From IMG/VR virus record IMGVR_UViG_3300031521_000011, positions 32,001 through 96,000 of that record: 64,000 bases of DNA; one strand, written 5' to 3'. The notes under the pieces were generated by a model. It did no database searches, had not been told where the DNA came from, and worked only from the letters and a program-made list of their open reading frames with translations. The position numbers and the translations under genes were made by a program. The stretch comes from a virus. This document shows, one piece after another, positions 1 through 64,000 of the stretch (positions within the stretch are counted from its first letter, which is position 1; each line of letters opens with the position of its first letter).

Positions 1-224
1 GCTCGTTTGTCTGGATCAACAAGATCACGCACATTTTCCATCCCAATAATATCTCCGATAACCTTGGTGATGACGATGTATGGTGTATGACACCAACCTG
101 GCCACTCCCCAGTATCCATCTCAGACCGAGCCTTCGTTATTAAGCCCCAAAGGCCAGGAAACTTGTTGGTGTAGTATTGGATCATACGCCCCGGGGCGGT
201 GTCATTAATGCTCTGCTTCTTCAT
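1..224 (-). CDS. hypothetical protein, 5' part only (runs off the window start)
   Basis: ATG at 224 overlaps the stop of the upstream gene (ATGA); frame reads MKKQSINDTAPGRMIQYYTNKFPGLW... toward the edge. Confidence 0.6.
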   Translation of the reverse strand, partial: MKKQSINDTAPGRMIQYYTNKFPGLWGLITKARSEMDTGEWPGWCHTPYIVITKVIGDIIGMENVRDLVDPDKR

Positions 225-850
225 CTGTCTTCTCCCCATGTTCCCTTATATTCCTCTTTTAGTTCGTTTCTCAATTCTTTAAAGGAGTCAAGTTCCATTT
301 GGGCCCTGCGCTTCTCTGATAATGATAACTGCATGCCCATTGTGTATTCCGTCATCGAACCTGTGTCAAAAGCATTTCTAGGCCTATCAGTAACCGTGTA
401 TCCGTCAGAGGTGAAGCCCTTGTATAAAGGCGTTTCCTTTACTGAAAAATCCTCAGCTCGTAGCCTGTCATTTCTTGCCTTATTGGTGAAATACGGAGTG
501 TATGTTGACATTTTGTTCGTGCGCCATTTCCTCATAACATCATAGCGTTCGGACTTATTCATCACTACAAAATGATGAACCAAACACTCAATGACTTCAT
601 TTTTACTGAGATCTGAAATGGCTTCATTATTAAGTTGGGTGGCCTTGATTGCATCATCGAAGGCAGCTCCAAGATCAGGTGCAAGGTGAAGCACACACTC
701 AATGTCGTCAGGATGCAACTGACTCTTCATCATTCTGCTTCTTTCAATGGATCTCCTAAAAGCCATACGTCGAAGCAAATTATTGACAGGTATAATAATG
801 AGCCATCCGAAACCCCACGTAACCAGGATGATTATTATTGTCGGATCCAT
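221..850 (-). CDS. hypothetical protein with N-terminal membrane anchor
   Basis: ORF 221..943; likely start MDPTIIIILV at 850 after a GGGGAGGGG RBS; hydrophobic N-terminus. Confidence 0.7.
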   Translation of the reverse strand: MDPTIIIILVTWGFGWLIIIPVNNLLRRMAFRRSIERSRMMKSQLHPDDIECVLHLAPDLGAAFDDAIKATQLNNEAISDLSKNEVIECLVHHFVVMNKSERYDVMRKWRTNKMSTYTPYFTNKARNDRLRAEDFSVKETPLYKGFTSDGYTVTDRPRNAFDTGSMTEYTMGMQLSLSEKRRAQMELDSFKELRNELKEEYKGTWGEDR

Positions 851-877
851 TTCATTCCCCTCCCCTTTTTTGTCATA

Positions 878-912
878 CAAAAAGTAGGGTATAGGCATTG
901 TGCCTATACCCT
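878..912 (-). terminator. intrinsic terminator
   Basis: 12-bp stem AGGGTATAGGCA/TGCCTATACCCT followed by a T-run on the minus strand. Confidence 0.7.
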
Positions 913-918
913 TATCTC

Positions 919-1410
919 CTACATCATATTGAGCGCCGTCCATCTTTTCGATAAGTCCTCGTAAGAGATGTCATCTATGACATATGGCTTGAGCAGATCT
1001 ATCATGATATCCTTAACCTGCTCTGGCGTGTGCCAGTAATCGAATTTATTGCCTTTTTTCCTCACCAACCACATCAACCATTGATCGTGATCATCCTGAT
1101 CGATCACGAGCCTGCAGCCTTCAGGCAGGAGCTTATGGAAGGCCCTCAGCAGTTCATCATTACTGACAAAATGATCAGCCATCCACCACCCTATAAACTT
1201 ATAGGGCACATACTGATTATGCTTCACGAATGCATTGTTTAGTATAGGCTCAAGCTTCGCTGGGCTGAGAAGCCAATTCCCAGAAGGCTCATCATTGAGG
1301 TTAATTCCGAACCCCTTCCAATCCTGGTGTGGGTGCCGTGGTTCGATCTTAAAGACCTTGTTGAAGGTGTTCTTTACCCTCAATATGAAAAGCCTAATTG
1401 TTAGTTTCAT
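919..1410 (-). CDS. hypothetical protein
   Basis: 163-aa ORF with AAGGAAGGA RBS, packed in an operon. Confidence 0.7.
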   Translation of the reverse strand: MKLTIRLFILRVKNTFNKVFKIEPRHPHQDWKGFGINLNDEPSGNWLLSPAKLEPILNNAFVKHNQYVPYKFIGWWMADHFVSNDELLRAFHKLLPEGCRLVIDQDDHDQWLMWLVRKKGNKFDYWHTPEQVKDIMIDLLKPYVIDDISYEDLSKRWTALNMM

Positions 1411-1840
1411 GTTTATCCTTCCTTCCTTTTGAATATTGTTTATAGAGCTCCATTACCTTTATCATGGCCGGATGATCATCAGGTAGGTCAACGCTTTCCG
1501 CAACCTTGAAGAGAGCAATACTTGCCATGATGATCCTCACGCTCCAGAATATGACCATCAAGCTGGTGGGCTTGTAAATCATTCTGAACCATCCTCGAAC
1601 CATTGTGCACAAGTTGTTAAATATTACCCTCTGGATCTTTGGATCTTTAGAAGCCAATGACACTGCCATCATGCTCATAAGGAATTCCTGATTGAGCTTT
1701 ATTCTCCGAGCACCTTCTTTGCGCCCTTTTGATTCCAAATCAAGAGCGATCACTTTGATCGCATAGTCCAGGTCATCCAGGTGGCCTTGTTTCAAAAACC
1801 GAAGCTCTCTGTGGATTTCATAGTCTTCCAAGTCATTCAT
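1394..1840 (-). CDS. hypothetical protein
   Basis: 148-aa ORF with GGAGGGG RBS just downstream of the phage promoter motif. Confidence 0.75.
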   Translation of the reverse strand: MNDLEDYEIHRELRFLKQGHLDDLDYAIKVIALDLESKGRKEGARRIKLNQEFLMSMMAVSLASKDPKIQRVIFNNLCTMVRGWFRMIYKPTSLMVIFWSVRIIMASIALFKVAESVDLPDDHPAMIKVMELYKQYSKGRKDKHETNN

Positions 1841-1858
1841 GGTATCCCCTCCAGTGTG

Positions 1859-1873
1859 TTTTATTACTTATAC
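1859..1873 (-). promoter_or_regulatory. phage-specific (putative early) promoter GTATAAGTAATAAAA
   Basis: exact consensus copy between a terminator and an RBS; one of about 17 copies, all on the minus strand. Confidence 0.8.
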
Positions 1874-1876
1874 GGC

Positions 1877-1913
1877 AAAAAAAAGAAATAGGGAGTCGAT
1901 AATATCGACTCCC
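1877..1913 (-). terminator. intrinsic terminator
   Basis: GGGAGTCGAT/ATCGACTCCC stem plus T-tract. Confidence 0.75.
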
Positions 1914-1918
1914 TTCTG

Positions 1919-2428
1919 TCATAAATCGTCAGGGTGTTTGATGCCTAACATTTCACATGCTTTGCGCAGCGCCGGGCGGCCATACTGCGGATACAGTGAG
2001 TCGTCGTTGAGTACTTCCGCGACATCTGGCCTATCCAGGCATTTCATCCAAGCTGAGAGCTTGGAGATGCTTCTGCCGGCAGACAACCCTCGCTGGTCAA
2101 ATGCCTTCATCCAGGCAAATACCATATAATCCAAGAAATCTTGGACTGCCTCTTTGACATCTGTAACCTGTGTCCAGGTCTTCTTTCCAGCCAGAACTTC
2201 GGCAACGTAGTCGGCGTCAAGGTGTGGACTGGCGTCATCGAATGATACAAAATTAGCTGCGACCTCAAAACCAAACCCAAACACATCATGCGTGTCTTCC
2301 ATGCATGCCTTCGCGGCCTCAAGGTTGATTGAAAGTTTATTGTTGGCAATGAACTCATCATTTACCGGGATACGCGGCTCATCTCCGTCAGGGCACTTCC
2401 TCATGTATTCCACAGCATTATCCTCCAA
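1919..2428 (-). CDS. hypothetical protein
   Basis: 169-aa ORF in a minus-strand operon. Confidence 0.65.
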   Translation of the reverse strand: MEDNAVEYMRKCPDGDEPRIPVNDEFIANNKLSINLEAAKACMEDTHDVFGFGFEVAANFVSFDDASPHLDADYVAEVLAGKKTWTQVTDVKEAVQDFLDYMVFAWMKAFDQRGLSAGRSISKLSAWMKCLDRPDVAEVLNDDSLYPQYGRPALRKACEMLGIKHPDDL

Positions 2429-2436
2429 GATTTATT

Positions 2437-2622
2437 TTACCGAATTTCCTTCAGGAAGCCTTCCAGTTTATCCAGACTTTCTAGCACCTCTGGTAGCACC
2501 AGAAATATTCCGGCCGCCAGCATACCGATGCCCAGGCTACTGATTGCTAAAACCTCGCACCCCTTTCTGACAGGGGATACCCTCGTTATGGGTGCAATCT
2601 TCCGTTTGATCTTTAATGGCAT
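2437..2622 (-). CDS. small membrane protein
   Basis: 61 aa, GGAGGT RBS, one hydrophobic helix. Confidence 0.6.
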   Translation of the reverse strand: MPLKIKRKIAPITRVSPVRKGCEVLAISSLGIGMLAAGIFLVLPEVLESLDKLEGFLKEIR

Positions 2623-2638
2623 TTCGCTTACCTCCTGC

Positions 2639-2731
2639 TTATTTTCCCAACTTAATGGCGCCGGTTAATAATGACTGAGCCAGAACCAGAATGGCCACAA
2701 GGGCGATGTCCTTATTCTTACTATTGCTCAC
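2639..2731 (-). CDS. 30-aa hydrophobic peptide MSNSKNKDIALVAILVLAQSLLTGAIKLGK (not in the ORF track)
   Basis: GAGGAGGT RBS, GTG start, directly downstream of the promoter motif at 2755. Confidence 0.6.
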   Translation of the reverse strand: MSNSKNKDIALVAILVLAQSLLTGAIKLGK

Positions 2732-2754
2732 AGTTACTCACCTCCTCATTATTT

Positions 2755-2769
2755 TTTTATTGTTTATAC
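2755..2769 (-). promoter_or_regulatory. phage promoter motif variant GTATAAACAATAAAA
   Basis: near-consensus copy upstream of an RBS. Confidence 0.55.
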
Positions 2770-3060
2770 GGGCATATTGGCATTTTCCCACGATATAGAA
2801 AGTATCATCTTTCCTATATTGCCAAGAATTTTATTCTCAAGTGTATAACCCGCCTGTTCCAGGGTTCTTTGGACAGATTCCATAACCTCAGCAGGAGCAT
2901 CATTAAAGTCATGGCCCGTGGAAGTTTCACCATGCTCCGTTGCGTACCAAATCCTATTTCTGATTATCTCAAGATTTACTGAGATACTCTGCTCTTCTTT
3001 GGTGAGCGTGCGACCCTTATTTTTAAGGGATAACTCAAGTGCCGATTGCGCTGTTATCAT
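2764..3060 (-). CDS. hypothetical protein
   Basis: ORF 2764..3087; likely start MITAQ at 3060. Confidence 0.65.
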   Translation of the reverse strand: MITAQSALELSLKNKGRTLTKEEQSISVNLEIIRNRIWYATEHGETSTGHDFNDAPAEVMESVQRTLEQAGYTLENKILGNIGKMILSISWENANMPV

Positions 3061-3062
3061 GG

Positions 3063-3410
3063 CTATACCTGCGTGAGTGCGCGGCACCCGATGATATGCC
3101 CATCTGCATCCCGGACTACGTCATCCGGAACATACAAGTCTTCCGTGCGACCATTAAGCTTGGCGGCCTGGGCGCAGACGAGGCTCACAATGTAAGCTAC
3201 GCCCTCTTTGGGTTCGGGGAGGTCCTGCAATTCGCCGAAAACCGTGCTATTGACAGGCATTCCATTGACATACCCAACCAGTTCCCGGGTTACAGTAACC
3301 CGGGCCGTTGGAAGCACGGCCCGGATTGCGCAGATAAATTCGTTTCCGCGATCCAGGATATTGACCGGGTGAGGCGTGAGGTTGATAAGAGCGACGTCAC
3401 GATTGAACAT
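3063..3410 (-). CDS. conserved phage hypothetical protein (INLTPH...VRD..G.IIGC family)
   Basis: GGAGGAG RBS; motif pattern resembles a recurrent phage protein family of unknown function. Confidence 0.75.
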   Translation of the reverse strand: MFNRDVALINLTPHPVNILDRGNEFICAIRAVLPTARVTVTRELVGYVNGMPVNSTVFGELQDLPEPKEGVAYIVSLVCAQAAKLNGRTEDLYVPDDVVRDADGHIIGCRALTQV

Positions 3411-3430
3411 TTGATTCTCCTCCAGTGCAT

Positions 3431-3445
3431 TTTTATTACTTATAC
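3431..3445 (-). promoter_or_regulatory. phage promoter GTATAAGTAATAAAA
   Basis: exact consensus, downstream of the terminator at 3459-3483. Confidence 0.8.
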
Positions 3446-3481
3446 GGAGTATATAGTGAAAAAAAGAGGGGCATTTAGCCC

Positions 3482-3799
3482 CTAATAATCGTAGCGGGAT
3501 CTGCGAAGTGCCCGCGTAATCCCCATCAACTCAGAAACCGCCTCCGAGCCTTTGATGAGCTTCTTGATATCCTCATCACTCCGGCCGGATATCTTGAGCG
3601 TCTGCTCGTACTTTTCTTTCAGTACTTCCAGCTCTTGATTGAGCTTCACATTTTCCGCATTGGATACGGTAACTTCGCGTGACAATGCTTCAATGACATT
3701 CTGTTGAGACGCAGTCTTGTGATTGAACTCAGCGCGGAGCTTTTGCATGCGTTTTTCACATTCGGCGTTGATGTCTTTGTTCTTGATATCTTTTCCCAT
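3482..3799 (-). CDS. coiled-coil hypothetical protein
   Basis: start MGKDIK at 3799 after AAGGAGGG RBS and promoter motif; single-gene cassette. Confidence 0.75.
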   Translation of the reverse strand: MGKDIKNKDINAECEKRMQKLRAEFNHKTASQQNVIEALSREVTVSNAENVKLNQELEVLKEKYEQTLKISGRSDEDIKKLIKGSEAVSELMGITRALRRSRYDY

Positions 3800-3816
3800 A
3801 GCGCCCTCCTTGAATA

Positions 3817-3831
3817 TTTTATTACTTATAC
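3817..3831 (-). promoter_or_regulatory. phage promoter GTATAAGTAATAAAA
   Basis: exact consensus, downstream of the terminator at 3846-3870. Confidence 0.8.
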
Positions 3832-3881
3832 TGAATATATGGCTAAAAAAGGGGCGGCTCTGTGCCGCCCATGCGTTAGAA

Positions 3882-4250
3882 TTATTCGTACCCACTACCT
3901 GGCAACAACGGAACCTCATAGGATTCACTCACGAGAAATGTGCCATTTGCGAGCCCTCCCCTTGCATGAAGCTTTCTTGCACATATTTCCATGAACTCAG
4001 TTGGTGAGATGAGCATGACATCAAGAATGGCATCGATCACTGTAACGAGATCGCACAGCTCTATTACCTTCTTGCTGTCATCCTTTTCTCTGTAATATTC
4101 CAGCAGCTCTTCCATGAGTTTCTTGTCAAGCTGCTCCCGATAAGAGGCGTCGTCGAGCGTTATAAAGACACCGTCTCTTTTTTCATCCTTTAACACTTGA
4201 GGTAAATGATCACGGACGAGTTTTCCGTAAACCCTTGTTTTAATTGGCAT
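3882..4250 (-). CDS. MazG-like / phosphoribosyl-ATP pyrophosphohydrolase-family NTP pyrophosphatase
   Basis: KLVRD, KLMEELLEY and ELCDLVTV (EExxE...ExxD) motifs. Confidence 0.8.
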   Translation of the reverse strand: MPIKTRVYGKLVRDHLPQVLKDEKRDGVFITLDDASYREQLDKKLMEELLEYYREKDDSKKVIELCDLVTVIDAILDVMLISPTEFMEICARKLHARGGLANGTFLVSESYEVPLLPGSGYE

Positions 4251-4265
4251 TTTTAAATCCTCCTT

Positions 4266-4757
4266 TTATTTTATAAAGAACGCCAGCGCCAGCAGCGTCA
4301 GTTCATGGAGCCTGTGGTCGATGCCGATGTGCATGAACCAGAAGTGCGGATCTTCCTCAATCTGCTCTTTGGTCATGCCTTTTAGCTTCAGTATCCACTT
4401 CACAGGGATTCTGGTATCAATGAATGCATGTGTAACGAATAGATAGAGAAATATGAGGTAATAGTATGGAATCTGAATGATCAGCGTGTTCATAAGGAAC
4501 ATTGTAATAATGCTTGTAGCGCCGGCGTATATTAGGGAATGACTGACAAGGGCTAGAATACTATTCGATATAGATGGCATCTCCGTTTCAACTTTAAGGG
4601 CGCGGATCGGAAAACCAGGTCCTACCGGCCATTGAGTAATCTTCTTTCGAGGCCCCCAGAAACTCTTGTTGGCCGCCTGCCATTGATCCTGAAACACCCA
4701 ATCGACAAACGTGCCAATTATGAACGTGATGATGAAGAATTTGACATTGAGCTCCAT
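4266..4757 (-). CDS. DUF3307-like membrane protein
   Basis: DWVFQ..WQA.NK, HSLIY, THAFID and DHRLH motifs; several TM helices. Confidence 0.7.
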   Translation of the reverse strand: MELNVKFFIITFIIGTFVDWVFQDQWQAANKSFWGPRKKITQWPVGPGFPIRALKVETEMPSISNSILALVSHSLIYAGATSIITMFLMNTLIIQIPYYYLIFLYLFVTHAFIDTRIPVKWILKLKGMTKEQIEEDPHFWFMHIGIDHRLHELTLLALAFFIK

Positions 4758-5263
4758 TTAATCATTACCTCCAATACTTCATGTGTGACATAGTTTGCCA
4801 TGAAAGAGTGATCACGATGGGTGAATACTTCATTTGCCATCGTAGATGAAATCACTGGAAACCGTGACCTGATATACACTGTTTCCATGCTCGACCAGAG
4901 TTTCCGGTTTGCTTCAGCGAGGATTTCCTCCTGCATGAAGTCGTTGACATTGCGAATCCCGCGAACGAGGTAGTCAATGCGATCATCGTGAACGAGGCTA
5001 AAGTTGTGAGCGGCGTCAACAGTGAATTGCTTCGATTCTATGAAGATAATCCTATCTTCATAGTCATGGTGCAGAAACATATTCTTTGCGGCAGCCATCA
5101 TCTCGTGCATATTATACTTGCGCTGCTTGGTAGGATTGATGGCGAAAAGGACATACACCCTGTCGAACAGGTCCAGCGCCTGTTCGACAATATCTGTGTG
5201 TCCGTGGGTCCAGGGATCAAATGTGCCGGCGTAGATGGCATTACATATCCTTCTTTGGCTCAT
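4718..5263 (-). CDS. coaD: phosphopantetheine adenylyltransferase
   Basis: AIYAGTFDPWTHGH (HxGH), LVRGIRNVNDFMQE and ISST motifs; start at 5263 after GGAGG. Confidence 0.85.
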   Translation of the reverse strand: MSQRRICNAIYAGTFDPWTHGHTDIVEQALDLFDRVYVLFAINPTKQRKYNMHEMMAAAKNMFLHHDYEDRIIFIESKQFTVDAAHNFSLVHDDRIDYLVRGIRNVNDFMQEEILAEANRKLWSSMETVYIRSRFPVISSTMANEVFTHRDHSFMANYVTHEVLEVMIKWSSMSNSSSSRS

Positions 5264-5492
5264 TGGCATCCTCCGCCGGCGCTGCCGGCAACTCCTCATA
5301 CCTCTTCCCACATATCGGGCAGAAGGTGTGTAAGATGTGAAATGTCCTAGGCTTCTTCGCTCCGGGCATCGTAACACTTACATCTGAGAAGATCTTACCT
5401 GACAACAGCTCCATATTATCGAAGCTTACCTTTTCACAGCCAGGGAATTTCTCCCTGGTCTTACTGAGCATTTCCTTGATGCAGTTGCACAT
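5241..5492 (-). CDS. small Cys-rich (Zn-binding) protein
   Basis: MCNC...FCPICG. Confidence 0.65.
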   Translation of the reverse strand: MCNCIKEMLSKTREKFPGCEKVSFDNMELLSGKIFSDVSVTMPGAKKPRTFHILHTFCPICGKRYEELPAAPAEDANEPKKDM

Positions 5493-5742
5493 TGCTTTTC
5501 TCTCCCATTCTTTCAGATAAGTCCATGTAGTGCATGCCATTGATTCTCAACGGCGACAACAGATCCATGATGGCCTTTTCAAGATCTTTCTTAAGGTAAC
5601 CGACGCTTTCGTTAGTGTATTTTGTCGGGTCATTTAGCGTCTCAAGTAGCAACTGCAGTGCAAATGCATCGCAACTTGGTCCGCCATCCTTTTGAGTGAA
5701 AACGATATTTGCAACCCCGGCCGCAATCTCTTTATTTGTCAT
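5461..5742 (-). CDS. hypothetical protein
   Basis: start MTNKEIA after AAGGAGGG. Confidence 0.65.
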   Translation of the reverse strand: MTNKEIAAGVANIVFTQKDGGPSCDAFALQLLLETLNDPTKYTNESVGYLKKDLEKAIMDLLSPLRINGMHYMDLSERMGEKSNVQLHQGNAQ

Positions 5743-5872
5743 TGGTGCCCTCCTTACGCCGAATCTTGAATACGCAGCATGGCAGTGGGCAGATGTACAA
5801 CACTTGCTTTCCTTTGTCGTAGAACCAACCAACCCAGAAGTCATACCATGCGAAGAAAAAGGATACTCTCAT
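5732..5872 (-). CDS. 46-aa aromatic/Cys-rich peptide MRVSFFFAWYDFWVGWFYDKGKQVLYICPLPCCVFKIRRKEGTNDK (not in the ORF track)
   Basis: AAGGAG RBS; fills the gap between adjacent genes. Confidence 0.65.
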   Translation of the reverse strand: MRVSFFFAWYDFWVGWFYDKGKQVLYICPLPCCVFKIRRKEGTNDK

Positions 5873-5876
5873 GGCC

Positions 5877-6257
5877 TTACTCCTTCTTATTCTCGTCCTC
5901 GTATGCGGCGAACATCCTACGGACCATCTCTCCGCCGATGCTACCCTGTGTTGGTGATTGGCTTAGTTCGTAGCGGTAGGCTCCCTGACGGACCCTATCC
6001 TTTTGCGCCTGGATCAGTGTCGGATTACTGGTACCATACTCGCGCTCGTTTGCGATTTTAATGAGGCCAATCAGGTCGATTCCCTCAAGGATTTCATCCA
6101 GATCGTCGTCGCCGGTCTCCGCCTCATCTGGGTCCTGAGAATATGAACCATCTGGATTTCTCGTAACAGAGATTGTAAGGTCTGGATCCTGACCATCCCT
6201 TAAAGTCAGGATTGCTTTGTCCTCATCGACGTCGACAGTAACGTTGATCTTACTCAT
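5877..6257 (-). CDS. hypothetical acidic protein
   Basis: 126-aa ORF, GAGGAGG RBS, ATGA overlap. Confidence 0.7.
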   Translation of the reverse strand: MSKINVTVDVDEDKAILTLRDGQDPDLTISVTRNPDGSYSQDPDEAETGDDDLDEILEGIDLIGLIKIANEREYGTSNPTLIQAQKDRVRQGAYRYELSQSPTQGSIGGEMVRRMFAAYEDENKKE

Positions 6258-7072
6258 TGCATCATCCTCCTCATTGCTTGCAGTATTTCTTTTGCATTGG
6301 CGTCATCAATTTCGCGGAGGGTGCTTCTCATCTTCTCTAGAGTGGCGAGAGCAATGTCGGCAGGGCTCTCCTGTTGGTCCTCAGGGACTGCCAATGATTC
6401 AAGGACGATCTTTTCAACTTTTCCATCAGCATTGATGGCCACTGGGTCGCCCGGCTTTAAATCACAATCTACATTCACCTTAAGCACCCGCATGAAATCA
6501 TTTCCCTGATGCACCAGGGCAACTTGGGGTTGCTTAGTGCGCCAATCCCTGATCTTCTTTGCAATGTCGCAACCATCAAAGTCAGGACAATTACCGAAAT
6601 AATCATCATAGTGGTCATCCTTACATCTTTCGCAAGCAACATCACATGGCTTTGGATCGTCAAATAAACCATTCACGGGTATTGTATGGTGATACGCTGA
6701 CGGAGTTTTTCCCATCAGATGAGATATCATATGATCCCCCGGTCCCATATGGGATACCATAAATGGAATGCCAGGATCTCCAACTTTGGATGCTGATACC
6801 GCCGTATATAGGTTGGCATTCTTTGTTGGTTTGTCAAATTGCAGCACTGGCAACTTGAGTATCTCTGAGGTTGTAGTTGGTTCATCAGGCGTTATGGTAA
6901 CATTCCTGAGTTTGACCAGCATCTCCGCTATCGCCAAGGCTAAATCTTGCATGAACAAATCTAGATTATTCCCAGGCAGCGGAAGGGTGTACCAATGAAA
7001 ATCAGGGAGCCCTATGAGCTCCCTGATTTTATTAATATTCTCAAATGTATCCATACATATTTTACTATCCAA
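6254..7072 (-). CDS. hypothetical protein with Cys cluster
   Basis: 272 aa; CxxxCxxC...CxxxxxC. Confidence 0.7.
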   Translation of the reverse strand: MDSKICMDTFENINKIRELIGLPDFHWYTLPLPGNNLDLFMQDLALAIAEMLVKLRNVTITPDEPTTTSEILKLPVLQFDKPTKNANLYTAVSASKVGDPGIPFMVSHMGPGDHMISHLMGKTPSAYHHTIPVNGLFDDPKPCDVACERCKDDHYDDYFGNCPDFDGCDIAKKIRDWRTKQPQVALVHQGNDFMRVLKVNVDCDLKPGDPVAINADGKVEKIVLESLAVPEDQQESPADIALATLEKMRSTLREIDDANAKEILQAMRRMMQ

Positions 7073-7691
7073 TAATATCCTCCAATCCTTCCACTAGGGG
7101 TTTGACGTCAACATAGTAACCAATAGTTACTATGTTGAGTATGAGATCTTTGATCTCATCACCCATTTTTAATAGGTTATCCTGGTCGATAGTCTTTGCG
7201 GCGTAGTTGCGACTTATCGCATCCATCTTCCCTGAGAAGTCCATGAATTCCTGGTGGAAATTAGGATGCGATAGTACGCCATACACATGCAGTTCCATTA
7301 TTGGCATATCTGGGCTTACTGAGACGGTTATGTGAAATTCATCAGAACCACTGGAAAGGATATTATAAGCCTTCTTGGCCGCCGGGGTATCCTCATCTTC
7401 ATCTTCGTCATCGTCAGTCATGCGCAGTTTGCCGGGATCACGGTCTGCGAAGTACGCCATCAGGAGGTCATCCAGAGGGACAATCCACAGAATATGCCTA
7501 TGTATTGCGGATAAAAAATCGAAATCATCCGGATTCGATTTTGTGAACTGTTCGCAAGCAAGTCCGTCTGCCTGCAGCTTTATTCCGTACCGGAACCGCT
7601 GTTCTTTGTACGAACCCTCAATGACAGCCGTCTTCTTAAGCTCGTCAATCTGCACTTTAAATGCAAAATTGGTTGGGTTTTTTCTTCCCAT
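7065..7691 (-). CDS. hypothetical protein
   Basis: 208-aa ORF coupled to its neighbours. Confidence 0.7.
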   Translation of the reverse strand: MGRKNPTNFAFKVQIDELKKTAVIEGSYKEQRFRYGIKLQADGLACEQFTKSNPDDFDFLSAIHRHILWIVPLDDLLMAYFADRDPGKLRMTDDDEDEDEDTPAAKKAYNILSSGSDEFHITVSVSPDMPIMELHVYGVLSHPNFHQEFMDFSGKMDAISRNYAAKTIDQDNLLKMGDEIKDLILNIVTIGYYVDVKPLVEGLEDIIG

Positions 7692-8032
7692 TACTCATCT
7701 TCCTCCAGCATTTCGATTTCAATCTCCTGCTCTTCGACTTCATCCCCGAAGCGACGGCAGTTCCATCCATCGACCACATCATTATCATCGATGCTCTCGC
7801 AGATATCAATAAGGTCACCGATTTCCCTAAAGATGTCCTCCATCTTTTCGGCCTCTTCATCAGTTAGAAATTTCATATCATCAATATGTGTGCCGGTGCC
7901 GTACAAGGCAGGATGAATTTTGTCGCTAGGTGTGGATTTTCTCCATCCCCATTCTGTATCATTTCCTCTAATATTGGCCTTAACGACAACTTTTTCCTCA
8001 TCAGCCTCTATGGTCATTGTGATTTTAGCCAT
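7691..8032 (-). CDS. hypothetical acidic protein
   Basis: 113-aa ORF, AAGGAG RBS. Confidence 0.7.
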   Translation of the reverse strand: MAKITMTIEADEEKVVVKANIRGNDTEWGWRKSTPSDKIHPALYGTGTHIDDMKFLTDEEAEKMEDIFREIGDLIDICESIDDNDVVDGWNCRRFGDEVEEQEIEIEMLEEDE

Positions 8033-8508
8033 TTTGTTTCTCCTTCATACACCACTTCACCATTGTTGAATTTAACATCAAAGTCTGGCCAGAATTTATT
8101 GAGCGCTATGAGTGTAGGTGGAAAAATATTGCCATCGGTAGTTGTCATAATTTGTGTTGGCGTCATCCAGGTTAACCCACGCATTTCTTTGTCATGATCT
8201 GTGAGATATACCTTATCCGGGGATGCGCCGGCGTTATATTTAAAGATGACGGATCGAACTGGCTGCATTATGCCATGAATCCTAGCAATGCATAAAATTG
8301 CTCCACAGAGCTCCATATCTTTTTCATAGATAATGATTCCGAATTCCTCACGCGCCTCACGAACTGCTGTCTCAAGAAAGGTCTCACCCGGGTCAACCTT
8401 GCCTCCAGCAATAGCCCATCCCTGCCCATCGCTTCTTTCACCCATAAGAATTTTACCACCGGAATGAACAATGATACCGGTGCCGCCTGTGTAAATTTTC
8501 TGTCTCAC
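8014..8508 (-). CDS. Nudix hydrolase
   Basis: Nudix box GGKVDPGETFLETAVREAREEFG. Confidence 0.9.
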   Translation of the reverse strand: MRQKIYTGGTGIIVHSGGKILMGERSDGQGWAIAGGKVDPGETFLETAVREAREEFGIIIYEKDMELCGAILCIARIHGIMQPVRSVIFKYNAGASPDKVYLTDHDKEMRGLTWMTPTQIMTTTDGNIFPPTLIALNKFWPDFDVKFNNGEVVYEGETKWLKSQ

Positions 8509-8744
8509 TCTTCTGTCCCCTTCTTTAATATAGTTTTTTCGCGAAACCTGTTCACAGTAAGGTTTGCTGCCTGTGAGCTTCTATGATACTGAATCGTAGA
8601 TTTGCCGTTGGCTCTGTTGATAAGGGATACCCATGGTAGCACAGCTCCATTGTCCCTGAAGACAAACTTACCAGGTTCTTTGTTCTCAATAAGCTTTCTG
8701 CCAAGTTCAGTGGATATAATCTGAATCTTTTTCATATTGCTCAC
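8505..8744 (-). CDS. hypothetical protein
   Basis: first gene after the promoter motif at 8789. Confidence 0.6.
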   Translation of the reverse strand: MSNMKKIQIISTELGRKLIENKEPGKFVFRDNGAVLPWVSLINRANGKSTIQYHRSSQAANLTVNRFREKTILKKGTEE

Positions 8745-8788
8745 CTCTCGATAAAATTACACTATTATCATATCACAACCTTTCATTG

Positions 8789-8803
8789 TTTTATATCTTA
8801 TAC
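8789..8803 (-). promoter_or_regulatory. phage promoter GTATAAGATATAAAA
   Basis: consensus match heading a long minus-strand operon. Confidence 0.75.
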
Positions 8804-8818
8804 AAATCTTCCATTAAG

Positions 8819-8847
8819 TTGATATATTGGAAGATTTATCTTATAAT
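8819..8847 (+). promoter_or_regulatory. sigmaA/sigma70-type promoter
   Basis: TTGATA-17bp-TATAAT. Confidence 0.75.
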
Positions 8848-8870
8848 AAATAAAAAGGATGGTGAGTGTT

Positions 8871-9206
8871 ATGGAAAAGATATCTATGGAAAAAATAGCG
8901 CTCCAGGCCGGTATCAAATATAAAATTTCAGGTAAGGTTCCGAGAGATATTAGGGCCATGCAAACAATAAACTTAGTTAAGAGTAATCTTAAGAAGTATA
9001 TTGCCTTGGTAAACAAGACAAAAAAGGCTACTGGCCTATCGTATAAGTCGGGAGAATTTTCCAATGTTCAGAAGAATATTGAATCTGGAAATGAAACCAT
9101 CAGAATGCTGACAGATATGAGGAAAAATACATTCCCACTCATGATAAAAGCGCATGGTAATAGTAAAAAGACTGTGTTGAAAAAGATTCCGAAAGAGGTA
9201 TTTTAA
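8871..9206 (+). CDS. basic putative virion (internal head) protein
   Basis: MEKISMEKIA N-terminus with KxA motif; Lys-rich. Confidence 0.6.
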   Translation: MEKISMEKIALQAGIKYKISGKVPRDIRAMQTINLVKSNLKKYIALVNKTKKATGLSYKSGEFSNVQKNIESGNETIRMLTDMRKNTFPLMIKAHGNSKKTVLKKIPKEVF

Positions 9207-9207
9207 A

Positions 9208-9711
9208 ATGAATAAGCTTGCAATGTACAAAGAAGCCATCTACAAACGAGCAACACGTGTTGCCAATCCCTATATATTTAGGGGTCCAGCATCGAATGAG
9301 GACCCTGAATCCTACTCAGCCCGGCTGCAAGGCATGTACGATAAGGGTGAGAAAATAAAGAACACCGCCAACATCGCCAGCCTTGGTATTGGTGCTGGCG
9401 CATTGGCGACAAGTATCCTGTCCGGACGCGGTGCATCGAAGCGGCTTAAGCAACTCGCAGACTCTGGCAAACTTGATGCCCTGGCTCTCAAGATCAAGAA
9501 GTCCGTTCCTGAAACCAAGCAAATATTGAGCCGTGCTATTGGACGGCGCATTGGCCTCTCTGCCGGCGCCGGAATCGGTGGAGTACCGGCCATGATGCTT
9601 ACTGAGGGAATCGGTAGAACATTGGCCAACAAATCAACACTCAGATCCATGACACCTGATGAGCGTCAGCGCTATAATGATGTCACCAAAATCAGACACA
9701 ATGGAATATAG
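9208..9711 (+). CDS. putative internal head protein with conserved leader
   Basis: MNKLAMYKEAIYKRA leader; two Gly-zipper segments. Confidence 0.65.
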   Translation: MNKLAMYKEAIYKRATRVANPYIFRGPASNEDPESYSARLQGMYDKGEKIKNTANIASLGIGAGALATSILSGRGASKRLKQLADSGKLDALALKIKKSVPETKQILSRAIGRRIGLSAGAGIGGVPAMMLTEGIGRTLANKSTLRSMTPDERQRYNDVTKIRHNGI

Positions 9712-9723
9712 GAGGAAAAGACA

Positions 9724-10374
9724 ATGGACAAGGTAGCAGCATATAAAGAGGCCATCTACAAGGTGGCTGCAGAAGGAAAGAAAAATCCGAATTCATCTTT
9801 TCTGTTCCCCTTGAACCGTGATTACATCCGTGAGGAGGATTTTTCTCCCGCGTATGCAAAGGCGTCAAGGGAACAGGGCCATATCAATAAGGTTGTTGGC
9901 GGCGTTAGCCTGGGTGGTTTGGCACTTGGTGGAGGCAGCGTAATCGGCGGTTTTGCTCTTGGTGCGAAAACCGCAGACAAGGCACGAAGGCTTGCTAAGC
10001 CAGCTGCCAAGGCTACTCTAAATATCATCAAAAGAGATATTTACAATGGCAGAAGAGGAATGCAGGACCTCTTTAGCCCCGTTCATTCTGAGATAGCTGC
10101 TCACAACGTCCTCAACAAGTCTAAGATTTTTAACGACGTAACGAAGCGACTTCGTCGAAACAACAAAATCGCTGACGGCTTAGTCCTTGGCGGGTTACTC
10201 GTTCCCTCAGTCGCGATGGCAGCTGCCAGTGCTCCATTTATGAAGAAGCGTCAGGAAGTGGTCAAAAGCCTGATGAAGTCAGCGCCCCGCAATAGGAGTG
10301 AGGAGAATTTCAAGGCGGACATGCTAAATCTGCCGAAGAACATCTCTCCAAGGAAACGCCACGCCGATGAATGA
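9724..10374 (+). CDS. putative internal head protein with conserved leader
   Basis: MDKVAAYKEAIYKVA leader; Gly-zipper segment VVGGVSLGGLALGGGSVIGG. Confidence 0.65.
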   Translation: MDKVAAYKEAIYKVAAEGKKNPNSSFLFPLNRDYIREEDFSPAYAKASREQGHINKVVGGVSLGGLALGGGSVIGGFALGAKTADKARRLAKPAAKATLNIIKRDIYNGRRGMQDLFSPVHSEIAAHNVLNKSKIFNDVTKRLRRNNKIADGLVLGGLLVPSVAMAAASAPFMKKRQEVVKSLMKSAPRNRSEENFKADMLNLPKNISPRKRHADE

Positions 10375-10380
10375 TACCGG

Positions 10381-10409
10381 TTTACTTGCTCAGTAAGTAG
10401 TGGTATCAT
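10381..10409 (+). promoter_or_regulatory. sigmaA-type promoter with extended -10
   Basis: TTTACT-17bp-TATCAT with TG motif. Confidence 0.6.
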
Positions 10410-10433
10410 AGCAGTCGAAAGGAAGTGTTAATT

Positions 10434-11165
10434 ATGGCAACGGGTAAAAACCTTGTTGATATTCTTGTTCCGAAGATCGGAAGCGGTTATGTATATGGTG
10501 GGCAAGGCCAGATTTGCACGATGGCCATGATCAACACACTCATGGCCCGGTACGGACGCGATCACTATTACTTTAAGGGTTATAGTGCCGAGAAGTGGAT
10601 CGGCAAGCCCTCCTTTGACTGCTCCGGCTTTGTCAGCTGGGGGCGCTACATGCTCGGATTGAACCCAGGCCACAAGAGTTACAGCGCCAATGGCTATTAC
10701 ACCATGACAACTCGCATCTCCAAGCTGCAGCTCTTGGCTGGCGATCTCTGTTTCATCGTGAACAGCGATGGCCACGCTACCCATGTTGGTGTATATATGG
10801 GGAACGGTTACGTTGTTCAGGCTGCCAGCACAAAATCAGGCGTTATCAAAACGAAACTTGGTACCGGTTGGAGCGGCTACGGCAGACTGAAGGACCTAGT
10901 GCAGGTTGTCGTGAAACCAACCGTTGAGTATACCGAGATTAAGTTTGGAGCAAATGGCCCCGAGGTTTATCAGATGCAAAAGGCGCTGGCCCTCCTGAAC
11001 TACAACCCAGGTCCGCTCGACGGAGTCTTTGGGCCACTGACACTGACCGCAGTGAGGGCATTTCAAAAAGGAAACCAGCTGTACGTGGATGGCCGCCCTG
11101 GTCAGCAGACTCTCAGTGTACTTTATGGTACCGCAGATGTTGTTCCAAAGAAGGCTGCTGCCTAA
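10434..11165 (+). CDS. NlpC/P60 peptidoglycan endopeptidase with C-terminal PG-binding domain (endolysin or virion lysin)
   Basis: YVYGG, FDCSGFV and HVGVY motifs; PG_binding_1-type VYQMQKAL...DGVFGPLT..AVRAFQ...VDG..G..T. Confidence 0.9.
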   Translation: MATGKNLVDILVPKIGSGYVYGGQGQICTMAMINTLMARYGRDHYYFKGYSAEKWIGKPSFDCSGFVSWGRYMLGLNPGHKSYSANGYYTMTTRISKLQLLAGDLCFIVNSDGHATHVGVYMGNGYVVQAASTKSGVIKTKLGTGWSGYGRLKDLVQVVVKPTVEYTEIKFGANGPEVYQMQKALALLNYNPGPLDGVFGPLTLTAVRAFQKGNQLYVDGRPGQQTLSVLYGTADVVPKKAAA

Positions 11166-11175
11166 ACCGAAGTCC

Positions 11176-11216
11176 AAAAAAAAAGATAGAGCCCGGCCAT
11201 ATGGCCGGGCTGTTTT
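11176..11216. terminator. bidirectional intrinsic terminator
   Basis: AGCCCGGCCA/TGGCCGGGCT stem flanked by A- and T-runs between convergent genes. Confidence 0.8.
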
Positions 11217-11641
11217 TATGATAGGGATCCCATTTCTTTGAGCATGGACAGCTTTACCACCAGGGATACATCTCTTCTTTCCATGTATGGACAGATGATA
11301 TTCTGGAAGATATCATCCCTTCTAACAAGGGCGACGGCGCGTTGATTCCTGGTCATCACCAGGTAATTGTCCAGCGCAGCCACTAATATGTCATTGAGGG
11401 ATACGTCAAATCCCAGATCAGCAGTTTCCGAAACCAGTTTTGTCATCAAATCTTCAGGGATTCTGATCTGAAGATTAACGAACGGCTCTACTGCTGGAGG
11501 ACATTCGACCTTAACCTTCGTCGGCTCCACATAAGTGACGACAATTGGCTCCTTAGGTCTGCGCTTGAACCCAGGCTTTGGACCAGGCTTTTTCCTTTCG
11601 ATGACGTCATCGACATTAACACCTTTGTCGTTTTTATCCAT
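11216..11641 (-). CDS. ribbon-helix-helix (Arc/CopG-like) DNA-binding protein with basic AT-hook-like N-terminal segment
   Basis: RKKPGPKPG; VNLQIRIPEDLMTKL...SLNDILVAALDNYL. Confidence 0.65.
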   Translation of the reverse strand: MDKNDKGVNVDDVIERKKPGPKPGFKRRPKEPIVVTYVEPTKVKVECPPAVEPFVNLQIRIPEDLMTKLVSETADLGFDVSLNDILVAALDNYLVMTRNQRAVALVRRDDIFQNIICPYMERRDVSLVVKLSMLKEMGSLS

Positions 11642-11659
11642 GATAACCCCTCCATTGTG

Positions 11660-11674
11660 TTTTATTGCTTATAC
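11660..11674 (-). promoter_or_regulatory. phage promoter GTATAAGCAATAAAA
   Basis: consensus match upstream of a GGAGGGG RBS; overlaps the -35 of the divergent promoter. Confidence 0.75.
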
Positions 11675-11693
11675 TCCGTTTTTACCTTATAAT
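11665..11693 (+). promoter_or_regulatory. sigmaA-type promoter
   Basis: TTGCTT-17bp-TATAAT. Confidence 0.75.
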
Positions 11694-11715
11694 AAATCGA
11701 GTAGAGGTGAGTAAT

Positions 11716-12462
11716 ATGGAAAAGATATCTCTTGAAAAAGTCCATCCTGCCCTTAAAGAGATGCAGGATTCGTTTGAAGATCCGGTTTCAAAGAAAGTGG
11801 CTACGATGATTGCCACTTCTCATGAATATAAAACTCCCAACATAAAAGCCGGGCACCACTTTACGAGGAATTACAGATGGAGCAATGGCACGATGAAGAT
11901 CAGTGACCTTCAGGGTATCAACAAGCCGATCACGCAGGAAAAGGTTGATAGCCTTGTGAAAGCCATTGGTAAGTCTGGCAGGGTAGATCCTTTCGTTGTC
12001 GTGAACCAGTTAGATGCCATCCGCCCACAGACGCCCGGCAAAAAAGTATTGATCGACGGACATCACCGGCTGGAGGCCTGCAAGAAACTCGGCATCGATG
12101 AAGTCCCTGTATATCGCGGCGACTACACTGGCGATGCTCACAGGGATATTGAGGAATTAAAGAAGGCAGCCAGCTTTGCGTCTGTCTATAATTTTGTTTA
12201 CAATAATCCATACCTTGGTATGGGAAAGGAAGCCTCTCAAGATGGCATCTCGGAAGTCCGGCGGCTCACAAAAGATCGCCAATTTACCATTGACCCAATC
12301 GTTGCAGGTGAGTTGGGCGGGCTTGGCCTTATGGGAACCTCTCTTATCATCAAGAAGAGACTTCCGTCAAGGAGTACCTTGCTTCGCAACGCTGGTATCG
12401 GCATCGGTCTCGGCAGCGCCGCAATTGGCACGGCTCGCACGATCAGAAAGGGTGAAAAATAA
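11716..12462 (+). CDS. ParB/Sulfiredoxin N-terminal-domain protein, putative virion cargo
   Basis: LIDGHHRLEACKKLG motif; MEKISLEKV leader, KxA sites, C-terminal Gly-zippers. Confidence 0.75.
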   Translation: MEKISLEKVHPALKEMQDSFEDPVSKKVATMIATSHEYKTPNIKAGHHFTRNYRWSNGTMKISDLQGINKPITQEKVDSLVKAIGKSGRVDPFVVVNQLDAIRPQTPGKKVLIDGHHRLEACKKLGIDEVPVYRGDYTGDAHRDIEELKKAASFASVYNFVYNNPYLGMGKEASQDGISEVRRLTKDRQFTIDPIVAGELGGLGLMGTSLIIKKRLPSRSTLLRNAGIGIGLGSAAIGTARTIRKGEK

Positions 12463-13589
12463 TGGGAAAGACTTATATGGAAGAGATGTTCAAAAACGCA
12501 GCAAGCGAAGAGGATGATTTCGCCAACCTTATGGGAAGTCTTAAACATACCAATCGTGATGATTGGGAGAGCGCAGTGACGAAGCATAATCCAAACTGGA
12601 AATATGTCTATCCAGTATCGCCAGATGGTGGAGCTCCATATGTTCTTCAGGAGGGCAATAGATCCAGTGGACTGATCGCCATGCATCACAAGAATGGAAA
12701 AATATCCATTGCTCTCTCTTTTCATCCTGAAGGATTTGATCCAAATGAGCACGTGCGGTCCGTATTTGATGTTTCTGGATCAGGGCGCAGAAACGAAGGC
12801 TTTACACTTGATAATGCTGCATCTGCTAACTTTCATCCCAAGGGTTTTCATGGAGAAGATGCATACAGCGTTACAGATAAAGGGCAAGTTCGCCATGGGC
12901 GTGGTGAGCGCCAGGCGGTAGCTCCTAAAGCGAAACCTCAACCGAAATCCGAACCGAAGGCTGAACCAAAGCCAGAGCCGAAACAGGAACCAAAGACTCA
13001 ACCAAAGCCTGCTGAGTCACAGATGCAACAGGCGTTTTCGCAACCTCAACCAAAAGCAGCGCCACAGCCCCAGCCAGCGCCCCAGGCTGCACCGCAGCCA
13101 CAGGCACAGCAGCCCACCCCACAAGTACAGCCTCAATCCGCGTCGCAGCCACAGGCCCAGCCACAGCCTCAGCAGCAGGCTACACCTAAAGCTCAACCAC
13201 AACCGCAGGCAGCCCCGGCAGCAGCGCCAGTTCCTCCCGTTGCGGCTGCAGAGGGAGTTGAGCAGGCCGCAGCTAAGGAAGCACCACAAGCCGAAAAAGG
13301 CTTGCTTACAGCCATCAAAAAGCTTAAACTATCACCAGGATTAGCGAAGGCTGCACCATGGGTTGGTGGAGGCGTTGCCGGATTAGCGGCGGGCGCTGGC
13401 TTGATGGCGATGAGCAACAAAAAGAAACAGCAAAAGACTGCAGTATATAAAGAAGAAATTTATAAACTGGCTGGCCTGATGTCCGCTCCTAAAGCAGTGG
13501 CAGCAAAGGTACCATCCTTCAGTAAGCCGAAGATCGCAAAAGCGGTAAATCGTGCTCGTAGAGCATCATTCGTAAAATCAATTCATTAG
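12462..13589 (+). CDS. putative internal head protein with Pro/Gln/Ala-rich linker
   Basis: PQ/PKxEP low-complexity tract; Gly-zipper; internal QKTAVYKEEIYKLA motif. Confidence 0.7.
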   Translation: MGKTYMEEMFKNAASEEDDFANLMGSLKHTNRDDWESAVTKHNPNWKYVYPVSPDGGAPYVLQEGNRSSGLIAMHHKNGKISIALSFHPEGFDPNEHVRSVFDVSGSGRRNEGFTLDNAASANFHPKGFHGEDAYSVTDKGQVRHGRGERQAVAPKAKPQPKSEPKAEPKPEPKQEPKTQPKPAESQMQQAFSQPQPKAAPQPQPAPQAAPQPQAQQPTPQVQPQSASQPQAQPQPQQQATPKAQPQPQAAPAAAPVPPVAAAEGVEQAAAKEAPQAEKGLLTAIKKLKLSPGLAKAAPWVGGGVAGLAAGAGLMAMSNKKKQQKTAVYKEEIYKLAGLMSAPKAVAAKVPSFSKPKIAKAVNRARRASFVKSIH

Positions 13590-13598
13590 GAGGAAGTA

Positions 13599-14057
13599 AT
13601 GGATAAGGTTGCATTTTATAAGGAACAAATCTACAAAGTCGCCTATACTTCTGCTGGATATAATAGACTCTATATGACAAAGGACCTTAAAGGCAGAACA
13701 AACGTAAAGTATAAAACACCAAATCGGGTTCCTATGCGCTTTAAGAACGAGCGCGTAGATCCATCAATGTCGATGGTCCCGGCTGGTCCTGTGAAAACGC
13801 ACTCAAATCCCAGCAGACTCAGGCGACTGAGGAAAATAAACAATACTCGCCACGGTCTCAGTAGGGATACGAGAGAAGCAATCCGGCTTGGTGGAGCAGT
13901 TGATTCAAAGGCAGCTAAGGAAATTGCCGAAAAATCATTAGCCCGGGCCGCCAGTAAGGGCATGCCGCTATATGCCGGCGGGGGAATTGGACTTGCTGCA
14001 ATTGCGGCTGCCGCAATTGCAATGAGCAACAAAAAAAAGCACAAAGATGCTGAGTGA
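13599..14057 (+). CDS. putative internal head protein with conserved leader
   Basis: MDKVAFYKEQIYKVA; C-terminal GGGIGLAAIAAAAIAMSNKKK. Confidence 0.7.
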   Translation: MDKVAFYKEQIYKVAYTSAGYNRLYMTKDLKGRTNVKYKTPNRVPMRFKNERVDPSMSMVPAGPVKTHSNPSRLRRLRKINNTRHGLSRDTREAIRLGGAVDSKAAKEIAEKSLARAASKGMPLYAGGGIGLAAIAAAAIAMSNKKKHKDAE

Positions 14058-14068
14058 GGTGGATGGAT

Positions 14069-14770
14069 ATGGACAAAGTAGCTTTTTACAAGGAATATAT
14101 CTACAAGGTTGCCGACGCTTATGATGATATCATCAAGCGTAATGAGGCAAGTAGGCCCAGGATGTATACCGTGAAGCCAAACGGTGAAACAATTCTCGAC
14201 GGATTCATTGCCGACGAAAAATACTCTAAGCCAAATGTGGACCGTACTGTTTCTGGAGTCAAGGATCTGCTGAAAACCAAGGGTGGAAAGCTTAAGGTAT
14301 TGAAGCCATACCTTATTGGCGCTGCTGGCGGCGCTGCCTTGCTTGGGAGCGGCATGTCGCTCATGGAACAACGTCGGAAAAATATGCGTAAGCGCATGCA
14401 TAAATCAGCTTCATTTATTGACAAACTCCTTGGAAAAAAAAAGCCCAAACCCAAGTCTAAGGCCAGACTCCAGTATGATGCTCTGGTAGCAAGCGAAGAA
14501 GCGGCAGAGGCGCGGCGTCTTAAAAGAGAACAGGAAGCTGTTGCAGCCCGGGCAGAGAAATTCAGATCCCAAAGAGGACCTCTTCGACTGACCAGCGGGG
14601 CCTCACAAGCAGCTCCTGCGGCAAAGTCCACAATAATCGATGCAGCACCGACCATTGCAAGAAAGATTCCGAAACAGTTACTCAGGAAGGCCGGGCCGTG
14701 GGCGCTTGGCGGACTTGGTTTAGCCGGGGGTGGTGCGGCAATACTCAGTAGGAAAAAAGAAGACAAATAA
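14069..14770 (+). CDS. putative internal head protein with conserved leader
   Basis: MDKVAFYKEYIYKVA; two Gly-zippers; internal HKSAS. Confidence 0.7.
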   Translation: MDKVAFYKEYIYKVADAYDDIIKRNEASRPRMYTVKPNGETILDGFIADEKYSKPNVDRTVSGVKDLLKTKGGKLKVLKPYLIGAAGGAALLGSGMSLMEQRRKNMRKRMHKSASFIDKLLGKKKPKPKSKARLQYDALVASEEAAEARRLKREQEAVAARAEKFRSQRGPLRLTSGASQAAPAAKSTIIDAAPTIARKIPKQLLRKAGPWALGGLGLAGGGAAILSRKKEDK

Positions 14771-14806
14771 AAAAGATAGACCGGGTGGCGTTTGCCACCC
14801 GGTCTT
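14769..14806. terminator. intrinsic terminator between convergent genes
   Basis: AGACCGGGTGGC/GCCACCCGGTCT stem with upstream A-run. Confidence 0.75.
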
Positions 14807-14807
14807 G

Positions 14808-15125
14808 TTACTTTAGACTAATTGACCAATCAGTATTTATGCGGGAAACCCTTGTTTCTATAAGACCCTCCCGCAGGTCGATTGCCCTTTCGCGGGCAGA
14901 AAGCTCGCGCTCTTTGATATTCGCCTTACGCTCACGGCGGACGAGGAGTTCATTCATATCACTCTGCTCCTCAGAGACGCGAATGATTTCCTTTGCTGAA
15001 ATAGATTTGAGCTTTTTTCTGTCTCTCATTGAGATAAATACGGCGGCCATCGTAATAGCTCCCATTAAGAAACCGATGCTTGCCAGAATTAGGTCCCAAT
15101 AGATAGTGCCGTATAAATTACTCAT
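14808..15125 (-). CDS. membrane-anchored coiled-coil protein
   Basis: start MSNLYG after GAGGAGG; N-terminal TM helix. Confidence 0.7.
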   Translation of the reverse strand: MSNLYGTIYWDLILASIGFLMGAITMAAVFISMRDRKKLKSISAKEIIRVSEEQSDMNELLVRRERKANIKERELSARERAIDLREGLIETRVSRINTDWSISLK

Positions 15126-15382
15126 TACAGTATCCTCCTCAGTTGTTTTGGGTATTCCTCGCAAAGAGCTTGATCGATATAACACGTTCCACGGATTGCC
15201 TGGTTCCGGGCGATAGACATTGTTGCCCTTGCTAGCCCGGTAATGTTTCCGGTGAAGAATCTGAGCTGGTGCAACCGGCGCTGCTCCTCAACAGCTTGCT
15301 GTATTGCACCGTTGGTAGAATAGACCATTCTCTCGGACTCTTGTGGTATCTGCTGGCGGTCTAATTGGCACTTAAACGACAT
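15125..15382 (-). CDS. hypothetical protein
   Basis: start MSFKC after GGAGAGGG; follows the promoter motif at 15410. Confidence 0.6.
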   Translation of the reverse strand: MSFKCQLDRQQIPQESERMVYSTNGAIQQAVEEQRRLHQLRFFTGNITGLARATMSIARNQAIRGTCYIDQALCEEYPKQLRRIL

Positions 15383-15409
15383 AACTTTGTTTCCCTCTCC
15401 ATCTGTCAT

Positions 15410-15424
15410 TTTTATGTCTTATAC
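15410..15424 (-). promoter_or_regulatory. phage promoter GTATAAGACATAAAA
   Basis: consensus match following the terminator at 15440-15463. Confidence 0.75.
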
Positions 15425-15453
15425 CTAGGTTTGGAGCGCAAAAAAAGAGGGGG

Positions 15454-15783
15454 TTAGCCCTCCTTTTCCGTGCTTTCCTCGCTGGGTTCGGATGCTGCAT
15501 TCTGCATCATATACGCAACATCGCCTGGCACCGGAATATCCCAGGCAACCTGAACGACCCTATTTATGTCCTGAGGATCTTCCGTGGGATACTCGGTTGA
15601 GTTTCCGGCGATGACATCATATACATACCCAATCAGTTTGCCACCAAGGATACCGACACCTACATTGATTGCGGCATCGAGCGCTCCGGGAATTTGATTC
15701 TTCTTTAAAGCTTGAACGCCGGTGGCGGCCAAGGCGACTGTCATGCCTGCCAGGGCACCGACACGCCTTCCTATTGTTGACAT
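15454..15783 (-). CDS. two-helix Gly-zipper membrane protein
   Basis: VGALAGMTVALAATG and VGVGILGGKLIG; GGAGGT RBS. Confidence 0.7.
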   Translation of the reverse strand: MSTIGRRVGALAGMTVALAATGVQALKKNQIPGALDAAINVGVGILGGKLIGYVYDVIAGNSTEYPTEDPQDINRVVQVAWDIPVPGDVAYMMQNAASEPSEESTEKEG

Positions 15784-15821
15784 TAAAATACCTCCAAATC
15801 TGAGTTGTAAAAAGAGAGGGG

Positions 15822-16097
15822 CTATTGCCCCTCTGTGTTCGTGTTTACGATTGGTGATTCGATAGGTACGATGGGTGTAGCCGATTGTTCCTTATCGAAC
15901 ATTCCGCCGATTGCGCCGCCGATGACAGCTCCTCCTGTTGCGGAAAGAGCCAAGCCTCCGACATATTCAAGGCTTGGCTCTTCAAGCCTTTTTTGCCTGG
16001 CTTTCGCAGAAAAGAATGGAATACCCCATAACAGTACTCCTGCTAGAGCACCGAGCATGCCGCCCAATTCTTGATTGACGGTATTTTTATTTGACAT
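15822..16097 (-). CDS. two-helix Gly-zipper membrane protein
   Basis: LGGMLGALAGVLLWG and GGLALSATGGAVIGGAIGG; AAGGAGGT RBS. Confidence 0.7.
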   Translation of the reverse strand: MSNKNTVNQELGGMLGALAGVLLWGIPFFSAKARQKRLEEPSLEYVGGLALSATGGAVIGGAIGGMFDKEQSATPIVPIESPIVNTNTEGQ

Positions 16098-16120
16098 AAA
16101 TGAAACACCTCCTTTGCTAG

Positions 16121-16135
16121 TTTTATTACTTATAC
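16121..16135 (-). promoter_or_regulatory. phage promoter GTATAAGTAATAAAA
   Basis: exact consensus after the terminator at 16149-16172. Confidence 0.8.
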
Positions 16136-16186
16136 CAACAATGAGCGCAAAAAAGGGGCCCTTGCAGGCCCCCATACTGAATAAGA

Positions 16187-16603
16187 TCAGGTATTGGTTG
16201 TGCCGAGTACGCCGCGAGCAGCGCGGTCATCGGTACGCTTCCGAAGATACATGAGCGCTTCCTCAAGCTTCTGGATGACGATTTCATTCTCCTTGCATTT
16301 GAAGCGGCCTGCCTGAAATGCCTTCATGCGCTCCAGTACCATGGCGATAACATCGGGATCAAACACGCCATTGACGCCCACTTCGTTGACGGGGCCTTGC
16401 TGGAAGTTGATGACGGCAAGAACTTCAATATCATTCGTGTCGATATCACCTATTTCGATATCCTTCTGGTCTGTGGAGTATGTACTGCCGGCGCTGTCCA
16501 ACACTGCGAAGTGATGCGGCGCTCCGTAGTACATATCTTCGGGGTTTTCATGAAAAACGACGGTATGCTTGTTTGTATAGAGCGAGCCTACAACTTTTTT
16601 CAT
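16187..16603 (-). CDS. tad1: Tad1-family anti-defence nucleotide-signal sponge
   Basis: GAPHHF, INFQQGP..E.GVNGV, ERMKAFQAGRF.CKEN and KLEEALMYL.KR.DDR.ARGVLGT match the Tad1 pattern as recalled. Confidence 0.8.
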   Translation of the reverse strand: MKKVVGSLYTNKHTVVFHENPEDMYYGAPHHFAVLDSAGSTYSTDQKDIEIGDIDTNDIEVLAVINFQQGPVNEVGVNGVFDPDVIAMVLERMKAFQAGRFKCKENEIVIQKLEEALMYLRKRTDDRAARGVLGTTNT

Positions 16604-16797
16604 TTTCGTGCTCTCTTTCTTTTCCATTTACGATCAAGTTTCTTCCAATAATGTTCGCGGCTTACCTTGTCCCAGAATACAATCCAGTGCGCAACGAAAT
16701 TCCATACCGGATTGGCATATGATGCACACCATAATCGGATCCATCCGATTCCAGGAGGTCCCCACCACGCTGGGATGCTGCTCTTCCTCTTCTTCAT
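16600..16797 (-). CDS. small Trp-rich hypothetical protein
   Basis: 65 aa; stop overlaps the tad1 start (ATGA). Confidence 0.55.
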   Translation of the reverse strand: MKKRKSSIPAWWGPPGIGWIRLWCASYANPVWNFVAHWIVFWDKVSREHYWKKLDRKWKRKRARK

Positions 16798-16803
16798 TTT
16801 CAG

Positions 16804-17214
16804 TCAGTCCTTTTTTATAACATCGAGCTTGCCTCGTATGTCATTAGGAAGACCGCCCTTCCACTGGAAGCTGTTTTGCGTGATGTAATTATTGTATGAG
16901 CTGGCAGTACGGTTGGCTCTCATCATGGCTCCGGCAGCCCATTCTTTCTCATTGGCGTCTGTGCTGTCTTTATACTGCTCATAGGTGGCCTTATCAGCTT
17001 CGTAGCTGGATATCATGGCGCGAGCAGTATCCTCAACCTTTTTGAGTGTTTCGTAATTGGTTGCATCATCAGCCTTGTGCACGCTGAAGAACCAGCTATT
17101 CCATGCTGCCCTGCCGCCCGGGGTGGCGCCAAATATAATAAGGCCAATAATTAAAATTATGGCCACAACTAATCCAATGACCTTCCAGACGGTCCCGACT
17201 GAAGGTTCAAACAT
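16804..17214 (-). CDS. membrane-anchored protein
   Basis: N-terminal TM helix, GGAGGT RBS. Confidence 0.75.
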   Translation of the reverse strand: MFEPSVGTVWKVIGLVVAIILIIGLIIFGATPGGRAAWNSWFFSVHKADDATNYETLKKVEDTARAMISSYEADKATYEQYKDSTDANEKEWAAGAMMRANRTASSYNNYITQNSFQWKGGLPNDIRGKLDVIKKD

Positions 17215-17215
17215 G

Positions 17216-17809
17216 TCACTTTACCTCCGTAATAATGCTGGGCGTATTTATCTTAACAGGCTGGTCTGTGTATTCATAGTATCCTTTATATTCATGATAG
17301 ATGCCGTCGGGGGTGAAGTAAAATACTCCTTCGGAATTTGCTCCATAGGAGCCGTCAACATCTGCAAGCCATTTATTGCGGTAGAGGCCGGTGGAGCCAG
17401 TAGTAATTTCGTAAAATTCACTTTCAGGTGTTAGGTAACTATTTAGATCACTGAGCTTGCCCTCAACAACATCCATTCCCAGGATAGCTCCGCTTTGTGT
17501 GTACTTAATAATATAACCTAGGGGTGGATTTGAAATAGGGCACGGTAAACTGAGTGCTTTTTCGCGCTGGCCATTCACCCAATAAGCACGACGTATCAAA
17601 TTGAAGCGCTCCAAGGAATAGTTGATGTCTGTTGGTGTTGGCTGAGTTTCCTCAAGCGTCTTGGATACAGCGAGTTGATTTTGAGAATCAGAACTGCTGT
17701 TCGTGTCATACTCGCAGGTCTCAGCTGTCAGCATTACGAATGCAATCAGGACAACGAAAATCAACAAGGCTTTCAGAATAGGTCTTCTCTTCATTCTCTT
17801 TCTCCTCAA
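17216..17809 (-). CDS. secreted/lipoprotein-like protein
   Basis: basic N-terminus, hydrophobic helix, then Cys; SLERFNLIRRAYWVNG. Confidence 0.7.
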   Translation of the reverse strand: MRRKRMKRRPILKALLIFVVLIAFVMLTAETCEYDTNSSSDSQNQLAVSKTLEETQPTPTDINYSLERFNLIRRAYWVNGQREKALSLPCPISNPPLGYIIKYTQSGAILGMDVVEGKLSDLNSYLTPESEFYEITTGSTGLYRNKWLADVDGSYGANSEGVFYFTPDGIYHEYKGYYEYTDQPVKINTPSIITEVK

Positions 17810-18345
17810 ATTATATTTTCTGTGTCATCCGGAACCATTGCCGTTATTACGGATACGATGGCTGCGAGATACTTTCTCACTTCCACTCTGTCGCTCTCTT
17901 TTTCTTGCTCAGACAGATTGGTGTATGATGTGGATGCCTGCCGCTTCCACCTTTCGGCCGCCCATGTCGGAATGGTGACACTGCCGTCGTCATTTTCAGT
18001 ACATTTCGAGAATAGGTAATTCATCCAGCCCGACCAGGATTCATGCTCCACTATTCCGCAAGCTTCAATCATTGCGGGAGCATTGAAATAGAGTCTTTCT
18101 GCAAGATCCGATTCCATAATCTTTCTCCTTTCTAGTATTCTTACTGTTTCTCTGACATCTATCATCCGTGCCCCGGCCTCCACCGCCTGCTTCCTCTTGC
18201 GAGCCGTAGTAAGGTCAAAGTGTGGATGGTTCGACTTCTTATTTTGAAACCATTCGCGCCGTAAGTCAATAGCGAGAGCGAATTTTATTAACTCGCTCTC
18301 GCTAGAGTCGGAAACCATGTGACCCATCTGGTCTACGAAAATCAT
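17806..18345 (-). CDS. DUF4031-like domain fused to a RyR-repeat-like domain
   Basis: HMVSD..EL.FA..I.LRREWFQ..HPHFDL; EHESW...Y..LSEQEKESDR. Confidence 0.65.
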   Translation of the reverse strand: MIFVDQMGHMVSDSSESELIKFALAIDLRREWFQNKKSNHPHFDLTTARKRKQAVEAGARMIDVRETVRILERRKIMESDLAERLYFNAPAMIEACGIVEHESWSGWMNYLFSKCTENDDGSVTIPTWAAERWKRQASTSYTNLSEQEKESDRVEVRKYLAAIVSVITAMVPDDTENII

Positions 18346-18614
18346 TCTGACGGCTCCTCTTCGGGACCCTTGATAACCAGGTAGATACCTTCATTGTTTG
18401 CGAATGTCTGGATGAACTCCATATTCAGATTTACAGCAAGAGCCTTAAGCTCATCATTGTATGGGGTAAATCTGAAATACTCTTCACCTATCCTGTATTT
18501 TAGATAGTATCGGATATCATCTTTATTTTCCCTATTCTTATAGACAGTGTCCATGATAAGGTCTTCATATTTTTCCCAAGTAAGGTATATACCAACGCTT
18601 TTCTGTATATCCAT
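18342..18614 (-). CDS. hypothetical protein
   Basis: 90-aa ORF, GGAGG RBS. Confidence 0.65.
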   Translation of the reverse strand: MDIQKSVGIYLTWEKYEDLIMDTVYKNRENKDDIRYYLKYRIGEEYFRFTPYNDELKALAVNLNMEFIQTFANNEGIYLVIKGPEEEPSE

Positions 18615-18616
18615 AT

Positions 18617-19093
18617 CTACGCCTCCGCAGGTGTTGGGTCTCCGGCGATGTGCACATCAATCAGGATGTATTCCATAGGCTTTACGGGAGTGACTTGTCG
18701 ACTCACAATAAAGTACGCATCGCTCTTCCATTTGATTACATCGACGACGGACGTTCCGCCGTATATTTCATACCGGATGGTTATGACTGACGAGGAAAGC
18801 TCCTCGTCAGTCACCTCTGGCACTTGATCATTGTAAAAAAGTCGCAGGGCAACTCTTCTTGCATTGATATCGGGCATTGATTTTTTCCTCCATTGATCTG
18901 CAGTATATTCAACCAAAAGGGGTACACCGATCAGATCATCTATGTAGGTATGTGGGCAGAAGTCCTTCCATTTGATTCCTTCAGACTCCGCCCAGATTTT
19001 GAGTAACTCGAGAGCCTGGTCCGATTCGGCATCTTCGTGCGCAACCATGACGATACACAGTTGTCGAATCCAGAGTTTGAACAGTGGGTTCAT
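18617..19093 (-). CDS. hypothetical protein
   Basis: 158-aa ORF with ATGA overlap with the ligase stop. Confidence 0.65.
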   Translation of the reverse strand: MNPLFKLWIRQLCIVMVAHEDAESDQALELLKIWAESEGIKWKDFCPHTYIDDLIGVPLLVEYTADQWRKKSMPDINARRVALRLFYNDQVPEVTDEELSSSVITIRYEIYGGTSVVDVIKWKSDAYFIVSRQVTPVKPMEYILIDVHIAGDPTPAEA

Positions 19094-21102
19094 TTTATCA
19101 TCTCCAGGAAGTCTGCCTGAGAGATACAGGGGATTCCCAAAGAAACCGCCTTCTCCTGCTTGCTCCCGGCGTTTTCACCCACCAGCACAAACGACGTCTT
19201 CGCCGATACGCTGCCGGATACCTTACCACCATTCTTCTCAACCAGCTCTTCAGCCTCCTTGCGCCCAAGCGTCGGGAGCGTACCGGTCACAACAACAGTT
19301 TTACCTTTAAGAACGCCGTCAGCAACGAGTACTTCATCCTTCGGGCGCACGCCGGCGGCATACATCATGTTGAGCGCATCGATATTCGTCGGGTTATCGA
19401 AGAAGTCCCTGATGGACGTCGCTACGATGTCCCCGATATCCTGAATGCTCATCAGCTCATCATAGGTGGCCTTGAAGACATTGTCAAATGTGCCAAACCT
19501 CTTGGCAAGCCGTTTTGCAGTTCCCTCTCCGGAGTTGGGCATGCCCAGCGCATAAATGAAGTGCTTGAGGTCCGGATTTTTCGCAGCTTCGATTGCCGCC
19601 AGCAACTTCTCAACCTTCCGCACACCCACCCCTGCAAGCTGACACATTTCATCCTTGTAGGTATGCAGATAGAAGATCGAATCGATGCCCTTCAGCATGC
19701 CGGCATTGAACAACAATTTGATCGTTTGCTCACTGAGGCCGTCGATATCAAGGCAATCCTTGGATGCCAGGTGTGTCATCGCACCGACGATTTGCGGAGG
19801 ACAGCTCAGTGTATTGCTGCAGAATATATGCGCACCAAACTCAATAACTGCAGCTCCGCAGGCCGGGCAGACGACAGGAACAATTACATTCCTCTCAACA
19901 TTAGAATCGATGCCGGCATCATTCGGTGCGGAACCCATGATCTCGGGGATGACGTCGTTGCTACGGCGGATCCACACCCGTCCATTGATCTTTACTTGCT
20001 TTCTCTCAACGTCGCCAGCGTTGTTAAGCGTCGCCCGGCGGATGGTTGCGCCACCAATATCAATCGGGTCCACTTCGGCGACAGGTGTCAGCTTGCCTGT
20101 GTGGCCGACTTCCCATACAACATCGCGTATCGTGGTGATAAGCTCTTCAGCCTCGAACTTCCAAGCGATGGCCCACCGGGGATACCTGTTTGTCCACCCA
20201 AGAACATCGCGCGTGGGGAAGTCGATAACCTTGATAACGGCTCCGTCGATGAGATAATCCAGACCACTCCTCTGTTTTTGCAGTCCATCAATTTCCTCGA
20301 TGATTTGCTCGATGCTACCGGTGGCCTTTAGGAAGCGGTTGGTGGGGAATTTGTTCCAGCGCAGGAACTCCATCATGTCCATATGGCCGTTCATTACGCC
20401 GCCGGTTGGGCTCATGGCATTCGGGAGGTCAATGTAGTTGACGTTATAGAAGAACGCCCTGATCCCCCGGGCGGCCGTTTCTTTAGGGTTGAGATTGCGA
20501 ATCGCGCCGGCCACGGCGTTCCGTGCATTCTTCAATTGCGACTCTGACTTGGCGTTATATGCGGCCAGCGCTGACAATGGCATATACGCCTCTCCCTGAG
20601 CCTCTAGGAGCCCTTTGTACGGTATCGAAAGAGGAACCGTCTTAATGGTCTTGACCTGCTCCAGAACGCACTCTCCGGTCTCGCCGTCGCCCCTGGTGGT
20701 AGCCTGAATGAGATTGCCCTCATTGTATGTGAGATTGATTGTCAACCCATCGAACTTCATCTCAAGAGCATACTGAACCTTTGGAAGATTGTACTCCACT
20801 GCAGTGGCTTCAATCTTGGCAGCCCATGAGCGCAGGTCATCAATCGTCCGGACCTTATCAAGGCTATAGAGCGGTGCGAGATGTTTGTGCTGCTGGAACC
20901 CTGTCAGTGTAGCGCCGCCCACACGCTGGGTCGGTGAGTTCGGAAGGAAGTAGCCAAGTTCGGCTTCCATTTTCAGGAGGTCATCGAATTTCTTGTCATA
21001 CTCTGCATCCGACACTCTTGGCTCGTCGAGCACATAGTACCGATACGCCAGGTCATTGAGTTCATCGACGAGTAGTGCCATTGCCTCTGCCATTGGTTTC
21101 AT
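19090..21102 (-). CDS. ligA: NAD-dependent DNA ligase
   Basis: YYVLDEP.VSDAEYD, KFDG adenylation motif, TRGDG, PRWAIAWKF, Zn finger, HhH, C-terminal BRCT. Confidence 0.97.
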   Translation of the reverse strand: MKPMAEAMALLVDELNDLAYRYYVLDEPRVSDAEYDKKFDDLLKMEAELGYFLPNSPTQRVGGATLTGFQQHKHLAPLYSLDKVRTIDDLRSWAAKIEATAVEYNLPKVQYALEMKFDGLTINLTYNEGNLIQATTRGDGETGECVLEQVKTIKTVPLSIPYKGLLEAQGEAYMPLSALAAYNAKSESQLKNARNAVAGAIRNLNPKETAARGIRAFFYNVNYIDLPNAMSPTGGVMNGHMDMMEFLRWNKFPTNRFLKATGSIEQIIEEIDGLQKQRSGLDYLIDGAVIKVIDFPTRDVLGWTNRYPRWAIAWKFEAEELITTIRDVVWEVGHTGKLTPVAEVDPIDIGGATIRRATLNNAGDVERKQVKINGRVWIRRSNDVIPEIMGSAPNDAGIDSNVERNVIVPVVCPACGAAVIEFGAHIFCSNTLSCPPQIVGAMTHLASKDCLDIDGLSEQTIKLLFNAGMLKGIDSIFYLHTYKDEMCQLAGVGVRKVEKLLAAIEAAKNPDLKHFIYALGMPNSGEGTAKRLAKRFGTFDNVFKATYDELMSIQDIGDIVATSIRDFFDNPTNIDALNMMYAAGVRPKDEVLVADGVLKGKTVVVTGTLPTLGRKEAEELVEKNGGKVSGSVSAKTSFVLVGENAGSKQEKAVSLGIPCISQADFLEMIK

Positions 21103-21488
21103 TGTTGTTCCTCCTCAATTTTACATCCAGCAGCTTTCATAATGCGAAGCCACTTTTCTTCAGTAGTATGACCATCCCAGTTGGACTTTTCCATCTTGCG
21201 AAGATTTCCGAGATCAAAACTGTCCGGGATATGGAATGTTATCTCTCCGCCATTCAGACTTATAACCCTTAACCATCCGGCCCACGATGGATCATCGGCA
21301 TGGTCTTCATCGTAGTACCAACCTGGGCGCGCCGAGTCATCTGCTGGCCTGCAGCATTCATCCGCCCATAGGTTTGCTTCAACAGCCATTGCCAATGCCA
21401 ACATATTTCTTTCCCAATAAGCGAGGTCTAGGGCTTGTTTGGCGCTTAGATCCTTATTCCAGGTCGTTATTACTTTTGGAATTTTCAT
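21099..21488 (-). CDS. conserved phage hypothetical protein
   Basis: 129 aa; AAGGAGGG RBS abutting the promoter motif. Confidence 0.7.
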   Translation of the reverse strand: MKIPKVITTWNKDLSAKQALDLAYWERNMLALAMAVEANLWADECCRPADDSARPGWYYDEDHADDPSWAGWLRVISLNGGEITFHIPDSFDLGNLRKMEKSNWDGHTTEEKWLRIMKAAGCKIEEEQQ

Positions 21489-21499
21489 ATTCGCCCTCC

Positions 21500-21514
21500 T
21501 TTTATCTCTTATAC
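21500..21514 (-). promoter_or_regulatory. phage promoter GTATAAGAGATAAAA
   Basis: consensus match directly abutting the RBS. Confidence 0.75.
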
Positions 21515-21521
21515 TAAAGGT

Positions 21522-22076
21522 TTACTCTTTCTCGCTGTCAAGATATTCATTGCAGTCTTTTGGCAGCACGCAGATAGTGGCTTCAGGAGCATTTTCTTCA
21601 ATGAGTTTACGGACGATTTTCCAATCTCCTCCGGCCAGCCCGCAGCCAAGCCTGAAAGGTAAATAGAGAGGGAGGTCCAACTTGCGGGAAAGCTCCGCTA
21701 CAGTGCGAAGACATTTCGTCAATGCATCATAATCTGTCGCCACGCCAGACTGTGCGAATACACTCACTCCGGAATCCAGGTCAATTACTACATTGTCTTC
21801 GACCATCTTATTAAGAATTTTCTTAAAGTCAGTGATTCCATCCTGCGCTGCCATGTTGGCGATACAAAGATCGTTTTCAACAGCGACTGTGAGTACTACG
21901 CCGAGCTTTAAATCACCGCTCTCATAAAACTGATGATACTGCTCATATGCGTATGGGTACATTCTGCGGATCTGCAGCGCCAGGCCACCGCCCATGACGC
22001 CGATACAGTTAACCTGATGGCCAATGATTCCTCTTTTGTTGTCGAGGATGTTTCTTATTACAACATGGTTTTTCAT
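21522..22076 (-). CDS. macrodomain (ADP-ribose binding/hydrolase) protein
   Basis: IGHQVNCIGVMGGGLALQI, TDYDAL and PFRLGCGLAGGDW motifs. Confidence 0.9.
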   Translation of the reverse strand: MKNHVVIRNILDNKRGIIGHQVNCIGVMGGGLALQIRRMYPYAYEQYHQFYESGDLKLGVVLTVAVENDLCIANMAAQDGITDFKKILNKMVEDNVVIDLDSGVSVFAQSGVATDYDALTKCLRTVAELSRKLDLPLYLPFRLGCGLAGGDWKIVRKLIEENAPEATICVLPKDCNEYLDSEKE

Positions 22077-22126
22077 CTTTCCTCCTAAAAAATAAGGGCC
22101 CCTGGCGGGGCCCTGGAATGCAGGTG

Positions 22127-22741
22127 TTACAGTTGCTGTGTCTGCCGCTCAATGACATCCTTACGGATATCGTCGAACTGCTTGCAGTTGAGAGCGAAAT
22201 TATCTTCAGAGAGAATGACGTAATCCGACATGGATGGAGGAATAAACTCCTCATTCTCCACAGCATTGATGAGGCGTTCGATAGCCAGTCGATGCCTGAT
22301 ATGCTCACATGACATACTGCGAGACTTGTCTGCCAACATGTGCCTAAGACAAGTCTCGGCTGAAGCATAGAGGAATATTCTGACAATCATGCACTCTTTG
22401 GAATTGAATACTTGTTTCATTGCCGCTGCCCCTACCCGCTCCATCACGATGCAAATTTCGTCATGCTGCTGGAGTTTTTCTTCAACTTCATTTTTGGATG
22501 TGCCATACATGTAGTTGTTGTAAGGAGCTGTTTCTACAAAAAGTTCTTGTCTTTCCATGAGATCAAAAGCATAATTCCCCTTAACAAAATGATAGTTAAC
22601 CCCGTCAACTTCACCCAGGCGCATCGGGCGAGACGTATGACTGATCAGCTCGCCCATGCCATATGTAGGCTTGATATATTCATTTACCAGTGTGGTCTTG
22701 CCGGATCCAGATGGACCCACAATGATGTAGATTGTCTTCAT
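22127..22741 (-). CDS. gmk: guanylate kinase
   Basis: GPSGSGKTT, SHTSRPMRLGEVDGVNYHFV and YGT motifs. Confidence 0.9.
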   Translation of the reverse strand: MKTIYIIVGPSGSGKTTLVNEYIKPTYGMGELISHTSRPMRLGEVDGVNYHFVKGNYAFDLMERQELFVETAPYNNYMYGTSKNEVEEKLQQHDEICIVMERVGAAAMKQVFNSKECMIVRIFLYASAETCLRHMLADKSRSMSCEHIRHRLAIERLINAVENEEFIPPSMSDYVILSEDNFALNCKQFDDIRKDVIERQTQQL

Positions 22742-23172
22742 TTACTTACCCTCTCAAATATATTCCCACAGGTATAACACTCACAAAAATTTGGTTGATT
22801 AGCTACTGCTCCGCAAAGTTCCTCATTACAGACAGGGCATGGAGGAAAGTTTACTTTCCTTAGTTTACCCCGGCCGGCAGCCAGTTTAAACATTGCCGTT
22901 ACAGGTGGAGCATAATATGGAATGAAATGCCTTTTTTTGGTTCGCTTTTTGTCATATCGAGGTTCTGCTTTTTCATATCCCTCAACAAGATATCTGGCGC
23001 CCGGTGTTGGTTTAGGATTATACTTGTCTTGGTGTCTAAACCATGACAGGCCAAGCCTATCTATCACATCTTTGGGTTTTTCTCCAGGCTGGATAACGCA
23101 AATTACTTTGCCTTCCATTTTGGTTCTATGACTTCTAGATATCCATGTGACGGCTTGGCCTATAATATCCAT
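22738..23172 (-). CDS. hypothetical protein with C-terminal Zn ribbon
   Basis: CPVC...CYTC. Confidence 0.65.
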   Translation of the reverse strand: MDIIGQAVTWISRSHRTKMEGKVICVIQPGEKPKDVIDRLGLSWFRHQDKYNPKPTPGARYLVEGYEKAEPRYDKKRTKKRHFIPYYAPPVTAMFKLAAGRGKLRKVNFPPCPVCNEELCGAVANQPNFCECYTCGNIFERVSK

Positions 23173-23177
23173 GTATA

Positions 23178-23438
23178 TTACTCCTCTATCAGGAATCGTT
23201 CTCTGAAAACCGGATTCAATGTATCAATACATAAGTTGAGGACATTGATAAACTGTGCTTCATCCTTATCGATCAAGTTCCTCGTAATCGATGCAATGGC
23301 GTCATGGCCAGCCCAGTCGAGCTGAAGGGCCTTTTCTTCACTTAAGCCGAGAAGCAGATCAAGGGTAACAATAACGCATAGCCTGCCTTCTTCATTTTCC
23401 TTAAAAAGCCTCATTACCTCACTGAACAAACTATTCAT
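23178..23438 (-). CDS. hypothetical protein
   Basis: start MNSLF after GGAGG. Confidence 0.6.
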   Translation of the reverse strand: MNSLFSEVMRLFKENEEGRLCVIVTLDLLLGLSEEKALQLDWAGHDAIASITRNLIDKDEAQFINVLNLCIDTLNPVFRERFLIEE

Positions 23439-23439
23439 G

Positions 23440-23736
23440 TCAGTCCTCCGGCATGATAAGCATAATCGTTGATCCGTTATCAATTGCCTCAAAGGCCATA
23501 TCTCCATATATTACGCTTTGATGATAACAAGCTCCTTCTGGACTGTCAACCCGCTCTTGAATCAAGCTAACAATTTTAGTTACGAATGATACCATCGATT
23601 CTCCTTCCAGTAAAGGAGTCATCGTGTTGGTGAAATTGTCAGAGAGGGTAATTCCTGATTGATATCGAATAGGGTCAAAGTCTGCGGTTTTGCAGCCCCC
23701 TTCCTGTGGCTTTAGGCGTAGTTCAGGCATGGTCAA
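23440..23736 (-). CDS. hypothetical protein
   Basis: 98-aa ORF in an operon. Confidence 0.6.
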   Translation of the reverse strand: MTMPELRLKPQEGGCKTADFDPIRYQSGITLSDNFTNTMTPLLEGESMVSFVTKIVSLIQERVDSPEGACYHQSVIYGDMAFEAIDNGSTIMLIMPED

Positions 23737-24104
23737 TCCCTTTCTTCATATTGTAATTTTTCTCCGCATCTGATTGCTCCAAAGTGAGTGTTTAGGTATT
23801 TTGAGAGGAGATGCCTGTGGCAGAATTGTCCAGGTATACAATAACAGGCAAGATGATATGTTGCCTCTTTATCTGGAAAAACCTCTTCAAAGATACCCAT
23901 GGTGAGAGCCCTATTGAGAATGTCAAAATATCTTTTCTCATATTCATCTGCCGTAATTTTCCCCTTCTTTACCTTGTTCACCATGTCCCAGGTAGGGGAC
24001 AGTGTCCGTGCATGTCCAGATGCACTCGCTGCCGTGATATCAATTACATTAGGTAGATTCAAGATGTTGGCAACCGATATTTGGACCGTGTAAACTTTCA
24101 TCAT
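23733..24104 (-). CDS. DUF488-like protein
   Basis: LSPTWDM, YEKRY and LACYC..GQFCHRHLL motifs. Confidence 0.7.
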   Translation of the reverse strand: MMKVYTVQISVANILNLPNVIDITAASASGHARTLSPTWDMVNKVKKGKITADEYEKRYFDILNRALTMGIFEEVFPDKEATYHLACYCIPGQFCHRHLLSKYLNTHFGAIRCGEKLQYEERD

Positions 24105-24134
24105 TACTCCTTTCATGTCAAAAAATAACAATAA

Positions 24135-24161
24135 GTGCTGACAGCAAAAAGCTGTCAGCAC
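24135..24161 (-). terminator. hairpin/terminator after the PARP gene, lying just downstream of a phage promoter
   Basis: GTGCTGACAGC/GCTGTCAGCAC 11-bp stem with a T-rich tail. Confidence 0.65.
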
Positions 24162-24168
24162 TACATAC

Positions 24169-24183
24169 TTTTATTACTTATAC
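24169..24183 (-). promoter_or_regulatory. phage promoter GTATAAGTAATAAAA
   Basis: exact consensus. Confidence 0.75.
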
Positions 24184-24187
24184 CAGA

Positions 24188-25555
24188 TTATCTGTTGGTG
24201 GAGGCAAATTCGATGATATATCGAATAGCTTGCTGACCGCTATCATATACGATGAATTCATTGTGCAATAGACTGCTTCCTGCAACTCCCTTGACACTAT
24301 CAAATCCGGAAGGCGCCTTGAGATGGTAAACGGAGTTTCGCTCCTCTTTGATCCTTCCGCAGGCGACGTCGGCGACGAATAGGAAGGCAGTGGGATGGGC
24401 ATTTTGACGACCACCGAAGCGGCTGCACGCATACTGGGTAGATTTAGTCGATTGATCAGCGAAATAGATTCCAGGTCCAAACATTGCTCCAGTGATATAC
24501 ACCCCCGACAATTGTGTTGGGAGCTTAAGGAAAGAGGAGAGAATCCCGGGCAGGTTGGCCGTTCTTGAGCCATGAAAAAGTTCTTTGACATTACCAATTC
24601 CCTCCTTGAATGCCGGCGCACGCTTCTGCTTTACGCCGAACATATTGACAGCGCTTAGCTTGACGGAGTGATGGTTGCTCTGGGAGTTGATCATATAGTC
24701 CTCCAGATGCCGCCATAGACCTGAACCACGTGGAATCGCCCAAAGATCACTATACAAGGAATCGTAGCGTTTGTCGATATCGTCGCTGACGATGACATCC
24801 TCCATGCGCAGGGAGTCCTCATAAAATTTCAACAGATCAAGCTCCATGCTGATTTTGTCATCATTACCGATGAGGACATCTTCCAGACTTATTTTCCTGC
24901 TGCCGAACGAGCGGGGAATAATGCGGCGATACTGCTCCGATAAACTCTGAATCATTGGAGCATCATGTATCTTGATGGACTTCGCAATCTCCTCAAGCGC
25001 TGCCCGGCCCATGCCGATTTGTTTATTACTGAGCTTACCAAGCGGAGCTTTCTGGTCTAGTGTGGCCTGACCATTAATGAATGAAGAAAGGGCTGCTCCG
25101 CTTTCATCGAAGATGTGTTGCACGAACTTCCGGACCTCAGGCTCAAGATTGCTCCGGTTTTCTGCTTTAATGGTAGTTGGGGCAGCAATGACTTCATTGG
25201 CGTCAATCATCTTCTGGGCTTCGGCGCTGCCAGTGGAACTCTGTGCCAGCTCGATCTCCACGTATCCCTTCTTGGTCTTTTCATGGACGATTGCACTGAA
25301 TTCCGAGCGAGCCAGACTTGCAGAGATGCCAGAGTTGCCACGCACCTGTTTTGTGGACGTTACCCCAAGCCTTCCGTATTCAGAGAAAATCCTATAGACA
25401 CCATTAGCTCCCTCATGAAGTTCAATGGTGTAGTATTTGTTCGAGTTTACGCCCACCTCAAAGAAGTTTAAGGTCTTTTTATCCACGACCTTATAGGACG
25501 AGAATGGGCTCCCCACATCCAAGTGAGGAGCCCAGTTAAGTGCGCTTAGTCCCAT
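24188..25555 (-). CDS. PARP-family ADP-ribosyltransferase (WGR + regulatory + catalytic domains)
   Basis: WGR-like KYY.IEL...YGRLG...KTKKGY; PLGKLS regulatory motif; H-Y-E triad in LFHGSR / GAMFGPGIYFA..STKS.QY / HNEFIVYD. Confidence 0.92.
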   Translation of the reverse strand: MGLSALNWAPHLDVGSPFSSYKVVDKKTLNFFEVGVNSNKYYTIELHEGANGVYRIFSEYGRLGVTSTKQVRGNSGISASLARSEFSAIVHEKTKKGYVEIELAQSSTGSAEAQKMIDANEVIAAPTTIKAENRSNLEPEVRKFVQHIFDESGAALSSFINGQATLDQKAPLGKLSNKQIGMGRAALEEIAKSIKIHDAPMIQSLSEQYRRIIPRSFGSRKISLEDVLIGNDDKISMELDLLKFYEDSLRMEDVIVSDDIDKRYDSLYSDLWAIPRGSGLWRHLEDYMINSQSNHHSVKLSAVNMFGVKQKRAPAFKEGIGNVKELFHGSRTANLPGILSSFLKLPTQLSGVYITGAMFGPGIYFADQSTKSTQYACSRFGGRQNAHPTAFLFVADVACGRIKEERNSVYHLKAPSGFDSVKGVAGSSLLHNEFIVYDSGQQAIRYIIEFASTNR

Positions 25556-25556
25556 G

Positions 25557-26330
25557 TTAGCCTCCAAATCCATCCTTTACAGAGTGAGGGCCGTCGATGC
25601 CGAGGAAGGTTGCTTCGGTGATTGGGGTAAGTGGTGCCGCGCAGGTATCGATTTCTACTGCAGTGACAGAGGGCGCTGTAAGGGCGGGCACAGGGCAATC
25701 CACAATCTTCTTGTAGAGTACATTCTCCCGATAGCGCCGCGCTTCCTTCTGAAGTATCTTGTAGAACAAGATTTCCTTACCAAGCTCTACGTCCTGCACG
25801 TTGTTGGCTTGGCACCTTATCTTCCTGATATGGAGCTTGCCATCGAATCCGTAGTATTTTGCTACGGTAACAGGACCACTTGTGAAATATTCGACAATCG
25901 GAAGAGCAGCCATCAGTATTTGTACGTTCTGATATTTCTTCGGGATCTCAATCTGTGTGCCGCCCATTGGGACAACATGCTGAGCAGCCCTAAATTCCGG
26001 CTTGATGTCGGGTAATTCTTTTTCAATGATCTCGTATTGGGCAGGATTCTGATATCTTATGGAGCGGCTGCCGGCCTGACGAATGATGCCAATGTCGCCA
26101 GTTTCCTCAACTTGCGCGAGCAAGTACTCACAATCGGGCTCAAGGAGGTCGGCGCGTTCAACGCCCTTGCATCCCGTTATCTTGATAGAGTCGTCCTGGA
26201 AGTCTTTAGGGGACAGAATCAACACGGTTCTGTTTTTGAGCCATCTGTTGAGATCAAAGCCACCTGCGTCAATGACTTTGGCTTTGTCGCCGGGGACCAG
26301 CTTCTGAATGTCGAGTGTAGTGTCGCACAT
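25557..26330 (-). CDS. hypothetical protein
   Basis: 257-aa ORF, AAAGGAG RBS. Confidence 0.7.
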   Translation of the reverse strand: MCDTTLDIQKLVPGDKAKVIDAGGFDLNRWLKNRTVLILSPKDFQDDSIKITGCKGVERADLLEPDCEYLLAQVEETGDIGIIRQAGSRSIRYQNPAQYEIIEKELPDIKPEFRAAQHVVPMGGTQIEIPKKYQNVQILMAALPIVEYFTSGPVTVAKYYGFDGKLHIRKIRCQANNVQDVELGKEILFYKILQKEARRYRENVLYKKIVDCPVPALTAPSVTAVEIDTCAAPLTPITEATFLGIDGPHSVKDGFGG

Positions 26331-26474
26331 GGGTGAGAGTGCTCCTTTCTTTATTTTGGAAATTTTAGAAACGAAAAAAGCGGTTCTATTTGCGCTTCAT
26401 AGAAACCATCTGCCTTTCCTATTTTATATCTTGTGTCATAGCCATTTTCCTTTTTTTTCCATTTCCGTCTTTAA

Positions 26475-26503
26475 TTGCAGGTATGAGTCAAATCGATTAT
26501 AAT
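26475..26503 (+). promoter_or_regulatory. sigmaA-type promoter
   Basis: TTGCAG-17bp-TATAAT. Confidence 0.7.
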
Positions 26504-26557
26504 GAACTGAGTAAAAAGCATTATACCACAAAACAATCCACAGTTGGAGGAGTTAAA

Positions 26558-27250
26558 ATGAATCAAGTTAAATTCAAGCAAAAGACTGCCACAGAAATTA
26601 TTGAGTTCCTAAAAGAAGCAAGGGCTATGAGGCCAGATGAAAGCAAACATGATCCATATAAAACCACGAAGACTGTAGGAAAGGTAAATGCCATTGATAT
26701 GGGTCTTAATATAGGACAGGACCTGGTTGCGAATATGGCTGGAGCGCTTACTGTCGGATTGGCAGGCACTGCGCTTGGTGGACATTCCAAGTTGCATACT
26801 CCAGAAGATATAGCAAAATTGAAAGAGAGCCTGGAGAGTTATAATCATACGCCTGAAGCACACACCCGATTGCACAATGTTATTAATGAAATGCAGCGTG
26901 GTGGAGAGGCAAGTCTCGGCGATACAATGAAGAACATCGGGCATAGCTTCAGACGTGATGGCTATAAGAAGACTATGGATGGAATTAAGGCAGCCACAAA
27001 AACACCGGCCTTTAAAGATGCTCTTTCATCTTTCAAGAATTCACAAAAGATTCTGATCCCTGCAGGTTTAGGATTGACGGGCCTTTATACCTTAAATGCA
27101 TATAATCAAGATCGAAAAGATCTTCTTGCTCAGCAAAAGGAAATGAAGAAAACTGCAGCAGTCATTGAGCAGTCAATGCCGCATGCCCGGCCAGAAGATA
27201 TTCCAGGGACATACTGGTGGATTCGCTCGATGATGGCCAAAAAAAAGTAA
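26558..27250 (+). CDS. putative internal head protein
   Basis: GGAGGAG RBS; QKTAT, LKEAR and KKTAA motifs; Gly-zippers. Confidence 0.7.
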   Translation: MNQVKFKQKTATEIIEFLKEARAMRPDESKHDPYKTTKTVGKVNAIDMGLNIGQDLVANMAGALTVGLAGTALGGHSKLHTPEDIAKLKESLESYNHTPEAHTRLHNVINEMQRGGEASLGDTMKNIGHSFRRDGYKKTMDGIKAATKTPAFKDALSSFKNSQKILIPAGLGLTGLYTLNAYNQDRKDLLAQQKEMKKTAAVIEQSMPHARPEDIPGTYWWIRSMMAKKK

Positions 27251-27254
27251 AGTG

Positions 27255-27281
27255 AAAGGACCCCATTTTTGGGGTCCTTTT
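27255..27281. terminator. bidirectional terminator
   Basis: AAAGGACCCCA/TGGGGTCCTTT stem between the convergent CDS and tRNA. Confidence 0.8.
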
Positions 27282-27284
27282 GAT

Positions 27285-27362
27285 TGGTTGCGGGTGAAGG
27301 ATTTGAACCTCCGAACCTTCGGGTTATGAACCCGACGAGCTACCAGACTGCTCTAACCCGCG
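27285..27362 (-). tRNA. initiator tRNA-fMet (CAT)
   Basis: cloverleaf CGCGGGT...ACCCGCA-ACCA with C1:A72 mismatch, GGG/CCC anticodon stem, CAT anticodon, TTCAAAT T-loop, encoded CCA. Confidence 0.95.
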
Positions 27363-27367
27363 ATAAT

Positions 27368-27396
27368 GTTATACCATTTTTACGACTTGCTGTCAA
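27368..27396 (-). promoter_or_regulatory. sigmaA-type promoter of the tRNA
   Basis: TTGACA-17bp-TATAAC with extended TG. Confidence 0.8.
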
Positions 27397-27644
27397 CTCT
27401 TATAAACGATTCCGTCCTCAGAGTGTGATTGAAACTGGTGGAGAGCAGAAGCAACTTCAGCCACTCCGCCCGGTTTGGAAAGCACGTTGCGCTGAAGTGC
27501 GCGAACAAATGAGTCCATAATAAGATCGAGACCACTGCTGTTGAGTAAAATGCGAAATGAATTGTCTTTATAGGTACCTGAAACTTCAAGCCTATTGTTA
27601 CCTTTTTTTTCTTCTTTCGCCTCAATAAAAAGAACCGATGCCAT
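27393..27644 (-). CDS. hypothetical protein
   Basis: 83 aa; GAGGAGGT RBS after the phage promoter. Confidence 0.7.
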   Translation of the reverse strand: MASVLFIEAKEEKKGNNRLEVSGTYKDNSFRILLNSSGLDLIMDSFVRALQRNVLSKPGGVAEVASALHQFQSHSEDGIVYKS

Positions 27645-27662
27645 AACAGCACCTCCTCATTG

Positions 27663-27677
27663 TTTTATTACTTATAC
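27663..27677 (-). promoter_or_regulatory. phage promoter GTATAAGTAATAAAA
   Basis: exact consensus. Confidence 0.8.
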
Positions 27678-27702
27678 GGTTTTTCTGATTATGAAATGAA
27701 AA

Positions 27703-27731
27703 TTGCGCCTGTTTTGAGATTGTGGTATGAT
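27703..27731 (+). promoter_or_regulatory. sigmaA-type promoter with extended -10
   Basis: TTGCGC-17bp-TATGAT with TG. Confidence 0.7.
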
Positions 27732-27757
27732 AATCCAGAGAATATGCTGCGGAAGAG

Positions 27758-29236
27758 GTGCAAACAATGAATTACACATATAGAGACGCTTTGATGGATT
27801 TAGAGAAACTTGAGTCAACATTGCTTACTGAGGAATTTGAGAAATTCGCAGAAGAGATGATGGAAAAAGAAGCTCTGCCACTTGGCGCTATTTGGAGTGG
27901 CCTCAAGGCTTTTGGAACTGGCGCAGGTCAAATATTGCGCGGTGCCGGCAGATCTGTCGCTCCTGCATTGAAGGGTGTTGGTTCAGCACTTTCAAAAGGT
28001 GTAGGCGCAAAGACCCTTGCAGAAGGTGTTGATGGCGCCAAAGGTTTGAAGAGTTCGCTTGGCGAACTTGGTAAGACAGTAAAGGGCCAGGCCTCCGGCG
28101 TCGCAGATAAGATGAAGGACCTTGGAACTCAGACTAAGAAGTTCATGAATCCTCCAAAACCGGTTGCGCCAACTCCTCCAAGTACGGCGCTGGCTACTAT
28201 TCCGAAAGAGAAGGGATTTACTACCCCGGATGGAGTGAATACCCAATCCAACACGGCGGCGGGAAGAAATGCTGGAAAGCCCAAAACTGGTCTCGCTACA
28301 ACACCGAAACCAAATACAGACTTCACCACCCCAGGCGGAGTAAATACCCATTCTGATACAGCAGCCGGAAGACGGGCTGGTTCTGGACTTCCTGCGCAAA
28401 GACCAGAAAGTGAATGGCTCATGAATACAATGATACCTAAAGAGCAAGCTGCTGGTGCAGCCGGCGCTGTCAAGAAGAAGATGCCTGAATGGGTGGTCCC
28501 CGGTGCGGTTGGTGTCGGCGCGGGTGCATTGGGTATGCATGCATACGACAATAATCAGGCGGATAAGGCTGCAAGCGATGTTTCTTGCACAGACATGCTT
28601 GGTTATATGGATGTTTTGGCGGCCTCATTATCTGAAGAAGATTTTGAGAAAATTTCTCAGGAGATTATGGAAAAGAACGCCAATGTGCTTATCAATATGG
28701 GAAAAGCCATTGGTCGGAGTGCTGAATCAGCCGGTGCTCGCAAAGCAATAGGCGCAACCCTTAAACAGGACGTTAAAGCTGCAAAAGGAACTTTTAAGGC
28801 TGGCGTTAAAGACCTGAAAGATAAGGCCAAGCTGGATAAAGGCAATGTCGGAAAACCCGCCCCCGCAGCAGCCCCGGCAGCGGCAGCTACACCAACTCCC
28901 GCAGCGGCCCCGGCAGCAGCACCGGCAGCGGCTCCACAGTCTTTAGCGACTCCAGCCCCGGCGGCCGGCGCAACCGGCGCGGCCCCGGCAGCACCTGGAA
29001 AGAAGCCAAAGAAACCTGCCTCCTTTACCGACAAGGTAAAAGCATTCGGAACAGGTGCAGGCGTAGGCGCACTCGGCGTAGGTGTTGGATCGCAGTTTAT
29101 AGGGAAGAAGCCTGATGAGCAGCAATCGGTGTATGCATGTGCCGACATCCTTCATGATTTCGATAAGGTTTCTGTTGATTTAAGTGAAGAGGACGTAGAG
29201 ACTCTTGCAAAAGAAATCCTGCGTGATATCATGTAA
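27758..29236 (+). CDS. putative virion polyprotein (three acidic repeats alternating with cationic Gly/Ala-rich segments)
   Basis: repeats ..EEFEKFAEEMMEKEA, ..LSEEDFEKISQEIMEKNA and ..LSEEDVETLAKEIL. Confidence 0.7.
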   Translation: MQTMNYTYRDALMDLEKLESTLLTEEFEKFAEEMMEKEALPLGAIWSGLKAFGTGAGQILRGAGRSVAPALKGVGSALSKGVGAKTLAEGVDGAKGLKSSLGELGKTVKGQASGVADKMKDLGTQTKKFMNPPKPVAPTPPSTALATIPKEKGFTTPDGVNTQSNTAAGRNAGKPKTGLATTPKPNTDFTTPGGVNTHSDTAAGRRAGSGLPAQRPESEWLMNTMIPKEQAAGAAGAVKKKMPEWVVPGAVGVGAGALGMHAYDNNQADKAASDVSCTDMLGYMDVLAASLSEEDFEKISQEIMEKNANVLINMGKAIGRSAESAGARKAIGATLKQDVKAAKGTFKAGVKDLKDKAKLDKGNVGKPAPAAAPAAAATPTPAAAPAAAPAAAPQSLATPAPAAGATGAAPAAPGKKPKKPASFTDKVKAFGTGAGVGALGVGVGSQFIGKKPDEQQSVYACADILHDFDKVSVDLSEEDVETLAKEILRDIM

Positions 29237-29259
29237 GGACAACGGGAGGATGGTTGTCC

Positions 29260-30531
29260 ATGAGTACCAGAACGCATAAGGGGCCAAATCCAAAGAATCA
29301 AGACTCTCAAAAGGTTGCGGTAACCGTTCTTGATGGTCGTATACAGAACACCATCAACATCATTGATAGTAAGCCGCATGCCAAATATATTAGATATCTG
29401 CTTTCAAAGAGATACTCTCCGAGGCAGATAAAAAATGAACTACAGCGACTAGCTCTTTCAGCGCCTCATGAGAAGGCGCTGAAAGCTTATTATTTTGCCG
29501 TCATGGATCCTGTAATTAAGACGCTTGGACTCGGAAAACTTTATTCAGATTATAAGAATAAACTTCTCCGAACTGATAACATTAAAGGTGATTTTGTTAA
29601 TTACTTGTTGAAGTTCCGGCTAGAGCTCGATAGATCTCTGGAGGACCAGGTTTCTTTTTGCAAATTTGTTCAAGAGATGGATATTGAAGAATGCTGGTCT
29701 CATGAAGTTTTGGGGTTTTATGGTACGGTAGCCAACATCCCCGAAGATGAAAATGGCAATCGAATTATCAAGACACCGAATTTCAGGGGAACAGTTCCTG
29801 AAAAGATTCTAATGAGCGAGAAGCGCTACCTGATTGATAAGTTCGTTTTAGAGAACGTTCCAGATGCCAGAATCAGCGCTTACGCCAGAACAGAACTCAA
29901 AATACCGATTACTGATGGGGATGTTTCCTATTATAAGAAAGTATTCTTCAATCTGCGCACCAAAGGTTTCGATGAAAAGATACAAGCCCTAGAGTCCGAG
30001 AAGACATCCCTGGAAAGTTTCATTGAGGTCATCGCCAGCGATAATGAGATGGAGGCCAGCGAAAGGGCGCTCATAAGGCGACAGACTAACGATAGGATCA
30101 GGGAGCTTGAGGATAGCATCAAAACATTGAACATGTTGTTCAGTGAGTCTGTAAATGGACAACTCCGCACTGAGAATGAATCTATAGAACAAATATTCCT
30201 TGATGTACTGCATCGTACACACAACCGGTTCAAGCAACTTGATAGGAGTCAGGACCGCGACGTCGTGGAACCAATATTTAAGACAGTCAGGATTCTGGCT
30301 ATGGCAGCAGATAAGCTGGAGGCTCTCAAAAAGCATGACGACTCTGGCAATGAAGACAAGCATTCACAGACAGAACTCTTGCAGCTATATAAGGCTCGTG
30401 TGGATGAGGCTTATGACGAGCAAGATGTAAAGCTAGTCAATCCGCCCGGGGGCGATGAAGATGCTGAAGGAATCCTTGGATTGGATGAGATTGGTATGAT
30501 TCCTGGAGGAGAAGAAGAGACAGACGAATGA
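29260..30531 (+). CDS. hypothetical late protein (two HTH-like segments plus coiled coil; possible terminase small subunit)
   Basis: long helical ORF with acidic tail; the functional call is weak inference. Confidence 0.55.
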   Translation: MSTRTHKGPNPKNQDSQKVAVTVLDGRIQNTINIIDSKPHAKYIRYLLSKRYSPRQIKNELQRLALSAPHEKALKAYYFAVMDPVIKTLGLGKLYSDYKNKLLRTDNIKGDFVNYLLKFRLELDRSLEDQVSFCKFVQEMDIEECWSHEVLGFYGTVANIPEDENGNRIIKTPNFRGTVPEKILMSEKRYLIDKFVLENVPDARISAYARTELKIPITDGDVSYYKKVFFNLRTKGFDEKIQALESEKTSLESFIEVIASDNEMEASERALIRRQTNDRIRELEDSIKTLNMLFSESVNGQLRTENESIEQIFLDVLHRTHNRFKQLDRSQDRDVVEPIFKTVRILAMAADKLEALKKHDDSGNEDKHSQTELLQLYKARVDEAYDEQDVKLVNPPGGDEDAEGILGLDEIGMIPGGEEETDE

Positions 30532-30533
30532 AT

Positions 30534-30573
30534 AAAAAAGGAATAGGGACCCCCATCCGGGGTCCCTATTTTT
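30534..30573. terminator. bidirectional terminator
   Basis: AATAGGGACCCC/GGGGTCCCTATT stem with A- and T-tracts. Confidence 0.8.
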
Positions 30574-30799
30574 ATTCATCACCTAGTGACTTTACTTCAC
30601 GCGCAACTCTGATGTTGTCCACGGCCTTGGCCAACGATAGCGCTACGATGTCGATTGCTCCGCCCCTTATTTTAAGACGGGTAGTTCTTGACATAATTGA
30701 ACCATCGATAATTATGTCATTGTCCTCGCTGCGAGCCTCAAGATTAATGTCTATAAGCTTCGCATCTTCAGGCGTGATAATAACCTCACTGTCTTGCAT
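30572..30799 (-). CDS. hypothetical protein
   Basis: start MQDSEV after AAGGAGGG. Confidence 0.65.
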   Translation of the reverse strand: MQDSEVIITPEDAKLIDINLEARSEDNDIIIDGSIMSRTTRLKIRGGAIDIVALSLAKAVDNIRVAREVKSLGDE

Positions 30800-31616
30800 A
30801 TTGTCCCTCCTTTGCAGATTTATATGTTGCTCTCTCCGGAAGCTCCTCCCGGACATATGAATCAAGGAACTTAATAAAAGTGTCCCTGGTCCTTTCTTGA
30901 TTGGTGACATCCACGATGAATTTGTGGTCGTTGGTAGCCCAATCCACGAAGCACTCCAGAAGATTCATATTCATGGCCATATGGGCGATCAGCCATTCAG
31001 GCGGATCTTCTTTGCAAAGCCCATTGCCCGTATCATATTTTGCGAATTCTTCCACATTGAAACTTCCTTCGATGTCCTCAAAGAGATATATTATTTCATG
31101 CCTTAGGCCAATTTCATAAGCCATAGCATACACCTTTTCGGCAGAGTAGAACATTACATTATCCCACTTCCAGCGCCGCTGCTCTTCTGTAATTGCATCC
31201 CTAATCTTATCAACATCAAATTCCGAACTGGCAATTGTACTCTCAAGGTTGAGTGGCATTCCCTTTACATACTTGATTGCTTCTGGGCAATCAGAATCAA
31301 TTGCTCTACTACCGAGAATTTCGCGGCCATCTTTTAATTCCGAGCAAAGTGCAAGTAATTCAGAAGAATCCGCACTCATTGCAATCCGACGAGCTTCTTC
31401 CTCATTTGCAGCCTCCACCGGTACAACTATGCAGCATGATATATCCATCAGATATAATGGCTTTGGCTTCTCATCTGGACGCCCTTCAATTACAACAAGA
31501 GGAACCTCGTCAAAGTTGCCATCACTGAGTTCACCGATTCCAAGGGTGCCGAGAAGACGAGCCTGTGCCTCGGGAGTGAGGTCACGCGCCATGACTTTGA
31601 ATTGCATATTTTTCAT
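30786..31616 (-). CDS. hypothetical acidic protein
   Basis: 276-aa ORF, GGAGGGG RBS. Confidence 0.7.
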   Translation of the reverse strand: MKNMQFKVMARDLTPEAQARLLGTLGIGELSDGNFDEVPLVVIEGRPDEKPKPLYLMDISCCIVVPVEAANEEEARRIAMSADSSELLALCSELKDGREILGSRAIDSDCPEAIKYVKGMPLNLESTIASSEFDVDKIRDAITEEQRRWKWDNVMFYSAEKVYAMAYEIGLRHEIIYLFEDIEGSFNVEEFAKYDTGNGLCKEDPPEWLIAHMAMNMNLLECFVDWATNDHKFIVDVTNQERTRDTFIKFLDSYVREELPERATYKSAKEGQYARQ

Positions 31617-31658
31617 GCTTTCCCCTCCATAAAATTTAAGAGGAGCAATTTGCTCCTC

Positions 31659-31673
31659 TTTTATTCCTTATAC
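31659..31673 (-). promoter_or_regulatory. phage promoter variant GTATAAGGAATAAAA overlapping a gene end
   Basis: consensus match encoded in the last codons (RYKE-stop) of 31661..31993. Confidence 0.55.
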
Positions 31674-31993
31674 CGTTTTTTCTTCTTCTTTGGATAAAAC
31701 TTCTTATAGATTTCAAAATCCCCGTATAATACTTTGCTTAATCCTTGTTGTAATCGCCTTGGGTAATGGAATGGCCAACTATGTTCTCTGCCATTGACCA
31801 TTCTGGCGGCTCGTGTCGCAATCATCTTAGCTATTGAGAAGTCGTTATCACCAGGGATGTGACAATGATATATTTCTGGTGAAGGGGCATCTTCGGGTGG
31901 TTTAAGATTCACGACGGTCCAATAACAACCGCCGCTGTTTGGATTTCTTACAACAATGAAATCTCCTCTAGAGAATCTTATGTCTCTGGACAT
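31661..31993 (-). CDS. hypothetical basic protein
   Basis: 110-aa ORF, AAGAGG RBS. Confidence 0.65.
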   Translation of the reverse strand: MSRDIRFSRGDFIVVRNPNSGGCYWTVVNLKPPEDAPSPEIYHCHIPGDNDFSIAKMIATRAARMVNGREHSWPFHYPRRLQQGLSKVLYGDFEIYKKFYPKKKKKRYKE

Positions 31994-32021
31994 AAAACCT
32001 CTTTCCGCCGTTTAGTACAGC

Positions 32022-32501
32022 TTATAAGTGTTTCCAGCTCCCTGTGCTGTCAACTCTTATTATATCACCAAACCCCTCGGATTTCATAGGCGATTCCAAT
32101 GCGATATACATACTTCTTATTACATCTTGTGGAACTTGCCTTTCACGATTGTGCTGCCGGGCAAATGCTTCTTTGTAATCGATATCCATATAGACAGCAG
32201 TAATGGATGCACCGTATTCTTTTGCGATAGCAATCCACTCATAACGCTGTGACTTCGTAAGGTTGCAATTATCGAGGATAATGAACTTTTTATCCTCGAG
32301 TGCTTTCCTGTACCTATCCAGCGCTATGATCTTTACCTGAACTTCAAATTGCTTATCAAACTCAACTCCAAATACTTGCATGCGGATCTCATCACGATTA
32401 ATCCGCACTGTATCTTGTTCCATCATATCTGCCGCCCAGGTGGACTTTCCAGATCCCGGGATACCAATCATCATTGTTACGTCGGATGCCATAGATGCCA
32501 C
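32022..32501 (-). CDS. P-loop kinase (AAA_33 / polynucleotide-kinase-like)
   Basis: GIPGSGKSTWA, RINRDEIR, ILDNCN and RERQVP motifs. Confidence 0.85.
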   Translation of the reverse strand: MASMASDVTMMIGIPGSGKSTWAADMMEQDTVRINRDEIRMQVFGVEFDKQFEVQVKIIALDRYRKALEDKKFIILDNCNLTKSQRYEWIAIAKEYGASITAVYMDIDYKEAFARQHNRERQVPQDVIRSMYIALESPMKSEGFGDIIRVDSTGSWKHL

Positions 32502-32502
32502 C

Positions 32503-33012
32503 TCAGTTCAAAATTTCGATACCGGTAGGAATATCAATCTCTGGATAAACAGACACCTTTTTGCCATCCTCGTCAATAAAGAATGTGCTCACGACGGTGA
32601 CCTCTTCCGGCTGTCCCTGATCCCCGATCTTGATCATCGTAGTGGAGGACTGGCCATATGCGACTACTTTTTGAAGAATCCACACCTTGCTGTCACCCTG
32701 CGTGATGCGTACTGATTCTCCAAGTATGGATGTTGATGGTAGTTGGGTGTCTGTCTTTTTGGAAATATCTTCCATCCCAACAGAAGATATTTCCTTCATC
32801 AGGTTTTGAGACACTGACAGGATACGATCACGAGTTCTTGTTTCCGACTTCTCGATCTCATTCCGCAGCAAGAGACGCATGCGAGATTCAATACCCTTGT
32901 TGTTCCTATCGATAACCTTATCGACCTGCGACATTACAGTCGCTATGGCGTCATTGACATATTTTGTTATCTGAGCCATTAAAGTATACCTTGCGGTGGC
33001 AGTGAAAAACAT
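32503..33012 (-). CDS. hypothetical protein
   Basis: 169 aa, GAGGGG RBS; possible TTGACA-17-TACATT promoter at 33052-33080. Confidence 0.65.
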   Translation of the reverse strand: MFFTATARYTLMAQITKYVNDAIATVMSQVDKVIDRNNKGIESRMRLLLRNEIEKSETRTRDRILSVSQNLMKEISSVGMEDISKKTDTQLPSTSILGESVRITQGDSKVWILQKVVAYGQSSTTMIKIGDQGQPEEVTVVSTFFIDEDGKKVSVYPEIDIPTGIEILN

Positions 33013-33102
33013 ATCGTAACCCCCTCAATATGAGCAGTGTTTTACCAATCAAATGTATATCATTATGAAGCCAATGTCAATAATAGACTGAAGGATTACC
33101 CT

Positions 33103-33324
33103 TCAGTCTTGCACTCTTTTTAGTTTTGAAATTGCTGACGACAACAGATTCTCAGTAGTATAAAGAGGCAATCCAGCCTCATCTGATATTTTTTCGACAT
33201 CTGTGATTTTGTCACGATTGATTCCGAATACGATACAAATTACCTTTTTCTCTGCCTGTGTGAGCAAATCAAGATTTTTCATAACGGTTTCATATGGAAT
33301 ATCTATCTTGATTATCAACTGCAT
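33103..33324 (-). CDS. stand-alone sigma70 region-4-like HTH protein
   Basis: LDLLTQAEKKVI.IVFGI...EKISDEAGL...SAISKLK resembles the sigma4 pattern. Confidence 0.65.
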   Translation of the reverse strand: MQLIIKIDIPYETVMKNLDLLTQAEKKVICIVFGINRDKITDVEKISDEAGLPLYTTENLLSSAISKLKRVQD

Positions 33325-33331
33325 TACCTCC

Positions 33332-33346
33332 TTTTCTTACTTATAC
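33332..33346 (-). promoter_or_regulatory. phage promoter variant GTATAAGTAAGAAAA
   Basis: near-consensus, abuts an AAGGAGGT RBS. Confidence 0.7.
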
Positions 33347-33375
33347 TTGGATTGATTTTTACTTCATTGTATAAT
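33347..33375 (+). promoter_or_regulatory. sigmaA-type promoter of the terminase gene
   Basis: TTGGAT-17bp-TATAAT. Confidence 0.7.
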
Positions 33376-33388
33376 AAGTCTGGAAGAG

Positions 33389-35224
33389 GTGGCCTTCGTG
33401 AGTAAAAAAACCAAAGAATTCCTCGAAAAATACGCTGAAGAGGAATACCAGAGGATAAAAGAAGAAGAAGCTTTAAACCAGCAGGCGAATGAAGAAGCGC
33501 AAGCCATGGCTTCTAGTGCTGACGAGCAATACAGCGAATTGAAGTCAAAACGGGTCAATCAGAAATATGAAAACCAAAAGGACGGCAAGCCTCTTATGAG
33601 GAATGTTATCGTCCCTTCGATTTTTGCAGAAGCCACATATCTGCTGGACGGTAGGCCATTGCGGCTCAAAAATAGAAAATACTATCGCTTCATTCACGAT
33701 GCTGACATTACCAATGGCCTATTGAAGACGGCCCGCCAGGTTGAAAAGTCTACAACCTTTTCAGTTAAAATTGCAGACGATACGCTTCTCACGCCATTCG
33801 TTAGGAGTCTATATTATGCACCATTAAATGAACAGGTGAAGATGTTCTCCGAAGATAGACTCGGGCGCCTGTTTGTATATTCTCAGGCCGACGTTATCAA
33901 GAGAACATTCATCCGATCTGCAGACAAGCAGAATGTCTTCAATAAATCTTTCTCAAATGGATCATTGATATATCTTAGACACTGTTACGGCCTAGGCGAC
34001 AATATGCGTGGTCTTTCTGTCAACAACACATACGGAGATGAAATTCAGGATATTGATATCGATGCTATCCCTGTTGTCCAGGAGTGCCAGGCCCACGCAC
34101 ATGACCTAGGCCCCGGCATTATGTCCCGGTGGTTTGCCGGCACGCCAAAGACGTTCTCCAATACAATTCAGGAACTCTGGAATCGAAGCAATCAATGCGA
34201 GTGGATCATCCGCTGCCCGGCGTGTAACCGGGACCAGATTCTTGGATTAGAGAATATCACAGAGCATGCTTACCTATGCAGAAATTCAAAATGCAGAAAG
34301 CCGCTCACTGCTGAAATCATATCTGAGTTTGGACGTTGGTTCAAACTCAATGAATCTTCGGAGACATGGGGATTCCATATCAATCAGCTTATGTCTCCAG
34401 CCATGCCGGTGGAGGAAGTTTTTGCAAAGGTTAATACCTATGATAAGCAGAGGCTATTCAATGAGGTATTGGGTCTTAGTTATGAAAACGCAGAAAAGCC
34501 ATTCCCTCCGACATTACTTGCATATATTTCAGCAAATGATTTGAAAATGATGTCTCAGCCTCAAGGATATTTTAATAACGTTCCCATCTTTATGGGTGTT
34601 GACTGGGGCACTGGAGAGCGCTCCTACACAGTCGTTTATATTGGCGCATATAATAAGGAAGGGCAATGGCAACTTCTGTACACCCACAAGTATCACACTA
34701 AGGAAGAGAATGAGAGAGATTACCAGGTTCGCGACATTGCTCGCTTAATGACAATATTTCATGTCGGATATTGCATCGCTGACTATGGTCACGGCTTTCA
34801 GTCAAATCAGCAATTGAAGAATCTCTTTAAAGAGCGTTTTGATGCCATGTTCTATTCCAGTAGTCTTGGGCAACTCAGAATATATGATTCGCAGAAATCG
34901 CACTGGGTCGTCAACAGAACAAGAACCATTCATGAATACGTGACTGCCCATAAAGAAATGCGAGTTGTCTGGCCGGGTGCAAGCAAAGAGGAGATCGAAT
35001 TTCTTTATGAACACCATCTGGCTGAGCAGACGGAATATAAATCCATGCGTCCAAAAGCAGGACAAAATATCCTAATAACCAGAAGTGAAGAGATGTACTA
35101 CTCTCACCCTGCAAGTTCTCCGGATGATGGTATGCATGCTGGCGTGTATGCATATACGGCTTCTTTGATTAAGCCGGCCGGCGGCGCTTCACAATACGGT
35201 TTCGCCGGGGCCGTATCGAGGTAG
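33389..35224 (+). CDS. terL: terminase large subunit (GpA-like)
   Basis: KTARQVEKST Walker A-like, GDEIQD Walker B, GTPKT, CxxC..CxxxxC, nuclease motifs MGVDWG and DDGMHA. Confidence 0.88.
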   Translation: MAFVSKKTKEFLEKYAEEEYQRIKEEEALNQQANEEAQAMASSADEQYSELKSKRVNQKYENQKDGKPLMRNVIVPSIFAEATYLLDGRPLRLKNRKYYRFIHDADITNGLLKTARQVEKSTTFSVKIADDTLLTPFVRSLYYAPLNEQVKMFSEDRLGRLFVYSQADVIKRTFIRSADKQNVFNKSFSNGSLIYLRHCYGLGDNMRGLSVNNTYGDEIQDIDIDAIPVVQECQAHAHDLGPGIMSRWFAGTPKTFSNTIQELWNRSNQCEWIIRCPACNRDQILGLENITEHAYLCRNSKCRKPLTAEIISEFGRWFKLNESSETWGFHINQLMSPAMPVEEVFAKVNTYDKQRLFNEVLGLSYENAEKPFPPTLLAYISANDLKMMSQPQGYFNNVPIFMGVDWGTGERSYTVVYIGAYNKEGQWQLLYTHKYHTKEENERDYQVRDIARLMTIFHVGYCIADYGHGFQSNQQLKNLFKERFDAMFYSSSLGQLRIYDSQKSHWVVNRTRTIHEYVTAHKEMRVVWPGASKEEIEFLYEHHLAEQTEYKSMRPKAGQNILITRSEEMYYSHPASSPDDGMHAGVYAYTASLIKPAGGASQYGFAGAVSR

Positions 35225-35230
35225 GCGCTA

Positions 35231-35259
35231 TTGCCTTTGCGGATAATTGACAGTATAAT
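35231..35259 (+). promoter_or_regulatory. sigmaA-type promoter
   Basis: TTGCCT-17bp-TATAAT. Confidence 0.75.
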
Positions 35260-35268
35260 TGATGAGAG

Positions 35269-36318
35269 GTGAGCGAAATGCCATTATCTATGCTCGATGC
35301 TTTGAAAGATATGAAGGTACAGGATGTTTCTCCTGTCAGTGTTGACTCCCCCATGACTAAGTCAAAAATGAGGGGCGCTTTTGCTGCAAAGGTTGAGGCG
35401 TGGGCTAATCAGATTCTGAAGGATTATTTTGGTCACCAAATGGACCTCAATACATTAATTGCAAACATAGCTCAGAAGAACAATCTTTCATCCGAACAGA
35501 TCAGCCGTATCATTGAAGAAGTTAACAGCGAAGTTTACCTCACAGAATATGAGAAGTCAAAAGGCAAGCCGAATCGGGAGGTTAAGTTCGTTATCGCTGA
35601 ACTTCCCAAGATAAAAGACTTGATGGGCAACAACGCTAAAGCAAATCAGCAGCCGGTGAAGGAGCCTGACGTTGGAGGTGTAGAAACTAAAATGGACAAA
35701 AAAGCAAACATGTTTGAGGATGATGGTGACAAATTAAGCTTCCTCAATTACACGACACATGACACATCCGGACTCGCGGAAGACAAGAGAGTTCCACGGG
35801 AAGAGTATCTTCGCAGAACCCTCGCAGATAAAGTAGCGGCGGTTTACAGTGAATACGAAGCAGCTTTCCTTGAACATGGTTCAGACCTTGATTGCATGGC
35901 AGATGCCCTGATTGGGTATGAGAAGTTGGGCCATGATGCAGTTGAGATCTTCACAAAGATCTGCAACGATGCAGAGCTCCAGATCAAGTATCAGTACCCG
36001 ATTATCAAGGCCACCACTGAAAAGATCGCCAGCTTGGTTGAAGAGCGGCACCTGCATGAATCATTCTCCATTAACCTGCAGCCTGTGGATTTCTTGCAGC
36101 AAGAGAAGGGTCTTTCCCTTGGAAAACATTCACTTCTCAAGCAAGCGCGTGAGGATCAGAACAATTCCAACAAGGAACTACCGAATGTGAAGACGAACAA
36201 GAAGCTCATCAAGGGTTACAAGGATCTGGTTCAGATGGCGAAGAAAGTCCAGCAAAGTCAGAGCGCTGTAGAGGCGGCAACAGCGAAAAAAGAAAAGATT
36301 GCATCTATCCTTGAGTAG
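35269..36318 (+). CDS. putative head morphogenesis/core protein
   Basis: follows terL; MDKKAN, DKVAA and LKQAR KxA motifs. Confidence 0.6.
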   Translation: MSEMPLSMLDALKDMKVQDVSPVSVDSPMTKSKMRGAFAAKVEAWANQILKDYFGHQMDLNTLIANIAQKNNLSSEQISRIIEEVNSEVYLTEYEKSKGKPNREVKFVIAELPKIKDLMGNNAKANQQPVKEPDVGGVETKMDKKANMFEDDGDKLSFLNYTTHDTSGLAEDKRVPREEYLRRTLADKVAAVYSEYEAAFLEHGSDLDCMADALIGYEKLGHDAVEIFTKICNDAELQIKYQYPIIKATTEKIASLVEERHLHESFSINLQPVDFLQQEKGLSLGKHSLLKQAREDQNNSNKELPNVKTNKKLIKGYKDLVQMAKKVQQSQSAVEAATAKKEKIASILE

Positions 36319-36329
36319 TTCTTGAGCAG

Positions 36330-36358
36330 TTGCATTTTCCTTTTTTCTGTTGTATCAT
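36330..36358 (+). promoter_or_regulatory. sigmaA-type promoter
   Basis: TTGCAT-17bp-TATCAT. Confidence 0.65.
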
Positions 36359-36413
36359 TGATGAAGTAAAGCAATGTCAATAAAATACCAAAATATCGAG
36401 GAGGAATAAAATC

Positions 36414-37208
36414 ATGGCTGGCAAATATGATGAACTTATCGAAAAGGTAGCTGGCAACATTTTGGCCGAAGCTGCTGAGGAAGATGATCAGGAAGATGAA
36501 GTTGCCGACGAATCTGATGAAGGTGATGAGGGCGACGAAGGCGAATACGAAGACGGCGCTGACGAAGACGGCGACGAGGACGAAGACGGCGACGAAGACG
36601 GTGACGATGAAGACATCAGCGCCGAAGCTGCTGCCATCGACGAAATGGTTATGGAAAAAATCGCGGGCATGGGCGCCGCTGATCGTGCTGCTTTCGCAGC
36701 GAAATATACAGCGCAGGATGCCATGGGCAGGGCAAAGGGTGTTCCCGCATGGGTTCGTGGCGGCGGTGTTAAGAGGACTGCTGGAAAGTATAAGGATGCT
36801 CTTCTTGGCAAGACCAAGGATGACATGGGCCGCACACTCGGCGAATACAAGGCAATAGCCAAGCAGACCAAGGCTGACCATCTGGCGAAGGCCCGCCCCA
36901 GAGCTGCCAAAGAGTCCCAGAAGAAAATGAATGAAAACTTCATCAACCCCCTTCGCAAGAAGGTTTGGGGCGCTCGCGGAGCTACTGCTGCAGCCGCAGC
37001 CGGCATCGGTGGTGGCACATATGCCGCTATCGCTGGATCCAAGAAAAAGCACAACAAGACCGCCAGTGAAATAGTGGGCCGCCTTGAGCAGTACCTGGAA
37101 GAGTCTGAAATGATGAAGCAGGCTGCCGATGAAGTCATGAACGAAGCAGCTGTCATCGAAGATGCGGTCCTGAAGGTCGCCATGGACCTGGGTCTCTTTG
37201 ACGAATAA
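36414..37208 (+). CDS. putative internal head protein with acidic N/C segments and basic core
   Basis: D/E tract; EKVAG, EKIAG, NKTAS and MKQAA motifs; GAGGAGG RBS. Confidence 0.7.
   Translation: MAGKYDELIEKVAGNILAEAAEEDDQEDEVADESDEGDEGDEGEYEDGADEDGDEDEDGDEDGDDEDISAEAAAIDEMVMEKIAGMGAADRAAFAAKYTAQDAMGRAKGVPAWVRGGGVKRTAGKYKDALLGKTKDDMGRTLGEYKAIAKQTKADHLAKARPRAAKESQKKMNENFINPLRKKVWGARGATAAAAAGIGGGTYAAIAGSKKKHNKTASEIVGRLEQYLEESEMMKQAADEVMNEAAVIEDAVLKVAMDLGLFDE
36530..36612 (+). repeat. imperfect GACGAAGACGGC tandem repeats encoding a D/E/G tract
   Basis: repeated gacgaagacggc units. Confidence 0.6.
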
Positions 37209-37243
37209 TCCAGGCATATAGGTTATCAGCAGAATTCCTTTCT

Positions 37244-37277
37244 GAAAGGCGTTCCTTCTTAGGAGGGGACGCCTTTC
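37244..37277 (+). terminator. stem-loop after 36414..37208
   Basis: GAAAGGCGTTCCTTC/GAGGGGACGCCTTTC stem with G-U pairs. Confidence 0.55.
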
Positions 37278-37287
37278 TAGATAAAAT

Positions 37288-39096
37288 ATGGGGGAAGAAA
37301 TAATGACTCGAGAACTGTTGGATAAACTGAGGCAGGTAGAGAAAATATCTGCACCTGAGGAATATGAGGCGTACTGTGAGGAGATTCTAAAAGAAGCCGG
37401 AGTTGCTGGGAAACTTTTGAACGTCGCTATGTATGCTCCGGCTGGAATTGATGCAGCACAAACTGGTGTATCTAAGGCTAAGAGCATACTGAATAAGCCA
37501 ATCATGGTACCAAGTGTGAGACCAATCGAATCCATGAAGACACCCAATATTATAAAGCAAGCCGCATCTTTTTCTTCATATTCACGCGATAAAGACAAGG
37601 AGCGCGAAGAAAGAGAAAAGGATAAAGAGCTGGGTGTAATGAAGTACCTCCCATTTCTAGTTGGCGGAACAACACTTGGATTGGGCGCAAAAGCTGTGGC
37701 GAATAAAGGTTTTCGGCATGCAGGAAATGTTGCTTTCAAAGGTGCCGTGAAAGGCCTAACCCAAGTAGCCGGAAAACTTCCGCCTGTGAAATGGGCCCTT
37801 AATTCTCTTGAAAATGGTTTCAAGGGAAGCCTAAATCACTTTGAATCCAATATCCAGAAAGGCACCCTCTTGCCAACGAAGAAGTTAAACGATAGAGCCA
37901 GGCAAGCCCTTGCAAACGAAAATGATATTGCATTTAAGATTGCTAAGAAGTGGGGCGAGGATGTTAATAAATATTCCAATAAATACGAACAAAACTTCAA
38001 AGGCGCCTTCGACCAGTGGATGAAATATATTGGAAATGATATCAAAAAAACAAATCCAGAAGCATTCAACGCTAAAAGGGAAGATTTTGCGCGTAGATTT
38101 GCTAAAAACTATACTAAGGAAAATGTAATGCCCAAACCGCCAGATCGTGAAGAACTGCGCAAGGTATCTGAAAAGATGACTGAGGATTTAAAGAATCCAA
38201 AGCCAACTCCACAGAATGACTCCATCCACAATATTATCGGTGGTCTTGGTCAGGGACTTGCCTTCACAACAGGCGCATTTGGCATGCAATTGGCTGCCGA
38301 TGAATATTTCAGACGCAAGGATAATGACGAACTCAGACAAACATTGCGTAAATCCATGAACAAGGATAATTCAAACGATAGATCTGATGATAGGAACTAT
38401 ACTCCAAAGCAACTCGCAAATCGCATCGCTATCAAGCATATGGCCGATAATGACACCCATCGGCACGCAAGCGATGCCGATCTTGAGGCAGAGAAGCTTG
38501 CAAGGTCTCCATGGCATGAGCGCACCAAGATTCGCCAAGCTGTGACCAGATTCGTGAAAAGCCAAGAATTTCAGGATAATATCATTGGCTCTGCCAAACA
38601 GTCCATGATGAATGCAGCGATACCGGCTGGTATCGGTATCGCAATCAACAGGGACCTGAAGGGAGATCTCCATAAACTACGTGATCCGAACGGAAATGCA
38701 AAGCCAGGTCGCATTGTTATCGATATCCCAATTGAAGATAAGATGTCCAAGAGCGCTGCTCTCTCTGACAAAACAAGGGCGATCTTGGACAAGGATGGTC
38801 TGCAAGCCGCCATAAGAGCAGTGCGGGCACGGAAACCTAAAACTATGCCATCGAATCCAACCATCAACAAGTCCAGGGAAGCTCTGAAGGCGGAAGCTTG
38901 GAGAGCTGCAAAAGTTATTGCGTGGACACTCCCTCCGGCGGCCGTTGTTGCTTTAACTGGACGCAATGTACGTGGCAATTTCGAGAAGATGAACAAGCAG
39001 GATAAGCTGCAGCCAATAAAGCCAGGGATGGCCAGGGTGACTATCGAAACTGGTGACAAGCATTATAGCAATAACGATATGCAGCAGATGAGGTGA
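37288..39096 (+). CDS. putative virion polyprotein/internal protein
   Basis: acidic leader ending ILKEAG; IKQAAS, EKLAR and SKSAA motifs; internal duplicated C-terminal module. Confidence 0.65.
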   Translation: MGEEIMTRELLDKLRQVEKISAPEEYEAYCEEILKEAGVAGKLLNVAMYAPAGIDAAQTGVSKAKSILNKPIMVPSVRPIESMKTPNIIKQAASFSSYSRDKDKEREEREKDKELGVMKYLPFLVGGTTLGLGAKAVANKGFRHAGNVAFKGAVKGLTQVAGKLPPVKWALNSLENGFKGSLNHFESNIQKGTLLPTKKLNDRARQALANENDIAFKIAKKWGEDVNKYSNKYEQNFKGAFDQWMKYIGNDIKKTNPEAFNAKREDFARRFAKNYTKENVMPKPPDREELRKVSEKMTEDLKNPKPTPQNDSIHNIIGGLGQGLAFTTGAFGMQLAADEYFRRKDNDELRQTLRKSMNKDNSNDRSDDRNYTPKQLANRIAIKHMADNDTHRHASDADLEAEKLARSPWHERTKIRQAVTRFVKSQEFQDNIIGSAKQSMMNAAIPAGIGIAINRDLKGDLHKLRDPNGNAKPGRIVIDIPIEDKMSKSAALSDKTRAILDKDGLQAAIRAVRARKPKTMPSNPTINKSREALKAEAWRAAKVIAWTLPPAAVVALTGRNVRGNFEKMNKQDKLQPIKPGMARVTIETGDKHYSNNDMQQMR

Positions 39097-39100
39097 AAAC

Positions 39101-39361
39101 ATGGCCGGGACTCAAGCAAATAAAATTCTAGGGCCTATCCGCGAGGCGGCCCTATCCCAGAAGACAATCATACTCGAATACCGTGATGCCGATGGCAAGG
39201 TAACACAGCGGGAGGCGGAGCCTTACGAAATCAACGACAAGGGGCTCTATGCCTTTGCTTTGAATCGTGATGCGATTCGACTGTTCAAGATCGACAATAT
39301 TATCAGTGTTCGCAACACCGGACATCCTTTCATACCACGGTTCCCAATCAAAATCACATGA
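39101..39361 (+). CDS. stand-alone WYL-domain protein
   Basis: ILEYRDADGKVTQREAEPY...LYAF.L.RDAIRLFKIDNI. Confidence 0.8.
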   Translation: MAGTQANKILGPIREAALSQKTIILEYRDADGKVTQREAEPYEINDKGLYAFALNRDAIRLFKIDNIISVRNTGHPFIPRFPIKIT

Positions 39362-39367
39362 GTTAGT

Positions 39368-39395
39368 TTGCAGTATACAATACTTATGTTATAAT
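39368..39395 (+). promoter_or_regulatory. sigmaA-type promoter with extended -10
   Basis: TTGCAG-16bp-TATAAT with TG. Confidence 0.7.
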
Positions 39396-39417
39396 CGAAG
39401 CGATGGAGGTGGAAATT

Positions 39418-39576
39418 ATGAGTTTACCAAAAGGTGCCGAAGGTCATCCCGGATTCATAGCGTGGAAAGGCAAGACTGCTACCAAGGCTGAGTCAAGCCC
39501 TGAACCTGAAAAGAAAACCGAACCCGATAAGCAGGTGGAAGCCAAAAAGGATCCGCCAGCCGATGAAAAGAAATAA
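39418..39576 (+). CDS. 52-aa charged peptide MSLPKGAEGHPGFIAWKGK... (not in the ORF track)
   Basis: GGAGGT RBS right after the promoter. Confidence 0.65.
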   Translation: MSLPKGAEGHPGFIAWKGKTATKAESSPEPEKKTEPDKQVEAKKDPPADEKK

Positions 39577-39645
39577 CGGATCATCACGCCAAGGAATTGA
39601 ATCCAAGGGGGTGTAGGGCAGGGCTCATGGCCCTGCCCAATTCGC

Positions 39646-41493
39646 ATGAAGCATAGTATTAAAGACGAGGACATCATCAAGAAGTCCGTAGATGAACTCG
39701 AAACCGAATTCGGTTACAGGAACGCTGTTATCGATAAATATGCATTCGATATCACTATCAACCCAGCTACCATAATCGGTAATACGCTGGGTGGTTTAGT
39801 TGGTTCCTCAATTTCAGGCAAAATAAGGGCGAAGAATCAACTTCGCCAAAGTCTGGAAGAGAGTGGACCAGTAATAAGTATGGGGCGTGATCACGTTGAA
39901 GAGGTACAAAATATCTCAAACAACATTGAGATCATTTTTACCCCCATGAGTACACTGTATATGGTGAAACTGGGTACCAGGACTGTAACCCTGGACACCA
40001 TCAATACAGAAGAAATGGACGATGAAATGTACGACGCCTGGAGAAGGCGCGATGCGCAGTATTATAAAAATCTCATGCTGAACAAGATGATGTCTGAGAT
40101 GCAGCTTGTTGAGCAGATGTATGCCCGGCGCTTATTGCAAAAAAAGATGGATCTTGAGAATGCAATCAAGAAAAAGGCATCTGATGATTTTGAACCAGAA
40201 GAAACTGATTCAGAACTTGGAATCAACGAATTTTTCTCAGGCATCGTCTCTCTTAAGGAGGCTTGCGAGAAGAACAGCAAGATCACCGAGTTCTTGATGA
40301 AGGATGCTGATAACGAAGACGAAATGCTTCTCTCATGGGGATTGGATCGCCCGATTGCAAAGTACGCCGGTGCATTATCTGGTGCAATGCATTTCTTTGG
40401 AATGGATACATCCGCGCAAAAAATAAAGGATATCCAGAGCAAGTTTCTGAATCAGGACTATCTCTCAAAACATCTCAAAATTGTTTTCATGCCTGACCGG
40501 GTCATGTTTGTGGTCGATGATATAACGATGACCCAGATTTCCTCCTTAGATATGAACGAGGAGGGAATTAAGAATTTTAGGGAACAGAACCAGACGTATT
40601 TCCGCGCGATGTTCATGCAGCAAGCTAAAAAGGGCATTGCTGAACTAAAGCCCAAAATGGTCATCAGGAAAAAGGCATCACTCTCCGGTGACATATCCGA
40701 GATATTCAAAACCACCGAAGTTCACCCAATGATATATGCGAAGGTGCTTGATAAGAAATACAAGAACTGGACCAGTTACGATCCAGAGGTTCTTATCAGT
40801 GAAATCGAAAGAGACTTCGCCATTGAGGACACAGGCGTCAATGATCTCGTGCTGAACAAGATACTGACCATTCAGGCGCTGCGCAAAAGTGCAATGATGT
40901 TCAGCGATCCCTTATATTTTGAGAAATGTGTGCGCTCATTGACCGACAAGCCGGTTGATTTCGAGAGATGGCAGCCAGACAATACTGGTGAAGAAATCAT
41001 GTGGACACTCCAGATGATGGATTCGCTCACCCCGGGGCAGGATATCTTCGACAATCTCTCAGAAGATGTTGAGGATTATATCATCATGTGCCTGGTCAAC
41101 CAGGAATATCGGACGATGCTGGTAAAGCAGTCAATCATAAATTCAGAATACGAGCGCCAGTTCTTTGAAACTTTAAATGATGATCTTCTTTTAGAGTGGA
41201 ACAAGATGGGGTGCGAAAAAGCCATCAGCGACGCAGAAGTGGATGCCGTCACAGGCACGAATGAAAGCGTTATCGAAGTATCTAAAAAGGTGCTGCAGAT
41301 CATCCGTCAGAACAGCAAGATTGACTTCGCTGACGTTGGCTACATTGTGCAGCAGGCCGGGGACAAGGCGGGCCTGACCCAGATTATCATCAATGCCGTG
41401 AAAAAGAATGTACGGCTGAATCTCGGAGTCGATATGATGATCGATATGAATGATTCCGAGCTTCACGAGCAGACACAGTTATATAACCTGTAA
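39646..41493 (+). CDS. putative head/portal-associated structural protein
   Basis: 615 aa upstream of the portal; DKYAF, KKAS (twice) and AKYAG motifs; internal repeat IIFTP/IVFMP. Confidence 0.65.
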   Translation: MKHSIKDEDIIKKSVDELETEFGYRNAVIDKYAFDITINPATIIGNTLGGLVGSSISGKIRAKNQLRQSLEESGPVISMGRDHVEEVQNISNNIEIIFTPMSTLYMVKLGTRTVTLDTINTEEMDDEMYDAWRRRDAQYYKNLMLNKMMSEMQLVEQMYARRLLQKKMDLENAIKKKASDDFEPEETDSELGINEFFSGIVSLKEACEKNSKITEFLMKDADNEDEMLLSWGLDRPIAKYAGALSGAMHFFGMDTSAQKIKDIQSKFLNQDYLSKHLKIVFMPDRVMFVVDDITMTQISSLDMNEEGIKNFREQNQTYFRAMFMQQAKKGIAELKPKMVIRKKASLSGDISEIFKTTEVHPMIYAKVLDKKYKNWTSYDPEVLISEIERDFAIEDTGVNDLVLNKILTIQALRKSAMMFSDPLYFEKCVRSLTDKPVDFERWQPDNTGEEIMWTLQMMDSLTPGQDIFDNLSEDVEDYIIMCLVNQEYRTMLVKQSIINSEYERQFFETLNDDLLLEWNKMGCEKAISDAEVDAVTGTNESVIEVSKKVLQIIRQNSKIDFADVGYIVQQAGDKAGLTQIIINAVKKNVRLNLGVDMMIDMNDSELHEQTQLYNL

Positions 41494-41507
41494 AGGGGTG
41501 ATTCCTG

Positions 41508-43829
41508 ATGGATGTTAAGGAACCAACATTTAGAGCAATGAGCATGAGGGAATTCTCAGCAATCGATCCTCAAGCAAAATCGATTGTGGATTCTTATGGT
41601 GTGGCTGTACCTAAGTCTGCCGCCAGAGAAGAAGAAGGCATGAGCAAGTTTGCCTCATTCCGTCAGAACCTGGTACAGGACCCATACCCATCGCCATTCC
41701 TAAATCTTTCCGATACTAAAATTCCGAACAAGATGTCAGAGTTGTTTGAGCTCTGCCGTTATTTCTATATGTTCGACCCACTCATCGCCGGCGCCATCAA
41801 TTCTTTGGCGACGTTCCCGGTGACAAACCTATATCTCGATGAGAGCAAGATGGCCGACAAGGCCAAGGTGGGCGCTGATGGAAAGAAGACTGGCGTTAAG
41901 GACGATAGTCCGCAGCTTAAAACATATAAAAAGACGCTGTTTGAAAACATCAACCTCAACAAGTTGCTGATTGAGATCGGCATAGATTATTGGTTGTATG
42001 GCAACTGCTTCATTTTCGGCGAGTTCTGGACCAACCCAGATACCAAACAGAAGGAATGGCGGCATGTCGTGAGACTCGATCCGAGTCGCATGATTATCGA
42101 CCATAACGAAGCCACCCGTGAAATCAAGTATAAATGGATGATCCCTGAGAAAATCAGGCGCATCGTTACAATGAAGAAACCCATGAGCGAGTATGAAAAG
42201 ATACCCGATCTGGTAAAGCGTGCTGTCACAAAGAACGAAGCGCTGGTTATCAACCCAAACAATATTTTCCATTTTAGCCGTCCGACGGACAGTATGGGAG
42301 ATACGGTTTGGGGTACGCCGGTAATTGCTAATGTCATGAAACTTCTGATGTACAGAAACGTCATGAGGCAGGCCCAAGAGGCTATCGCTCGGGAGCATAT
42401 CGTTCCTTTCCGCATATATTACTTCGAGAGAAACGCTCAATCCGATCCGATGGTCAACTGGGGCGGCGTCACAGCTGATTTTGCAGCCGAGTTGAACAAA
42501 TCCTCAAAAGACCCAAATTACAAGGTCATCTCCCCTCTGCCGGTTAATGTATTGAACTTGGGCGGCAATGGCCGGGCGCTGATGCTTACACCGGAAATCG
42601 AGCAGGTCCAGGGTGAGATTCTGGCCGGCATGAACGTACCTAGAGAATTTATCTTTGGTGGAGTTACATGGTCGGGCAGCAGCATCTCCCTGAAGATTCT
42701 CGAAAATCAATTTATAACCTATAGGTTATTAATACAGGGATTCTTGAATTTCCTTGTCAAGAATATGGCCAAGGTACGGAATGAATGGCATTCAGAGGAA
42801 GACAACGATGCAATTCCGTCTATCCATATGCAAGATTTGAAAATGCAGGATGACGTTCAGCAGAAGCAGCTCATCGTTCAGATGAACCAAGCTAACAAAC
42901 TTCCTGATGAGCAGCTCTATAAGGCTATGGACATGGATCCTGAAAAAATTGTCGCAGGTCTTGAGGCTGAGGCAATAAAGAGGATAGAGACAGATAAGAA
43001 AATGCAGATCCTCAGGATTGATGCAAATGAGGAAGTGCAGGAAGCAGATATTACCGCGCAAGTAAAACTAGCTCTCTTCAAGGAGAGATTGAGAATTAAG
43101 ATGTCTCAATCTACAGATGAGGTGGAGCGAAACGTTGCAATGCAGATGTTCGGTATGGGGGCAACTCCACAGCCACAAGTTGACGCAATGGGCAATCCGA
43201 TACCCGGACCGGTAGGGCCCGGGGGAGCGCCGGGAGCGCCGCCGGCAGGCCCGGGTGGAGCTCCGGGTACAGACCCAACAGCGCCGCCCGCCGGCCCTGG
43301 ACAACCAATGGCTCCTACGGTAGCAATGGCAGACGCCGGTGATGTTCAAGACCCTGCCGCTGGAAAAGATAAGGCAAATGTGCCGGACCAAATAGATTCT
43401 GTGAATGTCGGCGACACCAAAGATATTGATGCTGAGATTCAAAGAATCTCAGCCATGCCAGATAAGCAAAGAGCTGCAGCTTTAACTCAACTTCCAGCCG
43501 CGCAACAAAAGGCAATTGCAATGAGGATGGAAGCCATGAAAAGCCGCGAGAATTATGGCAAGGGATATGCAGATGCCCAAGCCCTCGCAGAGCGCATCGT
43601 AGCAATGCCTGAGCGTCAACAGGAGGCTGCGCTGAACACTATCCCTGTACAGATGAGGGATCGTGTCATGGTCTTTGTAGAGCAGCTACAGATGCAACAG
43701 CAGGATGACCAAAAGGCACAGCAAGTACAGCAAGGCCAGGCACAGCAAGGCCAGGGCCCGGCGACAGTTGATATGCGTCCAATGCCTGAACAAAAACCAC
43801 CTCGAAGGAAGAGTTTGAACGGAGGTTGA
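41508..43829 (+). CDS. portal protein with Pro/Gln-rich C-terminal extension
   Basis: FDPLIAGAIN, DYWLYGNCFIF, RLDPSRM, IFHF...VWGTP and EILAGMNVP.EFI.G portal-like motifs. Confidence 0.8.
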   Translation: MDVKEPTFRAMSMREFSAIDPQAKSIVDSYGVAVPKSAAREEEGMSKFASFRQNLVQDPYPSPFLNLSDTKIPNKMSELFELCRYFYMFDPLIAGAINSLATFPVTNLYLDESKMADKAKVGADGKKTGVKDDSPQLKTYKKTLFENINLNKLLIEIGIDYWLYGNCFIFGEFWTNPDTKQKEWRHVVRLDPSRMIIDHNEATREIKYKWMIPEKIRRIVTMKKPMSEYEKIPDLVKRAVTKNEALVINPNNIFHFSRPTDSMGDTVWGTPVIANVMKLLMYRNVMRQAQEAIAREHIVPFRIYYFERNAQSDPMVNWGGVTADFAAELNKSSKDPNYKVISPLPVNVLNLGGNGRALMLTPEIEQVQGEILAGMNVPREFIFGGVTWSGSSISLKILENQFITYRLLIQGFLNFLVKNMAKVRNEWHSEEDNDAIPSIHMQDLKMQDDVQQKQLIVQMNQANKLPDEQLYKAMDMDPEKIVAGLEAEAIKRIETDKKMQILRIDANEEVQEADITAQVKLALFKERLRIKMSQSTDEVERNVAMQMFGMGATPQPQVDAMGNPIPGPVGPGGAPGAPPAGPGGAPGTDPTAPPAGPGQPMAPTVAMADAGDVQDPAAGKDKANVPDQIDSVNVGDTKDIDAEIQRISAMPDKQRAAALTQLPAAQQKAIAMRMEAMKSRENYGKGYADAQALAERIVAMPERQQEAALNTIPVQMRDRVMVFVEQLQMQQQDDQKAQQVQQGQAQQGQGPATVDMRPMPEQKPPRRKSLNGG

Positions 43830-43836
43830 GGCTATT

Positions 43837-44232
43837 ATGGCCAGCCGCTTCCCAAAAAAGAATATAGCGTCCTTCCTATTGCCGGGTGAGGCCGCAAATG
43901 CTGAAGCAATATTGAATAGTGGTAACTGCATAGTTACCACTATTCGTCCGTATGCGAGTTGTCCAGACACATCGGTTATGCTCTATATCGAGTATGACCA
44001 ACTGGTGGAAAATATCACAGAAAATGACCTTCAAATGAATGACAAAAAAAGAAGGGTTCAGTGTTTTAACCTTAACTGGGGTAATAACCTTGGGAATGTA
44101 GATAGAATACTGAACGATCCAGAATGTAACATCATTCATAAGAAGGAGTTTCCTTGTGCAAAGGGCTCGTTTATATTATTATATATGTATTGGGAAGAAC
44201 CCTTTGCAACAGATGATGTAGAACCTTTTTAG
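43837..44232 (+). CDS. small two-repeat protein between the portal and RNAP genes
   Basis: ILN...C.I......C...S...LY..(Y/W) occurs twice. Confidence 0.65.
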   Translation: MASRFPKKNIASFLLPGEAANAEAILNSGNCIVTTIRPYASCPDTSVMLYIEYDQLVENITENDLQMNDKKRRVQCFNLNWGNNLGNVDRILNDPECNIIHKKEFPCAKGSFILLYMYWEEPFATDDVEPF

Positions 44233-44253
44233 TAAGTCGGGAGGAATAGCTTC

Positions 44254-47200
44254 ATGAATGAACAAGACAGAATAAGGCTGGACCGCGAAGCTTCTGAGAT
44301 GGAGTCCAAGGTCTTGGCGCTCGTCAAATCGAAGTTTCCAATGAAGCTTCAGGGCGGAATTCTGAATGTATCCGACCTGAAGATTGAGCGCCCGGCTGGT
44401 CTGTTTAATCTCACAGCTCAACATAATCTCAAGATGGACGACGGAAGCCTATACGGTGCTCTCCGTGGTCGCTTCAACTTGAGCAATGACAAGGGAAAAG
44501 TGATAAAGCAGACAAATGTGCAAGATATCATCAGCACAATTCCATACAAAACAGTCCGTGGCAGTTACATTGCCGGTGGAAATGAGCGCACAATCTCAGC
44601 TCAGATGCGCCAGGCACCCGGTATTTACACAGAGCGCAATGGAACTGAGGTCATAACCAAGATACGGTTTAATGCAACGAGTGAGTTATGGACCTCACCG
44701 ATCATGATGCATTATGATCAGTCGAAGTCCAAGTTCTTTCTGCGCTTTAAAATCGGAAATAAAACGCTCGATCTGAGCGGCATAACTTTCCTTACTGACA
44801 TCGCTGGCGCATCTATCGGTGAGGTCAAGAAAGCGCTTGGCTCCGAGGCGGTCTATATCGATGTTATGCAGAAGCATCCAACATTCAACGCTACGCTGGC
44901 TGATGTTTATGCCTTATATTTCAAGGATGAGAAGTATGACGGAACAGCCGAGCAGGTTGTGAAACTGCGCGACAGGATCATGGAGCAACCCAACTTTGGC
45001 AACTCTGGCGAAAAAAGAGTCGGAGCTACAGTCGGTGTTGCCTCCAATAAACTTGATAAAAATGTTGTATTGGCTTCAATCACTAAGCTATTTGCCGTAG
45101 CAAGAAATGATGCAGAAGAAGATTCTATCGACGATCTTCGCTTCAAGATCGTACTCAATGACCAGGACTTCATCCTGGGAGAACTGAGCGAAGGCATCGA
45201 CGAGTTTAAGAACAAGGTAAACTTCAGGAGCGGCGCAGACAACGAATTGAAGTTCATCGTTGCTTCTCCGCTTGATAATCTGGACAAGAAGATTGACAGG
45301 TTCATCAAAGCCGATACTAGAAATGCCCCTCAGTCCACCGGTATCGTGGAGGCCCCGGAGACAACAAACCCATTGAATCTGATTTCCTCCACGAAAAAGA
45401 TCACACAAAAGGGCGAGGGTGGCATCTCTGACGAGGCAGCCCGGAACGCTGACAGCGCCAGAAACCTTCAGCCCACTGCCATTACCCGCATCGACCCAGT
45501 TGAATCTCCTGAATCTCAGAAGATTGGATTGGTCCGCCAGCTCGCGCGAAACGCACGGGCTACGAATGGCACAATCGTATCGAAATTCTTTCCAGTAAAA
45601 AAGGGAACTGCCAACATTGATGAAGAGAATATTGTAGAGCTTGATCCGTTTGAGGAATATGACCATCATGTGGCTTTCTATACGCCATCTGAGATCACCA
45701 AGATCAATAACATGATTGCGTTTAAGAAGCCTCTGGTGACAGGCCGATTCAATGGAAAAGTTATGCAAATTCCGAGGGAAGAGATTGAGTATATCGATAC
45801 TTCCCCGAGTGACATCTTTGGCATCTCTGCTGCCCTGGTTCCGTTCGGTGACCACAACGACGGTAACCGTATGTTGATGGCCACAAATCAGCAAAAGCAA
45901 TCTCTGCTGCTGAAGAGCTCAGTGCGCCAGGCTCCCTATGTCCAGGTAGCCATAGATCAAGACAAGAAACAAACATTTGAAGGCCAAATTGGCGAAAACT
46001 CAAACGTTGTGCGTTCTCCTGAGAACGGCGTCGTTGAGTCAGTCGATGGCGGCCATATTGTAATTAAGGGCGAAAGCGGCAAAAGACATTCGCTTGATTA
46101 CTATGACCACTTTCCGATGAACCAGGATAATTTCGCTCATAACGAAGTTCTAGTGAAGCGCGGGGACGAGGTAAAGGCCGGCCAAATGGTGGCTGAAGGA
46201 TGGCACACTAAGGATGGCAAGCTTGCCCTTGGTCTCAATGCCCGTATCGCATATCTACCATATAAGGGTTGGAACTATGAAGACGGCGTGGTTATAAGCC
46301 GCGAATTCGCCGACAGGGTTCAGACTGATGAAATGGAATCCCGCGACATCATAGTATACAAGGATTTCATTGGCGGCCCAGGGAGCGGAGTCAGGGATAA
46401 ATTCATAGAAACTACAGCACAAAGCGCCGGCATGCAGAAGTTGGATAAGGATGGAATCATTATGCCTGGGCAAGAAGTTGGCCCCGGAGACATCCTTGTT
46501 GCCATGCTGAAGCCTAAGGCTCCGGACTATGACGCAATGCGTTCATTCTCCAAGATGATCATGAAGGGCGACGAAACCGAGTTTGAGGATGCCGCACAAA
46601 AAATCGGTGATGGCGAGTACATGCAGGGTAAAGTACTCGATGTACATGTGCTGCCCGGCGGCGGAGATCCCGATGTAAGAAATATAATCCGCATCCGTGT
46701 GAAAATGTCAAAGACACTCAAAATCGGAGATAAAATTTCTGGCCGTCACGGAAACAAAGGAACTATTACCAAAATACTTGGAACGAAGGAAATGCCTCAC
46801 ACTGAAGACGGGCGCTCAATTGACGTCCTGTTTTCTCCGCTGGTTGTTCCTTCTCGTAAAAATGTTGGCCAGCTTCTGGAAGTCAATGCTGGCTTAATTG
46901 CTGAGAAGACAGGTAAGCCATACACTGTTTACAATTTCGATCCAAAAGAAGTGGACAATGTCAAAAACGGGCTTATCAAAATCGGAGTACCAGACGGCAA
47001 AATGGCAGTAATCGATCCTAAAACTGGCAAGGCCTACGAGAACAAAGTCACTGTCGGAAATATGTATATACTGAAACTAAAGCACAAGGTTGATGAAAAA
47101 TTACAATCTCGCTCTTTTGAAGAAGGCGGATTCAACCAGAAATACCTGTCTCCAGAGAAATCCACCGGAGAGGCTGCAGGTGAAAAGGCCAACCCACAGC

Positions 47201-50200
47201 GCCTTGGTGAGATGGAGATGAGGGTGCTGCAGGCCAATCAGGTACCATTCAATATCCTTGAAACCACCACCCTTAAAGGTGATGGCGCTGGCTTTGCAAA
47301 GGATCGCCTTGATATCTTCAGGGCTATGATCAACGGCAGTCCAGAGCATCTCAATAAACTGCGGGACAAGTCCGGCGTACCGGAGTCCTTACGCATCCTG
47401 AAGGACAAGATGTTCGTTATGGGTATGGACGTTAAACCTCTCAATAGGGGCAAAACGGTTCATTCATTGAACGATACATTTAGTGAGCTGATGGTCCTTC
47501 CAACAAGGGATGAAGACATCCTGCGTACAATCGGAAAGAGCAAACGCGTTTATAGTTCAGAGACCTTCCAGTCCACAGACAGGCGGCACGAGAAGTCTGA
47601 TAAGGCTGTACCTGGCGGACTGTATGATCCGGACATCTTCGGAAAAGATGAAGACACGAAGAATGGCCAGGTTGCACGTGAAGCCAGGAGTAAATGGGGC
47701 TACATCGAGCTGGCTACCTATATGCCAAATCCTGTATTGATAGAACAGGCTCAGTATAATCCATATGCATCACTTCTCGGGATGGGTAAGGATAAACTCT
47801 TAAGCCTGATGTCAAAAGACTATGTACTCATCACAAACCCCGGCGATAGCGGTCTTGGTGCAAACACAATCGTTTCTTCAAAGTTAGCTACAGACCTTAT
47901 GATGAATGAGGACAAGCACTTTGAATACAAGGCTGGCGGAGAAGCCTTGATGTATCTTCTGTCAAAGATCAATGTGAACAAGGAACTTGTGGCTACCGAG
48001 GCTGCATTGAAAGCCGCGAAGCTCGACAAAAAAGATGCACTCTTTAAGAAATATTCAGTGCTCAAGATGCTGCAAAAGAACAACATGCAGCCCGGCGACC
48101 TGATGACAAAGATTGTTCCTGTCACACCAAAATACCTGCGCCCGCGCAATGCTCAGGGGCAACAGGTTATAGAGAATGGTCTGACTAAGGTCTACAGTAA
48201 CCTGGTTGATGTAAATGAAAACTCGCGCCTAGCCTTTGAGTCTGGTACGCCAGATATCAAGGCAGAACAAAGCAATGGCCTCTATCGTTCCATGAAATAT
48301 CTCTATGGCGGATTTAAAAATGATCGCTATGTTGATAAAAAGAAAAAGGAAGAATTGGGCGGCATCCTTGATCTCATCGGAAACAAAGAGGGCTTGGTTC
48401 GCGATAAGATGCTGGGCAAGCGCGTTGACTACTCTGGCCGCGCCGTAATCGGTGTCGATCCCACATTGAAGATCGATGAGATTGGTATCCCGGCTGACAT
48501 CGCAAAGACCACTTACAAGCCATTTATCATTAAAGAACTAATCCATCGCGGATATGTTCCAATGGGCGCTGATGGAGAGCGTATGGCGAGGGAAAAGATT
48601 CTTCGATTTGATGACGATGTCAAAAAAGTTCTCGATGACATTGTCAAAGATCGCCCAATCCTCGTAAACCGTGCGCCATCACTTCATAAGTTCGGCATAC
48701 AGGCTATGCGTCCGGTCATTCGCACGACGCAGGATGGACAAGTCGTCAGGAATATCCAACTTAACCCCATGGTCGTAACCGGCTTTGGCGCTGACTTTGA
48801 TGGAGACCAGATGGGTGTGCACGTTCCGCTGAGCGACAAGGCCGTCGAAGAAGCCAGAAACATGATGATGCCCAGCGATAATCTTATTAATCCAACCAAC
48901 GGCAAGATGATCCTTGAAATCCGTCATGAGATGACATTGGGTATATACTACCTGACAATGAATCCAGAACAGACAACTGGAAAGAACATCACCTACTCTA
49001 CATATAAACAGCTTCGCGCAGACTACGAATCCGGCAAGATCAAAACCCGTCAGGCTGTTACCCTTAATGGCAAAATGACCACGGCCGGTCAATGGCTGTT
49101 CTTTGGAATACCAGGGCTCCAGGCAAAGTATCGTAACAAGTATTTCGGACAGACAATGAGCGACAAGTCCCTGAAGGACATGCTACGCGAGATCTATGAC
49201 GACATTACATTTGGCCGCAATGAGACGATGGGCACAATTGATCTATCAAATCTGATGGATAACATCAAGGACCTTGGATTCATGGCATCTACTCGCTCCG
49301 GTCTTAGCATCGGAATCAAAGATCTGGAGTTCCCAGAGAAGTATCAGGATGATATTTTTGAAAGGGCTAGAAAGATCGATGAGCGCCTGAAGGGCGATGA
49401 GGCGGGACTCATTGGCGCATACCAAACACTGGAAGGTGAAGTTGAGAGCGAGCTCAAGGCTGGTGCCATGGGTAAGGATAATCCCGTTACTGCCATGCTG
49501 CAGTCTGGTGCCAGGGGCGACGCCGGCCAGATTCGCCGTATGGGTGGCCTTGTTGGTGTTGGCCGTGATATTGAAAATCATGCAGTCACACCAATTAGAT
49601 CTTCGCATATGACCGGCCTCTCTCCGGGTGAGTACTGGTTGCACAGCTACGACTCCCTGAAGGGCATGGCTGACCGCGCACTGAATACAGAAGCACCAGG
49701 CACGCTTACCAGGGAGCTCTGGTCCGCATATCAAGACAAGGTTATCTCAGAACCGGACTGTCATACAACAAAAGGAATCCTCATCAACAAGGAAGGCAAA
49801 ATTGTCGGACGCTATGCATCAAAAGACATTACAAGCGCCGATGGATCCATAACATACGTGAAGGCTGGACAACCAATCACACAGATAACGCAAACCGCTA
49901 TCGGCAGAGACAAGACCATCAAGTTTATCCAGATCCGCTCACCAGCCACCTGCGCAACCGTCAATGGTCTGTGCCAGAAGTGCTATGGCTGGGAGACCGG
50001 AAGGCCACAACCCCCGAAGCTTGGATACCCAGCCGGCGTTATTGCATCTCAGGCCATCGGCGAGCCGGTGACGCAGATGACGATGAAGACATTCCATGGC
50101 GGCGGCACGTCGTCCAACGTTACGCTTGGCCTGCCCAGAATCCTTGAGATGCTGCACCCTGAGTCATCCAACCTCAACAATATAGCGGTTCTGTCAAAGA

Positions 50201-51144
50201 ATACCGGCAGAGTTGAAGAGATTAAGGATACCGTCAGCGGCACTGATGTTGTTATTGGCAAAAAGAAATACCATATTCCGTTCGATGAGAACGGCAACCG
50301 TAAGCCATTAAGGGTAGTGGTTGGAGATAGTGTTGTTCAGGGTCAGTTCCTTACTGTAGGAAATCTTGATGACCTTGACGCTGCTCGTAAGGACAAGACA
50401 ATGACATCCATTACCAGCGCCCGCCCGGTAGAGATTATGAACTTCGCACCTGATAAGGAAGAAGGACTCAATCAGGCGCAGAATTACATGATTGGCGGCA
50501 TGCAGTACGCAATCGATACCTCCCTGAATAAACAGGACGCTGTTGACCGCCGCCACATCGAGCTGACAGTCGGAAAGCTCACAGAGAATGTCAAAATTAG
50601 CGACTCTGGCGACTCTCCATACATGGATGGCCAAGAAGTCAAACGCAACGTAGCTGACCGTTGGAATGCTGATAATGTGACAATGTCCATCGCCAAACTC
50701 ACGCCAACAGCCAGCATGGATAAGCTTCTTGGAGCTATTGCAGGTGAAACCGTCAAAGATAGAAGCGGACAGATACTTGTAAAGCAAGGTCAGAAGATTA
50801 CCAGAGATATGCTCGGCCCAATCATGCTGGCGACCAGAAACATCAAAGTTACGCCGAGGCCGATCATTTATGTGGCCGAGATGGATTCTCCACAGACGGC
50901 AGCCGATAAGGGCCATGATAACTGGTTCAGCAACCTTGGCCACCAAAACATCGGTAAGCAGCTCTCCAGGGGCGTATCATTCGGTCAAGTGGATAAGCTC
51001 GAAGACCCGCGTGCCCGCATGATGGCCGGCAAGCTCAGTAATATTGGTCAAGAGGGCCATAACTGGTGGGAGAAGTTCAAGAACGGCACAAGCGATTTCG
51101 CAAACACAATCAGTAACAGTCTTCTGGGAATGTTTCAGAAGTAG
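44254..51144 (+). CDS. rpoBC: single-chain DNA-directed RNA polymerase, beta + beta' fusion
   Basis: beta motifs: DGNRMLMATNQQKQ, GWNYEDG, GDKISGRHGNKG, MYILKLKH, QRLGEME; beta' motifs: LGKRVDYSGRAVI, NRAPSLH, GADFDGD, SGARG, CQKCYG, QAIGEPVTQMTMKTFH; one uninterrupted 2296-aa ORF. Confidence 0.96.
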   Translation: MNEQDRIRLDREASEMESKVLALVKSKFPMKLQGGILNVSDLKIERPAGLFNLTAQHNLKMDDGSLYGALRGRFNLSNDKGKVIKQTNVQDIISTIPYKTVRGSYIAGGNERTISAQMRQAPGIYTERNGTEVITKIRFNATSELWTSPIMMHYDQSKSKFFLRFKIGNKTLDLSGITFLTDIAGASIGEVKKALGSEAVYIDVMQKHPTFNATLADVYALYFKDEKYDGTAEQVVKLRDRIMEQPNFGNSGEKRVGATVGVASNKLDKNVVLASITKLFAVARNDAEEDSIDDLRFKIVLNDQDFILGELSEGIDEFKNKVNFRSGADNELKFIVASPLDNLDKKIDRFIKADTRNAPQSTGIVEAPETTNPLNLISSTKKITQKGEGGISDEAARNADSARNLQPTAITRIDPVESPESQKIGLVRQLARNARATNGTIVSKFFPVKKGTANIDEENIVELDPFEEYDHHVAFYTPSEITKINNMIAFKKPLVTGRFNGKVMQIPREEIEYIDTSPSDIFGISAALVPFGDHNDGNRMLMATNQQKQSLLLKSSVRQAPYVQVAIDQDKKQTFEGQIGENSNVVRSPENGVVESVDGGHIVIKGESGKRHSLDYYDHFPMNQDNFAHNEVLVKRGDEVKAGQMVAEGWHTKDGKLALGLNARIAYLPYKGWNYEDGVVISREFADRVQTDEMESRDIIVYKDFIGGPGSGVRDKFIETTAQSAGMQKLDKDGIIMPGQEVGPGDILVAMLKPKAPDYDAMRSFSKMIMKGDETEFEDAAQKIGDGEYMQGKVLDVHVLPGGGDPDVRNIIRIRVKMSKTLKIGDKISGRHGNKGTITKILGTKEMPHTEDGRSIDVLFSPLVVPSRKNVGQLLEVNAGLIAEKTGKPYTVYNFDPKEVDNVKNGLIKIGVPDGKMAVIDPKTGKAYENKVTVGNMYILKLKHKVDEKLQSRSFEEGGFNQKYLSPEKSTGEAAGEKANPQRLGEMEMRVLQANQVPFNILETTTLKGDGAGFAKDRLDIFRAMINGSPEHLNKLRDKSGVPESLRILKDKMFVMGMDVKPLNRGKTVHSLNDTFSELMVLPTRDEDILRTIGKSKRVYSSETFQSTDRRHEKSDKAVPGGLYDPDIFGKDEDTKNGQVAREARSKWGYIELATYMPNPVLIEQAQYNPYASLLGMGKDKLLSLMSKDYVLITNPGDSGLGANTIVSSKLATDLMMNEDKHFEYKAGGEALMYLLSKINVNKELVATEAALKAAKLDKKDALFKKYSVLKMLQKNNMQPGDLMTKIVPVTPKYLRPRNAQGQQVIENGLTKVYSNLVDVNENSRLAFESGTPDIKAEQSNGLYRSMKYLYGGFKNDRYVDKKKKEELGGILDLIGNKEGLVRDKMLGKRVDYSGRAVIGVDPTLKIDEIGIPADIAKTTYKPFIIKELIHRGYVPMGADGERMAREKILRFDDDVKKVLDDIVKDRPILVNRAPSLHKFGIQAMRPVIRTTQDGQVVRNIQLNPMVVTGFGADFDGDQMGVHVPLSDKAVEEARNMMMPSDNLINPTNGKMILEIRHEMTLGIYYLTMNPEQTTGKNITYSTYKQLRADYESGKIKTRQAVTLNGKMTTAGQWLFFGIPGLQAKYRNKYFGQTMSDKSLKDMLREIYDDITFGRNETMGTIDLSNLMDNIKDLGFMASTRSGLSIGIKDLEFPEKYQDDIFERARKIDERLKGDEAGLIGAYQTLEGEVESELKAGAMGKDNPVTAMLQSGARGDAGQIRRMGGLVGVGRDIENHAVTPIRSSHMTGLSPGEYWLHSYDSLKGMADRALNTEAPGTLTRELWSAYQDKVISEPDCHTTKGILINKEGKIVGRYASKDITSADGSITYVKAGQPITQITQTAIGRDKTIKFIQIRSPATCATVNGLCQKCYGWETGRPQPPKLGYPAGVIASQAIGEPVTQMTMKTFHGGGTSSNVTLGLPRILEMLHPESSNLNNIAVLSKNTGRVEEIKDTVSGTDVVIGKKKYHIPFDENGNRKPLRVVVGDSVVQGQFLTVGNLDDLDAARKDKTMTSITSARPVEIMNFAPDKEEGLNQAQNYMIGGMQYAIDTSLNKQDAVDRRHIELTVGKLTENVKISDSGDSPYMDGQEVKRNVADRWNADNVTMSIAKLTPTASMDKLLGAIAGETVKDRSGQILVKQGQKITRDMLGPIMLATRNIKVTPRPIIYVAEMDSPQTAADKGHDNWFSNLGHQNIGKQLSRGVSFGQVDKLEDPRARMMAGKLSNIGQEGHNWWEKFKNGTSDFANTISNSLLGMFQK

Positions 51145-51149
51145 AATCA

Positions 51150-51186
51150 ATGCTGTGGCCAAATAGATTGACTTTGGCCACAGCAT
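51150..51186. repeat. 14-bp perfect inverted repeat (terminator of the RNAP operon and/or operator over a -35)
   Basis: ATGCTGTGGCCAAA/TTTGGCCACAGCAT. Confidence 0.7.
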
Positions 51187-51196
51187 CTTGTATTAT
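51168..51196 (+). promoter_or_regulatory. sigmaA-type promoter
   Basis: TTGACT-17bp-TATTAT. Confidence 0.7.
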
Positions 51197-51229
51197 AATA
51201 ACAAATGTATCAGGGTATGAGTCAAGTTT

Positions 51230-51343
51230 GCGCTGCTGTGACAATCCAGACGTTCCTTAAGAAAGCGCTGGGCATTGCCCGACAAGGAACCTGCTCCTAA
51301 TGCGGCCGCTAGGGATCATAGCTAGAGGGTGTCGCAGCAGCGC
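51230..51343 (+). ncRNA. candidate structured RNA (multibranch) in the HU leader
   Basis: 14-bp closing stem GCGCTGCTGTGACA/TGTCGCAGCAGCGC; inner stems GTTCCTT/AAGGAAC and GGGC/GCCC. Confidence 0.45.
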
Positions 51344-51374
51344 CTTATATTTTACGAAACGGTGAGGGCGGTAT

Positions 51375-51671
51375 ATGGACAAGGTGGTAAACAATAAGAA
51401 CGATCTTATCCGAGAGGTGGCCGCCTCTACAGGGATCTCCATCCGCCAGGCGGAAGAGATCATCAATACGTTTCTTGGTATGATGCAACAGAAGGTCTTA
51501 GCTGGACAGGCGATTTCAATCAAAGGTTTCTTTGGCATGAGGTATCTCCGGGCAAGATCCAAAGCTGTTCGTGACTTCGAGAATGGAATTCAGAAGCAAT
51601 CAGGAGATCATCTCCGCCCAAAATGTAAATTCAGTGAAAGTTTTGTGCAAAAAATAAAGGAAAAAGGGTGA
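51375..51671 (+). CDS. HU/IHF-family DNA-binding protein
   Basis: NKNDLIREVA, ISIKGF and RPKCKFS motifs. Confidence 0.85.
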   Translation: MDKVVNNKNDLIREVAASTGISIRQAEEIINTFLGMMQQKVLAGQAISIKGFFGMRYLRARSKAVRDFENGIQKQSGDHLRPKCKFSESFVQKIKEKG

Positions 51672-51691
51672 CGCAAAAGCGTCACCCTTTT
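51662..51691. terminator. bidirectional terminator
   Basis: AAAAGGGTGACGC/GCGTCACCCTTTT. Confidence 0.8.
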
Positions 51692-51978
51692 GTTTTACGT
51701 GAAACATTCAAATGAAGAACTATTTGCTCATTGAATCTCTTAAGCACATTCTCAAGAGTCACATTCCATACATAATGGTTAATTAACTCCTGCTTGTCGT
51801 CCTGCATTTTGAATAACAAGTAGGCGTCACATGTAGTGTCATGGGATTCCTTTTTTGCAACATCCATCATATCATCCCACTTTAAAAATGCATTATCTTC
51901 ATCCAGCATTTCGATTCTGGTCATGATTAATGGGGCATTGTATCTACGATAATGATACAGGATGTAATTATTTTCCAT
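51682..51978 (-). CDS. hypothetical protein
   Basis: start MENNY after AAGGAGGAG. Confidence 0.65.
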   Translation of the reverse strand: MENNYILYHYRRYNAPLIMTRIEMLDEDNAFLKWDDMMDVAKKESHDTTCDAYLLFKMQDDKQELINHYVWNVTLENVLKRFNEQIVLHLNVSRKTKG

Positions 51979-51991
51979 AGGCATCTCCTCC

Positions 51992-54097
51992 TTAAAATGG
52001 CATATCATCTTCTCTTCCGAGAAACTTTTCCACCACGCTCAGGCTCCTTGTTATTGTCTTTTCGTAATTGAAGCTGTTCATGATGCGCGACGCATACTTC
52101 GCCGACTTGATTCTCCCATCACCGAATGCTATTACGCATTTATCGGTGGTGGTTCTGACGCCACGCCCCACAGCCTGCTTGAGAGCGATTATCATGCTTG
52201 GTATGGAATATTTCCAGAAAGCCCCGGCCTCTTGTGCAAGAACCTTGGCCACCGGGTCCTCTGGGCTGGCGAAGGGTAGTTTATCGAGGAATACACAGCG
52301 TAGACTATCACCGGCAACGTCTACACCCTCAAATAGGGATCTTGTGCCAATTAAGACAGAGTTTGTGTCGTGGGCAAAATCCTTCAGGAGTTTATCCTGT
52401 GGAGCGTCGCCCTGCATAAACACCGTCAGATTCGTTGATTGCCTCAGGCGCACTGCTGCTGCTTTCATATTGTAGACGCTGGTGAATAGACCAAGGACAC
52501 CACCCCCACAGGATCGCACGAGGTCCAGAAAGTTGGAAAGCATGTTGGGCAGGAAGTTTGGCGCATTGCCGTCCAGCGCCCCTTCTGGAAGATACCAAAG
52601 CTGTTGATACTCCAGGTCAAACGGTGAATCAGCAATCATCTCTCTGGCAAAATCCACACCCAACTCAGTCTTGATGTAATTGAATGATTGGCCGGCGGCC
52701 AGAGTAGCTGATGTAAGAATTGTGGTCAGATCTCCATGCTTATCATCCGTTTTAGCATTGCGCATAAAGAAATTCTGACGCATGTAATCATCGACCTTAA
52801 CCGGTTTCGCTCGCAAGGAAATCATGTTGTTGTTTTCCATCTGAACATAGAATGCTGAATTTTTACCTGTCTGAGTACAGATGGCTCTAATATTGCTTAC
52901 GGCCTCAATACCTCGCATAAGGACGCCATTAAGAATTGCACCGACAGCACGCTCGTCGGAATGACTATCCGCAGGCTCACCAAACTCTTCATCATCATCA
53001 GTGAAAAATTCTGGAGAAATCTCATTCTTCATCTCATTGATCTCATTCACAAATACTCTTAATTCATAGAGGAAGTATTCATGCTCCAAAGGAATCGAGA
53101 GGGTTACGGTTCTGGTCGTTGCGGATAATTGAGTATTATTTTGCATGTAATCTGTGAGGTTTAGGAAGAAGGCCTCTGATTTCTTTACCAGATTCCGAAT
53201 TCCCGTCCTATCAACCTTGAAAATATTGGGGTACTTGTTTTCCGCTGCAGACAGCCGGCGCATGAAATTCAGGAACAGATAGTGAGATACTTTCTTTTCT
53301 TGGAAATTTCGGCTTATCTCGGCGATGTTGTGCGCCTCATCACATATCAGCAAATCATAAGGCGGAAGAATTTTTCCTTCTGTCTCAATGTCGGCGAAGA
53401 GGAGATGGTAGTTCGTGATGATAACGTCTGCACCCCGGCATACTCTTTTGGCTCTGGTGTGAAAGCATTCGTTCTGGAATTCACATGACCGGCCGAGGCA
53501 TTCTTCACTATCCGAGCAAGAGAAATTATTCCAGATATCAAAGTTCGGCTTGAAGCTAAGTTCTGCCATGTCTCCGGTTTTGGTATCGATGGCCCATTTC
53601 ACGATGAGGGACATTTCCACCTTATTTTCCGTAAATGACATTTGAACACCGTCAAAGTTGTTTGCGACGGTATCCTGGAGTCTGTGTTTGCATAGGTAGT
53701 TTTGTTTTCCTTTCATATATGCAACACGGACAGGCGCATCTATAACCTTCTCTATGATTTGCGCAATCAACGGCGCGTCTTTGTGGTAGAGCTGTCCCTG
53801 GAGTGCGATTCCGTTGGTAGAGATGACGGCTGTGCGCCCGTGGGTCTTAGCAAAATACATGACAGAGAAAAGATACACGAACGTTTTTCCGAATCCACAA
53901 GGACCTTCAAGCAAGAAGGGTTCACCGTCCTGCAGAGCTTCCATTGCCTTCCTAACCCCTACTATTTGCTCAGGGCGTTCCTTATAATCCATTTTATATT
54001 CGTAGATAATGCCCTCATGCCCAAATACCTTGTCGACAATTGTATCTATGTCATCCGCGTCGCTGACGACTCTCACGTCGTCTGGAAGTACTTCCAT
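51992..54097 (-). CDS. dinG: DinG/XPD-family Fe-S helicase
   Basis: RPEQ, EGPCGFGKT, KGKQNYLC, Fe-S cysteines, DEAH, TSATL, EGVDV.G and KQAVGRGVR motifs. Confidence 0.92.
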   Translation of the reverse strand: MEVLPDDVRVVSDADDIDTIVDKVFGHEGIIYEYKMDYKERPEQIVGVRKAMEALQDGEPFLLEGPCGFGKTFVYLFSVMYFAKTHGRTAVISTNGIALQGQLYHKDAPLIAQIIEKVIDAPVRVAYMKGKQNYLCKHRLQDTVANNFDGVQMSFTENKVEMSLIVKWAIDTKTGDMAELSFKPNFDIWNNFSCSDSEECLGRSCEFQNECFHTRAKRVCRGADVIITNYHLLFADIETEGKILPPYDLLICDEAHNIAEISRNFQEKKVSHYLFLNFMRRLSAAENKYPNIFKVDRTGIRNLVKKSEAFFLNLTDYMQNNTQLSATTRTVTLSIPLEHEYFLYELRVFVNEINEMKNEISPEFFTDDDEEFGEPADSHSDERAVGAILNGVLMRGIEAVSNIRAICTQTGKNSAFYVQMENNNMISLRAKPVKVDDYMRQNFFMRNAKTDDKHGDLTTILTSATLAAGQSFNYIKTELGVDFAREMIADSPFDLEYQQLWYLPEGALDGNAPNFLPNMLSNFLDLVRSCGGGVLGLFTSVYNMKAAAVRLRQSTNLTVFMQGDAPQDKLLKDFAHDTNSVLIGTRSLFEGVDVAGDSLRCVFLDKLPFASPEDPVAKVLAQEAGAFWKYSIPSMIIALKQAVGRGVRTTTDKCVIAFGDGRIKSAKYASRIMNSFNYEKTITRSLSVVEKFLGREDDMPF

Positions 54098-54797
54098 TAT
54101 TAACCCTCCCTGGTTCATTCCTTTTTTTGTAGATTTGTTCAAACCAATAGTCAAATACGACGCACGAATCTCCTTCGTCGTCTGTTTGTGGAGCGAAACC
54201 ATACGCTCCATACTTCGCTACCATCTTTTCCCTAAGAGCTGCTTTAGCTACATCTGGGAGCGCCCTTAATTCACTCTCGGTATGGCGTGAGGCATATTCC
54301 ATCACCAACCGGCTGGTATTGTGAGGCGCCCGGGCCACCTGAACATCATATTTCAAAACAGGTATCCCATATGTGCCAGCGACTCCCTCAAGGATCCCCA
54401 TGATTTCACCAAGCAACACAGATGTGAGTATCCCATGAAATATCTTATTCTTTTCTGCGATAACCAATTCAGGCACAACGTTTTGAATAAAAGAAGATAT
54501 CTGCCTGCTTATATCATCTTTTATGAAATTGTTCCTGGCTGTCCGGACCTCAACATCGCGTCTTTCCTTTTCAGACTTTGAGATGCTGGTCTCGCCCTCC
54601 ATCCAATAAGTATTTAACAGTGTACCATCACGGCCTGCAGGTAAATACTTCTGGGAGTGCATATATCCAAGCTCTGTTGGTGAATAGTTTGGCGGCATAA
54701 TAGGAGCACTTAAAACTCTAATAATAGTTTCTCCATCAATTTCAGAAACCGTTACGCCTATACACGCCGAAGATAAGTCAAAAGATATGATTTTCAT
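54051..54797 (-). CDS. RuvC-like Holliday junction resolvase
   Basis: IISFDLS..CIG, VIAE and DDEGD RNase H-fold acidic motifs. Confidence 0.7.
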   Translation of the reverse strand: MKIISFDLSSACIGVTVSEIDGETIIRVLSAPIMPPNYSPTELGYMHSQKYLPAGRDGTLLNTYWMEGETSISKSEKERRDVEVRTARNNFIKDDISRQISSFIQNVVPELVIAEKNKIFHGILTSVLLGEIMGILEGVAGTYGIPVLKYDVQVARAPHNTSRLVMEYASRHTESELRALPDVAKAALREKMVAKYGAYGFAPQTDDEGDSCVVFDYWFEQIYKKRNEPGRVNNGSTSRRRESRQRRG

Positions 54798-54833
54798 AAG
54801 AATCCCCCGTCATGTAGTAAAATAAAAAATGGA

Positions 54834-54862
54834 ATGAGGATGGACATAATGTCCATCCTCAT
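54834..54862. terminator. stem-loop terminator
   Basis: ATGAGGATGGACA/TGTCCATCCTCAT. Confidence 0.65.
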
Positions 54863-54879
54863 AAAACAAATGATTCGGT

Positions 54880-55788
54880 TTAGAACAAGCCTTTGGCCTT
54901 TGTACCATCCGGGTTCGCGGCAGCGGCGTTGTCGGGATCGACTTCGCCAGCAGCCTCTTCGTCCTCGTGAGCCATCTCGTTCATGATATCCTGCTCCATC
55001 GCGCGGCTGAACAGTGCGCTGACGGATGAAGTGAGCGCTTCACGACGAAGAGCTTCCTCGGTGCTGCAGGTGCCGTAATCGCCTTCCATGACGTCATAAT
55101 CCAAAACGAAGTAACTGCCGGAGGCATTGGCTTCGGGTTTGGCTTTCAGCTCAAGGTTGAAGCAGAATTGGGGGATGCCCTCCACGAGGCATTTGTAGAT
55201 GAAGCCTTTGGTCGGCCTGACGGATTTGCCGGAGACGATGAAGCGGAACAACTGCTGTTCGCCGCTCTCAGACAAAACCAAGCCCAGCCAGCTATAGCCC
55301 ATATTGCAATCAGGTTTATTTTTACCTTCAGCCTTCGCCTTGTCCCAATTCTGGTAGGGGCATGTGGCGCAGTTGATTTTGCGGCCATTGGTGTCCGTGC
55401 CAGTTTTGCCATCGATGGACCAGCACAGGGGCATGTCGCCACGCTTGAACTTTTCGGGCCAGCGGGTTCTGCGTTTGCCGAGAGCAAGCAGTGTGCATTT
55501 CAGAGAGTCTTCACTCTTCTCTGTCACTGAGTTATAGAACTGGCCTGGCTTTGATTTCTGTCCAGCAACTTCAGCTGATGTATACTGAACCATCTTGATT
55601 TTGGGCAGTTGAATATCAGTCTGATCAACGACTTCCATTCCGGTGAAGTGGCCATCTTCATGTTTGAACTGTGCCCGGAGAGCAGCGGAACGTTCTGCGG
55701 CGCGGAGAGCAACTTCTTTACTATCCTCTGCAGTGGTGGCGGTGGCGGCGGTGGTATCGGCGGTAGCTGCGGGTTTTTTGTCTGCCAT
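54880..55788 (-). CDS. putative ssDNA-binding protein with Cys cluster
   Basis: LPKIKMVQ..S, GQFYNS, C...CxxC...C; acidic tail ending in Phe; lies in the replication cluster. Confidence 0.6.
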   Translation of the reverse strand: MADKKPAATADTTAATATTAEDSKEVALRAAERSAALRAQFKHEDGHFTGMEVVDQTDIQLPKIKMVQYTSAEVAGQKSKPGQFYNSVTEKSEDSLKCTLLALGKRRTRWPEKFKRGDMPLCWSIDGKTGTDTNGRKINCATCPYQNWDKAKAEGKNKPDCNMGYSWLGLVLSESGEQQLFRFIVSGKSVRPTKGFIYKCLVEGIPQFCFNLELKAKPEANASGSYFVLDYDVMEGDYGTCSTEEALRREALTSSVSALFSRAMEQDIMNEMAHEDEEAAGEVDPDNAAAANPDGTKAKGLF

Positions 55789-55842
55789 TTTTCGGAGGCC
55801 TCCTAAGTTTATTTGGGTCTTCATTATACCACGATTTTGTTG

Positions 55843-56124
55843 TTATTTCAGCAAATCTTTAAAAGGTTTGCTGGGTTTGAATGCCGGCGATTGATGAGCG
55901 GGGACGTTGATTTTTTCTCCAGTATGAGGGTTCCGGCTGTCACGCGCTTTTCTTTCGGCGCCTCTGAATGTGCCCAACCCGGCCAAGGTTACAATGTCGC
56001 CTGACTTAACATGACTCTGTATTGCATCATCGGTTGCCTTGAATACATCTTTGACACAAGCTTGAGAAAATCCTGTCTTGTCAGCAACCTCCTTCGCAAG
56101 GTCTGCGCTGCTGATCTTTTCCAT
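55843..56124 (-). CDS. hup: HU-family DNA-binding protein
   Basis: VTLAGLGTF, ERKAR.SRNPHTGEKI.VPA and PAFKPSK motifs. Confidence 0.9.
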   Translation of the reverse strand: MEKISSADLAKEVADKTGFSQACVKDVFKATDDAIQSHVKSGDIVTLAGLGTFRGAERKARDSRNPHTGEKINVPAHQSPAFKPSKPFKDLLK

Positions 56125-56165
56125 ATACTCACCTCCTTTACTAAATATAAATGCTTCCGGAAGCA

Positions 56166-56180
56166 TTTTATTTCTTATAC
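56166..56180 (-). promoter_or_regulatory. phage promoter GTATAAGAAATAAAA
   Basis: consensus match upstream of HU. Confidence 0.75.
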
Positions 56181-56232
56181 GAAATGTGAAAAAAACTCCA
56201 TATTTTCCTATTTTAAACAACACATATGTCAA

Positions 56233-56652
56233 TCAAAAATTTTCTTTGATGTGGTCGATACAGTTTTCACACACCTTGTTGTTTTGGACAGGATGGAGTT
56301 CTGTATCATTTCGACCACATAGGCAGCACTTGAGCTGGAGTACACGAAGCCCTATTGCAATCTCACCATTAAAGATGAGAATGTCCATTTGGCTACCCTC
56401 TCTGATGTTCATACGGGTTCGTATTGCTGAAGGTAGAACAAAACGATTTAAAGAATCAACTTTGTGAATGTACTGAATTTCCTGCATGAACTTTTGCAGT
56501 GATGTATTTACAACCTTGAGTTTGACAATTTCCTCATCTTCATAGAAGGTGATACTGACTTCTTCGCGACGAAAATCTCGCACACCCAGAGGAATAGCAA
56601 TCCGTCCAAGATTATCAATTCCCTTGGAAACCCCTATTGATCTATAATCCAT
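56233..56652 (-). CDS. tandem AbrB/SpoVT-type regulator with C-terminal Zn ribbon
   Basis: IDNLGRIAIP and VDSLNRFVLP repeats; CCLCG...VCENC. Confidence 0.8.
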   Translation of the reverse strand: MDYRSIGVSKGIDNLGRIAIPLGVRDFRREEVSITFYEDEEIVKLKVVNTSLQKFMQEIQYIHKVDSLNRFVLPSAIRTRMNIREGSQMDILIFNGEIAIGLRVLQLKCCLCGRNDTELHPVQNNKVCENCIDHIKENF

Positions 56653-56667
56653 ACTCCACCCCCGTAA

Positions 56668-56682
56668 TTTTATTACTTATAC
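56668..56682 (-). promoter_or_regulatory. phage promoter GTATAAGTAATAAAA
   Basis: exact consensus after the terminator at 56690-56718. Confidence 0.8.
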
Positions 56683-56724
56683 GAAGTGCAAAAAAAGAGG
56701 GGGATCCCCCTCTTTTTTAAAATT

Positions 56725-57342
56725 CTATTCCCCAACGTGCTTCATCTTTGACGTAGCACACTTTGGACAATACATGTCGTTATTCTCATTATAATACATA
56801 TCCGGTATGTCATTTTTGGCAATCTCGGAATGCTTACAGTTGACGCACGTATAGCGTATATTTGTATTTAATGGTCCTTTTGTTAAGAGATTTGATGGAG
56901 ACTCAGCGAATACAGCCAAAAGATTCTCATTTGTATAATACCAAATGAAGCATGCTTCATTGATAAGTTTCTTGAATCCATTTGTGTATTCCACTGCCAG
57001 CTTATCCATCTCTGATTCTTGGCCAGATATCAGAGACTCGAAATAATCCTTTTTTTCATGTGACAATATAGGATTCTGAAGCATAGATTCATATGTAATC
57101 CTAAGAGTTATTTGCTCTACTACCTCACATGGAACTGCAATCAAAGTGAAATCAAACGGTAAATTAATATAATTGTGATTACTGATAAATGTCCATTTAA
57201 GTGCGTCTGGTATTCTCGGAAGAATACTTGATTCTTTTTCTTTCTTCTCAAGATCGATAGACGCTTCTGTCCAGAACATACTTTGAAGTATATCCATCTT
57301 GTCATAGTATAGCATCCCTTGTTGTATTATCATATTCCTCAC
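56725..57342 (-). CDS. hypothetical protein with C-terminal Zn ribbon
   Basis: CVNC...CPKC. Confidence 0.7.
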   Translation of the reverse strand: MRNMIIQQGMLYYDKMDILQSMFWTEASIDLEKKEKESSILPRIPDALKWTFISNHNYINLPFDFTLIAVPCEVVEQITLRITYESMLQNPILSHEKKDYFESLISGQESEMDKLAVEYTNGFKKLINEACFIWYYTNENLLAVFAESPSNLLTKGPLNTNIRYTCVNCKHSEIAKNDIPDMYYNENNDMYCPKCATSKMKHVGE

Positions 57343-57348
57343 TTCCTC

Positions 57349-57374
57349 AAAAAAGAGGAGTCTTGCGACTCCTC
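57349..57374 (-). terminator. intrinsic terminator immediately downstream of a phage promoter
   Basis: GAGGAGTC-GCAA-GACTCCTC followed by TTTTTT. Confidence 0.7.
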
Positions 57375-57379
57375 CATTA

Positions 57380-57394
57380 TTTTATCACTTATAC
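57380..57394 (-). promoter_or_regulatory. phage promoter GTATAAGTGATAAAA
   Basis: consensus match. Confidence 0.75.
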
Positions 57395-57398
57395 CATC

Positions 57399-58163
57399 CT
57401 AGGCCATTGGCGGCATTTTTGGAACGGGTTTGAGATACAGATCCCTGTCCTCCTTCAGCATTAAGAATGTCCAAACCATTTTCATAGCCTCTGGGCGATT
57501 CTCTTCCATGACGGCGGCATACTGCGACCAGAACTTATCCATATCATACTTTGGAAGGCAATCCTTGCAGAGAGCAACGTTAGATTCGTACACTCCGAAT
57601 TCGTTGTTGCATGACGGGCAGCGCAGGATGTGCATCCTATCTGTCAAGAATGAGCGGACCTGCTTTGTGGACCACCAGTCCATTGCATCAATAAATTTAT
57701 TTATTCCGATGCGCTCGATTTCGTCCTGACCAAATCCGCTCATCTTCTCAAACTTGATAAGGCCCCGGCGAAGGAAAGCCTTCCATATGACGTCATATTG
57801 CTGACTTGATCGATGATGGAGCTTTACGACATCGGACTTTATGAGTCCGTCGAGCGGACCACCCTCAAGCCCTGTTGGCTCCTTTGGCGACTCTGGCAGC
57901 GTGCTGATATTGGCCATCTTTTTATTGGCTTCAGCCAGATCAGATCTTTTGATATTATACCTGGGTATATGATCCTCAGGCCGCTTGATCCTATGGACAT
58001 TCTTGGCATCAATTTCAGATATGCCTTCTACGAGGTCTGCAGCTTCAGTGCCAATAAATGAAAGATCATCTTCCACTATAACCTTACTGTCACTAGGAGC
58101 GCTATATGCTTGAACATCAGGAGATTCTTCACCGGCGTCCTTCATAAGTTCATCTGTTTCCAT
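57399..58163 (-). CDS. hypothetical protein with Zn finger
   Basis: CPSC...CKDC; GAGGAGG RBS. Confidence 0.7.
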   Translation of the reverse strand: METDELMKDAGEESPDVQAYSAPSDSKVIVEDDLSFIGTEAADLVEGISEIDAKNVHRIKRPEDHIPRYNIKRSDLAEANKKMANISTLPESPKEPTGLEGGPLDGLIKSDVVKLHHRSSQQYDVIWKAFLRRGLIKFEKMSGFGQDEIERIGINKFIDAMDWWSTKQVRSFLTDRMHILRCPSCNNEFGVYESNVALCKDCLPKYDMDKFWSQYAAVMEENRPEAMKMVWTFLMLKEDRDLYLKPVPKMPPMA

Positions 58164-58247
58164 TCTCAAACCCTCCTCATTACGTGGTGTTTACAGTTTA
58201 CCATAATTCAAAAAAAAGACAAGGGGCGCTTTCGCGCCCCAGTTGTT

Positions 58248-58721
58248 TTATTTGTCCGCCGGCACATTCCCGAGGTTCTGATCAATCTCATTCAATGCAG
58301 CTTCAGTTTCAGCTGCGATTGCCTTGTCTTCCTCGAGGACAGATACCTGGGCGGGTTTACGACGACCACCCTTGGGAGCGGCGGGAGCGGCGGGAGCTAC
58401 CGGAACTTCAACCACAGGAACTGTGGCGGGAGCAGCGGCTGGAGCTTCAACAACTGTAGCTGTAACAGGAACCGCAGCGGGAGCTACAGGGGTAGCGGGA
58501 GCTGCTACCGGAGCGGGAGCTGCTTTAGCAGCGACCTTTGCAGCATCCGCTGCCTTCTTGGCTTTGTATGCGTCGAGTCTGCTCTGGAGACCCTTGGAGA
58601 TTCCGCCATTCCGGACAATCTTGCCTTCAGCATAGGCATTCCCTGAAACACAACCGAGACCGAAACCGACCAGAGCGGATCCACCAGCAATGAGACCGAC
58701 AACCAACTTAGGATTCAACAT
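58248..58721 (-). CDS. membrane-anchored Ala/Pro-rich protein
   Basis: N-terminal Gly-rich TM helix; AP-rich linker; AAGGAGG RBS. Confidence 0.75.
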   Translation of the reverse strand: MLNPKLVVGLIAGGSALVGFGLGCVSGNAYAEGKIVRNGGISKGLQSRLDAYKAKKAADAAKVAAKAAPAPVAAPATPVAPAAVPVTATVVEAPAAAPATVPVVEVPVAPAAPAAPKGGRRKPAQVSVLEEDKAIAAETEAALNEIDQNLGNVPADK

Positions 58722-58745
58722 GACAAAGACCCTCCTTAGATAATT

Positions 58746-58760
58746 TTTTATATCTTATAC
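58746..58760 (-). promoter_or_regulatory. phage promoter GTATAAGATATAAAA
   Basis: consensus match next to the origin-like locus. Confidence 0.75.
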
Positions 58761-58786
58761 CTGCAATATAAGCCTTTTGAAAATGG

Positions 58787-59210
58787 TCTCTTGGCACGAT
58801 ACCCCCCTCTCTTGGCAGCAAAAGTGCCTCTCTTGGCAGCAAAAGTGCCTCTCTTGGCAGACTCTTGGCAGACAAATAATTTTGAAACTTTTAAAGCAAA
58901 AGGCTGTACGTGCCATTAGGACTAGCTTCTATATATATATAATATAATATAATAATAATATATAGTATACTATAGAGTGTTTCTGCCAACAGTTTTACCG
59001 GAAAAGGTATGGGGGGGTATATTTTTATTTTTTTTAATATTTTTTTTCATTTCAAAAAAAAAATATTTATCCCCCCGGTACCTTTTCTGAGAATTTCGTG
59101 TCTCTTGGCAGAGAAATACCCTCAAACCCGCATGAATCCTCACTTTACCAGTTTTTGCCTGTGCCAAGAGAGGGGGGTATCGTGCCAAGAGAGGGGCATG
59201 TCGTGCCAAC
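58787..59210. repeat. iteron array + AT-rich core + 31-bp inverted repeat (putative replication origin)
   Basis: TCTCTTGGCA at 58787, 58808, 58829 and 58850 (21-bp period), variant at 58861, copy at 59101; inverted copies at 59162, 59183 and partial 59204; AT-rich tract about 58929-58975. Confidence 0.75.
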
Positions 59211-59234
59211 AGTTACTATTGATACTCCTGAAGA

Positions 59235-59263
59235 TTGTCATAGCACCTTATTGGTGGTATACT
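59235..59263 (+). promoter_or_regulatory. sigmaA-type promoter with extended -10
   Basis: TTGTCA-17bp-TATACT with TG. Confidence 0.75.
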
Positions 59264-59290
59264 TTTTTAAGAAGGAGCGTGACTTAAGCT

Positions 59291-61939
59291 ATGCTCGAAA
59301 AGATGACTACATTCAGAATTAAATTTTCTGACATCGAGATAATCGACGGCGAGTTTATAAAACAGGCGTCGGACAATTTCCTGCCCGAAGGGCATATGTA
59401 TGACCCTGATTTCCTTTACATGAAAGTTCGTGCTGTGTCGGCTGGTGAGTACTGGGGCCCGAATAAGAATGCTGACTTCTTCCCTGAAGCAGAACTTGTC
59501 AAATTCTACAAGACGTTCCTTGATGCTCATGCATTTAAGAACCATGAGAATAAAGATGTCGCCAATGCAATTGGTGATGTTATTTCCGCAATCTGGAATG
59601 ACGAGATGAAGTACGTCGAGCTGTTAATCCGGATTGAGCGCTCTCTGGCTCCGACGATTGTACGTGGCTTTGAAAAAGGCTTCATGACAGATGTGAGTAT
59701 GGGATGCAAAATTTCACATAGCATCTGCTCGAAGTGCGGCAATATTGCAAAGATTCCTTCGCAATATTGCGATCATATAAAGTATCAGAAGCACCATGTT
59801 TCTGACGATGGTGTGCGTATTTACGAAATCAACATCGGTCCTAAGTTCCATGATATCAGCGCCGTGCTGAGTGGAGCCGATAGAACAGCGAAGATGACGG
59901 GGTTGTATATTATGGGAGATAAAGTTGCCTTCACCGAATGGTCAGAGATGTCAAAGACGGCATCCATGGTAGACTCGTTTGCTTCGGAAGAATTTGGCCC
60001 CGGCAATCCTTTCTACAAGGTCGCCTCCGCCAAAGAGATCGAAAACTTCAGCATCAATGCTATTGAGTTCAAAATGGGTGATGATACCTTTAGTAAGGTC
60101 GCCGGCACGAAGCAAGGCCTTATGGACAAGGTTGCTGAGATCAAGAAAGAGATCCAGGCAAAGATCATGTCTGTTGCTCGCGGCGATGCAATGAAAACTG
60201 AAGGGCTCGATGAAGTCATTGATCTTTTTAAGATGTTTTACACAGAATTCCTTACACGCGAACAGTGTGTTGAGATTGGGAAGAAAATCAGCAGCATCGC
60301 CCGCAGGGAACAGATGCCGACTTCGGATGTTTTCAATACCCTGATAGGCATGCTGGAAGTGGCCGGCATAGAATTATCTTCTCTTGAGTTTGATCGCATC
60401 ACAAGCCAGTTTATGGATGGCGATGGTGACAGTGATTGCTGCTCTGGCGCTGATGGCTTCCGTCCTGAAAATTACAATGGGATCAAGCAAGAATCAGATG
60501 ACGCCATATCTGAATTTGGTATGGACGGCGGGCTACCGGCGGCGCTTAAATTACTGAGCATCATCCGTAATGCCCAACATAGAGGTCAGCCTATTCCTTT
60601 AAGTGAAAATCAGAACATGGGCACAAATATGCGCGTTATTATTTCACGCATCAACGCTCCGCAGCCGCCAATACATAATCCTTTGCTGGGCGACGAGATG
60701 ATGGATATGATTCGGCCAATGATTCCAGGCCGCAGTATGTATCGCCAGCATCTCATTCCTCGTGTGCTTCGTATTTCAAAAATGGCATCAACTCCAAACA
60801 TACGCAACCTGGAACATTTCATTGGACCGCGCATTCTGAAGACAGCTGCACAGAAAGATCTCAGCTATGACGCTGCCGGCGCAGCCTCGATGTATGCATA
60901 TGCCCAGTATCAGAAACTTCGCGAGAAGCTTGCGTTCAGCAATTGGCTGGATGATGAGTTTGCAAAATATGCTCACGAATTTGGTGCTGAGGGCATCGTG
61001 AATGAAATCGACAGCCTCGGCTCAATGGAGAAGGTAGCCCTTCTTGGTAAGGGATATACTGTTCGCAAAGCCATGCTGATCGGTGCGCCGCTGACATTCG
61101 GATATTCCGCCGCCCAGCGTGCACGCATGAGAAATGGTGAGAATGTTTCTGGCTTTAACCGCTATATTGCAGAGAATCCGGCAAATGCATTTATGATCCA
61201 GGCTCTTATGGGTCCTGCAGCATGGAAGGGCGGAAAAGCCTTAGCCGCCAAGCTTGGTGGGAAAGCAGCTGTTGCTGGTAAAAATGTTGGTGCATCTCCG
61301 GCAGTACATAATACCAAGAATGTTTGGCGCAATAGTAAGCTACTGGCTGACATCAAGGCTGACCCAACCCTCCAGAGGTGGCACGACTTCTTCACGAAGT
61401 ATTCTGAGGATAGCTCTTATATTCTAACCAAAGAAGCGAGTGAAGCTTTCGAGCACTATGACTCCACTGAAGGTGTGGATATATTCAAGAACGAACAGAT
61501 TGACAAAACTGCCATGGAGAAATTTTCATTGACACAGGTACAGGTGGATTCCATTAAGATGTCGATGATCATGGAATGCATGGAGAAGAGTGCAGCCAGC
61601 TCTGGAATTCTGAGGCAAAATTCTCTCACGAGAAATGATGTCTCAAATTTCATTAAGGTTTGTGCTGAATATCTCTCAGGTGAGGTCACAAAAGAAGCTG
61701 GCGATCTTAAAGATGTGATGATGAACACGGGAAGCGAAATGCTGTTTGCGAATCACAATCTGTCAATGCTACCGATTATGCCTGGAGCAGTTATTGACAA
61801 CGTTATATTCCAGGGGATTTTCAAGGCTTTGGAGAAGGCGGGAGCTAAAGGCAAAAGCAAAGGCGAGGTGGCTACGAACCTCGGGCAGAGCGCAATAAAG
61901 CAAATTCAGCAACCGGCAATTCCACCTATAAAGCCATAA
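59291..61939 (+). CDS. prohead maturation protease with long KxA-rich C-terminal extension
   Basis: N.N.D.F, FKNH.N, DVSMGC (putative catalytic Ser), CSKC..C.H and DISAV motifs; first gene of the head module. Confidence 0.75.
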   Translation: MLEKMTTFRIKFSDIEIIDGEFIKQASDNFLPEGHMYDPDFLYMKVRAVSAGEYWGPNKNADFFPEAELVKFYKTFLDAHAFKNHENKDVANAIGDVISAIWNDEMKYVELLIRIERSLAPTIVRGFEKGFMTDVSMGCKISHSICSKCGNIAKIPSQYCDHIKYQKHHVSDDGVRIYEINIGPKFHDISAVLSGADRTAKMTGLYIMGDKVAFTEWSEMSKTASMVDSFASEEFGPGNPFYKVASAKEIENFSINAIEFKMGDDTFSKVAGTKQGLMDKVAEIKKEIQAKIMSVARGDAMKTEGLDEVIDLFKMFYTEFLTREQCVEIGKKISSIARREQMPTSDVFNTLIGMLEVAGIELSSLEFDRITSQFMDGDGDSDCCSGADGFRPENYNGIKQESDDAISEFGMDGGLPAALKLLSIIRNAQHRGQPIPLSENQNMGTNMRVIISRINAPQPPIHNPLLGDEMMDMIRPMIPGRSMYRQHLIPRVLRISKMASTPNIRNLEHFIGPRILKTAAQKDLSYDAAGAASMYAYAQYQKLREKLAFSNWLDDEFAKYAHEFGAEGIVNEIDSLGSMEKVALLGKGYTVRKAMLIGAPLTFGYSAAQRARMRNGENVSGFNRYIAENPANAFMIQALMGPAAWKGGKALAAKLGGKAAVAGKNVGASPAVHNTKNVWRNSKLLADIKADPTLQRWHDFFTKYSEDSSYILTKEASEAFEHYDSTEGVDIFKNEQIDKTAMEKFSLTQVQVDSIKMSMIMECMEKSAASSGILRQNSLTRNDVSNFIKVCAEYLSGEVTKEAGDLKDVMMNTGSEMLFANHNLSMLPIMPGAVIDNVIFQGIFKALEKAGAKGKSKGEVATNLGQSAIKQIQQPAIPPIKP

Positions 61940-61955
61940 TCTTTACCCGAATACT

Positions 61956-61984
61956 TTGCCAAACGTAATTGGATGTAGTATTAT
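61956..61984 (+). promoter_or_regulatory. sigmaA-type promoter
   Basis: TTGCCA-17bp-TATTAT. Confidence 0.7.
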
Positions 61985-62020
61985 TATAAAGAGCTTTACT
62001 CTAAAAGGAGGCAGAATATA

Positions 62021-62611
62021 ATGCAAGGTTTTTATGATGCATGCAAGGACAATGGTTTCTTTAACGGCAAAACAAAGATTGCCAGCAATGAAGACGCCAA
62101 AAATGCCCTTAACGGTCTGGATCAAGAGCAAATCGACACTCTGGCACAGGCTTTGGGTGTATTTGGCAAGCAGGCTTCCGACGCAGCCGAGGAAAAGTCT
62201 GTCGAGGATAAAGTGACAGATGCCGCAAAGGCCAAGGCTGAAAAAACAGATAAGCCTGATGACAAAAAGGGCCAGGACAAGAAGGACGCCAAGGCTGACG
62301 AAGAGAAGGCCGACCCCGCCACCAGCGAAACTTCTGAGAAAAAGGCATCAGAAGTGCTGCGTGAAATTCTGACTGAGGGTGCAGAGATGGAAGCACAGAT
62401 TGAAAAAGATGCTTTCGAGCGCGCTGGTGAGATGCTTAAGCAGGCCGGGTACAGCGTGGCCCAGTATGTTTACGGCTTTATTGAAGACGAGAAGATCGCC
62501 ACTGTGATCGCCGATGAGGCTGAGAAGATCGCTTCCGAGGAAGACATGCCGGTCCTGCAGGTCGCACGTGATATCGTTACGGAAATCCTTAGCTCCATTA
62601 CTTCCGAATAA
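62021..62611 (+). CDS. acidic scaffold-like head protein
   Basis: at least seven KxA motifs; highly charged; follows the protease. Confidence 0.6.
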   Translation: MQGFYDACKDNGFFNGKTKIASNEDAKNALNGLDQEQIDTLAQALGVFGKQASDAAEEKSVEDKVTDAAKAKAEKTDKPDDKKGQDKKDAKADEEKADPATSETSEKKASEVLREILTEGAEMEAQIEKDAFERAGEMLKQAGYSVAQYVYGFIEDEKIATVIADEAEKIASEEDMPVLQVARDIVTEILSSITSE

Positions 62612-62628
62612 TATTCGGAGGTAATGAG

Positions 62629-63675
62629 ATGAGGCGTATGGAGAAGACAGCGGCTTTAAGGGCAAGAAGCATTTCGCAGCTTGCTGATTTCTTGCGCCGT
62701 GACGCCCGGGGTGTTGAAGGTGGCGATGTCGCCAAGGCAATACGGGGTATGTATAGCAAGGAAGGTGAGACTGGGTCTCTCTTCGTAGACGGAGCGAAAT
62801 GGCTTCTGAACAAAACACCCGGAGTTAAGAAACTGAAGCTTGGGCAGAAAATAGACGATGCCACGAGCCGGTACAAAGATTTTGTTATCAAGCATGATCT
62901 TAAGACCGGAAACTACATGGCAGACAAGCTGAAGAATACCAAACTCAAAAATGTATTTGTCGACAAGCGCCAAGTCAAGATGAATTCAGCGCCAAATGAA
63001 CCGGTTGTAAATTATGAGGTTGAAACGCCAAGTCTCCTCTCTCCGGTCCATAAGGCTAAGAAAGCTATTCTACCATTTGCTGGCGCAATGGCAATTTCAG
63101 ATCTTGGGTACAAAGCTATGAACAAAGAGAAGAGCGGTGAGAACATGCCAGGTGATAATGTGAAAAGTGCCAGCCTCATTAATCGGATTGTGGAAGTCGC
63201 AATGGATAAGACGGCTGACGACGCAGGATCCGTATCTAAGCAGGGCGTGGATTCAGACACGTTGCGCGAATTTGCAAAACTCGCTTTTGAGGCTAGTGAG
63301 ATGCTTAAGCAGGCTTCTGCACAGATCAATGCACAAAAGGTGGAGATCAGCAAGTTGGCCCATGAAAGCGGCATGATGGAACTAGCTTTAATTGCAAAAA
63401 CACGCTCCGGCAGGTCTATCGAGCTGGCTGATGATATGCTCGATAAAGGAATCATTAAGGTCGCCGATTATGAGGACAAAATCGACGATATCATGGAGAT
63501 GGATGACAACGCTTTTGGTGTCCTCAATCAAACAGTAGCCTGTATTAAAAAAGAATCTTCTGACAATTACGGCGTTACTGATTTGACTTTTCTCGAAAGA
63601 GATGATACCATAATTACAGAGAAACCAACGATGCAAGAGAGCATCTCTCAGGAAGCTCGTAAAATCAACAGGTGA
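62629..63675 (+). CDS. scaffold-like head protein
   Basis: MEKTAA, VKSAS, MDKTAD and LKQAS motifs; helical C-terminal half. Confidence 0.6.
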   Translation: MRRMEKTAALRARSISQLADFLRRDARGVEGGDVAKAIRGMYSKEGETGSLFVDGAKWLLNKTPGVKKLKLGQKIDDATSRYKDFVIKHDLKTGNYMADKLKNTKLKNVFVDKRQVKMNSAPNEPVVNYEVETPSLLSPVHKAKKAILPFAGAMAISDLGYKAMNKEKSGENMPGDNVKSASLINRIVEVAMDKTADDAGSVSKQGVDSDTLREFAKLAFEASEMLKQASAQINAQKVEISKLAHESGMMELALIAKTRSGRSIELADDMLDKGIIKVADYEDKIDDIMEMDDNAFGVLNQTVACIKKESSDNYGVTDLTFLERDDTIITEKPTMQESISQEARKINR

Positions 63676-63697
63676 ATATAAAGAGGAGGGTTCAACA

Positions 63698-64000
63698 ATG
63701 GCTATCAGAAATTCGGCTCGTTTCGACGAATACGCATATCGTATCGCCAACGCCAGCCTTGCTGCGGCAGTAGTAACGTCTGGAATCGAGGAAGGCCAGT
63801 GGGTCACATATGATACCGATGGCAACCTTGTAGTCGCAGGCGCTGCATCCGTAAAGGCCTTCATCGCAATCGGTTCCAAGCGTACCGGTCGCGACCAGGT
63901 TTCCGGTAAGGCAATTTCAAAAATCGCATACCTGCACGGTGCTTTCGTGCTGGAGACAAGCAAGTATGACACCAACGGCACATACACCGCTGCCATGACT
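63698..64000 (+). CDS. probable head decoration/cement protein (partial, runs off the window end)
   Basis: GAGGAGG RBS; MAIRNSARF...IEEGQWVTYDTDGNLVVA, beta-rich; position expected just before a major capsid gene. Confidence 0.55.
   Translation, partial: MAIRNSARFDEYAYRIANASLAAAVVTSGIEEGQWVTYDTDGNLVVAGAASVKAFIAIGSKRTGRDQVSGKAISKIAYLHGAFVLETSKYDTNGTYTAAMT

Follow-up and report, generated by a model that had tools for sequence, protein, structure and literature searches.

A strand-specific GTATAAG-type promoter in a large phage and its probable reading by a single-chain RNA polymerase with a phage sigma factor

The stretch of phage DNA analysed here (the window; 64,000 nt, positions 32,001 to 96,000 of IMG/VR record IMGVR_UViG_3300031521_000011) carries a recurring 15-base motif, GTATAAGNNATAAAA (GTATAAG-NN-ATAAAA), ahead of genes of one strand, which raises the question of whether the motif is a promoter and which RNA polymerase would read it. 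A preliminary description considered it to be a -10-only promoter of an early regulon, read by the fused RNA polymerase of the phage.

The motif, its copies and their context

The window holds 15 exact copies of the motif and two with one mismatch; all 17 had been listed in the preliminary description, all are on the minus strand, and all precede a minus-strand start codon by 11-67 nt (in most cases 13-27 nt), most of them close to ribosome-binding sites as first described. Almost all of the 17 are fully intergenic, and a scan of the whole genome (168,244 bp) bears out the proposed strand bias: all 26 exact copies are on the minus strand and the plus strand has none; the motif read backwards, used as a control, gives none on either. 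Exact copies number 0.00 in shuffles of the window, and 20 sites with at most two mismatches are observed there vs 1.74 in the shuffles.

Six of the window copies sit directly 3' of a terminator-like hairpin, in the order terminator, motif, ribosome-binding site, gene. The exact copy at 1859-1873 (18 nt before the gene at 1394-1840) is immediately preceded by a hairpin and T-run resembling an intrinsic terminator; terminator-like hairpins are likewise found upstream of the exact copies at 3431-3445 (20 nt before 3063-3410), 3817-3831 (17 nt before 3482-3799), 15410-15424 (27 nt before 15125-15382) and 16121-16135 (23 nt before 15822-16097), and a terminator upstream of that at 56668-56682 (15 nt before 56233-56652). 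Other exact copies are followed by hairpins: the one at 24169-24183 (67 nt before 23733-24101) has a strong leader hairpin, that at 57380-57394 (46 nt before 56725-57333) a leader hairpin with a U-run, and hairpins begin at the end of the A-run in 31659-31673 (42 nt before 30786-31616) and at the A-run in 56166-56180 (41 nt before 55843-56124, of the helicase unit). Exact copies also precede the genes at 8505-8735 (8789-8803, 53 nt away and divergent from a plus-strand TATAAT box at 8842-8847), 11216-11641 (11660-11674, 18 nt), 27393-27644 (27663-27677, 18 nt) and 58248-58721 (58746-58760, 24 nt). The motif abuts the ribosome-binding site twice, as noted earlier, GGAGG beginning at the base right after the A-run: in the exact copy at 21500-21514, 11 nt before the gene at 21099-21488 in a unit with the NAD-dependent DNA ligase (19090-21102), and in the one-mismatch copy at 33332-33346 (GTATAAGTAAGAAAA), 13 nt before a 71-aa sigma-region-4-like gene (33103-33318). 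The second one-mismatch copy, at 2755-2769 (GTATAAACAATAAAA), lies 23 nt before a short ORF (2639-2731).

Promoters read by sigmaA have a TATAAT -10 element, with T at -7, and a TTGACA -35 element about 17 nt upstream. The conserved block of the motif spans about -13 to +2, and G is invariant at -7, the position of the sigmaA T, in all 26 exact copies as well as in the copies of relatives; upstream there is a weak T- or AT-rich patch, with T-G at -15/-14 in about half of the copies. When the copies are aligned, every column further upstream than -8 from the motif stays below 0.4 bit, so there is no -35 element common to them, as had been reported; this and the G at -7 agree with the earlier judgement that the motif is not a sigmaA promoter. 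The motif is also not a dispersed repeat, a candidate that was ruled out because the flanks of the copies are unrelated. A hairpin starts at most 8 nt from the A-run in 21 of 100 copies, vs 4.35 (maximum 8) in shuffles; these hairpins are compatible with 5'-terminal stem-loops in the transcripts, and some copies form part of inverted repeats.

Units carrying the motif include small early-type genes, the ligase unit and the helicase unit, and other promoter-like signals were not found in motif-bearing units; the structural genes have TATAAT-type boxes. Such TATAAT-type/TGGTATAAT-type boxes also stand in place of the motif at a few minus-strand units, among them the Pam3-gp34-like/helicase unit; for this reason strand and gene class are imperfectly linked and the term "early" is uncertain. 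The shape, place and distribution of the motif support its behaviour as a strand- and class-specific promoter; its regulon may be "early", and the start site would lie in the A-run.

Conservation across related genomes

The fused polymerase, a sigma factor and a GTATAAG-type -10 box occur together in all nine related genomes examined, which span 28-70% polymerase identity and 31-56% GC. In the closest relative (70% polymerase identity) the motif is kept at the three spacers orthologous to those of copies 56166, 56668 and 57380 while the flanks diverge. Genomes G001-G004 (36-42% identity, 31-38% GC) have 19-28 intergenic copies, with eight exact copies in G004; G005, G007 and G008 have variants retaining TATAAG, at polymerase identities as low as 28% and GC contents as high as 56%, and G008 has a -35-like box at a distance of exactly 17 nt 5' of TATAAG, which is sigma70-type geometry. 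In about ten genomes, with hosts of 31-56% GC, every copy has G in place of T-7. Judged by this conservation, the motif is a real, lineage-wide phage promoter. The clade has Firmicutes-type ribosome-binding sites, and one member is found in a Priestia megaterium assembly.

Portal-polymerase synteny is kept in the relatives and in phage Arash. The strand of the sigma gene, checked in eight of the nine genomes, is opposite to the promoters and the same as that of the polymerase except in G003; there the portal-polymerase operon is inverted and hence lies on the promoter strand, yet it is without the motif.

The candidate reader and its alternatives

The single-chain beta-beta' RNA polymerase (44254-51144, plus strand; 2296 aa) is encoded by the last large gene of the portal operon, with the portal protein (41508-43829, plus strand) directly 5' in one plus-strand unit. 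It is the sole beta/beta' homologue in the genome and comprises near full-length bacterial beta plus beta'; an alpha subunit was searched for in the phage and not found, so assembly of an alpha-less enzyme is assumed. The second component is a divergent sigma70-family protein of 280 aa, P0121, encoded outside the window (genome positions 114137-114979) and not noticed in the preliminary description; in this phage (G000) its gene lies 12 nt 3' of a baseplate-block gene, i.e. in the structural block. A profile of the syntenic sigma proteins matches solved SigA chains over regions 2.3-4.2 (E=1e-9), the AlphaFold2 model of the sigma has a pLDDT of 89, and the best 50 matches of a fold search in the PDB are all sigma factors; profile, model and fold thus confirm its identity as a sigma with a complete sigma2-sigma3-sigma4 fold. 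Modelled with polymerase residues 1105-1545, the sigma scores 0.78 vs 0.10 for the best of three controls. The mark for such models was attained in 58 of 80 solved complexes and in 2 of 110 mismatched pairs; the runs share at least 30% of contacts, and the partner pLDDT is at least 66. The predicted interface joins polymerase 1316-1346 with sigma 36-44 and 61-77, the textbook sigma2/clamp-helix contact, and because of this the pass may reflect likeness to solved holoenzymes. Any pairing of a sigma with a bacterial-type beta' would be expected to pass in this way.

The motif is probably read by a holoenzyme of the single-chain polymerase and the phage sigma, delivered in the virion and serving non-structural genes. 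TATAAG would be the -10 hexamer, and the G before it, often with TG two bases further 5', an extended -10; the transcription start would be a purine of the A-run, about 7 nt past the hexamer, giving very short leaders. The -10-reading region of the sigma, unlike that of primary sigmas, would accept G where sigmaA needs T-7, and this G would keep the motif promoters away from the host holoenzyme. Because the polymerase and sigma genes both belong to virion-gene operons, which run opposite to the motif promoters, the two proteins are probably late products that are packaged and enter the host with the DNA, and the delivered enzyme would transcribe the small early-type genes and the ligase and helicase units. 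Sigma dependence is considered more likely than reading by the polymerase alone, since the phage encodes its own sigma70-family factor and about half of the copies have the TG of an extended -10; the preliminary proposal therefore stands as to a phage-specific promoter that co-travels with the fused polymerase, and probably gives way as to an element read without a sigma. A wider reading is put forward tentatively, at somewhat less than even confidence: that one-chain beta-beta' and a private sigma form a complete and portable, alpha-less virion holoenzyme of bacterial type, that its -7 pocket has changed from T to G, that TATAAG and TATAAT sort genes between phage and host enzymes, and that this code is common to Firmicutes phages and Arash.

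Co-occurrence alone does not tell whether polymerase or sigma recognises the motif, nor whether the sigma works with the phage core or with the host core. One alternative, considered unlikely, is that the phage sigma redirects the host core to GTATAAG promoters, as do SPO1 gp28 and T4 gp55, and that the fused polymerase reads other sites or has a different function. Phage sigmas habitually recruit host core (PMC7824862), the complete sigma2-sigma3-sigma4 fold resembles factors bound to bacterial cores, and the phage encodes no alpha subunit; however, the sigma accompanies the fused polymerase in 9/9 genomes, polymerase and sigma occur together in the particles of Arash and YerA41, both genes lie in virion-gene operons opposite the promoters, the contact with the phage clamp helix is modelled above controls (albeit at a textbook interface), and a late-made sigma cannot activate early-looking genes unless delivered with the DNA. 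It is distinctly improbable that the fused polymerase alone reads the motif, like single-chain phage polymerases or possibly the phiKZ virion polymerase: near full-length bacterial beta plus beta' is a type of enzyme that depends on an initiation factor, every genome examined encodes a matching sigma, and the motif has sigma70-type features in its -12 to -7 hexamer, the TG in half of the copies and the 17-nt-spaced -35-like box of G008. For this reading speak the co-occurrence of motif and polymerase across the lineage and the likeness of a block from about -13 to +2 to promoters of phage-specific polymerases (PMC7598289).

It is very unlikely that the host sigmaA holoenzyme uses the motif as an extended -10 promoter that is weak or needs an activator, although TATAAG is one base from TATAAT, TG stands at -15/-14 in about half of the copies, and the phage does employ sigmaA-like signals elsewhere in its genome, as its TATAAT-type boxes show. 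The base replaced by G in every copy of about ten genomes, T-7, is one of two that are flipped into sigma2 (PMC7598289); the invariant ATAAAA has no sigmaA counterpart, a -35 is lacking, and the T and G versions are kept apart by gene class. It is hardly credible that the motif is the operator of a phage regulator or acts at the RNA level in the leader (as a processing site or translation signal), for which the fixed short spacing to the ribosome-binding site and the location of some copies within inverted repeats can be cited: many copies would often escape transcription from upstream since terminator-like hairpins directly precede them, in shape and position the motif matches a -10 region, with a -35-like partner at 17 nt in relatives, and its units have no other promoter-like signal.

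Relation to known systems and significance

The holoenzyme reading draws on the cultured Salmonella phage Arash, a distant relative whose polymerase has 27.5% identity to that of this phage (E=2e-108). Arash shares the gene order portal, small gene, polymerase; its sigma gene (gp10) lies between structural genes, its non-structural genes are on the opposite strand, and 14 GGTATAAG boxes are found before minus-strand non-structural genes in 85 kb of its genome. It differs in having a polymerase split in two (Gp206 and Gp216) rather than one 2296-aa chain, and in that TATAAG is followed by a GTGTAAAC-like sequence rather than ATAAAA; furthermore, Arash and YerA41 have Gram-negative hosts, whereas this clade has Firmicutes-type ribosome-binding sites. 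Mass spectrometry has detected polymerase beta, beta' and the sigma Gp10 in purified Arash virions (PMC10585845) and polymerase subunits plus a sigma in those of YerA41 (PMC7354516); the phage described here is uncultured. Carry-over in Arash is possible according to its authors because the virion list includes many enzymes (PMC10585845), and the YerA41 polymerase genes are classed as early, which counts against the late-made model (PMC7354516). Promoters are not mentioned in the Arash (PMC10585845) or YerA41 (PMC7354516) papers.

The early promoters of phiKZ/AR9-type jumbo phages are alike in having a highly conserved AT-rich motif of at least 10 nt centred near -10, before early operons and found by sequence alone, and are used by a late-made, packaged multisubunit-type phage polymerase (PMC7598289). 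Motifs of both kinds go with a phage-encoded multisubunit-type polymerase, for which late synthesis and packaging would also hold here; however, the phiKZ/AR9-type polymerases are very divergent, split in four or five pieces, and have no sigma70-family factor (PMC7824862), whereas this phage has one bacterial-like chain and a genuine sigma, and the motif sequences are unrelated. The likeness to the sigma70 extended -10 promoter (TGnTATAAT) lies in where the hexamer stands with respect to the likely start, in the TG that half of the copies have at -15/-14, in a start that would be a purine, and in the sigma2-sigma3-sigma4 factor on hand; the invariant G at -7, the ATAAAA across the start region and the lack of a -35 in the clade set the motif apart. 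In coliphage N4 a virion-delivered polymerase reads the early genes, and the virion polymerase and structural genes have host-type promoters, a logic like that of the programme proposed here. The enzyme of N4, however, is single-subunit and T7-like, uses hairpin promoters and has no homology to the polymerase described here.

To our knowledge, known phages bring one of the two but not the other: phiKZ, AR9, N4 and T7 have a polymerase and no sigma, T4 and SPO1 a sigma and no polymerase. For jumbo phages this split is stated in a review (PMC7824862). The lineage described here has both, together with a defined promoter consensus with G, not T, at the last base of the -10, a rule that opens a direct experiment on how a sigma reads position -7; Arash, as a cultured member, offers a system for testing promoter, polymerase and sigma. 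With a single gene each for polymerase and sigma and a promoter of 15 bp, the system may also serve for compact orthogonal expression, and the motif provides a sequence signature with which non-structural transcription units can be annotated in many uncultured phages of 150-200 kb.

The minus-strand motif and its conservation

The 15-base motif GTATAAG-NN-ATAAAA, which includes TATAAG as the presumed -10 hexamer and ends in an A-run, is almost certainly a promoter. All 17 copies listed in the preliminary description proved real, 15 of them exact and those at 2755 and 33332 with one mismatch each. Exact matches to GTATAAGNNATAAAA in the window number 15, all on the minus strand, against none in dinucleotide-preserving shuffles; at two or fewer mismatches, 20 copies are observed where 1.74 are expected from shuffles of the window. 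The restriction to one strand claimed earlier holds for the entire 168,244-bp record (rated complete), of which the window covers bases 32001-96000: the minus strand has all 26 exact copies, the plus strand none. On a gene map of 206 genes (91% coding), modelled from codon usage and ribosome-binding sites, each copy precedes a minus-strand gene; copies in the window lie 11-67 nt, mostly 13-27 nt, from the start codon and nearly all are wholly intergenic. The closeness to a ribosome-binding site is confirmed at 21500 and 33332, where GGAGG starts at the base next to the A-run. Likewise, column information across the copies reveals no shared -35 element; outside the 15 bases there is only a weak T/AT-rich patch, together with T and G at -15/-14 in roughly every second copy. 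The flanks are uninformative, which rules out a dispersed repeat or mobile element.

If TATAAG occupies -12 to -7, the geometry would place the transcription start on the second-last A of the A-run. A G+C-rich hairpin with a T-run lies directly before six window copies, and strong minus-strand hairpins also occur between promoter and ribosome-binding site (24120-24168, 31620-31658, 56125-56165 and 57335-57379), starting 0-8 nt past the A-run and in some cases followed by a U-run. Across four genomes, 21 of 100 copies have a hairpin onset no more than 8 nt from the A-run, a fivefold excess over shuffles (about 4); the closest relative (70% polymerase identity) retains the hairpins at orthologous sites, with different sequences. 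This excess fits 5'-terminal stem-loops and a start inside the A-run; the hairpins may be 5' stabilisers or attenuators.

The closest relative keeps the motif in three orthologous spacers whose flanks differ. Relatives at 36-42% polymerase identity and 31-38% GC carry 19-28 intergenic copies on one strand, with ATTAAA replacing ATAAAA in one of them; eight exact copies are present in G004, a related genome encoding the fused polymerase. At 33% identity the box becomes AAACTTGT-TATAAG-TAAAGTGA, and at 28-29% identity, in genomes of 49% and 56% GC, GGTATAAG remains the upstream word with the strongest enrichment; the 56%-GC relative also has a tGaAAa-like box exactly 17 nt upstream of the TATAAG hexamer. 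By this comparison the signal goes with the lineage of the polymerase and not with host composition. In every relative except G003, orthologues of the plus-strand genes are found on the strand opposite the promoters; in G003 an inversion has put the portal-polymerase operon on the promoter strand, yet it has no motif there. The signal therefore tracks gene class rather than strand, and the motif as a mere marker of one DNA strand is ruled out.

TATAAT-type boxes and gene classes

The plus strand of the window encodes the large terminase (33398-35224), the portal (41508-43829), a prohead-protease-containing protein (59291-61939), and the tail and baseplate genes; the minus strand carries small ORFs of unknown function together with genes such as those for an NAD-dependent ligase, a helicase and a PARP-like protein. 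Plus-strand TATAAT-type -10 boxes are located at 8842-8847, 10404-10409, 11688-11693, 26498-26503, 27726-27731, 33370-33375, 35254-35259, 39390-39395 and 59258-59263, 18-54 nt ahead of the first gene in virion-gene units; over the plus-strand units in general such boxes are 14-55 nt from the start codon. G or TG often precedes them, and most have no -35. These boxes make up a second promoter class, differing from the motif mainly in having T rather than G at the last hexamer base. A few minus-strand units also have TATAAT-type boxes, two with a full TTGACA-17-TATAAT-type promoter. The boxes TGGTATAAT and TGGTAAACT, both retained in the closest relative, lie on the minus strand (54798-54879 and 58164-58247) in the units of the Pam3-gp34-like/helicase genes and a 254-aa gene; both promoter classes are therefore mixed on that strand, and strand separates the two classes imperfectly.

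The TATAAT-type boxes may be read by the host holoenzyme, or by the phage core with another factor. Downstream of motif copy 33332, and divergent from the terminase promoter, is a 71-aa stand-alone helix-turn-helix gene resembling sigma region 4.2 (33103-33318, minus; Pfam Sigma70_r4 E=0.006, profile A2 E=7e-4). No homologue of its product turned up in the relatives; the protein could act at these promoters as a switch factor.

The minus-strand gene blocks also contain the PARP-like protein (24188-25555, minus), with WGR, regulatory and catalytic domains, and the NAD-dependent DNA ligase with BRCT (19090-21102, minus); of their two units, the ligase unit only is headed by a motif copy (21500). 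A tRNA-Met gene (27285-27362, minus) separates a plus-strand unit from a minus-strand one, and the right arm of the genome has several further tRNA-like sequences.

Fused polymerase and phage-encoded sigma factor

The 2296-aa protein at 44254-51144 (plus) contains domains of both beta and beta' in one chain and is the only homologue of either subunit in the genome; a search for an alpha subunit found none. Its family is large (proteins of 2,200-2,340 aa on contigs of 130-200 kb), with about 160 contigs in IMG/VR encoding a member, and the gene's DNA has no match among GenBank phages. With the single polymerase protein as query, the locus search in viral contigs found nothing; the relatives' loci were found with an alignment query. 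Contig NUKD01000006.1 of Priestia megaterium isolate assembly GCA_002576235.1 (180 kb) keeps terminase, portal, fused polymerase and opposite-strand helicase in the order seen here, and supplies a named Bacillaceae host for one branch of the family; its flank has one candidate box only, too few for use.

Pfam and PHROG searches gave no function for the polymerase neighbours of 131, 346, 597 and 615 aa. Directly 3' of the polymerase gene is a gene for an HU-type DNA-binding protein (51375-51671, plus; Pfam Bac_DNA_binding E=6e-11), and the gene at 55843-56124 (minus) may be a second, with Bac_DNA_binding detected only in its orthologue from the closest relative. Phage HU-like proteins such as SPO1 TF1 influence transcription.

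A search with Pfam sigma region 2 across the genome gave no match, a result which taken alone leads to the wrong inference that no sigma exists. A divergent sigma70-family protein of 280 aa was traced by a weak region-4 match, a PHROG match (E=5e-4) and synteny; its gene, at 114137-114979 of the genome (plus; outside the window, 82137-82979 if counted as window positions, and 841-1683 of locus L125), lies inside the baseplate/tail gene block and starts 12 nt behind a gene of that block. Proteins at the syntenic site in three relatives align with it, and their profile matches solved SigA chains from region 2.3 to 4.2 (E=1e-9); a library-wide profile search returned about 75 clusters of 264-305 aa. 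The AlphaFold2 model has a pLDDT of 89, and each of its 50 best matches in the PDB is a sigma factor. All nine fused-polymerase genomes examined encode the protein; in the eight that were strand-checked it lies opposite the promoters, sharing the polymerase's strand everywhere except in G003. Residues aligned to the primary-sigma STYATWWIRQAI segment are quite different, which fits an altered -10 specificity. A second, Pfam-detectable sigma in the relatives G001 and G002 is ruled out as reader of the motif, since the phage under study, G003 and G005 have the motif or a variant and no homologue of it.

A complex model of the sigma with polymerase residues 1105-1545 reached 0.78, where the highest-scoring of three controls had 0.10, although the contact is a textbook one and the pass may therefore reflect likeness to solved holoenzymes. 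Of 80 solved complexes, 58 attain the mark applied, as do 2 of 110 mismatched pairs; the runs have at least 30% of contacts in common, and partner pLDDT is no lower than 66. In the predicted interface, sigma residues 36-44 and 61-77 sit on polymerase 1316-1346, as in the sigma2/clamp-helix contact; the model is silent on whether the sigma would prefer the phage core or the host core.

An N-terminal (E/D)K(I/L/V)(A/S) motif, a pattern chosen post hoc, occurs in 13 of 69 plus-strand and 3 of 137 minus-strand proteins of the whole genome (Fisher p=6e-5), with plus-strand examples in the window at 8871, 9208, 9724, 11716, 13599, 14069, 36414 and 37303. The sigma is among these proteins (IEKLA, residues 8-12); the pattern may act as a capsid-targeting leader, in which case it would speak for the sigma being packaged.

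Distant relatives and the reader of the motif

The polymerase of Arash, a cultured Salmonella phage and distant relative, matches the fused polymerase at E=2e-108. Both phages share the order portal, small gene, polymerase, and both have a sigma gene among the structural genes with non-structural genes on the other strand; the Arash polymerase, however, is encoded by two genes (OQ632216.1 130093-134670 and 139441-141261), the first covering beta and the first part of beta' (fused protein residues 24-1617), parted by inserted opposite-strand genes that bear GGTATAAG boxes. In the 85 kb of Arash that was read, 14 GGTATAAG boxes lie ahead of minus-strand genes, and only two copies are on the plus strand, one within the portal gene, the other immediately ahead of gp9 and the sigma gene gp10; Arash also has a second sigma. 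Purified Arash virions are reported to contain the sigma Gp10 and both polymerase subunits, beta' and beta, of which beta has the highest abundance by spectra, with the authors' warning of possible carry-over (PMC10585845); YerA41 virions contain polymerase subunits and a sigma, the gene of which is late (PMC7354516). Promoters are covered in neither paper, and the mReC paper mentions neither promoters nor sigma (PMC7481178); a literature search on the motif or on fused virion polymerases found nothing relevant.

The preliminary description had proposed a phage-specific promoter read by the polymerase alone. Placement and conservation uphold the promoter; a sole reader is disfavoured by the phage sigma accompanying the polymerase in every genome examined, and a holoenzyme of fused polymerase and phage sigma is the most coherent model. 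The motif units are only inferred to be early, because the motif also drives the ligase and helicase units. Under the holoenzyme model, polymerase and sigma would both be produced from virion-gene operons, packaged in the particle and delivered along with the DNA; the holoenzyme would then start transcription at GTATAAG boxes ahead of the non-structural genes. The G at -7 would keep host sigmaA off these promoters, because T-7 is one of two bases flipped out by sigma2 (PMC7598289), and the structural genes would be served by the TATAAT-type boxes.

Follow-up and report, generated by a model that had tools for sequence, protein, structure and literature searches.

Two strand-partitioned promoter classes suggest that transcription of an uncultured tailed phage is probably divided between host and phage RNA polymerases

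The stretch of DNA analysed here (the window; 64,000 nucleotides, to which all positions refer unless stated otherwise) is the middle of the 168-kb genome of an uncultured tailed phage, and raises the question of which RNA polymerase (RNAP) transcribes which of its genes. Genes on the plus strand serve the virion and packaging (TerL, portal, a protease-like protein, lysin and proteins with a common leader), and genes on the minus strand serve replication and metabolism (ligase, PARP, helicases, primase, and Pol III alpha). An endospore-forming Firmicute is the probable host. The genome carries 2 promoter types split by strand, a 15-nt motif (class 1) and sigmaA-type sites (class 2), suggesting that transcription is probably divided between the host RNAP and the phage's own, as in N4 and crAss-like phages. 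Given that the strand split is real, that it separates virion from replication genes and that there is a single RNAP of the multisubunit type, the most economical reading is that the phage polymerase serves the class 1 motif and the host polymerase the sigmaA-like sites.

A class 2 site stands at the start of each of the 6 plus-strand islands in the window, as the preliminary description had proposed, and all 11 plus-strand pairs listed there consist of TTGnnn, a spacer of 16 or 17 nt and TA(T/x)(A/x)(A/x)T, with a TTGC −35 element in 7 of them. Island 1, encoding small common-leader proteins and a lysin-domain protein, is headed by TTGATA-17-TATAAT (8819..8847; 15.0 bits) and contains, before the lysin-domain gene (10434-11165), the likewise confirmed variant TTTACT-17-TATCAT with TG (10381..10409). 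Island 2 (a ParB-like nuclease-domain protein and common-leader proteins) starts with TTGCTT-17-TATAAT (11665..11693), which overlaps a divergent class 1 motif at 11660-11674; island 3 (26558-27250) with TTGCAG-17-TATAAT (26475..26503); and island 4 with the TGG-extended TTGCGC-17-TATGAT (27703..27731). The gene for the large terminase subunit (33398..35224, plus strand) is preceded by TTGGAT-17-TATAAT (33347..33375), back to back with a class 1 motif (33332-33346), and is followed by TTGCCT-17-TATAAT (35231..35259) and by 2 tandem sites, TTGCAT-17-TATCAT and TTGATG-17-TAAAAT (36330..36386). The RNAP-containing unit, headed by TTGCAG-16-TATAAT with a TGT extension (39368..39395), comprises a small gene, a 615-aa gene, the portal gene (41508..43829, plus strand), a 131-aa gene and the RNAP gene, just past the stop codon of which lies TTGACT-17-TATTAT (51168..51196), 179 nt before an HU-like gene (51375-51671). 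Island 6, with an 882-aa protease-like protein and head genes, begins at TTGTCA-17-TATACT (TGG; 59235..59263), and a further pair of sites, TTGCCA-17-TATTAT and TTTACT-16-TATAAT (61956..62022), lies ahead of 62021-62611. Plus-strand islands end at bidirectional terminators (11190, 14778, 27255, 30542, and 51662). The long tail operon with the sigma gene discussed below is also headed by a class 2 promoter.

By sequence, class 2 sites are of the sigma70/sigmaA type, having a −35 element, a −10 element at the corresponding spacing, and enrichment in the sense orientation. Among 18 aligned sites, TTG is present in 15, with C rather than A as the fourth base in 10; T1, A2, and T6 of the −10 element are invariant (18/18), and the spacer measures 17 nt in 16 sites and 16 nt in 2. 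The −35 hexamers agree with TTGACA at 3 to 5 of 6 positions and, because TTGCnn scores 3/6, a TTGACA-based scan reports only part of the sites. A textbook-weighted position weight matrix, which is independent of this phage, gives the listed plus-strand sites 10 to 15 bits. Genome-wide, a strict pattern matches 13/27 plus-strand versus 2/64 minus-strand upstream regions (Fisher p = 7.6e-7), with 1 match in the antisense control and 0.70 +/- 0.81 matches (maximum 3) in 300 dinucleotide shuffles of the plus-strand upstream regions. A loose pattern yields a whole-genome total only modestly above expectation (83 observed versus 66 +/- 9), which would suit functionless chance matches in AT-rich intergenic DNA. 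That reading of the plus-strand sites is, however, contradicted by the enrichment over shuffles (13/27 versus 0.7), the strand bias (p = 8e-7 in rounded form), the near-constant 17-nt spacer, the location of the sites 19 to 56 nt before start codons, and the retention of hexamers in relatives while spacers diverge, making chance extremely improbable. In L011, the TerL of which is 78% identical, 5 orthologous class 2 promoters retain hexamers and spacing as the spacers diverge; the terminase promoter and the hexamers of the island 4 site are kept, and the hexamers of the site at 35231 are identical. A tail-module promoter is kept likewise, in hexamers and spacing, in L010. Across relatives, the class 2 architecture drifts, lower GC content going with a weaker −35 element and a more extended −10 element. 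Being near consensus, these sites would fire at time zero; no restraining element was found here.

The 3 minus-strand sigmaA-like exceptions reported previously were recovered in the sequence, and a fourth was added. TTGACA-17-TATAAC (27368..27396) lies directly before tRNA-Met (27285-27362), positioned to start there; TTGACA-17-TACATT (33052..33080), kept in L011, would serve 32503-33012 together with an AAA_33 kinase-like gene further downstream; and the extended −10 site TGGTATAAT (55823..55851) lies ahead of 54880-55788. The additional site is TTGTCT-16-TAAACT with TG (58195..58222). Class 2-type sites thus also precede a tRNA and several minus-strand units and, together with the motif-free right arm described below, they imply that strand does not simply equal polymerase. 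The preliminary interpretation is supported in part, the split of the 2 promoter classes by strand being real.

Class 1 is the 15-nt motif GTATAAG-nA-ATAAAA, in which an A-rich start region comes after a −10-like TATAAG; genome-wide, it occurs 34 times on the minus strand versus once on the plus strand. With up to 2 mismatches, 21 minus-strand motifs span 1859..58760 of the window (for example, at 1859, 3431, 3817, 11660, 16121, 24169, 27663, 33332, and 56668), approximately 16 to 25 nt upstream of minus-strand start codons. No conserved −35 element was found at class 1 motifs, and the right arm, 23 kb with Pol III alpha and tRNAs, contained no class 1 motif. The 15-mer is near-invariant in relatives with GC contents of 33% to 46%, and its core GTATAAGTAA recurs in Salmonella phage Arash, where GTATAAG is found at 19 intergenic minus-strand sites versus 1 plus-strand site. 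Such constancy across phages of unrelated hosts fits a phage-encoded reader. Furthermore, class 1 carries G at the −10 position where the last T is otherwise invariant and has no −35 element; judging from these features, it is a promoter that the host holoenzyme should not read, and the label "early" derives from gene functions only. Class 2 echoes class 1 in having G directly before the −10 element in 10/18 sites (GTATAAT versus GTATAAG), and this likeness means that one sigma may serve both classes.

The single-chain beta-beta′ RNAP of 2296 aa (44254..51144, plus strand) matches Pfam Rpb1/Rpb2 domains; Rpb1_2 and Rpb2_6 have 1 match each in the whole genome, both within this open reading frame, and genome-wide searches found no second RNAP gene or paralogous split-subunit set. 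In every family member seen, as well as in Arash, the RNAP gene follows the portal gene. Just outside the window, in the tail module (genome positions 114137-114979), a 280-aa protein belongs to the sigma-70 family by sequence profile and fold. The profile of its family (38 homologues) matches SigA over positions 65-273 (E = 4e-16), with regions 2 to 4 in order, and the AF2 model (pLDDT 86) is similar to sigmaA and sigmaS chains with a Foldseek probability of 1.00; the single sequence does not reach the curated cut-offs of Pfam and NCBIfam. This gene was absent from the preliminary description, and its presence means that a sigmaA-like promoter is not automatically the host's. In the profile alignment, the TTG-reading residues of SigA region 4.2 are not kept in the family, a loss that fits a promoter without a −35 element and would argue against this sigma acting on class 2. 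In the modelled complex, sigma region 2 is placed on RNAP residues 1303-1346 (clamp helices) with a score of 0.77, compared with 0.01 for the best of 3 controls, a mark reached by 58/80 solved complexes and 2/110 mismatched pairs; at least 30% of contacts are common to the runs, with a partner pLDDT of at least 66. The modelling covered the phage core. The pair is textbook-like, so the score may reflect no more than likeness to solved holoenzymes. Genome-wide searches detected no second sigma factor. The 280-aa protein is homologous to gp10 of Arash and has, at its N-terminus, a leader (YKE..EK(L)A) similar to the one common to the plus-strand proteins.

Our preferred reading, to which we assign an about even chance, is that an injected phage holoenzyme reads the class 1 motif and that the plus strand is left to host sigmaA polymerase. 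The phage RNAP and the 280-aa sigma-family protein would both be packed in the virion, enter with the DNA and recognize class 1 promoters, which head the minus-strand units for replication and nucleotide metabolism. The host sigmaA holoenzyme would be the simplest reader of class 2, transcribing the plus-strand islands for virion and packaging, polymerase gene included, as well as the tail operon. In such a scheme, the phage RNAP with its sigma-like protein would initiate on GTATAAGTAATAAAA templates and not on TTGCCT-17-TATAAT. The assignment of enzymes to promoter classes, the packaging and all timing are what we infer here, the packaging because both proteins are particle-associated in distant relatives (about 27% identity). 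By mass spectrometry, RNAP homologues are associated with particles of Arash, with the most spectra of all, and of YerA41 (RNAP subunits); the Arash sigma (gp10) is particle-associated too, and YerA41 particles also contain a sigma factor, not necessarily homologous to the 280-aa protein. The YerA41 RNAP genes peak early, at 5 to 15 min, and for this reason the equation of plus strand with late expression is only an assumption. The absence of class 1 motifs from the right arm (Pol III alpha, tRNAs) weighs against the preferred reading, as do the near-consensus class 2 sites, for which no means of early silencing was found.

The same enzymes might act in the reverse order without injection: host sigmaA would read class 2 at entry, making the plus-strand units, including those of RNAP and sigma, early or constitutive, and the newly made phage holoenzyme would then activate class 1, with no virion polymerase involved. 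The strong and apparently unregulated class 2 sites and the early peak of the YerA41 RNAP genes speak for this order, as does the statement of the Arash authors that abundant enzymes could contaminate phage preparations. We nevertheless consider it unlikely, given that replication would be delayed until a 2296-aa protein, whose gene comes last in a 12-kb head operon, had been made, and given the particle association of RNAP and sigma in 2 relatives, the fixed position of the RNAP gene after the portal gene, and the plus-strand-type leader of the sigma protein.

Somewhat less probable still is independence from the host of the phiKZ kind, in which the phage core reads both classes by exchanging specificity factors, the class 2 factor being captured host sigmaA or an unrecognized phage protein, and host RNAP is not needed. 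The core is of the cellular type, with clamp helices predicted to accept sigma, the GTATAA core is common to both classes, and some relatives do have a second sigma, namely gp196 of Arash and, in L013, a SigF/E/K-like protein whose gene is preceded by a class 1 motif. Yet the L013 protein is a sporulation-type sigma that more likely serves to manipulate the host, this genome has no detectable second sigma, and its lone sigma appears to lack SigA-like −35-reading residues; moreover, class 2 drifts between relatives and class 1 does not, and a canonical TTGACA promoter lies at a tRNA gene. A viral core that swaps sigmas, using the packaged one at GTATAAG sites and captured host sigmaA at class 2 and rendering the host core dispensable, we regard as more doubtful again.

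The preferred division of labour between host and phage polymerases is neither inverted, as it had been called, nor new, N4 and the crAss-like phage phi14:2 being direct precedents; since both already operate in this manner, host-driven virion genes are less surprising. The comparison with N4 made previously is good at the level of logic, with an injected polymerase acting early and the host holoenzyme serving virion genes. N4 uses its virion RNAP for early, RNAPII for middle, and host sigma70 RNAP for late genes, whereas this phage has no second phage polymerase. The N4 enzymes are single-subunit, T7-like polymerases with hairpin early promoters, unlike the multisubunit-type enzyme here. Late promoters of N4 are weak and require N4 SSB; the class 2 sites, by contrast, are near consensus. 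In phi14:2, a packaged single-chain, two-barrel RNAP encoded among virion genes transcribes early genes (Drobysheva et al.; bioRxiv 10.1101/2020.03.07.982082), and middle and late genes have host-type promoters and are rifampicin-sensitive (bioRxiv 10.1101/2020.03.07.982082). Both phages thus carry a very large single-chain RNAP gene among virion genes, but beta/beta′ HMMs fail on the highly divergent phi14:2 enzyme, whereas that of the present phage is a clear beta-beta′ fusion; phi14:2 yielded no common early motif and involves no sigma, in contrast to the sharp 15-nt promoter and sigma-70-family partner seen here. The phi14:2 scheme is experimental, whereas ours is read from sequence.

Jumbo phages of the phiKZ/AR9 type also encode a cellular-type polymerase related in sequence to the present one (PHROG matches), and in both cases a virion enzyme would serve early genes. 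They lack a sigma factor (Iyer et al., PMC7824862) and have 2 split-subunit RNAP sets, virion and non-virion, as opposed to the one fused RNAP gene and the sigma-70-family protein of this phage, and they are independent of the host polymerase, whereas host-type promoters precede virion genes here. The fused core, sigma, and 15-nt promoter stand apart from the phiKZ/AR9-type multisubunit polymerases, which work without sigma and on atypical promoters, and offer a compact testable system in which a minimal sigma would read a −10-like element without a −35.

Arash (OQ632216) has the same synteny of portal, small gene, and RNAP; its sigma homologue gp10 is encoded in the structural module, its metabolism genes and tRNAs are on the minus strand, and intergenic GTATAAG precedes minus-strand genes. 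Protein identity of Arash and of Yersinia phage YerA41 to this phage is only about 25% to 28%. The Arash RNAP is encoded by 2 genes rather than 1 fused gene, its motif runs on as ...TGTAA rather than ATAAAA, and Arash has a second sigma (gp196). The word "promoter" is absent from the texts of the Arash and YerA41 papers. Both of these phages being available in culture, the suggested sharing of transcription between host and phage polymerases is directly testable. The class 1 core is common to phages of Firmicutes and Salmonella and, for these widespread, almost unstudied phages of approximately 100 to 185 kb, suggests a simple annotation rule, by which the replication strand is recognized from the motif and the virion strand from a host-type promoter. 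A candidate regulator, proposed from its sequence, is the 73-aa protein encoded at 33103..33324 (minus strand), which contains a weak, below-cut-off sigma-70 region-4-like helix-turn-helix; its gene comes first downstream of the class 1 promoter that is divergent from the terminase promoter.

The window spans positions 32001-96000 of a 168,244-bp phage contig (46% GC), which IMG/VR classes as linear. The contig contains 211 genes according to a simple gene call over its whole length, with a coding density of 92% and strong GGAGG ribosome-binding sites, and megablast with a 20 kb query revealed no DNA-level match to phage records. The genes are grouped in strand blocks. The plus strand encodes the large terminase (PHROG 675, E = 1.5e-53), the portal, lysin-domain, ParB-like nuclease-domain, HU-like and WYL proteins, an 882-aa protein with a head protease-like N-terminus and the only RNA polymerase (RNAP) found in the genome, a 2296-aa beta-beta' fusion (44254-51144; Pfam Rpb2_6, Rpb1_2 and Rpb1_5). 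The minus strand encodes NAD-dependent DNA ligase, a PARP-like enzyme and XPD-type helicases in the window and, beyond it, a Toprim primase-like protein, DNA polymerase III alpha, a thymidylate synthase-like enzyme and most of the tRNAs.

The sigmaA-type promoters of the plus strand (class 2) constitute a solid observation and are conserved. The preliminary description had placed such promoters at 8819, 11665, 26475, 27703, 33347, 35231, 36330, 39368, 51168, 59235 and 61956, with a TTTACT variant at 10381, and all of these proved to be genuine -35/-10 pairs. Each of the 6 plus-strand islands in the window is headed by a sigmaA-type site and closes at a bidirectional terminator. When 18 class 2 sites from the whole genome are aligned on the -10 element, T1, A2 and T6 of the latter are invariant, the -35 TTG is present in 15 to 18 sites and followed by C in 10, the spacer measures 17 nt in 16, and G immediately precedes the -10 element in 10. 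Using a PWM derived from textbook frequencies, the sites score 10-15 bits. The strict pattern was found in 13 of 27 plus-strand versus 2 of 64 minus-strand upstream regions (Fisher p = 7.6e-7), and dinucleotide shuffles yielded 0.70 +/- 0.81 such patterns. A putative promoter at 65290 (window numbering; TTTAGAGTATAAT) is not kept in L010, a related locus, and was left out of the count. The minus-strand exceptions, reported earlier at 27368, 33052 and about 55823, were also borne out and can be extended: the minus strand carries TTGACA-17-TATAAC, placed to start at tRNA-Met, TTGACA-17-TACATT at 33052-33080, and extended -10 sites at 55823-55851 and 58195-58222, with further such sites beyond the window at 104417, 122538, 127833 and 133425 (window numbering). 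Most virion promoters have a TTGC -35, which is weaker than the TTGACA of the tRNA and some minus-strand units; speculatively, such differences in -35 strength could produce a programme that is graded instead of switched.

Upstream of minus-strand units lies a different, phage-specific motif (class 1), GTATAAG-(T/A)A-ATAAAA, with 34 occurrences on the minus strand and 1 on the plus strand genome-wide when up to 3 mismatches are allowed. Nearly all are intergenic and lie 16-25 nt upstream of a start codon. No conserved -35 element was detected at these motifs, and the motif is absent from the final 23 kb of the contig, where the Pol III alpha gene and the tRNA clusters lie. The TATAAG block resembles a -10 element in which the last T is replaced by G, with the A-run at the place where the presumed start site would fall. 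Scanning viral contigs for the exact 15-mer yielded for the most part single chance matches; the informative ones were clustered on contigs of ~100-167 kb (L089 and L091), and another contig, L088, has one match with the same upstream arrangement.

A candidate reader of class 1 is encoded in the tail module, where the gene for a 280-aa sigma-70-family protein lies between tail genes on the plus strand (genome 114137-114979, corresponding to 82137-82979 in window numbering, outside the window, and to locus L006:2138-2980). It is homologous to gp10 of the cultured Salmonella phage Arash (OQ632216), which is annotated as a sigma factor and present in particles. The identity of the protein becomes visible only with a homologue profile and is missed by single-sequence family scans: scanning the genome in six frames with Pfam Sigma70_r2 gave no match, the single sequence falling below curated cut-offs, whereas a profile of 38 homologues aligned with SigA from region 2 through region 4.2 (E = 4e-16). 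The AF2 model (pLDDT 86) matches sigma chains with a Foldseek probability of 1.00. Approximately 50 homologues, all of ~270-300 aa, were found among 1.8 billion representative proteins. In the alignment of the family consensus with SigA, the positions by which primary sigmas read the -35 TTG are not kept, which would fit a promoter lacking a -35 element. When modelled together with the phage RNAP, sigma residues 36-44 and 61-77 are placed against the clamp helices of the polymerase (residues 1303-1346); the score of 0.77 (best of 3 controls, 0.01) shows likeness to solved holoenzymes and is no proof of binding, since sigma and beta' are a textbook pair. Of the solved complexes, 58 of 80 attain this mark, compared with 2 of 110 mismatched pairs; at least 30% of the contacts recur between runs, and the partner's pLDDT is 66 or higher.

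Relatives were collected by protein search and contig look-ups, as a search for TerL loci gave one distant fragment only. TerL homologues form a metagenomic family of considerable size that includes several contigs of ~166 kb, two family contigs bearing Clostridia MAG labels (Herbinix and Paraclostridium). Three loci, with TerL identities of 78, 55 and 47% and GC contents of 43, 34 and 38%, all share the gene run terminase, portal, small gene and RNAP of 2285-2308 aa, and in all of them sigmaA-like sites precede plus-strand genes while class 1 motifs lie on the opposite strand. At five orthologous class 2 promoters in one relative (L011) and at a tail-module promoter in L010, hexamers and spacing are kept while the spacer sequence has changed. 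In the lower-GC relatives, class 2 relies on an extended -10 and a weaker -35, whereas class 1 is nearly unchanged. The layout extends to Arash, a distant relative with portal, gp205 and the RNAP gene gp206 in similar order and a minus strand rich in metabolism genes and tRNAs, although Arash, unlike our phage, possesses another RNAP gene, gp216, farther along. Over ~100 kb of Arash, GTATAAG, embedded in the consensus tgGTATAAGtaaagTGTAa, has 19 intergenic occurrences on the minus strand compared with a single one on the plus strand. Pairs of sigma70-like type, for example TTGACT-17-TACTAT and TTGTTT-17-TAAAAT, are seen at Arash plus-strand starts, which indicates that the two-class layout is old and host-independent.

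Collectively, the presence of one polymerase gene, its location behind the portal gene, the host independence of the promoter and a sigma factor matching the promoter architecture point to an injected phage holoenzyme, which would read class 1. The genuine -35/17/-10 geometry, the drift of promoter architecture between relatives and the canonical TTGACA on the tRNA suggest that class 2 would be read by the host sigmaA holoenzyme. RNAP subunits yield more spectra than any other protein in the Arash particle proteome, in which gp10 coverage is 100% (PMC10585845), and RNAP subunits together with a sigma factor are associated with particles of the distantly related Yersinia phage YerA41 (PMC7354516). 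This division, close to the preliminary scheme with the sigma factor added, is the best available, if unproven, account. Given the GTATAA core common to both classes, one viral core enzyme might instead use two specificity factors, a reading that we regard as improbable; a second sigma was not detectable in this genome. We also dropped a dedicated late sigma in the phage family: the extra sigma of L013, a Herbinix-labelled MAG contig, is of the SigF/SigE/SigK-like sporulation type (L013:2634-3293, minus strand, behind a class 1 motif), and homologues of this early sigma or of Arash gp196 were not found here. The type of the L013 sigma hints at spore-forming hosts rather than at a late-gene factor.

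The proposed division between host and phage polymerases had been described as inverted, which does not hold, because N4 divides transcription between virion and host polymerases in the same way, and in the crAss-like phage phi14:2 early transcription is spared by rifampicin while middle and late transcription are blocked (bioRxiv 10.1101/2020.03.07.982082). Our phage would represent a variant of this known sharing. For both classes, the timing is assumed from the functions of the genes. Since the RNAP genes of YerA41 reach their maximum at 5-15 min and its sigma gene is expressed late, the question of how strong class 2 promoters are kept silent early may be wrongly posed; these promoters may be active from the start, with output growing as templates replicate.

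Several loci may bear on regulation. A stand-alone 86-aa WYL-domain protein (39101-39361) stops 6 nt upstream of the promoter of the portal-RNAP unit, an arrangement kept in L011, L012 and L013; WYL domains are ligand-sensing regulators, and the protein may therefore control this promoter. The 179-nt leader (51197-51374) that separates the HU-like gene (Bac_DNA_binding, E = 6e-11) from the 51168 promoter may act as a regulatory RNA or contain a small unannotated ORF; in the Rfam scan of the window tRNA-Met was the sole match, with none in this leader or that at 26504-26557. The PARP-like protein (24188-25555, minus strand), with WGR, regulatory and catalytic domains, lies amid class 1-driven genes and may ADP-ribosylate a host or phage target, host RNA polymerase being one conceivable target.

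Otherwise unrelated plus-strand proteins share the N-terminal leaders MEKIS(M/L)EKIA and M(D/N)K(V/L)AxYKExIYKxA (8871-14770; genome-wide), which may be capsid-targeting or protease-cleavage signals. The loose pattern occurs on two minus-strand proteins only, and the N-terminus of the phage sigma (MHYKEYEIEKLA...) has a YKE..EK(L)A leader resembling the one nearly confined to plus-strand proteins. The contig ends (genome 1-207 and 168045-168244), within metallophosphatase-like genes, have ~100 nt in common that are similar, not identical, and could reflect paralogues or an imperfect terminal overlap. At a minus-to-plus strand switch, 58787-59212 contains inverted arrays of a 21-bp-spaced repeat (TCTCTTGGCA / TGCCAAGAGA) around an AT-rich core with TATA runs and A/T tracts, resembling a replication origin of the iteron type. 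The other minus-to-plus switch has a comparable AT-rich gap of 907 bp (genome 12922-13828).

Follow-up and report, generated by a model that had tools for sequence, protein, structure and literature searches.

A tandem Lys-x-Ala leader on variable proteins of a large phage as a candidate capsid-targeting and cleavage signal

In bacteriophage T4, the internal proteins IPI-III and Alt begin with a short N-terminal peptide, the capsid-targeting sequence (CTS), whose motif is carried by otherwise unrelated proteins, also marks scaffold and core proteins, and is removed by the head protease gp21, which cuts after Glu in (L/I)-x-E. The cargo-loading peptides of encapsulins are likewise short portable tags that bring unrelated cargo into an HK97-fold shell; they differ in being usually C-terminal, uncut, and of another sequence. 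The processing motif of phages phiKZ and SPN3US ends in Glu. T4-type proteases of these two phages (gp175 and gp245) process many head-internal or ejected proteins, including RNA polymerase subunits, at a short motif (PMC5694885, PMC7411985, PMC10052503). The two phages are not known to have a single shared leader of the length, or a polyprotein arrangement of the kind, considered below. In herpesvirus assemblin (pUL26), the assemblin-fold protease and a scaffold part that follows it form one fusion protein, and a conserved site with Ala before the cut, and often Ser after it, lies just past the protease domain; this site is not known to serve many cargo proteins as a portable tag. In the herpesvirus consensus, the second position before the cut is hydrophobic rather than Lys. 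Pseudorabies virus assemblin ends in Ala in vivo, which places the cut after that residue (PMC4498786).

The window, i.e., the whole 64-kb stretch of DNA analyzed here, is part of a 168-kb phage genome and contains two leader peptides that recur on different proteins. Leader 1, K-x-A-x-YKE-x-IYK-x-A, is N-terminal in the ORFs starting at 9208, 9724, 13599, and 14069, each of which has a Shine-Dalgarno sequence 6–10 bases upstream, and an internal copy lies at 13428–13472 within the ORF 12462..13589; all five copies, which had been listed in a first-pass annotation of the window, are in frame. The second leader type of that annotation, MEKIS(M/L)EK, was confirmed at the starts of the ORFs at 8871 and 11716. 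Back-translation of the leader 1 pattern gave five matches in the window against 0.00 expected from 100 shuffles, and the leader 2 pattern gave two against 0.00 in shuffles. Leader 1 is confined to these five sites in the entire genome, and three of the five genome-wide copies of leader 2 lie beyond the window, at genome positions 19402 (internal), 19983, and 21359. The two types are both real but prove to be of one kind, tandem copies of a single unit, hydrophobic-x-Lys-x-Ala (MDKVA, IYKVA, MEKIA): leader 1 carries two units within 15 residues (MDKVA...IYKVA), and the units are adjacent in leader 2 (MEKIS-MEKIA). The K-x-A ending first noticed for leader 1 is therefore only half of the pattern, the first half, MDKVA, being a K-x-A unit as well. 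In the ParB-like protein encoded at 11716, Ser and His occupy the expected Ala positions of the two units, which weighs against reading the unit as a cleavage signal.

Upstream of the first leader gene lie a TATAAT-type −10 box (TTGATA-N17-TATAAT), a spacer, and a GGTGA ribosome-binding site (8842..8870, +), which together with the first 10 codons form a cassette common to the MEKISMEKIA genes; the arrangement TATAA(A/T)TAAA...AGGTG...ATGGAAAAGATATC precedes the genes at 8871 and 11716 and at genome positions 19983 and 21359. A second TATAAT-type promoter-like box with a ribosome-binding site (11688..11715, +) heads operon 2. Since these four genes with N-terminal MEKISMEKIA share the box, the spacer, the ribosome-binding site, and near-identical first 26 bases, what is conserved might be the nucleic acid, either as an expression cassette (promoter, ribosome-binding site, and translation-enhancing start) or as a recombination hot spot that has spread from gene to gene, the peptide being incidental. 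This explanation is very improbable. Nine residues of leader 1 are invariant, although their codons differ from copy to copy and most synonymous sites vary, which rules out a DNA-level repeat; the copies of leader 2 likewise differ mainly at synonymous sites, and such differences indicate conservation at the peptide level. In addition, the internal in-frame copies have neither promoter nor ribosome-binding site, and the peptide is retained across relatives with G+C contents from 31% to 46%.

Operon 1 begins with a 111-aa protein (8871..9206, +) with leader 2 in its two-unit form MEKISMEKIA, for which neither Pfam nor PHROG gave a match, followed by a 167-aa protein (9208..9711, +; leader 1, MNKLAMYKEAIYKRA) and a 216-aa protein (9724..10374, +; leader 1, MDKVAAYKEAIYKVA), each with two Gly-rich hydrophobic segments. 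The next gene (10425..11165, +) has no leader and encodes an NlpC/P60 peptidase with a PG_binding_1 domain (PF00877, 5.2e-12; PF01471, 1.2e-16), a cell-wall hydrolase of operon 1 that is either virion-associated or an endolysin. Operon 2 starts with a 248-aa ParB-like nuclease-type protein (11716..12462, +; ParB-like PHROGs, best 4.4e-7), which carries MEKISLEKV (leader 2) and a C-terminal Gly-rich hydrophobic segment. The following 375-aa protein (12462..13589, +) consists of an N-terminal domain, a Pro/Gln-rich linker, a Gly-rich hydrophobic segment ending AMSNKKK, the internal leader 1, and a 43-aa basic tail, and looks like two modules joined at a leader. A 152-aa protein (13599..14057, +; leader 1, MDKVAFYKEQIYKVA) has a C-terminal Gly-rich segment that also ends AMSNKKK, and a 233-aa protein (14069..14770, +; leader 1, MDKVAFYKEYIYKVA) has two Gly-rich hydrophobic segments; the ESM Atlas model of the latter is disordered and of low confidence, with no named relatives in that database. 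Apart from the NlpC/P60 and ParB-like matches, searches of Pfam and PHROGs with the leader proteins returned nothing. The carriers had been described as otherwise unrelated beyond the leader. This holds for BLASTP of the leaderless sequences (E > 0.06 between carriers) but is not the whole picture, since the carriers have in common a Gly/Ala-rich hydrophobic segment and, after it, a basic cluster, and the C-terminal segments of the proteins at 12462, 13599, and 14069 are more alike than shuffled sequences (z 4.4–7.1). Internal leader copies come directly after such a segment.

The presence of Gly-rich hydrophobic segments in all window carriers, and the holin-like position of two carriers ahead of the cell-wall hydrolase, which has a peptidoglycan-binding domain, would fit a role unrelated to the capsid: the leader may be an amphipathic N-terminal helix for membrane targeting, oligomerization, or regulation of late membrane proteins (lysis, holin-like, or superinfection-exclusion proteins), with its likeness to scaffold sequences being incidental. 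We regard this as quite unlikely. The hydrophobic segments are weak and rich in Gly, which sets them apart from typical holin helices, and none of the proteins encoded in 9208–11165 matched a holin family in Pfam or PHROG. A genome can have as many as 11 carriers, some of them enzyme polyproteins, which fits a lysis cassette poorly. Furthermore, the leader also heads soluble DNA enzymes without hydrophobic segments elsewhere, namely an SNF2 helicase in G002, G003, L068, and L071, and the P-loop protein P0033.

The leader was also traced beyond this genome, a step proposed with the original observation. The leader or a clade-specific variant heads both orthologous and non-orthologous proteins of four complete relatives and of metagenome contigs, and a library of 1.84 billion proteins contains about 28 leader-bearing clusters, mostly with the leader at residue 1. 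There are 11 copies in G001 and six in G002, and G003 has the variant YKEQIEKQA. In relatives, the leader either opens unrelated proteins, at residue 1, or lies between their domains, and the cargo that it heads or separates comprises the SNF2 helicase, a ParB-like nuclease, and other domains. The ParB-like protein, which has leader 2 in this phage, has orthologues that carry leader 1 or are embedded in polyproteins (L073, P0015), and one G001 protein has leaders 1 and 2 in tandem. Modules that are separate genes in one genome are joined at leaders in another, an equivalence that fits processing into equivalent products. The comparison thus gives good support to the earlier claim that the leader is a portable N-terminal tag on variable cargo. 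Neither a megablast search of the region nor a tblastn search of the tandem leader matched any of 50,697 records of cultured phages, and nothing beyond sub-threshold leads (AAA, DnaJ, SUKH) came from Pfam searches of additional carriers. Three hits of the profile search, P0010, P0018, and P0032, were discarded as false positives; they are repeat proteins, P0018 having a helicase-like part, and a pattern match in L002 is internal and due to chance.

The proposed enzyme that recognizes the leaders is encoded in the head module of the same window, with the portal and terminase genes on one side and the scaffold and capsid genes on the other. This 882-aa protein (59291..61939, +) consists of a head-maturation protease domain of the assemblin/T4 gp21 fold (residues ~30–206) and a scaffold-like extension of about 650 residues with 11 units in the protein. 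It matches phrog_18299 (head maturation protease, 5.5e-6) and is homologous to the proteases of cultured relatives (E 4e-30 and 7e-29). The top Foldseek matches of an AlphaFold model of the domain (59291–59980; pLDDT 72.5) are gp21 and herpesvirus proteases; VIA-align gave Z 10.6 with 5jbl_A (rmsd 2.9 over 131 residues), then Z 7–10 with the herpesvirus proteases, so that the fold is the same as that of T4 gp21. Two putative catalytic-type positions, His85 and Ser136, are invariant among 10 protease sequences, and His162 is nearly so. Along four protease-scaffold orthologues (35–38% identity), the unit positions form conserved islands amid variable linkers, and one conserved unit follows the protease fold at a distance of ~12 residues, where the release site lies in herpesviruses; the unit at this place is LEKVA in Salmonella phage Arash and phage G, and LQKVA in Vibrio phage D148. 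In the protease model, in which residues 1–28 and 207–230 have a pLDDT below 50, the protein's own flanking units are not docked. The related protease of mycobacteriophage Cali is not accompanied by unit enrichment, which weighs against the unit being a cleavage site.

In four related genomes, the unit shows an approximately threefold enrichment on the strand of the structural genes: 65 units against 24±4 in shuffles for this phage (G000, + strand), 59 against 17±4 for G001, 74 against 24±5 for G002, and 76 against 21±5 for G003, where the count for this phage omits the proteins at 13599 and 14069 because gene calling replaced both by longer antisense frames. The opposite strand is near expectation in three genomes (22 against 17±4 in G000); the exception is the + strand of G001, which is raised too (40 against 19±4). 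Control motifs (the reversed unit and the K>R, K>E, A>S, and A>G variants) were flat in the same counts. In this phage, the units are concentrated in the protease-scaffold fusion, a scaffold-like protein (six), a conserved 842-aa protein (seven), and the leader islands; the portal and the 2296-aa RNA polymerase have none, and the tail genes are at background. A G001 protein of 796 aa that was considered as a portal is instead the orthologue of this 842-aa protein. The scaffold-like protein of 348 aa (62629..63675, +), whose first unit is at residues 4–8 (MEKTA), has the highest unit density of the genome, and the preceding 196-aa acidic scaffold-like protein (62021..62611, +) contains K-x-A units as well. 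Such specificity for head-assembly proteins is a further argument against the membrane-related role discussed above. Neither leader nor unit is present in the RNA polymerase, a protein presumed to be packaged in this group, so that the leader cannot be the sole way of entering the head. After the unit Ala, Ser is the most frequent residue, at 2.2 times background.

From these features, we consider it somewhat more probable than the contrary that the leader is a propeptide that is recognized and removed by the head protease and marks cargo packaged in the capsid, i.e., a variant of the T4 CTS. On this view, the head-maturation protease encoded by the phage itself, i.e., the assemblin-fold domain at the N-terminus of the 882-aa protein, would recognize the five-residue unit hydrophobic-(E/D/Y)-Lys-x-Ala and cut after its Ala. 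Leader proteins would join the prohead core alongside the unit-rich protease-scaffold fusion and the scaffold proteins, the leader being the putative cause of their packaging; at maturation, the leader would be cut off, and internal copies would be the points at which the products of fused genes are split into single modules. After trimming, the cargo, i.e., small proteins with Gly-rich membrane-type segments and the ParB-like nuclease, and in relatives the SNF2 helicase and other enzymes, would stay in the head and exit with the DNA. As in T4, a short N-terminal peptide is found on unrelated proteins, its motif is enriched at conserved positions of scaffold proteins, where cleavage is a presumed role, and some cargo proteins are enzymes with a likely function early in infection. 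The two systems have no sequence likeness: the units end in K-x-Ala rather than in the T4-type (L/I)-x-Glu, and the control motif in which Glu replaces Lys shows no enrichment. They also differ in that each leader here has two units, copies lie between polyprotein domains, the carriers have Gly-rich hydrophobic segments, and the protease is fused to its long scaffold-like extension; moreover, packaging and cleavage are proven in T4, whereas here they are inferred.

Arash and the Vibrio phages D69, D148, and D181 are cultured relatives with a virion RNA polymerase. Their head-module proteins contain dense K-x-A units, one D148 protein having nine against 0.5 expected, and units also lie 22–30 residues from the N-termini of their capsid, scaffold, and protease proteins; the tandem 15-residue leader was absent from residue 1 of proteins in the regions examined. 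The Arash helicase Gp217, which is 30% identical to the SNF2 helicase of this phage (E 4e-39), was detected by virion mass spectrometry with 1148 spectra, compared with 1333 for the capsid protein, and the Gly-rich proteins Gp213 and Gp224 were detected too (PMC10585845). Together with the unit enrichment at conserved positions of head proteins, this abundance of a cargo orthologue in virions lends indirect support to the proposed link of the leader to the capsid and to cleavage. The published text is silent on the motif, a protease, and processing, the word "protease" occurring 0 times, and the supplement contains sequences only (PMC10585845). The Arash table lists 100% "coverage" for the unit-rich Gp221, Gp223, and Gp224, which, if it is true sequence coverage, implies that uncut forms are present; as the virions were purified by a single sucrose gradient and yielded 116 proteins, these figures are not decisive either way (PMC10585845). 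High coverage would fit an unlikely alternative, in which the unit is a docking motif that is left uncut: as a short helix, it would attach to the scaffold, to the protease-scaffold fusion, or to the inside of the capsid, much as encapsulin cargo-loading peptides or the capsid-binding ends of scaffolding proteins do, and the leader would stay on and tether the cargo inside the head. The enrichment, the conserved positions, and the portability suit a binding motif equally well. In addition, the units of the Arash and D148 scaffold-like proteins flank repeated helical mini-domains, so that a conserved fold element, instead of a cutting site, could account for part of the enrichment. This alternative has more difficulty with the conserved unit exactly at the place where assemblin-type fusions release their protease (PMC4498786), with the Ala before and Ser after the presumed cut, which match the habit of assemblin-fold enzymes, and with the modules fused or split at leaders, which are easier to explain if the fusions are cut.

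A wider form of the cleaved-propeptide reading, which we put forward tentatively as a possibility, concerns a clade of phages that carry an RNA polymerase: in Arash, Vibrio D69/D148, this phage, and its uncultured relatives, hydrophobic-x-Lys-x-Ala may be a head-protease code not described before, which acts as both address and cutting site. The code might load exchangeable effector modules, each composed of a leader, an enzyme or variable part, and a Gly-rich membrane segment and encoded by single genes or by polyproteins cut at leaders, for injection with the DNA, which would amount to programmable effector delivery with a tag reusable for protein packaging. If true, Lys-x-Ala would be a new cutting and addressing specificity for assemblin-fold head proteases, compared with the x-Glu of T4, and would provide a simple sequence rule for predicting head-packed, host-delivered proteins, including nucleases, a helicase, and membrane-active proteins, in a large, almost unannotated phage group. 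The leader would also be a second, unrelated tag for loading foreign proteins into capsids, and the leader-bounded fused or split modules would represent a type of polyprotein processing uncommon among tailed phages.

Two further sequences resembling the unit are found in the capsid protein. The stretch GLEKIALEKL is invariant among relatives and was not counted as a site because it may simply belong to the N-arm. The N-terminal IKTA(A/S)E is invariant as well, with its hydrophobic residue one place off the position in the unit.

The leaders lie in a plus-strand block at 8871–14770 that comprises two operons, each of which opens with a promoter-like box of the TATAAT type (TTGATA-N17-TATAAT at 8842 and TTGCTT-N17-TATAAT at 11688, both on the plus strand) and a gene starting with MEKIS(M/L)EK (leader 2; genes at 8871 and 11716), followed downstream by genes starting with M(D/N)K(V/L)A-x-YKE-x-IYK-x-A (leader 1). 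All of the leader copies listed in the first-pass annotation were recovered in frame, with a Shine-Dalgarno sequence before each ATG, and a search of the window with back-translated patterns yielded five matches to leader 1 and two to leader 2, as against 0.00 expected from 100 shuffles. Across the whole 168,244-base record, of which the window covers bases 32001–96000, leader 1 is confined to the same five places and leader 2 occurs at five, three of them upstream of the window, including one within an SNF2 helicase gene. Leader 1 has nine invariant residues, the codons of which vary from copy to copy, indicating conservation at the level of the peptide. A cassette conserved as nucleic acid is a very improbable explanation, and accounts for no more than the features common to the leader-2 genes, namely their promoter, their ribosome-binding site and their start region. 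In four genes starting with MEKISMEKIA, a shared stretch of ~55 bases (window 8842–8896 and 11688–11741; genome 19953–20008 and 21330–21384) combines a TATAA(A/T)TAAA box and, beyond a spacer, an AGGTG ribosome-binding site with near-identical opening codons; the coding part begins with a 15-base sequence that is repeated in tandem (ATGGAAAAGAT...ATGGAAAAGAT). A 141-aa gene, not assigned to a family, stands alone between the two operons on the minus strand (11216–11641).

The carriers had been described as otherwise unrelated proteins, which holds for their sequences, since the proteins without their leaders have no mutual BLASTP match (best E 0.06), but not for their build, which is a common Gly-rich one. 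The leader is followed by a variable part and then by one or two Gly/Ala-rich hydrophobic segments, with a basic cluster after each. Without their leaders, the carriers in the window gave no match to a Pfam or PHROG family. The C-terminal segments of the proteins at 12462, 13599 and 14069 resemble one another more than their composition would predict (z 4.4–7.1 against shuffles), and two of the three end in AMSNKKK. In 12462..13589, the internal leader is located immediately after a Gly-rich hydrophobic segment, so that this protein looks like two modules joined at the leader. Two small leaderless proteins with Gly-rich hydrophobic segments are encoded nearby on the minus strand (15454–15783 and 15822–16175).

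Three complete uncultured relatives were examined whole: G001 (152.6 kb, 31% G+C), G002 (166.8 kb, 38%) and G003 (160.5 kb, 32%). G001 contains 11 leader copies, several of them internal to large proteins; the leader also opens a 126-aa Gly-rich protein encoded immediately after the capsid gene, and one protein starts with MDKIAMEKVAMYKEAIYKEA, in which both leader types stand in tandem. G002 carries the variant MDKIA-x-YED-x-IYKEA, and leader copies separate the HAD-like part, the ParB-like part and a third domain of an 882-aa polyprotein. Neither leader form is present in the complete genome of G003, where the orthologues (among them an SNF2 helicase, a ParB-like protein and several Gly-rich proteins) bear YKEQIEKQA at the start or within. 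A capsid-independent role of the leader in a late membrane protein family, which would accommodate the hydrophobic segments, seems quite unlikely; on metagenome contigs, the leader is carried by two further SNF2 helicases, a ParB-like protein, the orthologue of which in the window bears leader 2 instead, and other proteins. A profile search of 1.84 billion cluster representatives identified 31 proteins at E ≤ 0.001, three of which are evident false positives, and in most of the remainder the match begins at residue 1. This spread over orthologous and differing proteins marks the leader, on sequence grounds, as a portable and interchangeable tag, retained in genomes of widely differing base composition.

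Several further features of these relatives were recorded. An 800-aa polyprotein of G001 (149977–152379, minus strand; L031:11978–14380) consists, in order, of an N-terminal ATP-dependent DNA ligase domain (PF01068, 5.8e-9) with a weak OB domain, a leader, a YHGT...GGLRASKG domain, another leader and a Gly-rich segment. A domain resembling the YHGT one, with (M/L)(Y/F)HNT...GL.ASKA, recurs after leaders in G001, G002, the contig L069 and the profile-search protein P0030. Other metagenomic leader carriers from that search show, below the Pfam cut-offs, a HEIGH zinc-protease-like motif (P0029), a P-loop with weak AAA matches (P0033), a J-domain-like HPD motif (P0036 and P0021; DnaJ, 0.0029) and weak SUKH matches (P0023). 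The major capsid gene of the studied phage lies just beyond the window end (genome 96243–97241) and is 57–74% identical to those of nine IMG/VR contigs, the nearest cultured capsid being that of Bacillus phage G (27%). Despite this overall identity, the capsid protein (L004:2244–3239; relatives L006–L014) is near-invariant over its first 45 residues, with the pattern (I/L)KTA(A/S)ET..ADYN...LL..P.G(L/F)EK(I/L/F)A(L/S)EKLP.

Read as sequences, both leaders and all of their variants consist of one five-residue unit, hydrophobic-x-Lys-x-Ala, repeated in tandem (for example, MDKVA, IYKVA, MEKIA, IEKQA and IVKMA). Counts in crude gene calls of the studied phage and the three complete relatives, compared with within-protein shuffles, revealed an approximately threefold enrichment on the structural-gene strand (65 vs 24±4 in the studied phage, 76 vs 21±5 in G003, 59 vs 17±4 in G001 and 74 vs 24±5 in G002). 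On the opposite strand, the unit is near expectation in the studied phage (22 vs 17±4), G003 and G002 and raised in G001 (40 vs 19±4). Control motifs (reversed; Lys replaced by Arg or Glu; Ala replaced by Ser or Gly) were all flat. Units are over-represented within the first 30 residues of proteins (13–17 per genome, 6–7 expected), the extended consensus is (E)-[IML]-E-K-x-A-[S/E/A/G]-E, and Ser follows the Ala at 2.2 times background. In the studied phage, apart from the leader islands, units are found in an 882-aa protein at 59291 (11), a scaffold-like protein at 62629 (six), a conserved 842-aa protein encoded upstream of the window (seven) and a 264-aa protein at 36414 (four); no unit occurs in the portal or the 2296-aa RNA polymerase, and the tail proteins (~12,000 residues) are at background. 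The conserved upstream protein (genome 14348–16876; G001 1826–4216), of ~800–1170 aa across genomes and with 7–11 K-x-A units and no Pfam or PHROG match, is encoded immediately upstream of the leader-protein clusters in the studied phage and G001, and its G002 version has several Gly-rich hydrophobic segments in a C-terminal extension. The SNF2 helicase of the studied phage (genome 17851–19974, upstream of the window; L005:2852–4975) keeps only a one-unit leader remnant at its start (MREMLKRA); a 190-residue extension, absent from G002 and G003 and in part similar to an adjacent 299-aa protein, is joined to it at an internal MEKISMEKIA.

Residues 30–206 of the 882-aa protein at 59291 are predicted to fold like gp21, the prohead protease of T4, and like the herpesvirus assemblins. 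The protease domain was delimited to window 59291–59980, and that of Arash gp222 to residues 1–215. All top Foldseek matches of this domain are proteases of the gp21/herpesvirus assemblin type, VIA-align superposed 131 residues on 5jbl_A with Z 10.6 and rmsd 2.9 (herpes proteases, Z 7–10), the PHROGs match is "head maturation protease" (5.5e-6), and ten sequences all keep His85 and Ser136. The remainder is a scaffold-like extension, an arrangement also seen in pUL26 of herpesviruses (PMC4498786). Among four aligned orthologues (35–38% identity), units form conserved islands amid variable linkers, with one at residues 22–26 and several farther downstream; the unit ~12 residues past the end of the protease fold reads MSKTA, IKKVA, LEKVA and LEKTA, with Ser after each.

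Tblastn matches to the protease were obtained in Salmonella phage Arash, Vibrio phages D69, D148 and D181, phage G and cluster C mycobacteriophages. Just past the protease domain, Arash gp222 and phage G gp19 read LEKVA, and D148 gene 276 reads LQKVA. A D148 counterpart of the leader is offered by the N-terminus of gene 275, which contains MDKVA. In Arash and D148, the proteins surrounding the protease are densely filled with the unit (in D148, nine vs 0.5 expected in one protein and seven in a scaffold-like one), the capsid proteins have GL(V/T)KEA followed by GA at residue 25, and several head proteins have their first unit 19–30 residues from the start; mycobacteriophage Cali shows no unit enrichment. 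Sucrose-gradient particles of Arash contained 116 proteins, including the Gly-rich Gp213 and Gp224, the protease Gp222, the unit-rich Gp220, Gp221 and Gp223, and the helicase Gp217, with 1148 spectra compared with 1333 for the capsid protein; protease or processing is nowhere discussed in that report (PMC10585845). Gp217 is 30% identical to the SNF2 helicase of the studied phage (E 4e-39).

The simplest account of these observations, considered somewhat probable, is that proteases of this subfamily recognise and cut at hydrophobic-x-Lys-x-Ala, and that each leader is a putative propeptide with two such signals. A leader would thereby label its carrier as a component of the prohead core to be trimmed at maturation, a handling comparable to that of the T4 internal proteins and Alt. 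The principle of such a leader or propeptide is known from T4 (CTS, gp21), phiKZ and SPN3US; no match to the motif, the two-unit leader, the leader between polyprotein domains, the Gly-rich module or the fused protease-scaffold was found in the searchable literature or the Arash paper. Against this reading stand the RNA polymerase lacking a unit, the ParB-like protein of the window, with Ser and His at the positions of both Ala, the units of scaffold proteins, some of which may instead be elements of a recurring helical mini-domain, and the Arash coverage figures, which, taken literally, cover the supposed propeptides too. An uncut docking peptide would accommodate these figures and is considered unlikely; assemblin-type fusions release their protease at a position matching the conserved unit after the protease domain, and Ala is the last residue of pseudorabies assemblin in vivo (PMC4498786). 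Under the propeptide reading, cutting at internal leader copies would divide fused genes into modules that are separately encoded in other genomes. The cargo set fits exit from the head with the DNA: it includes a nuclease and a helicase among other enzymes, as well as small proteins bearing membrane-type segments, and is encoded beside a cell-wall hydrolase.
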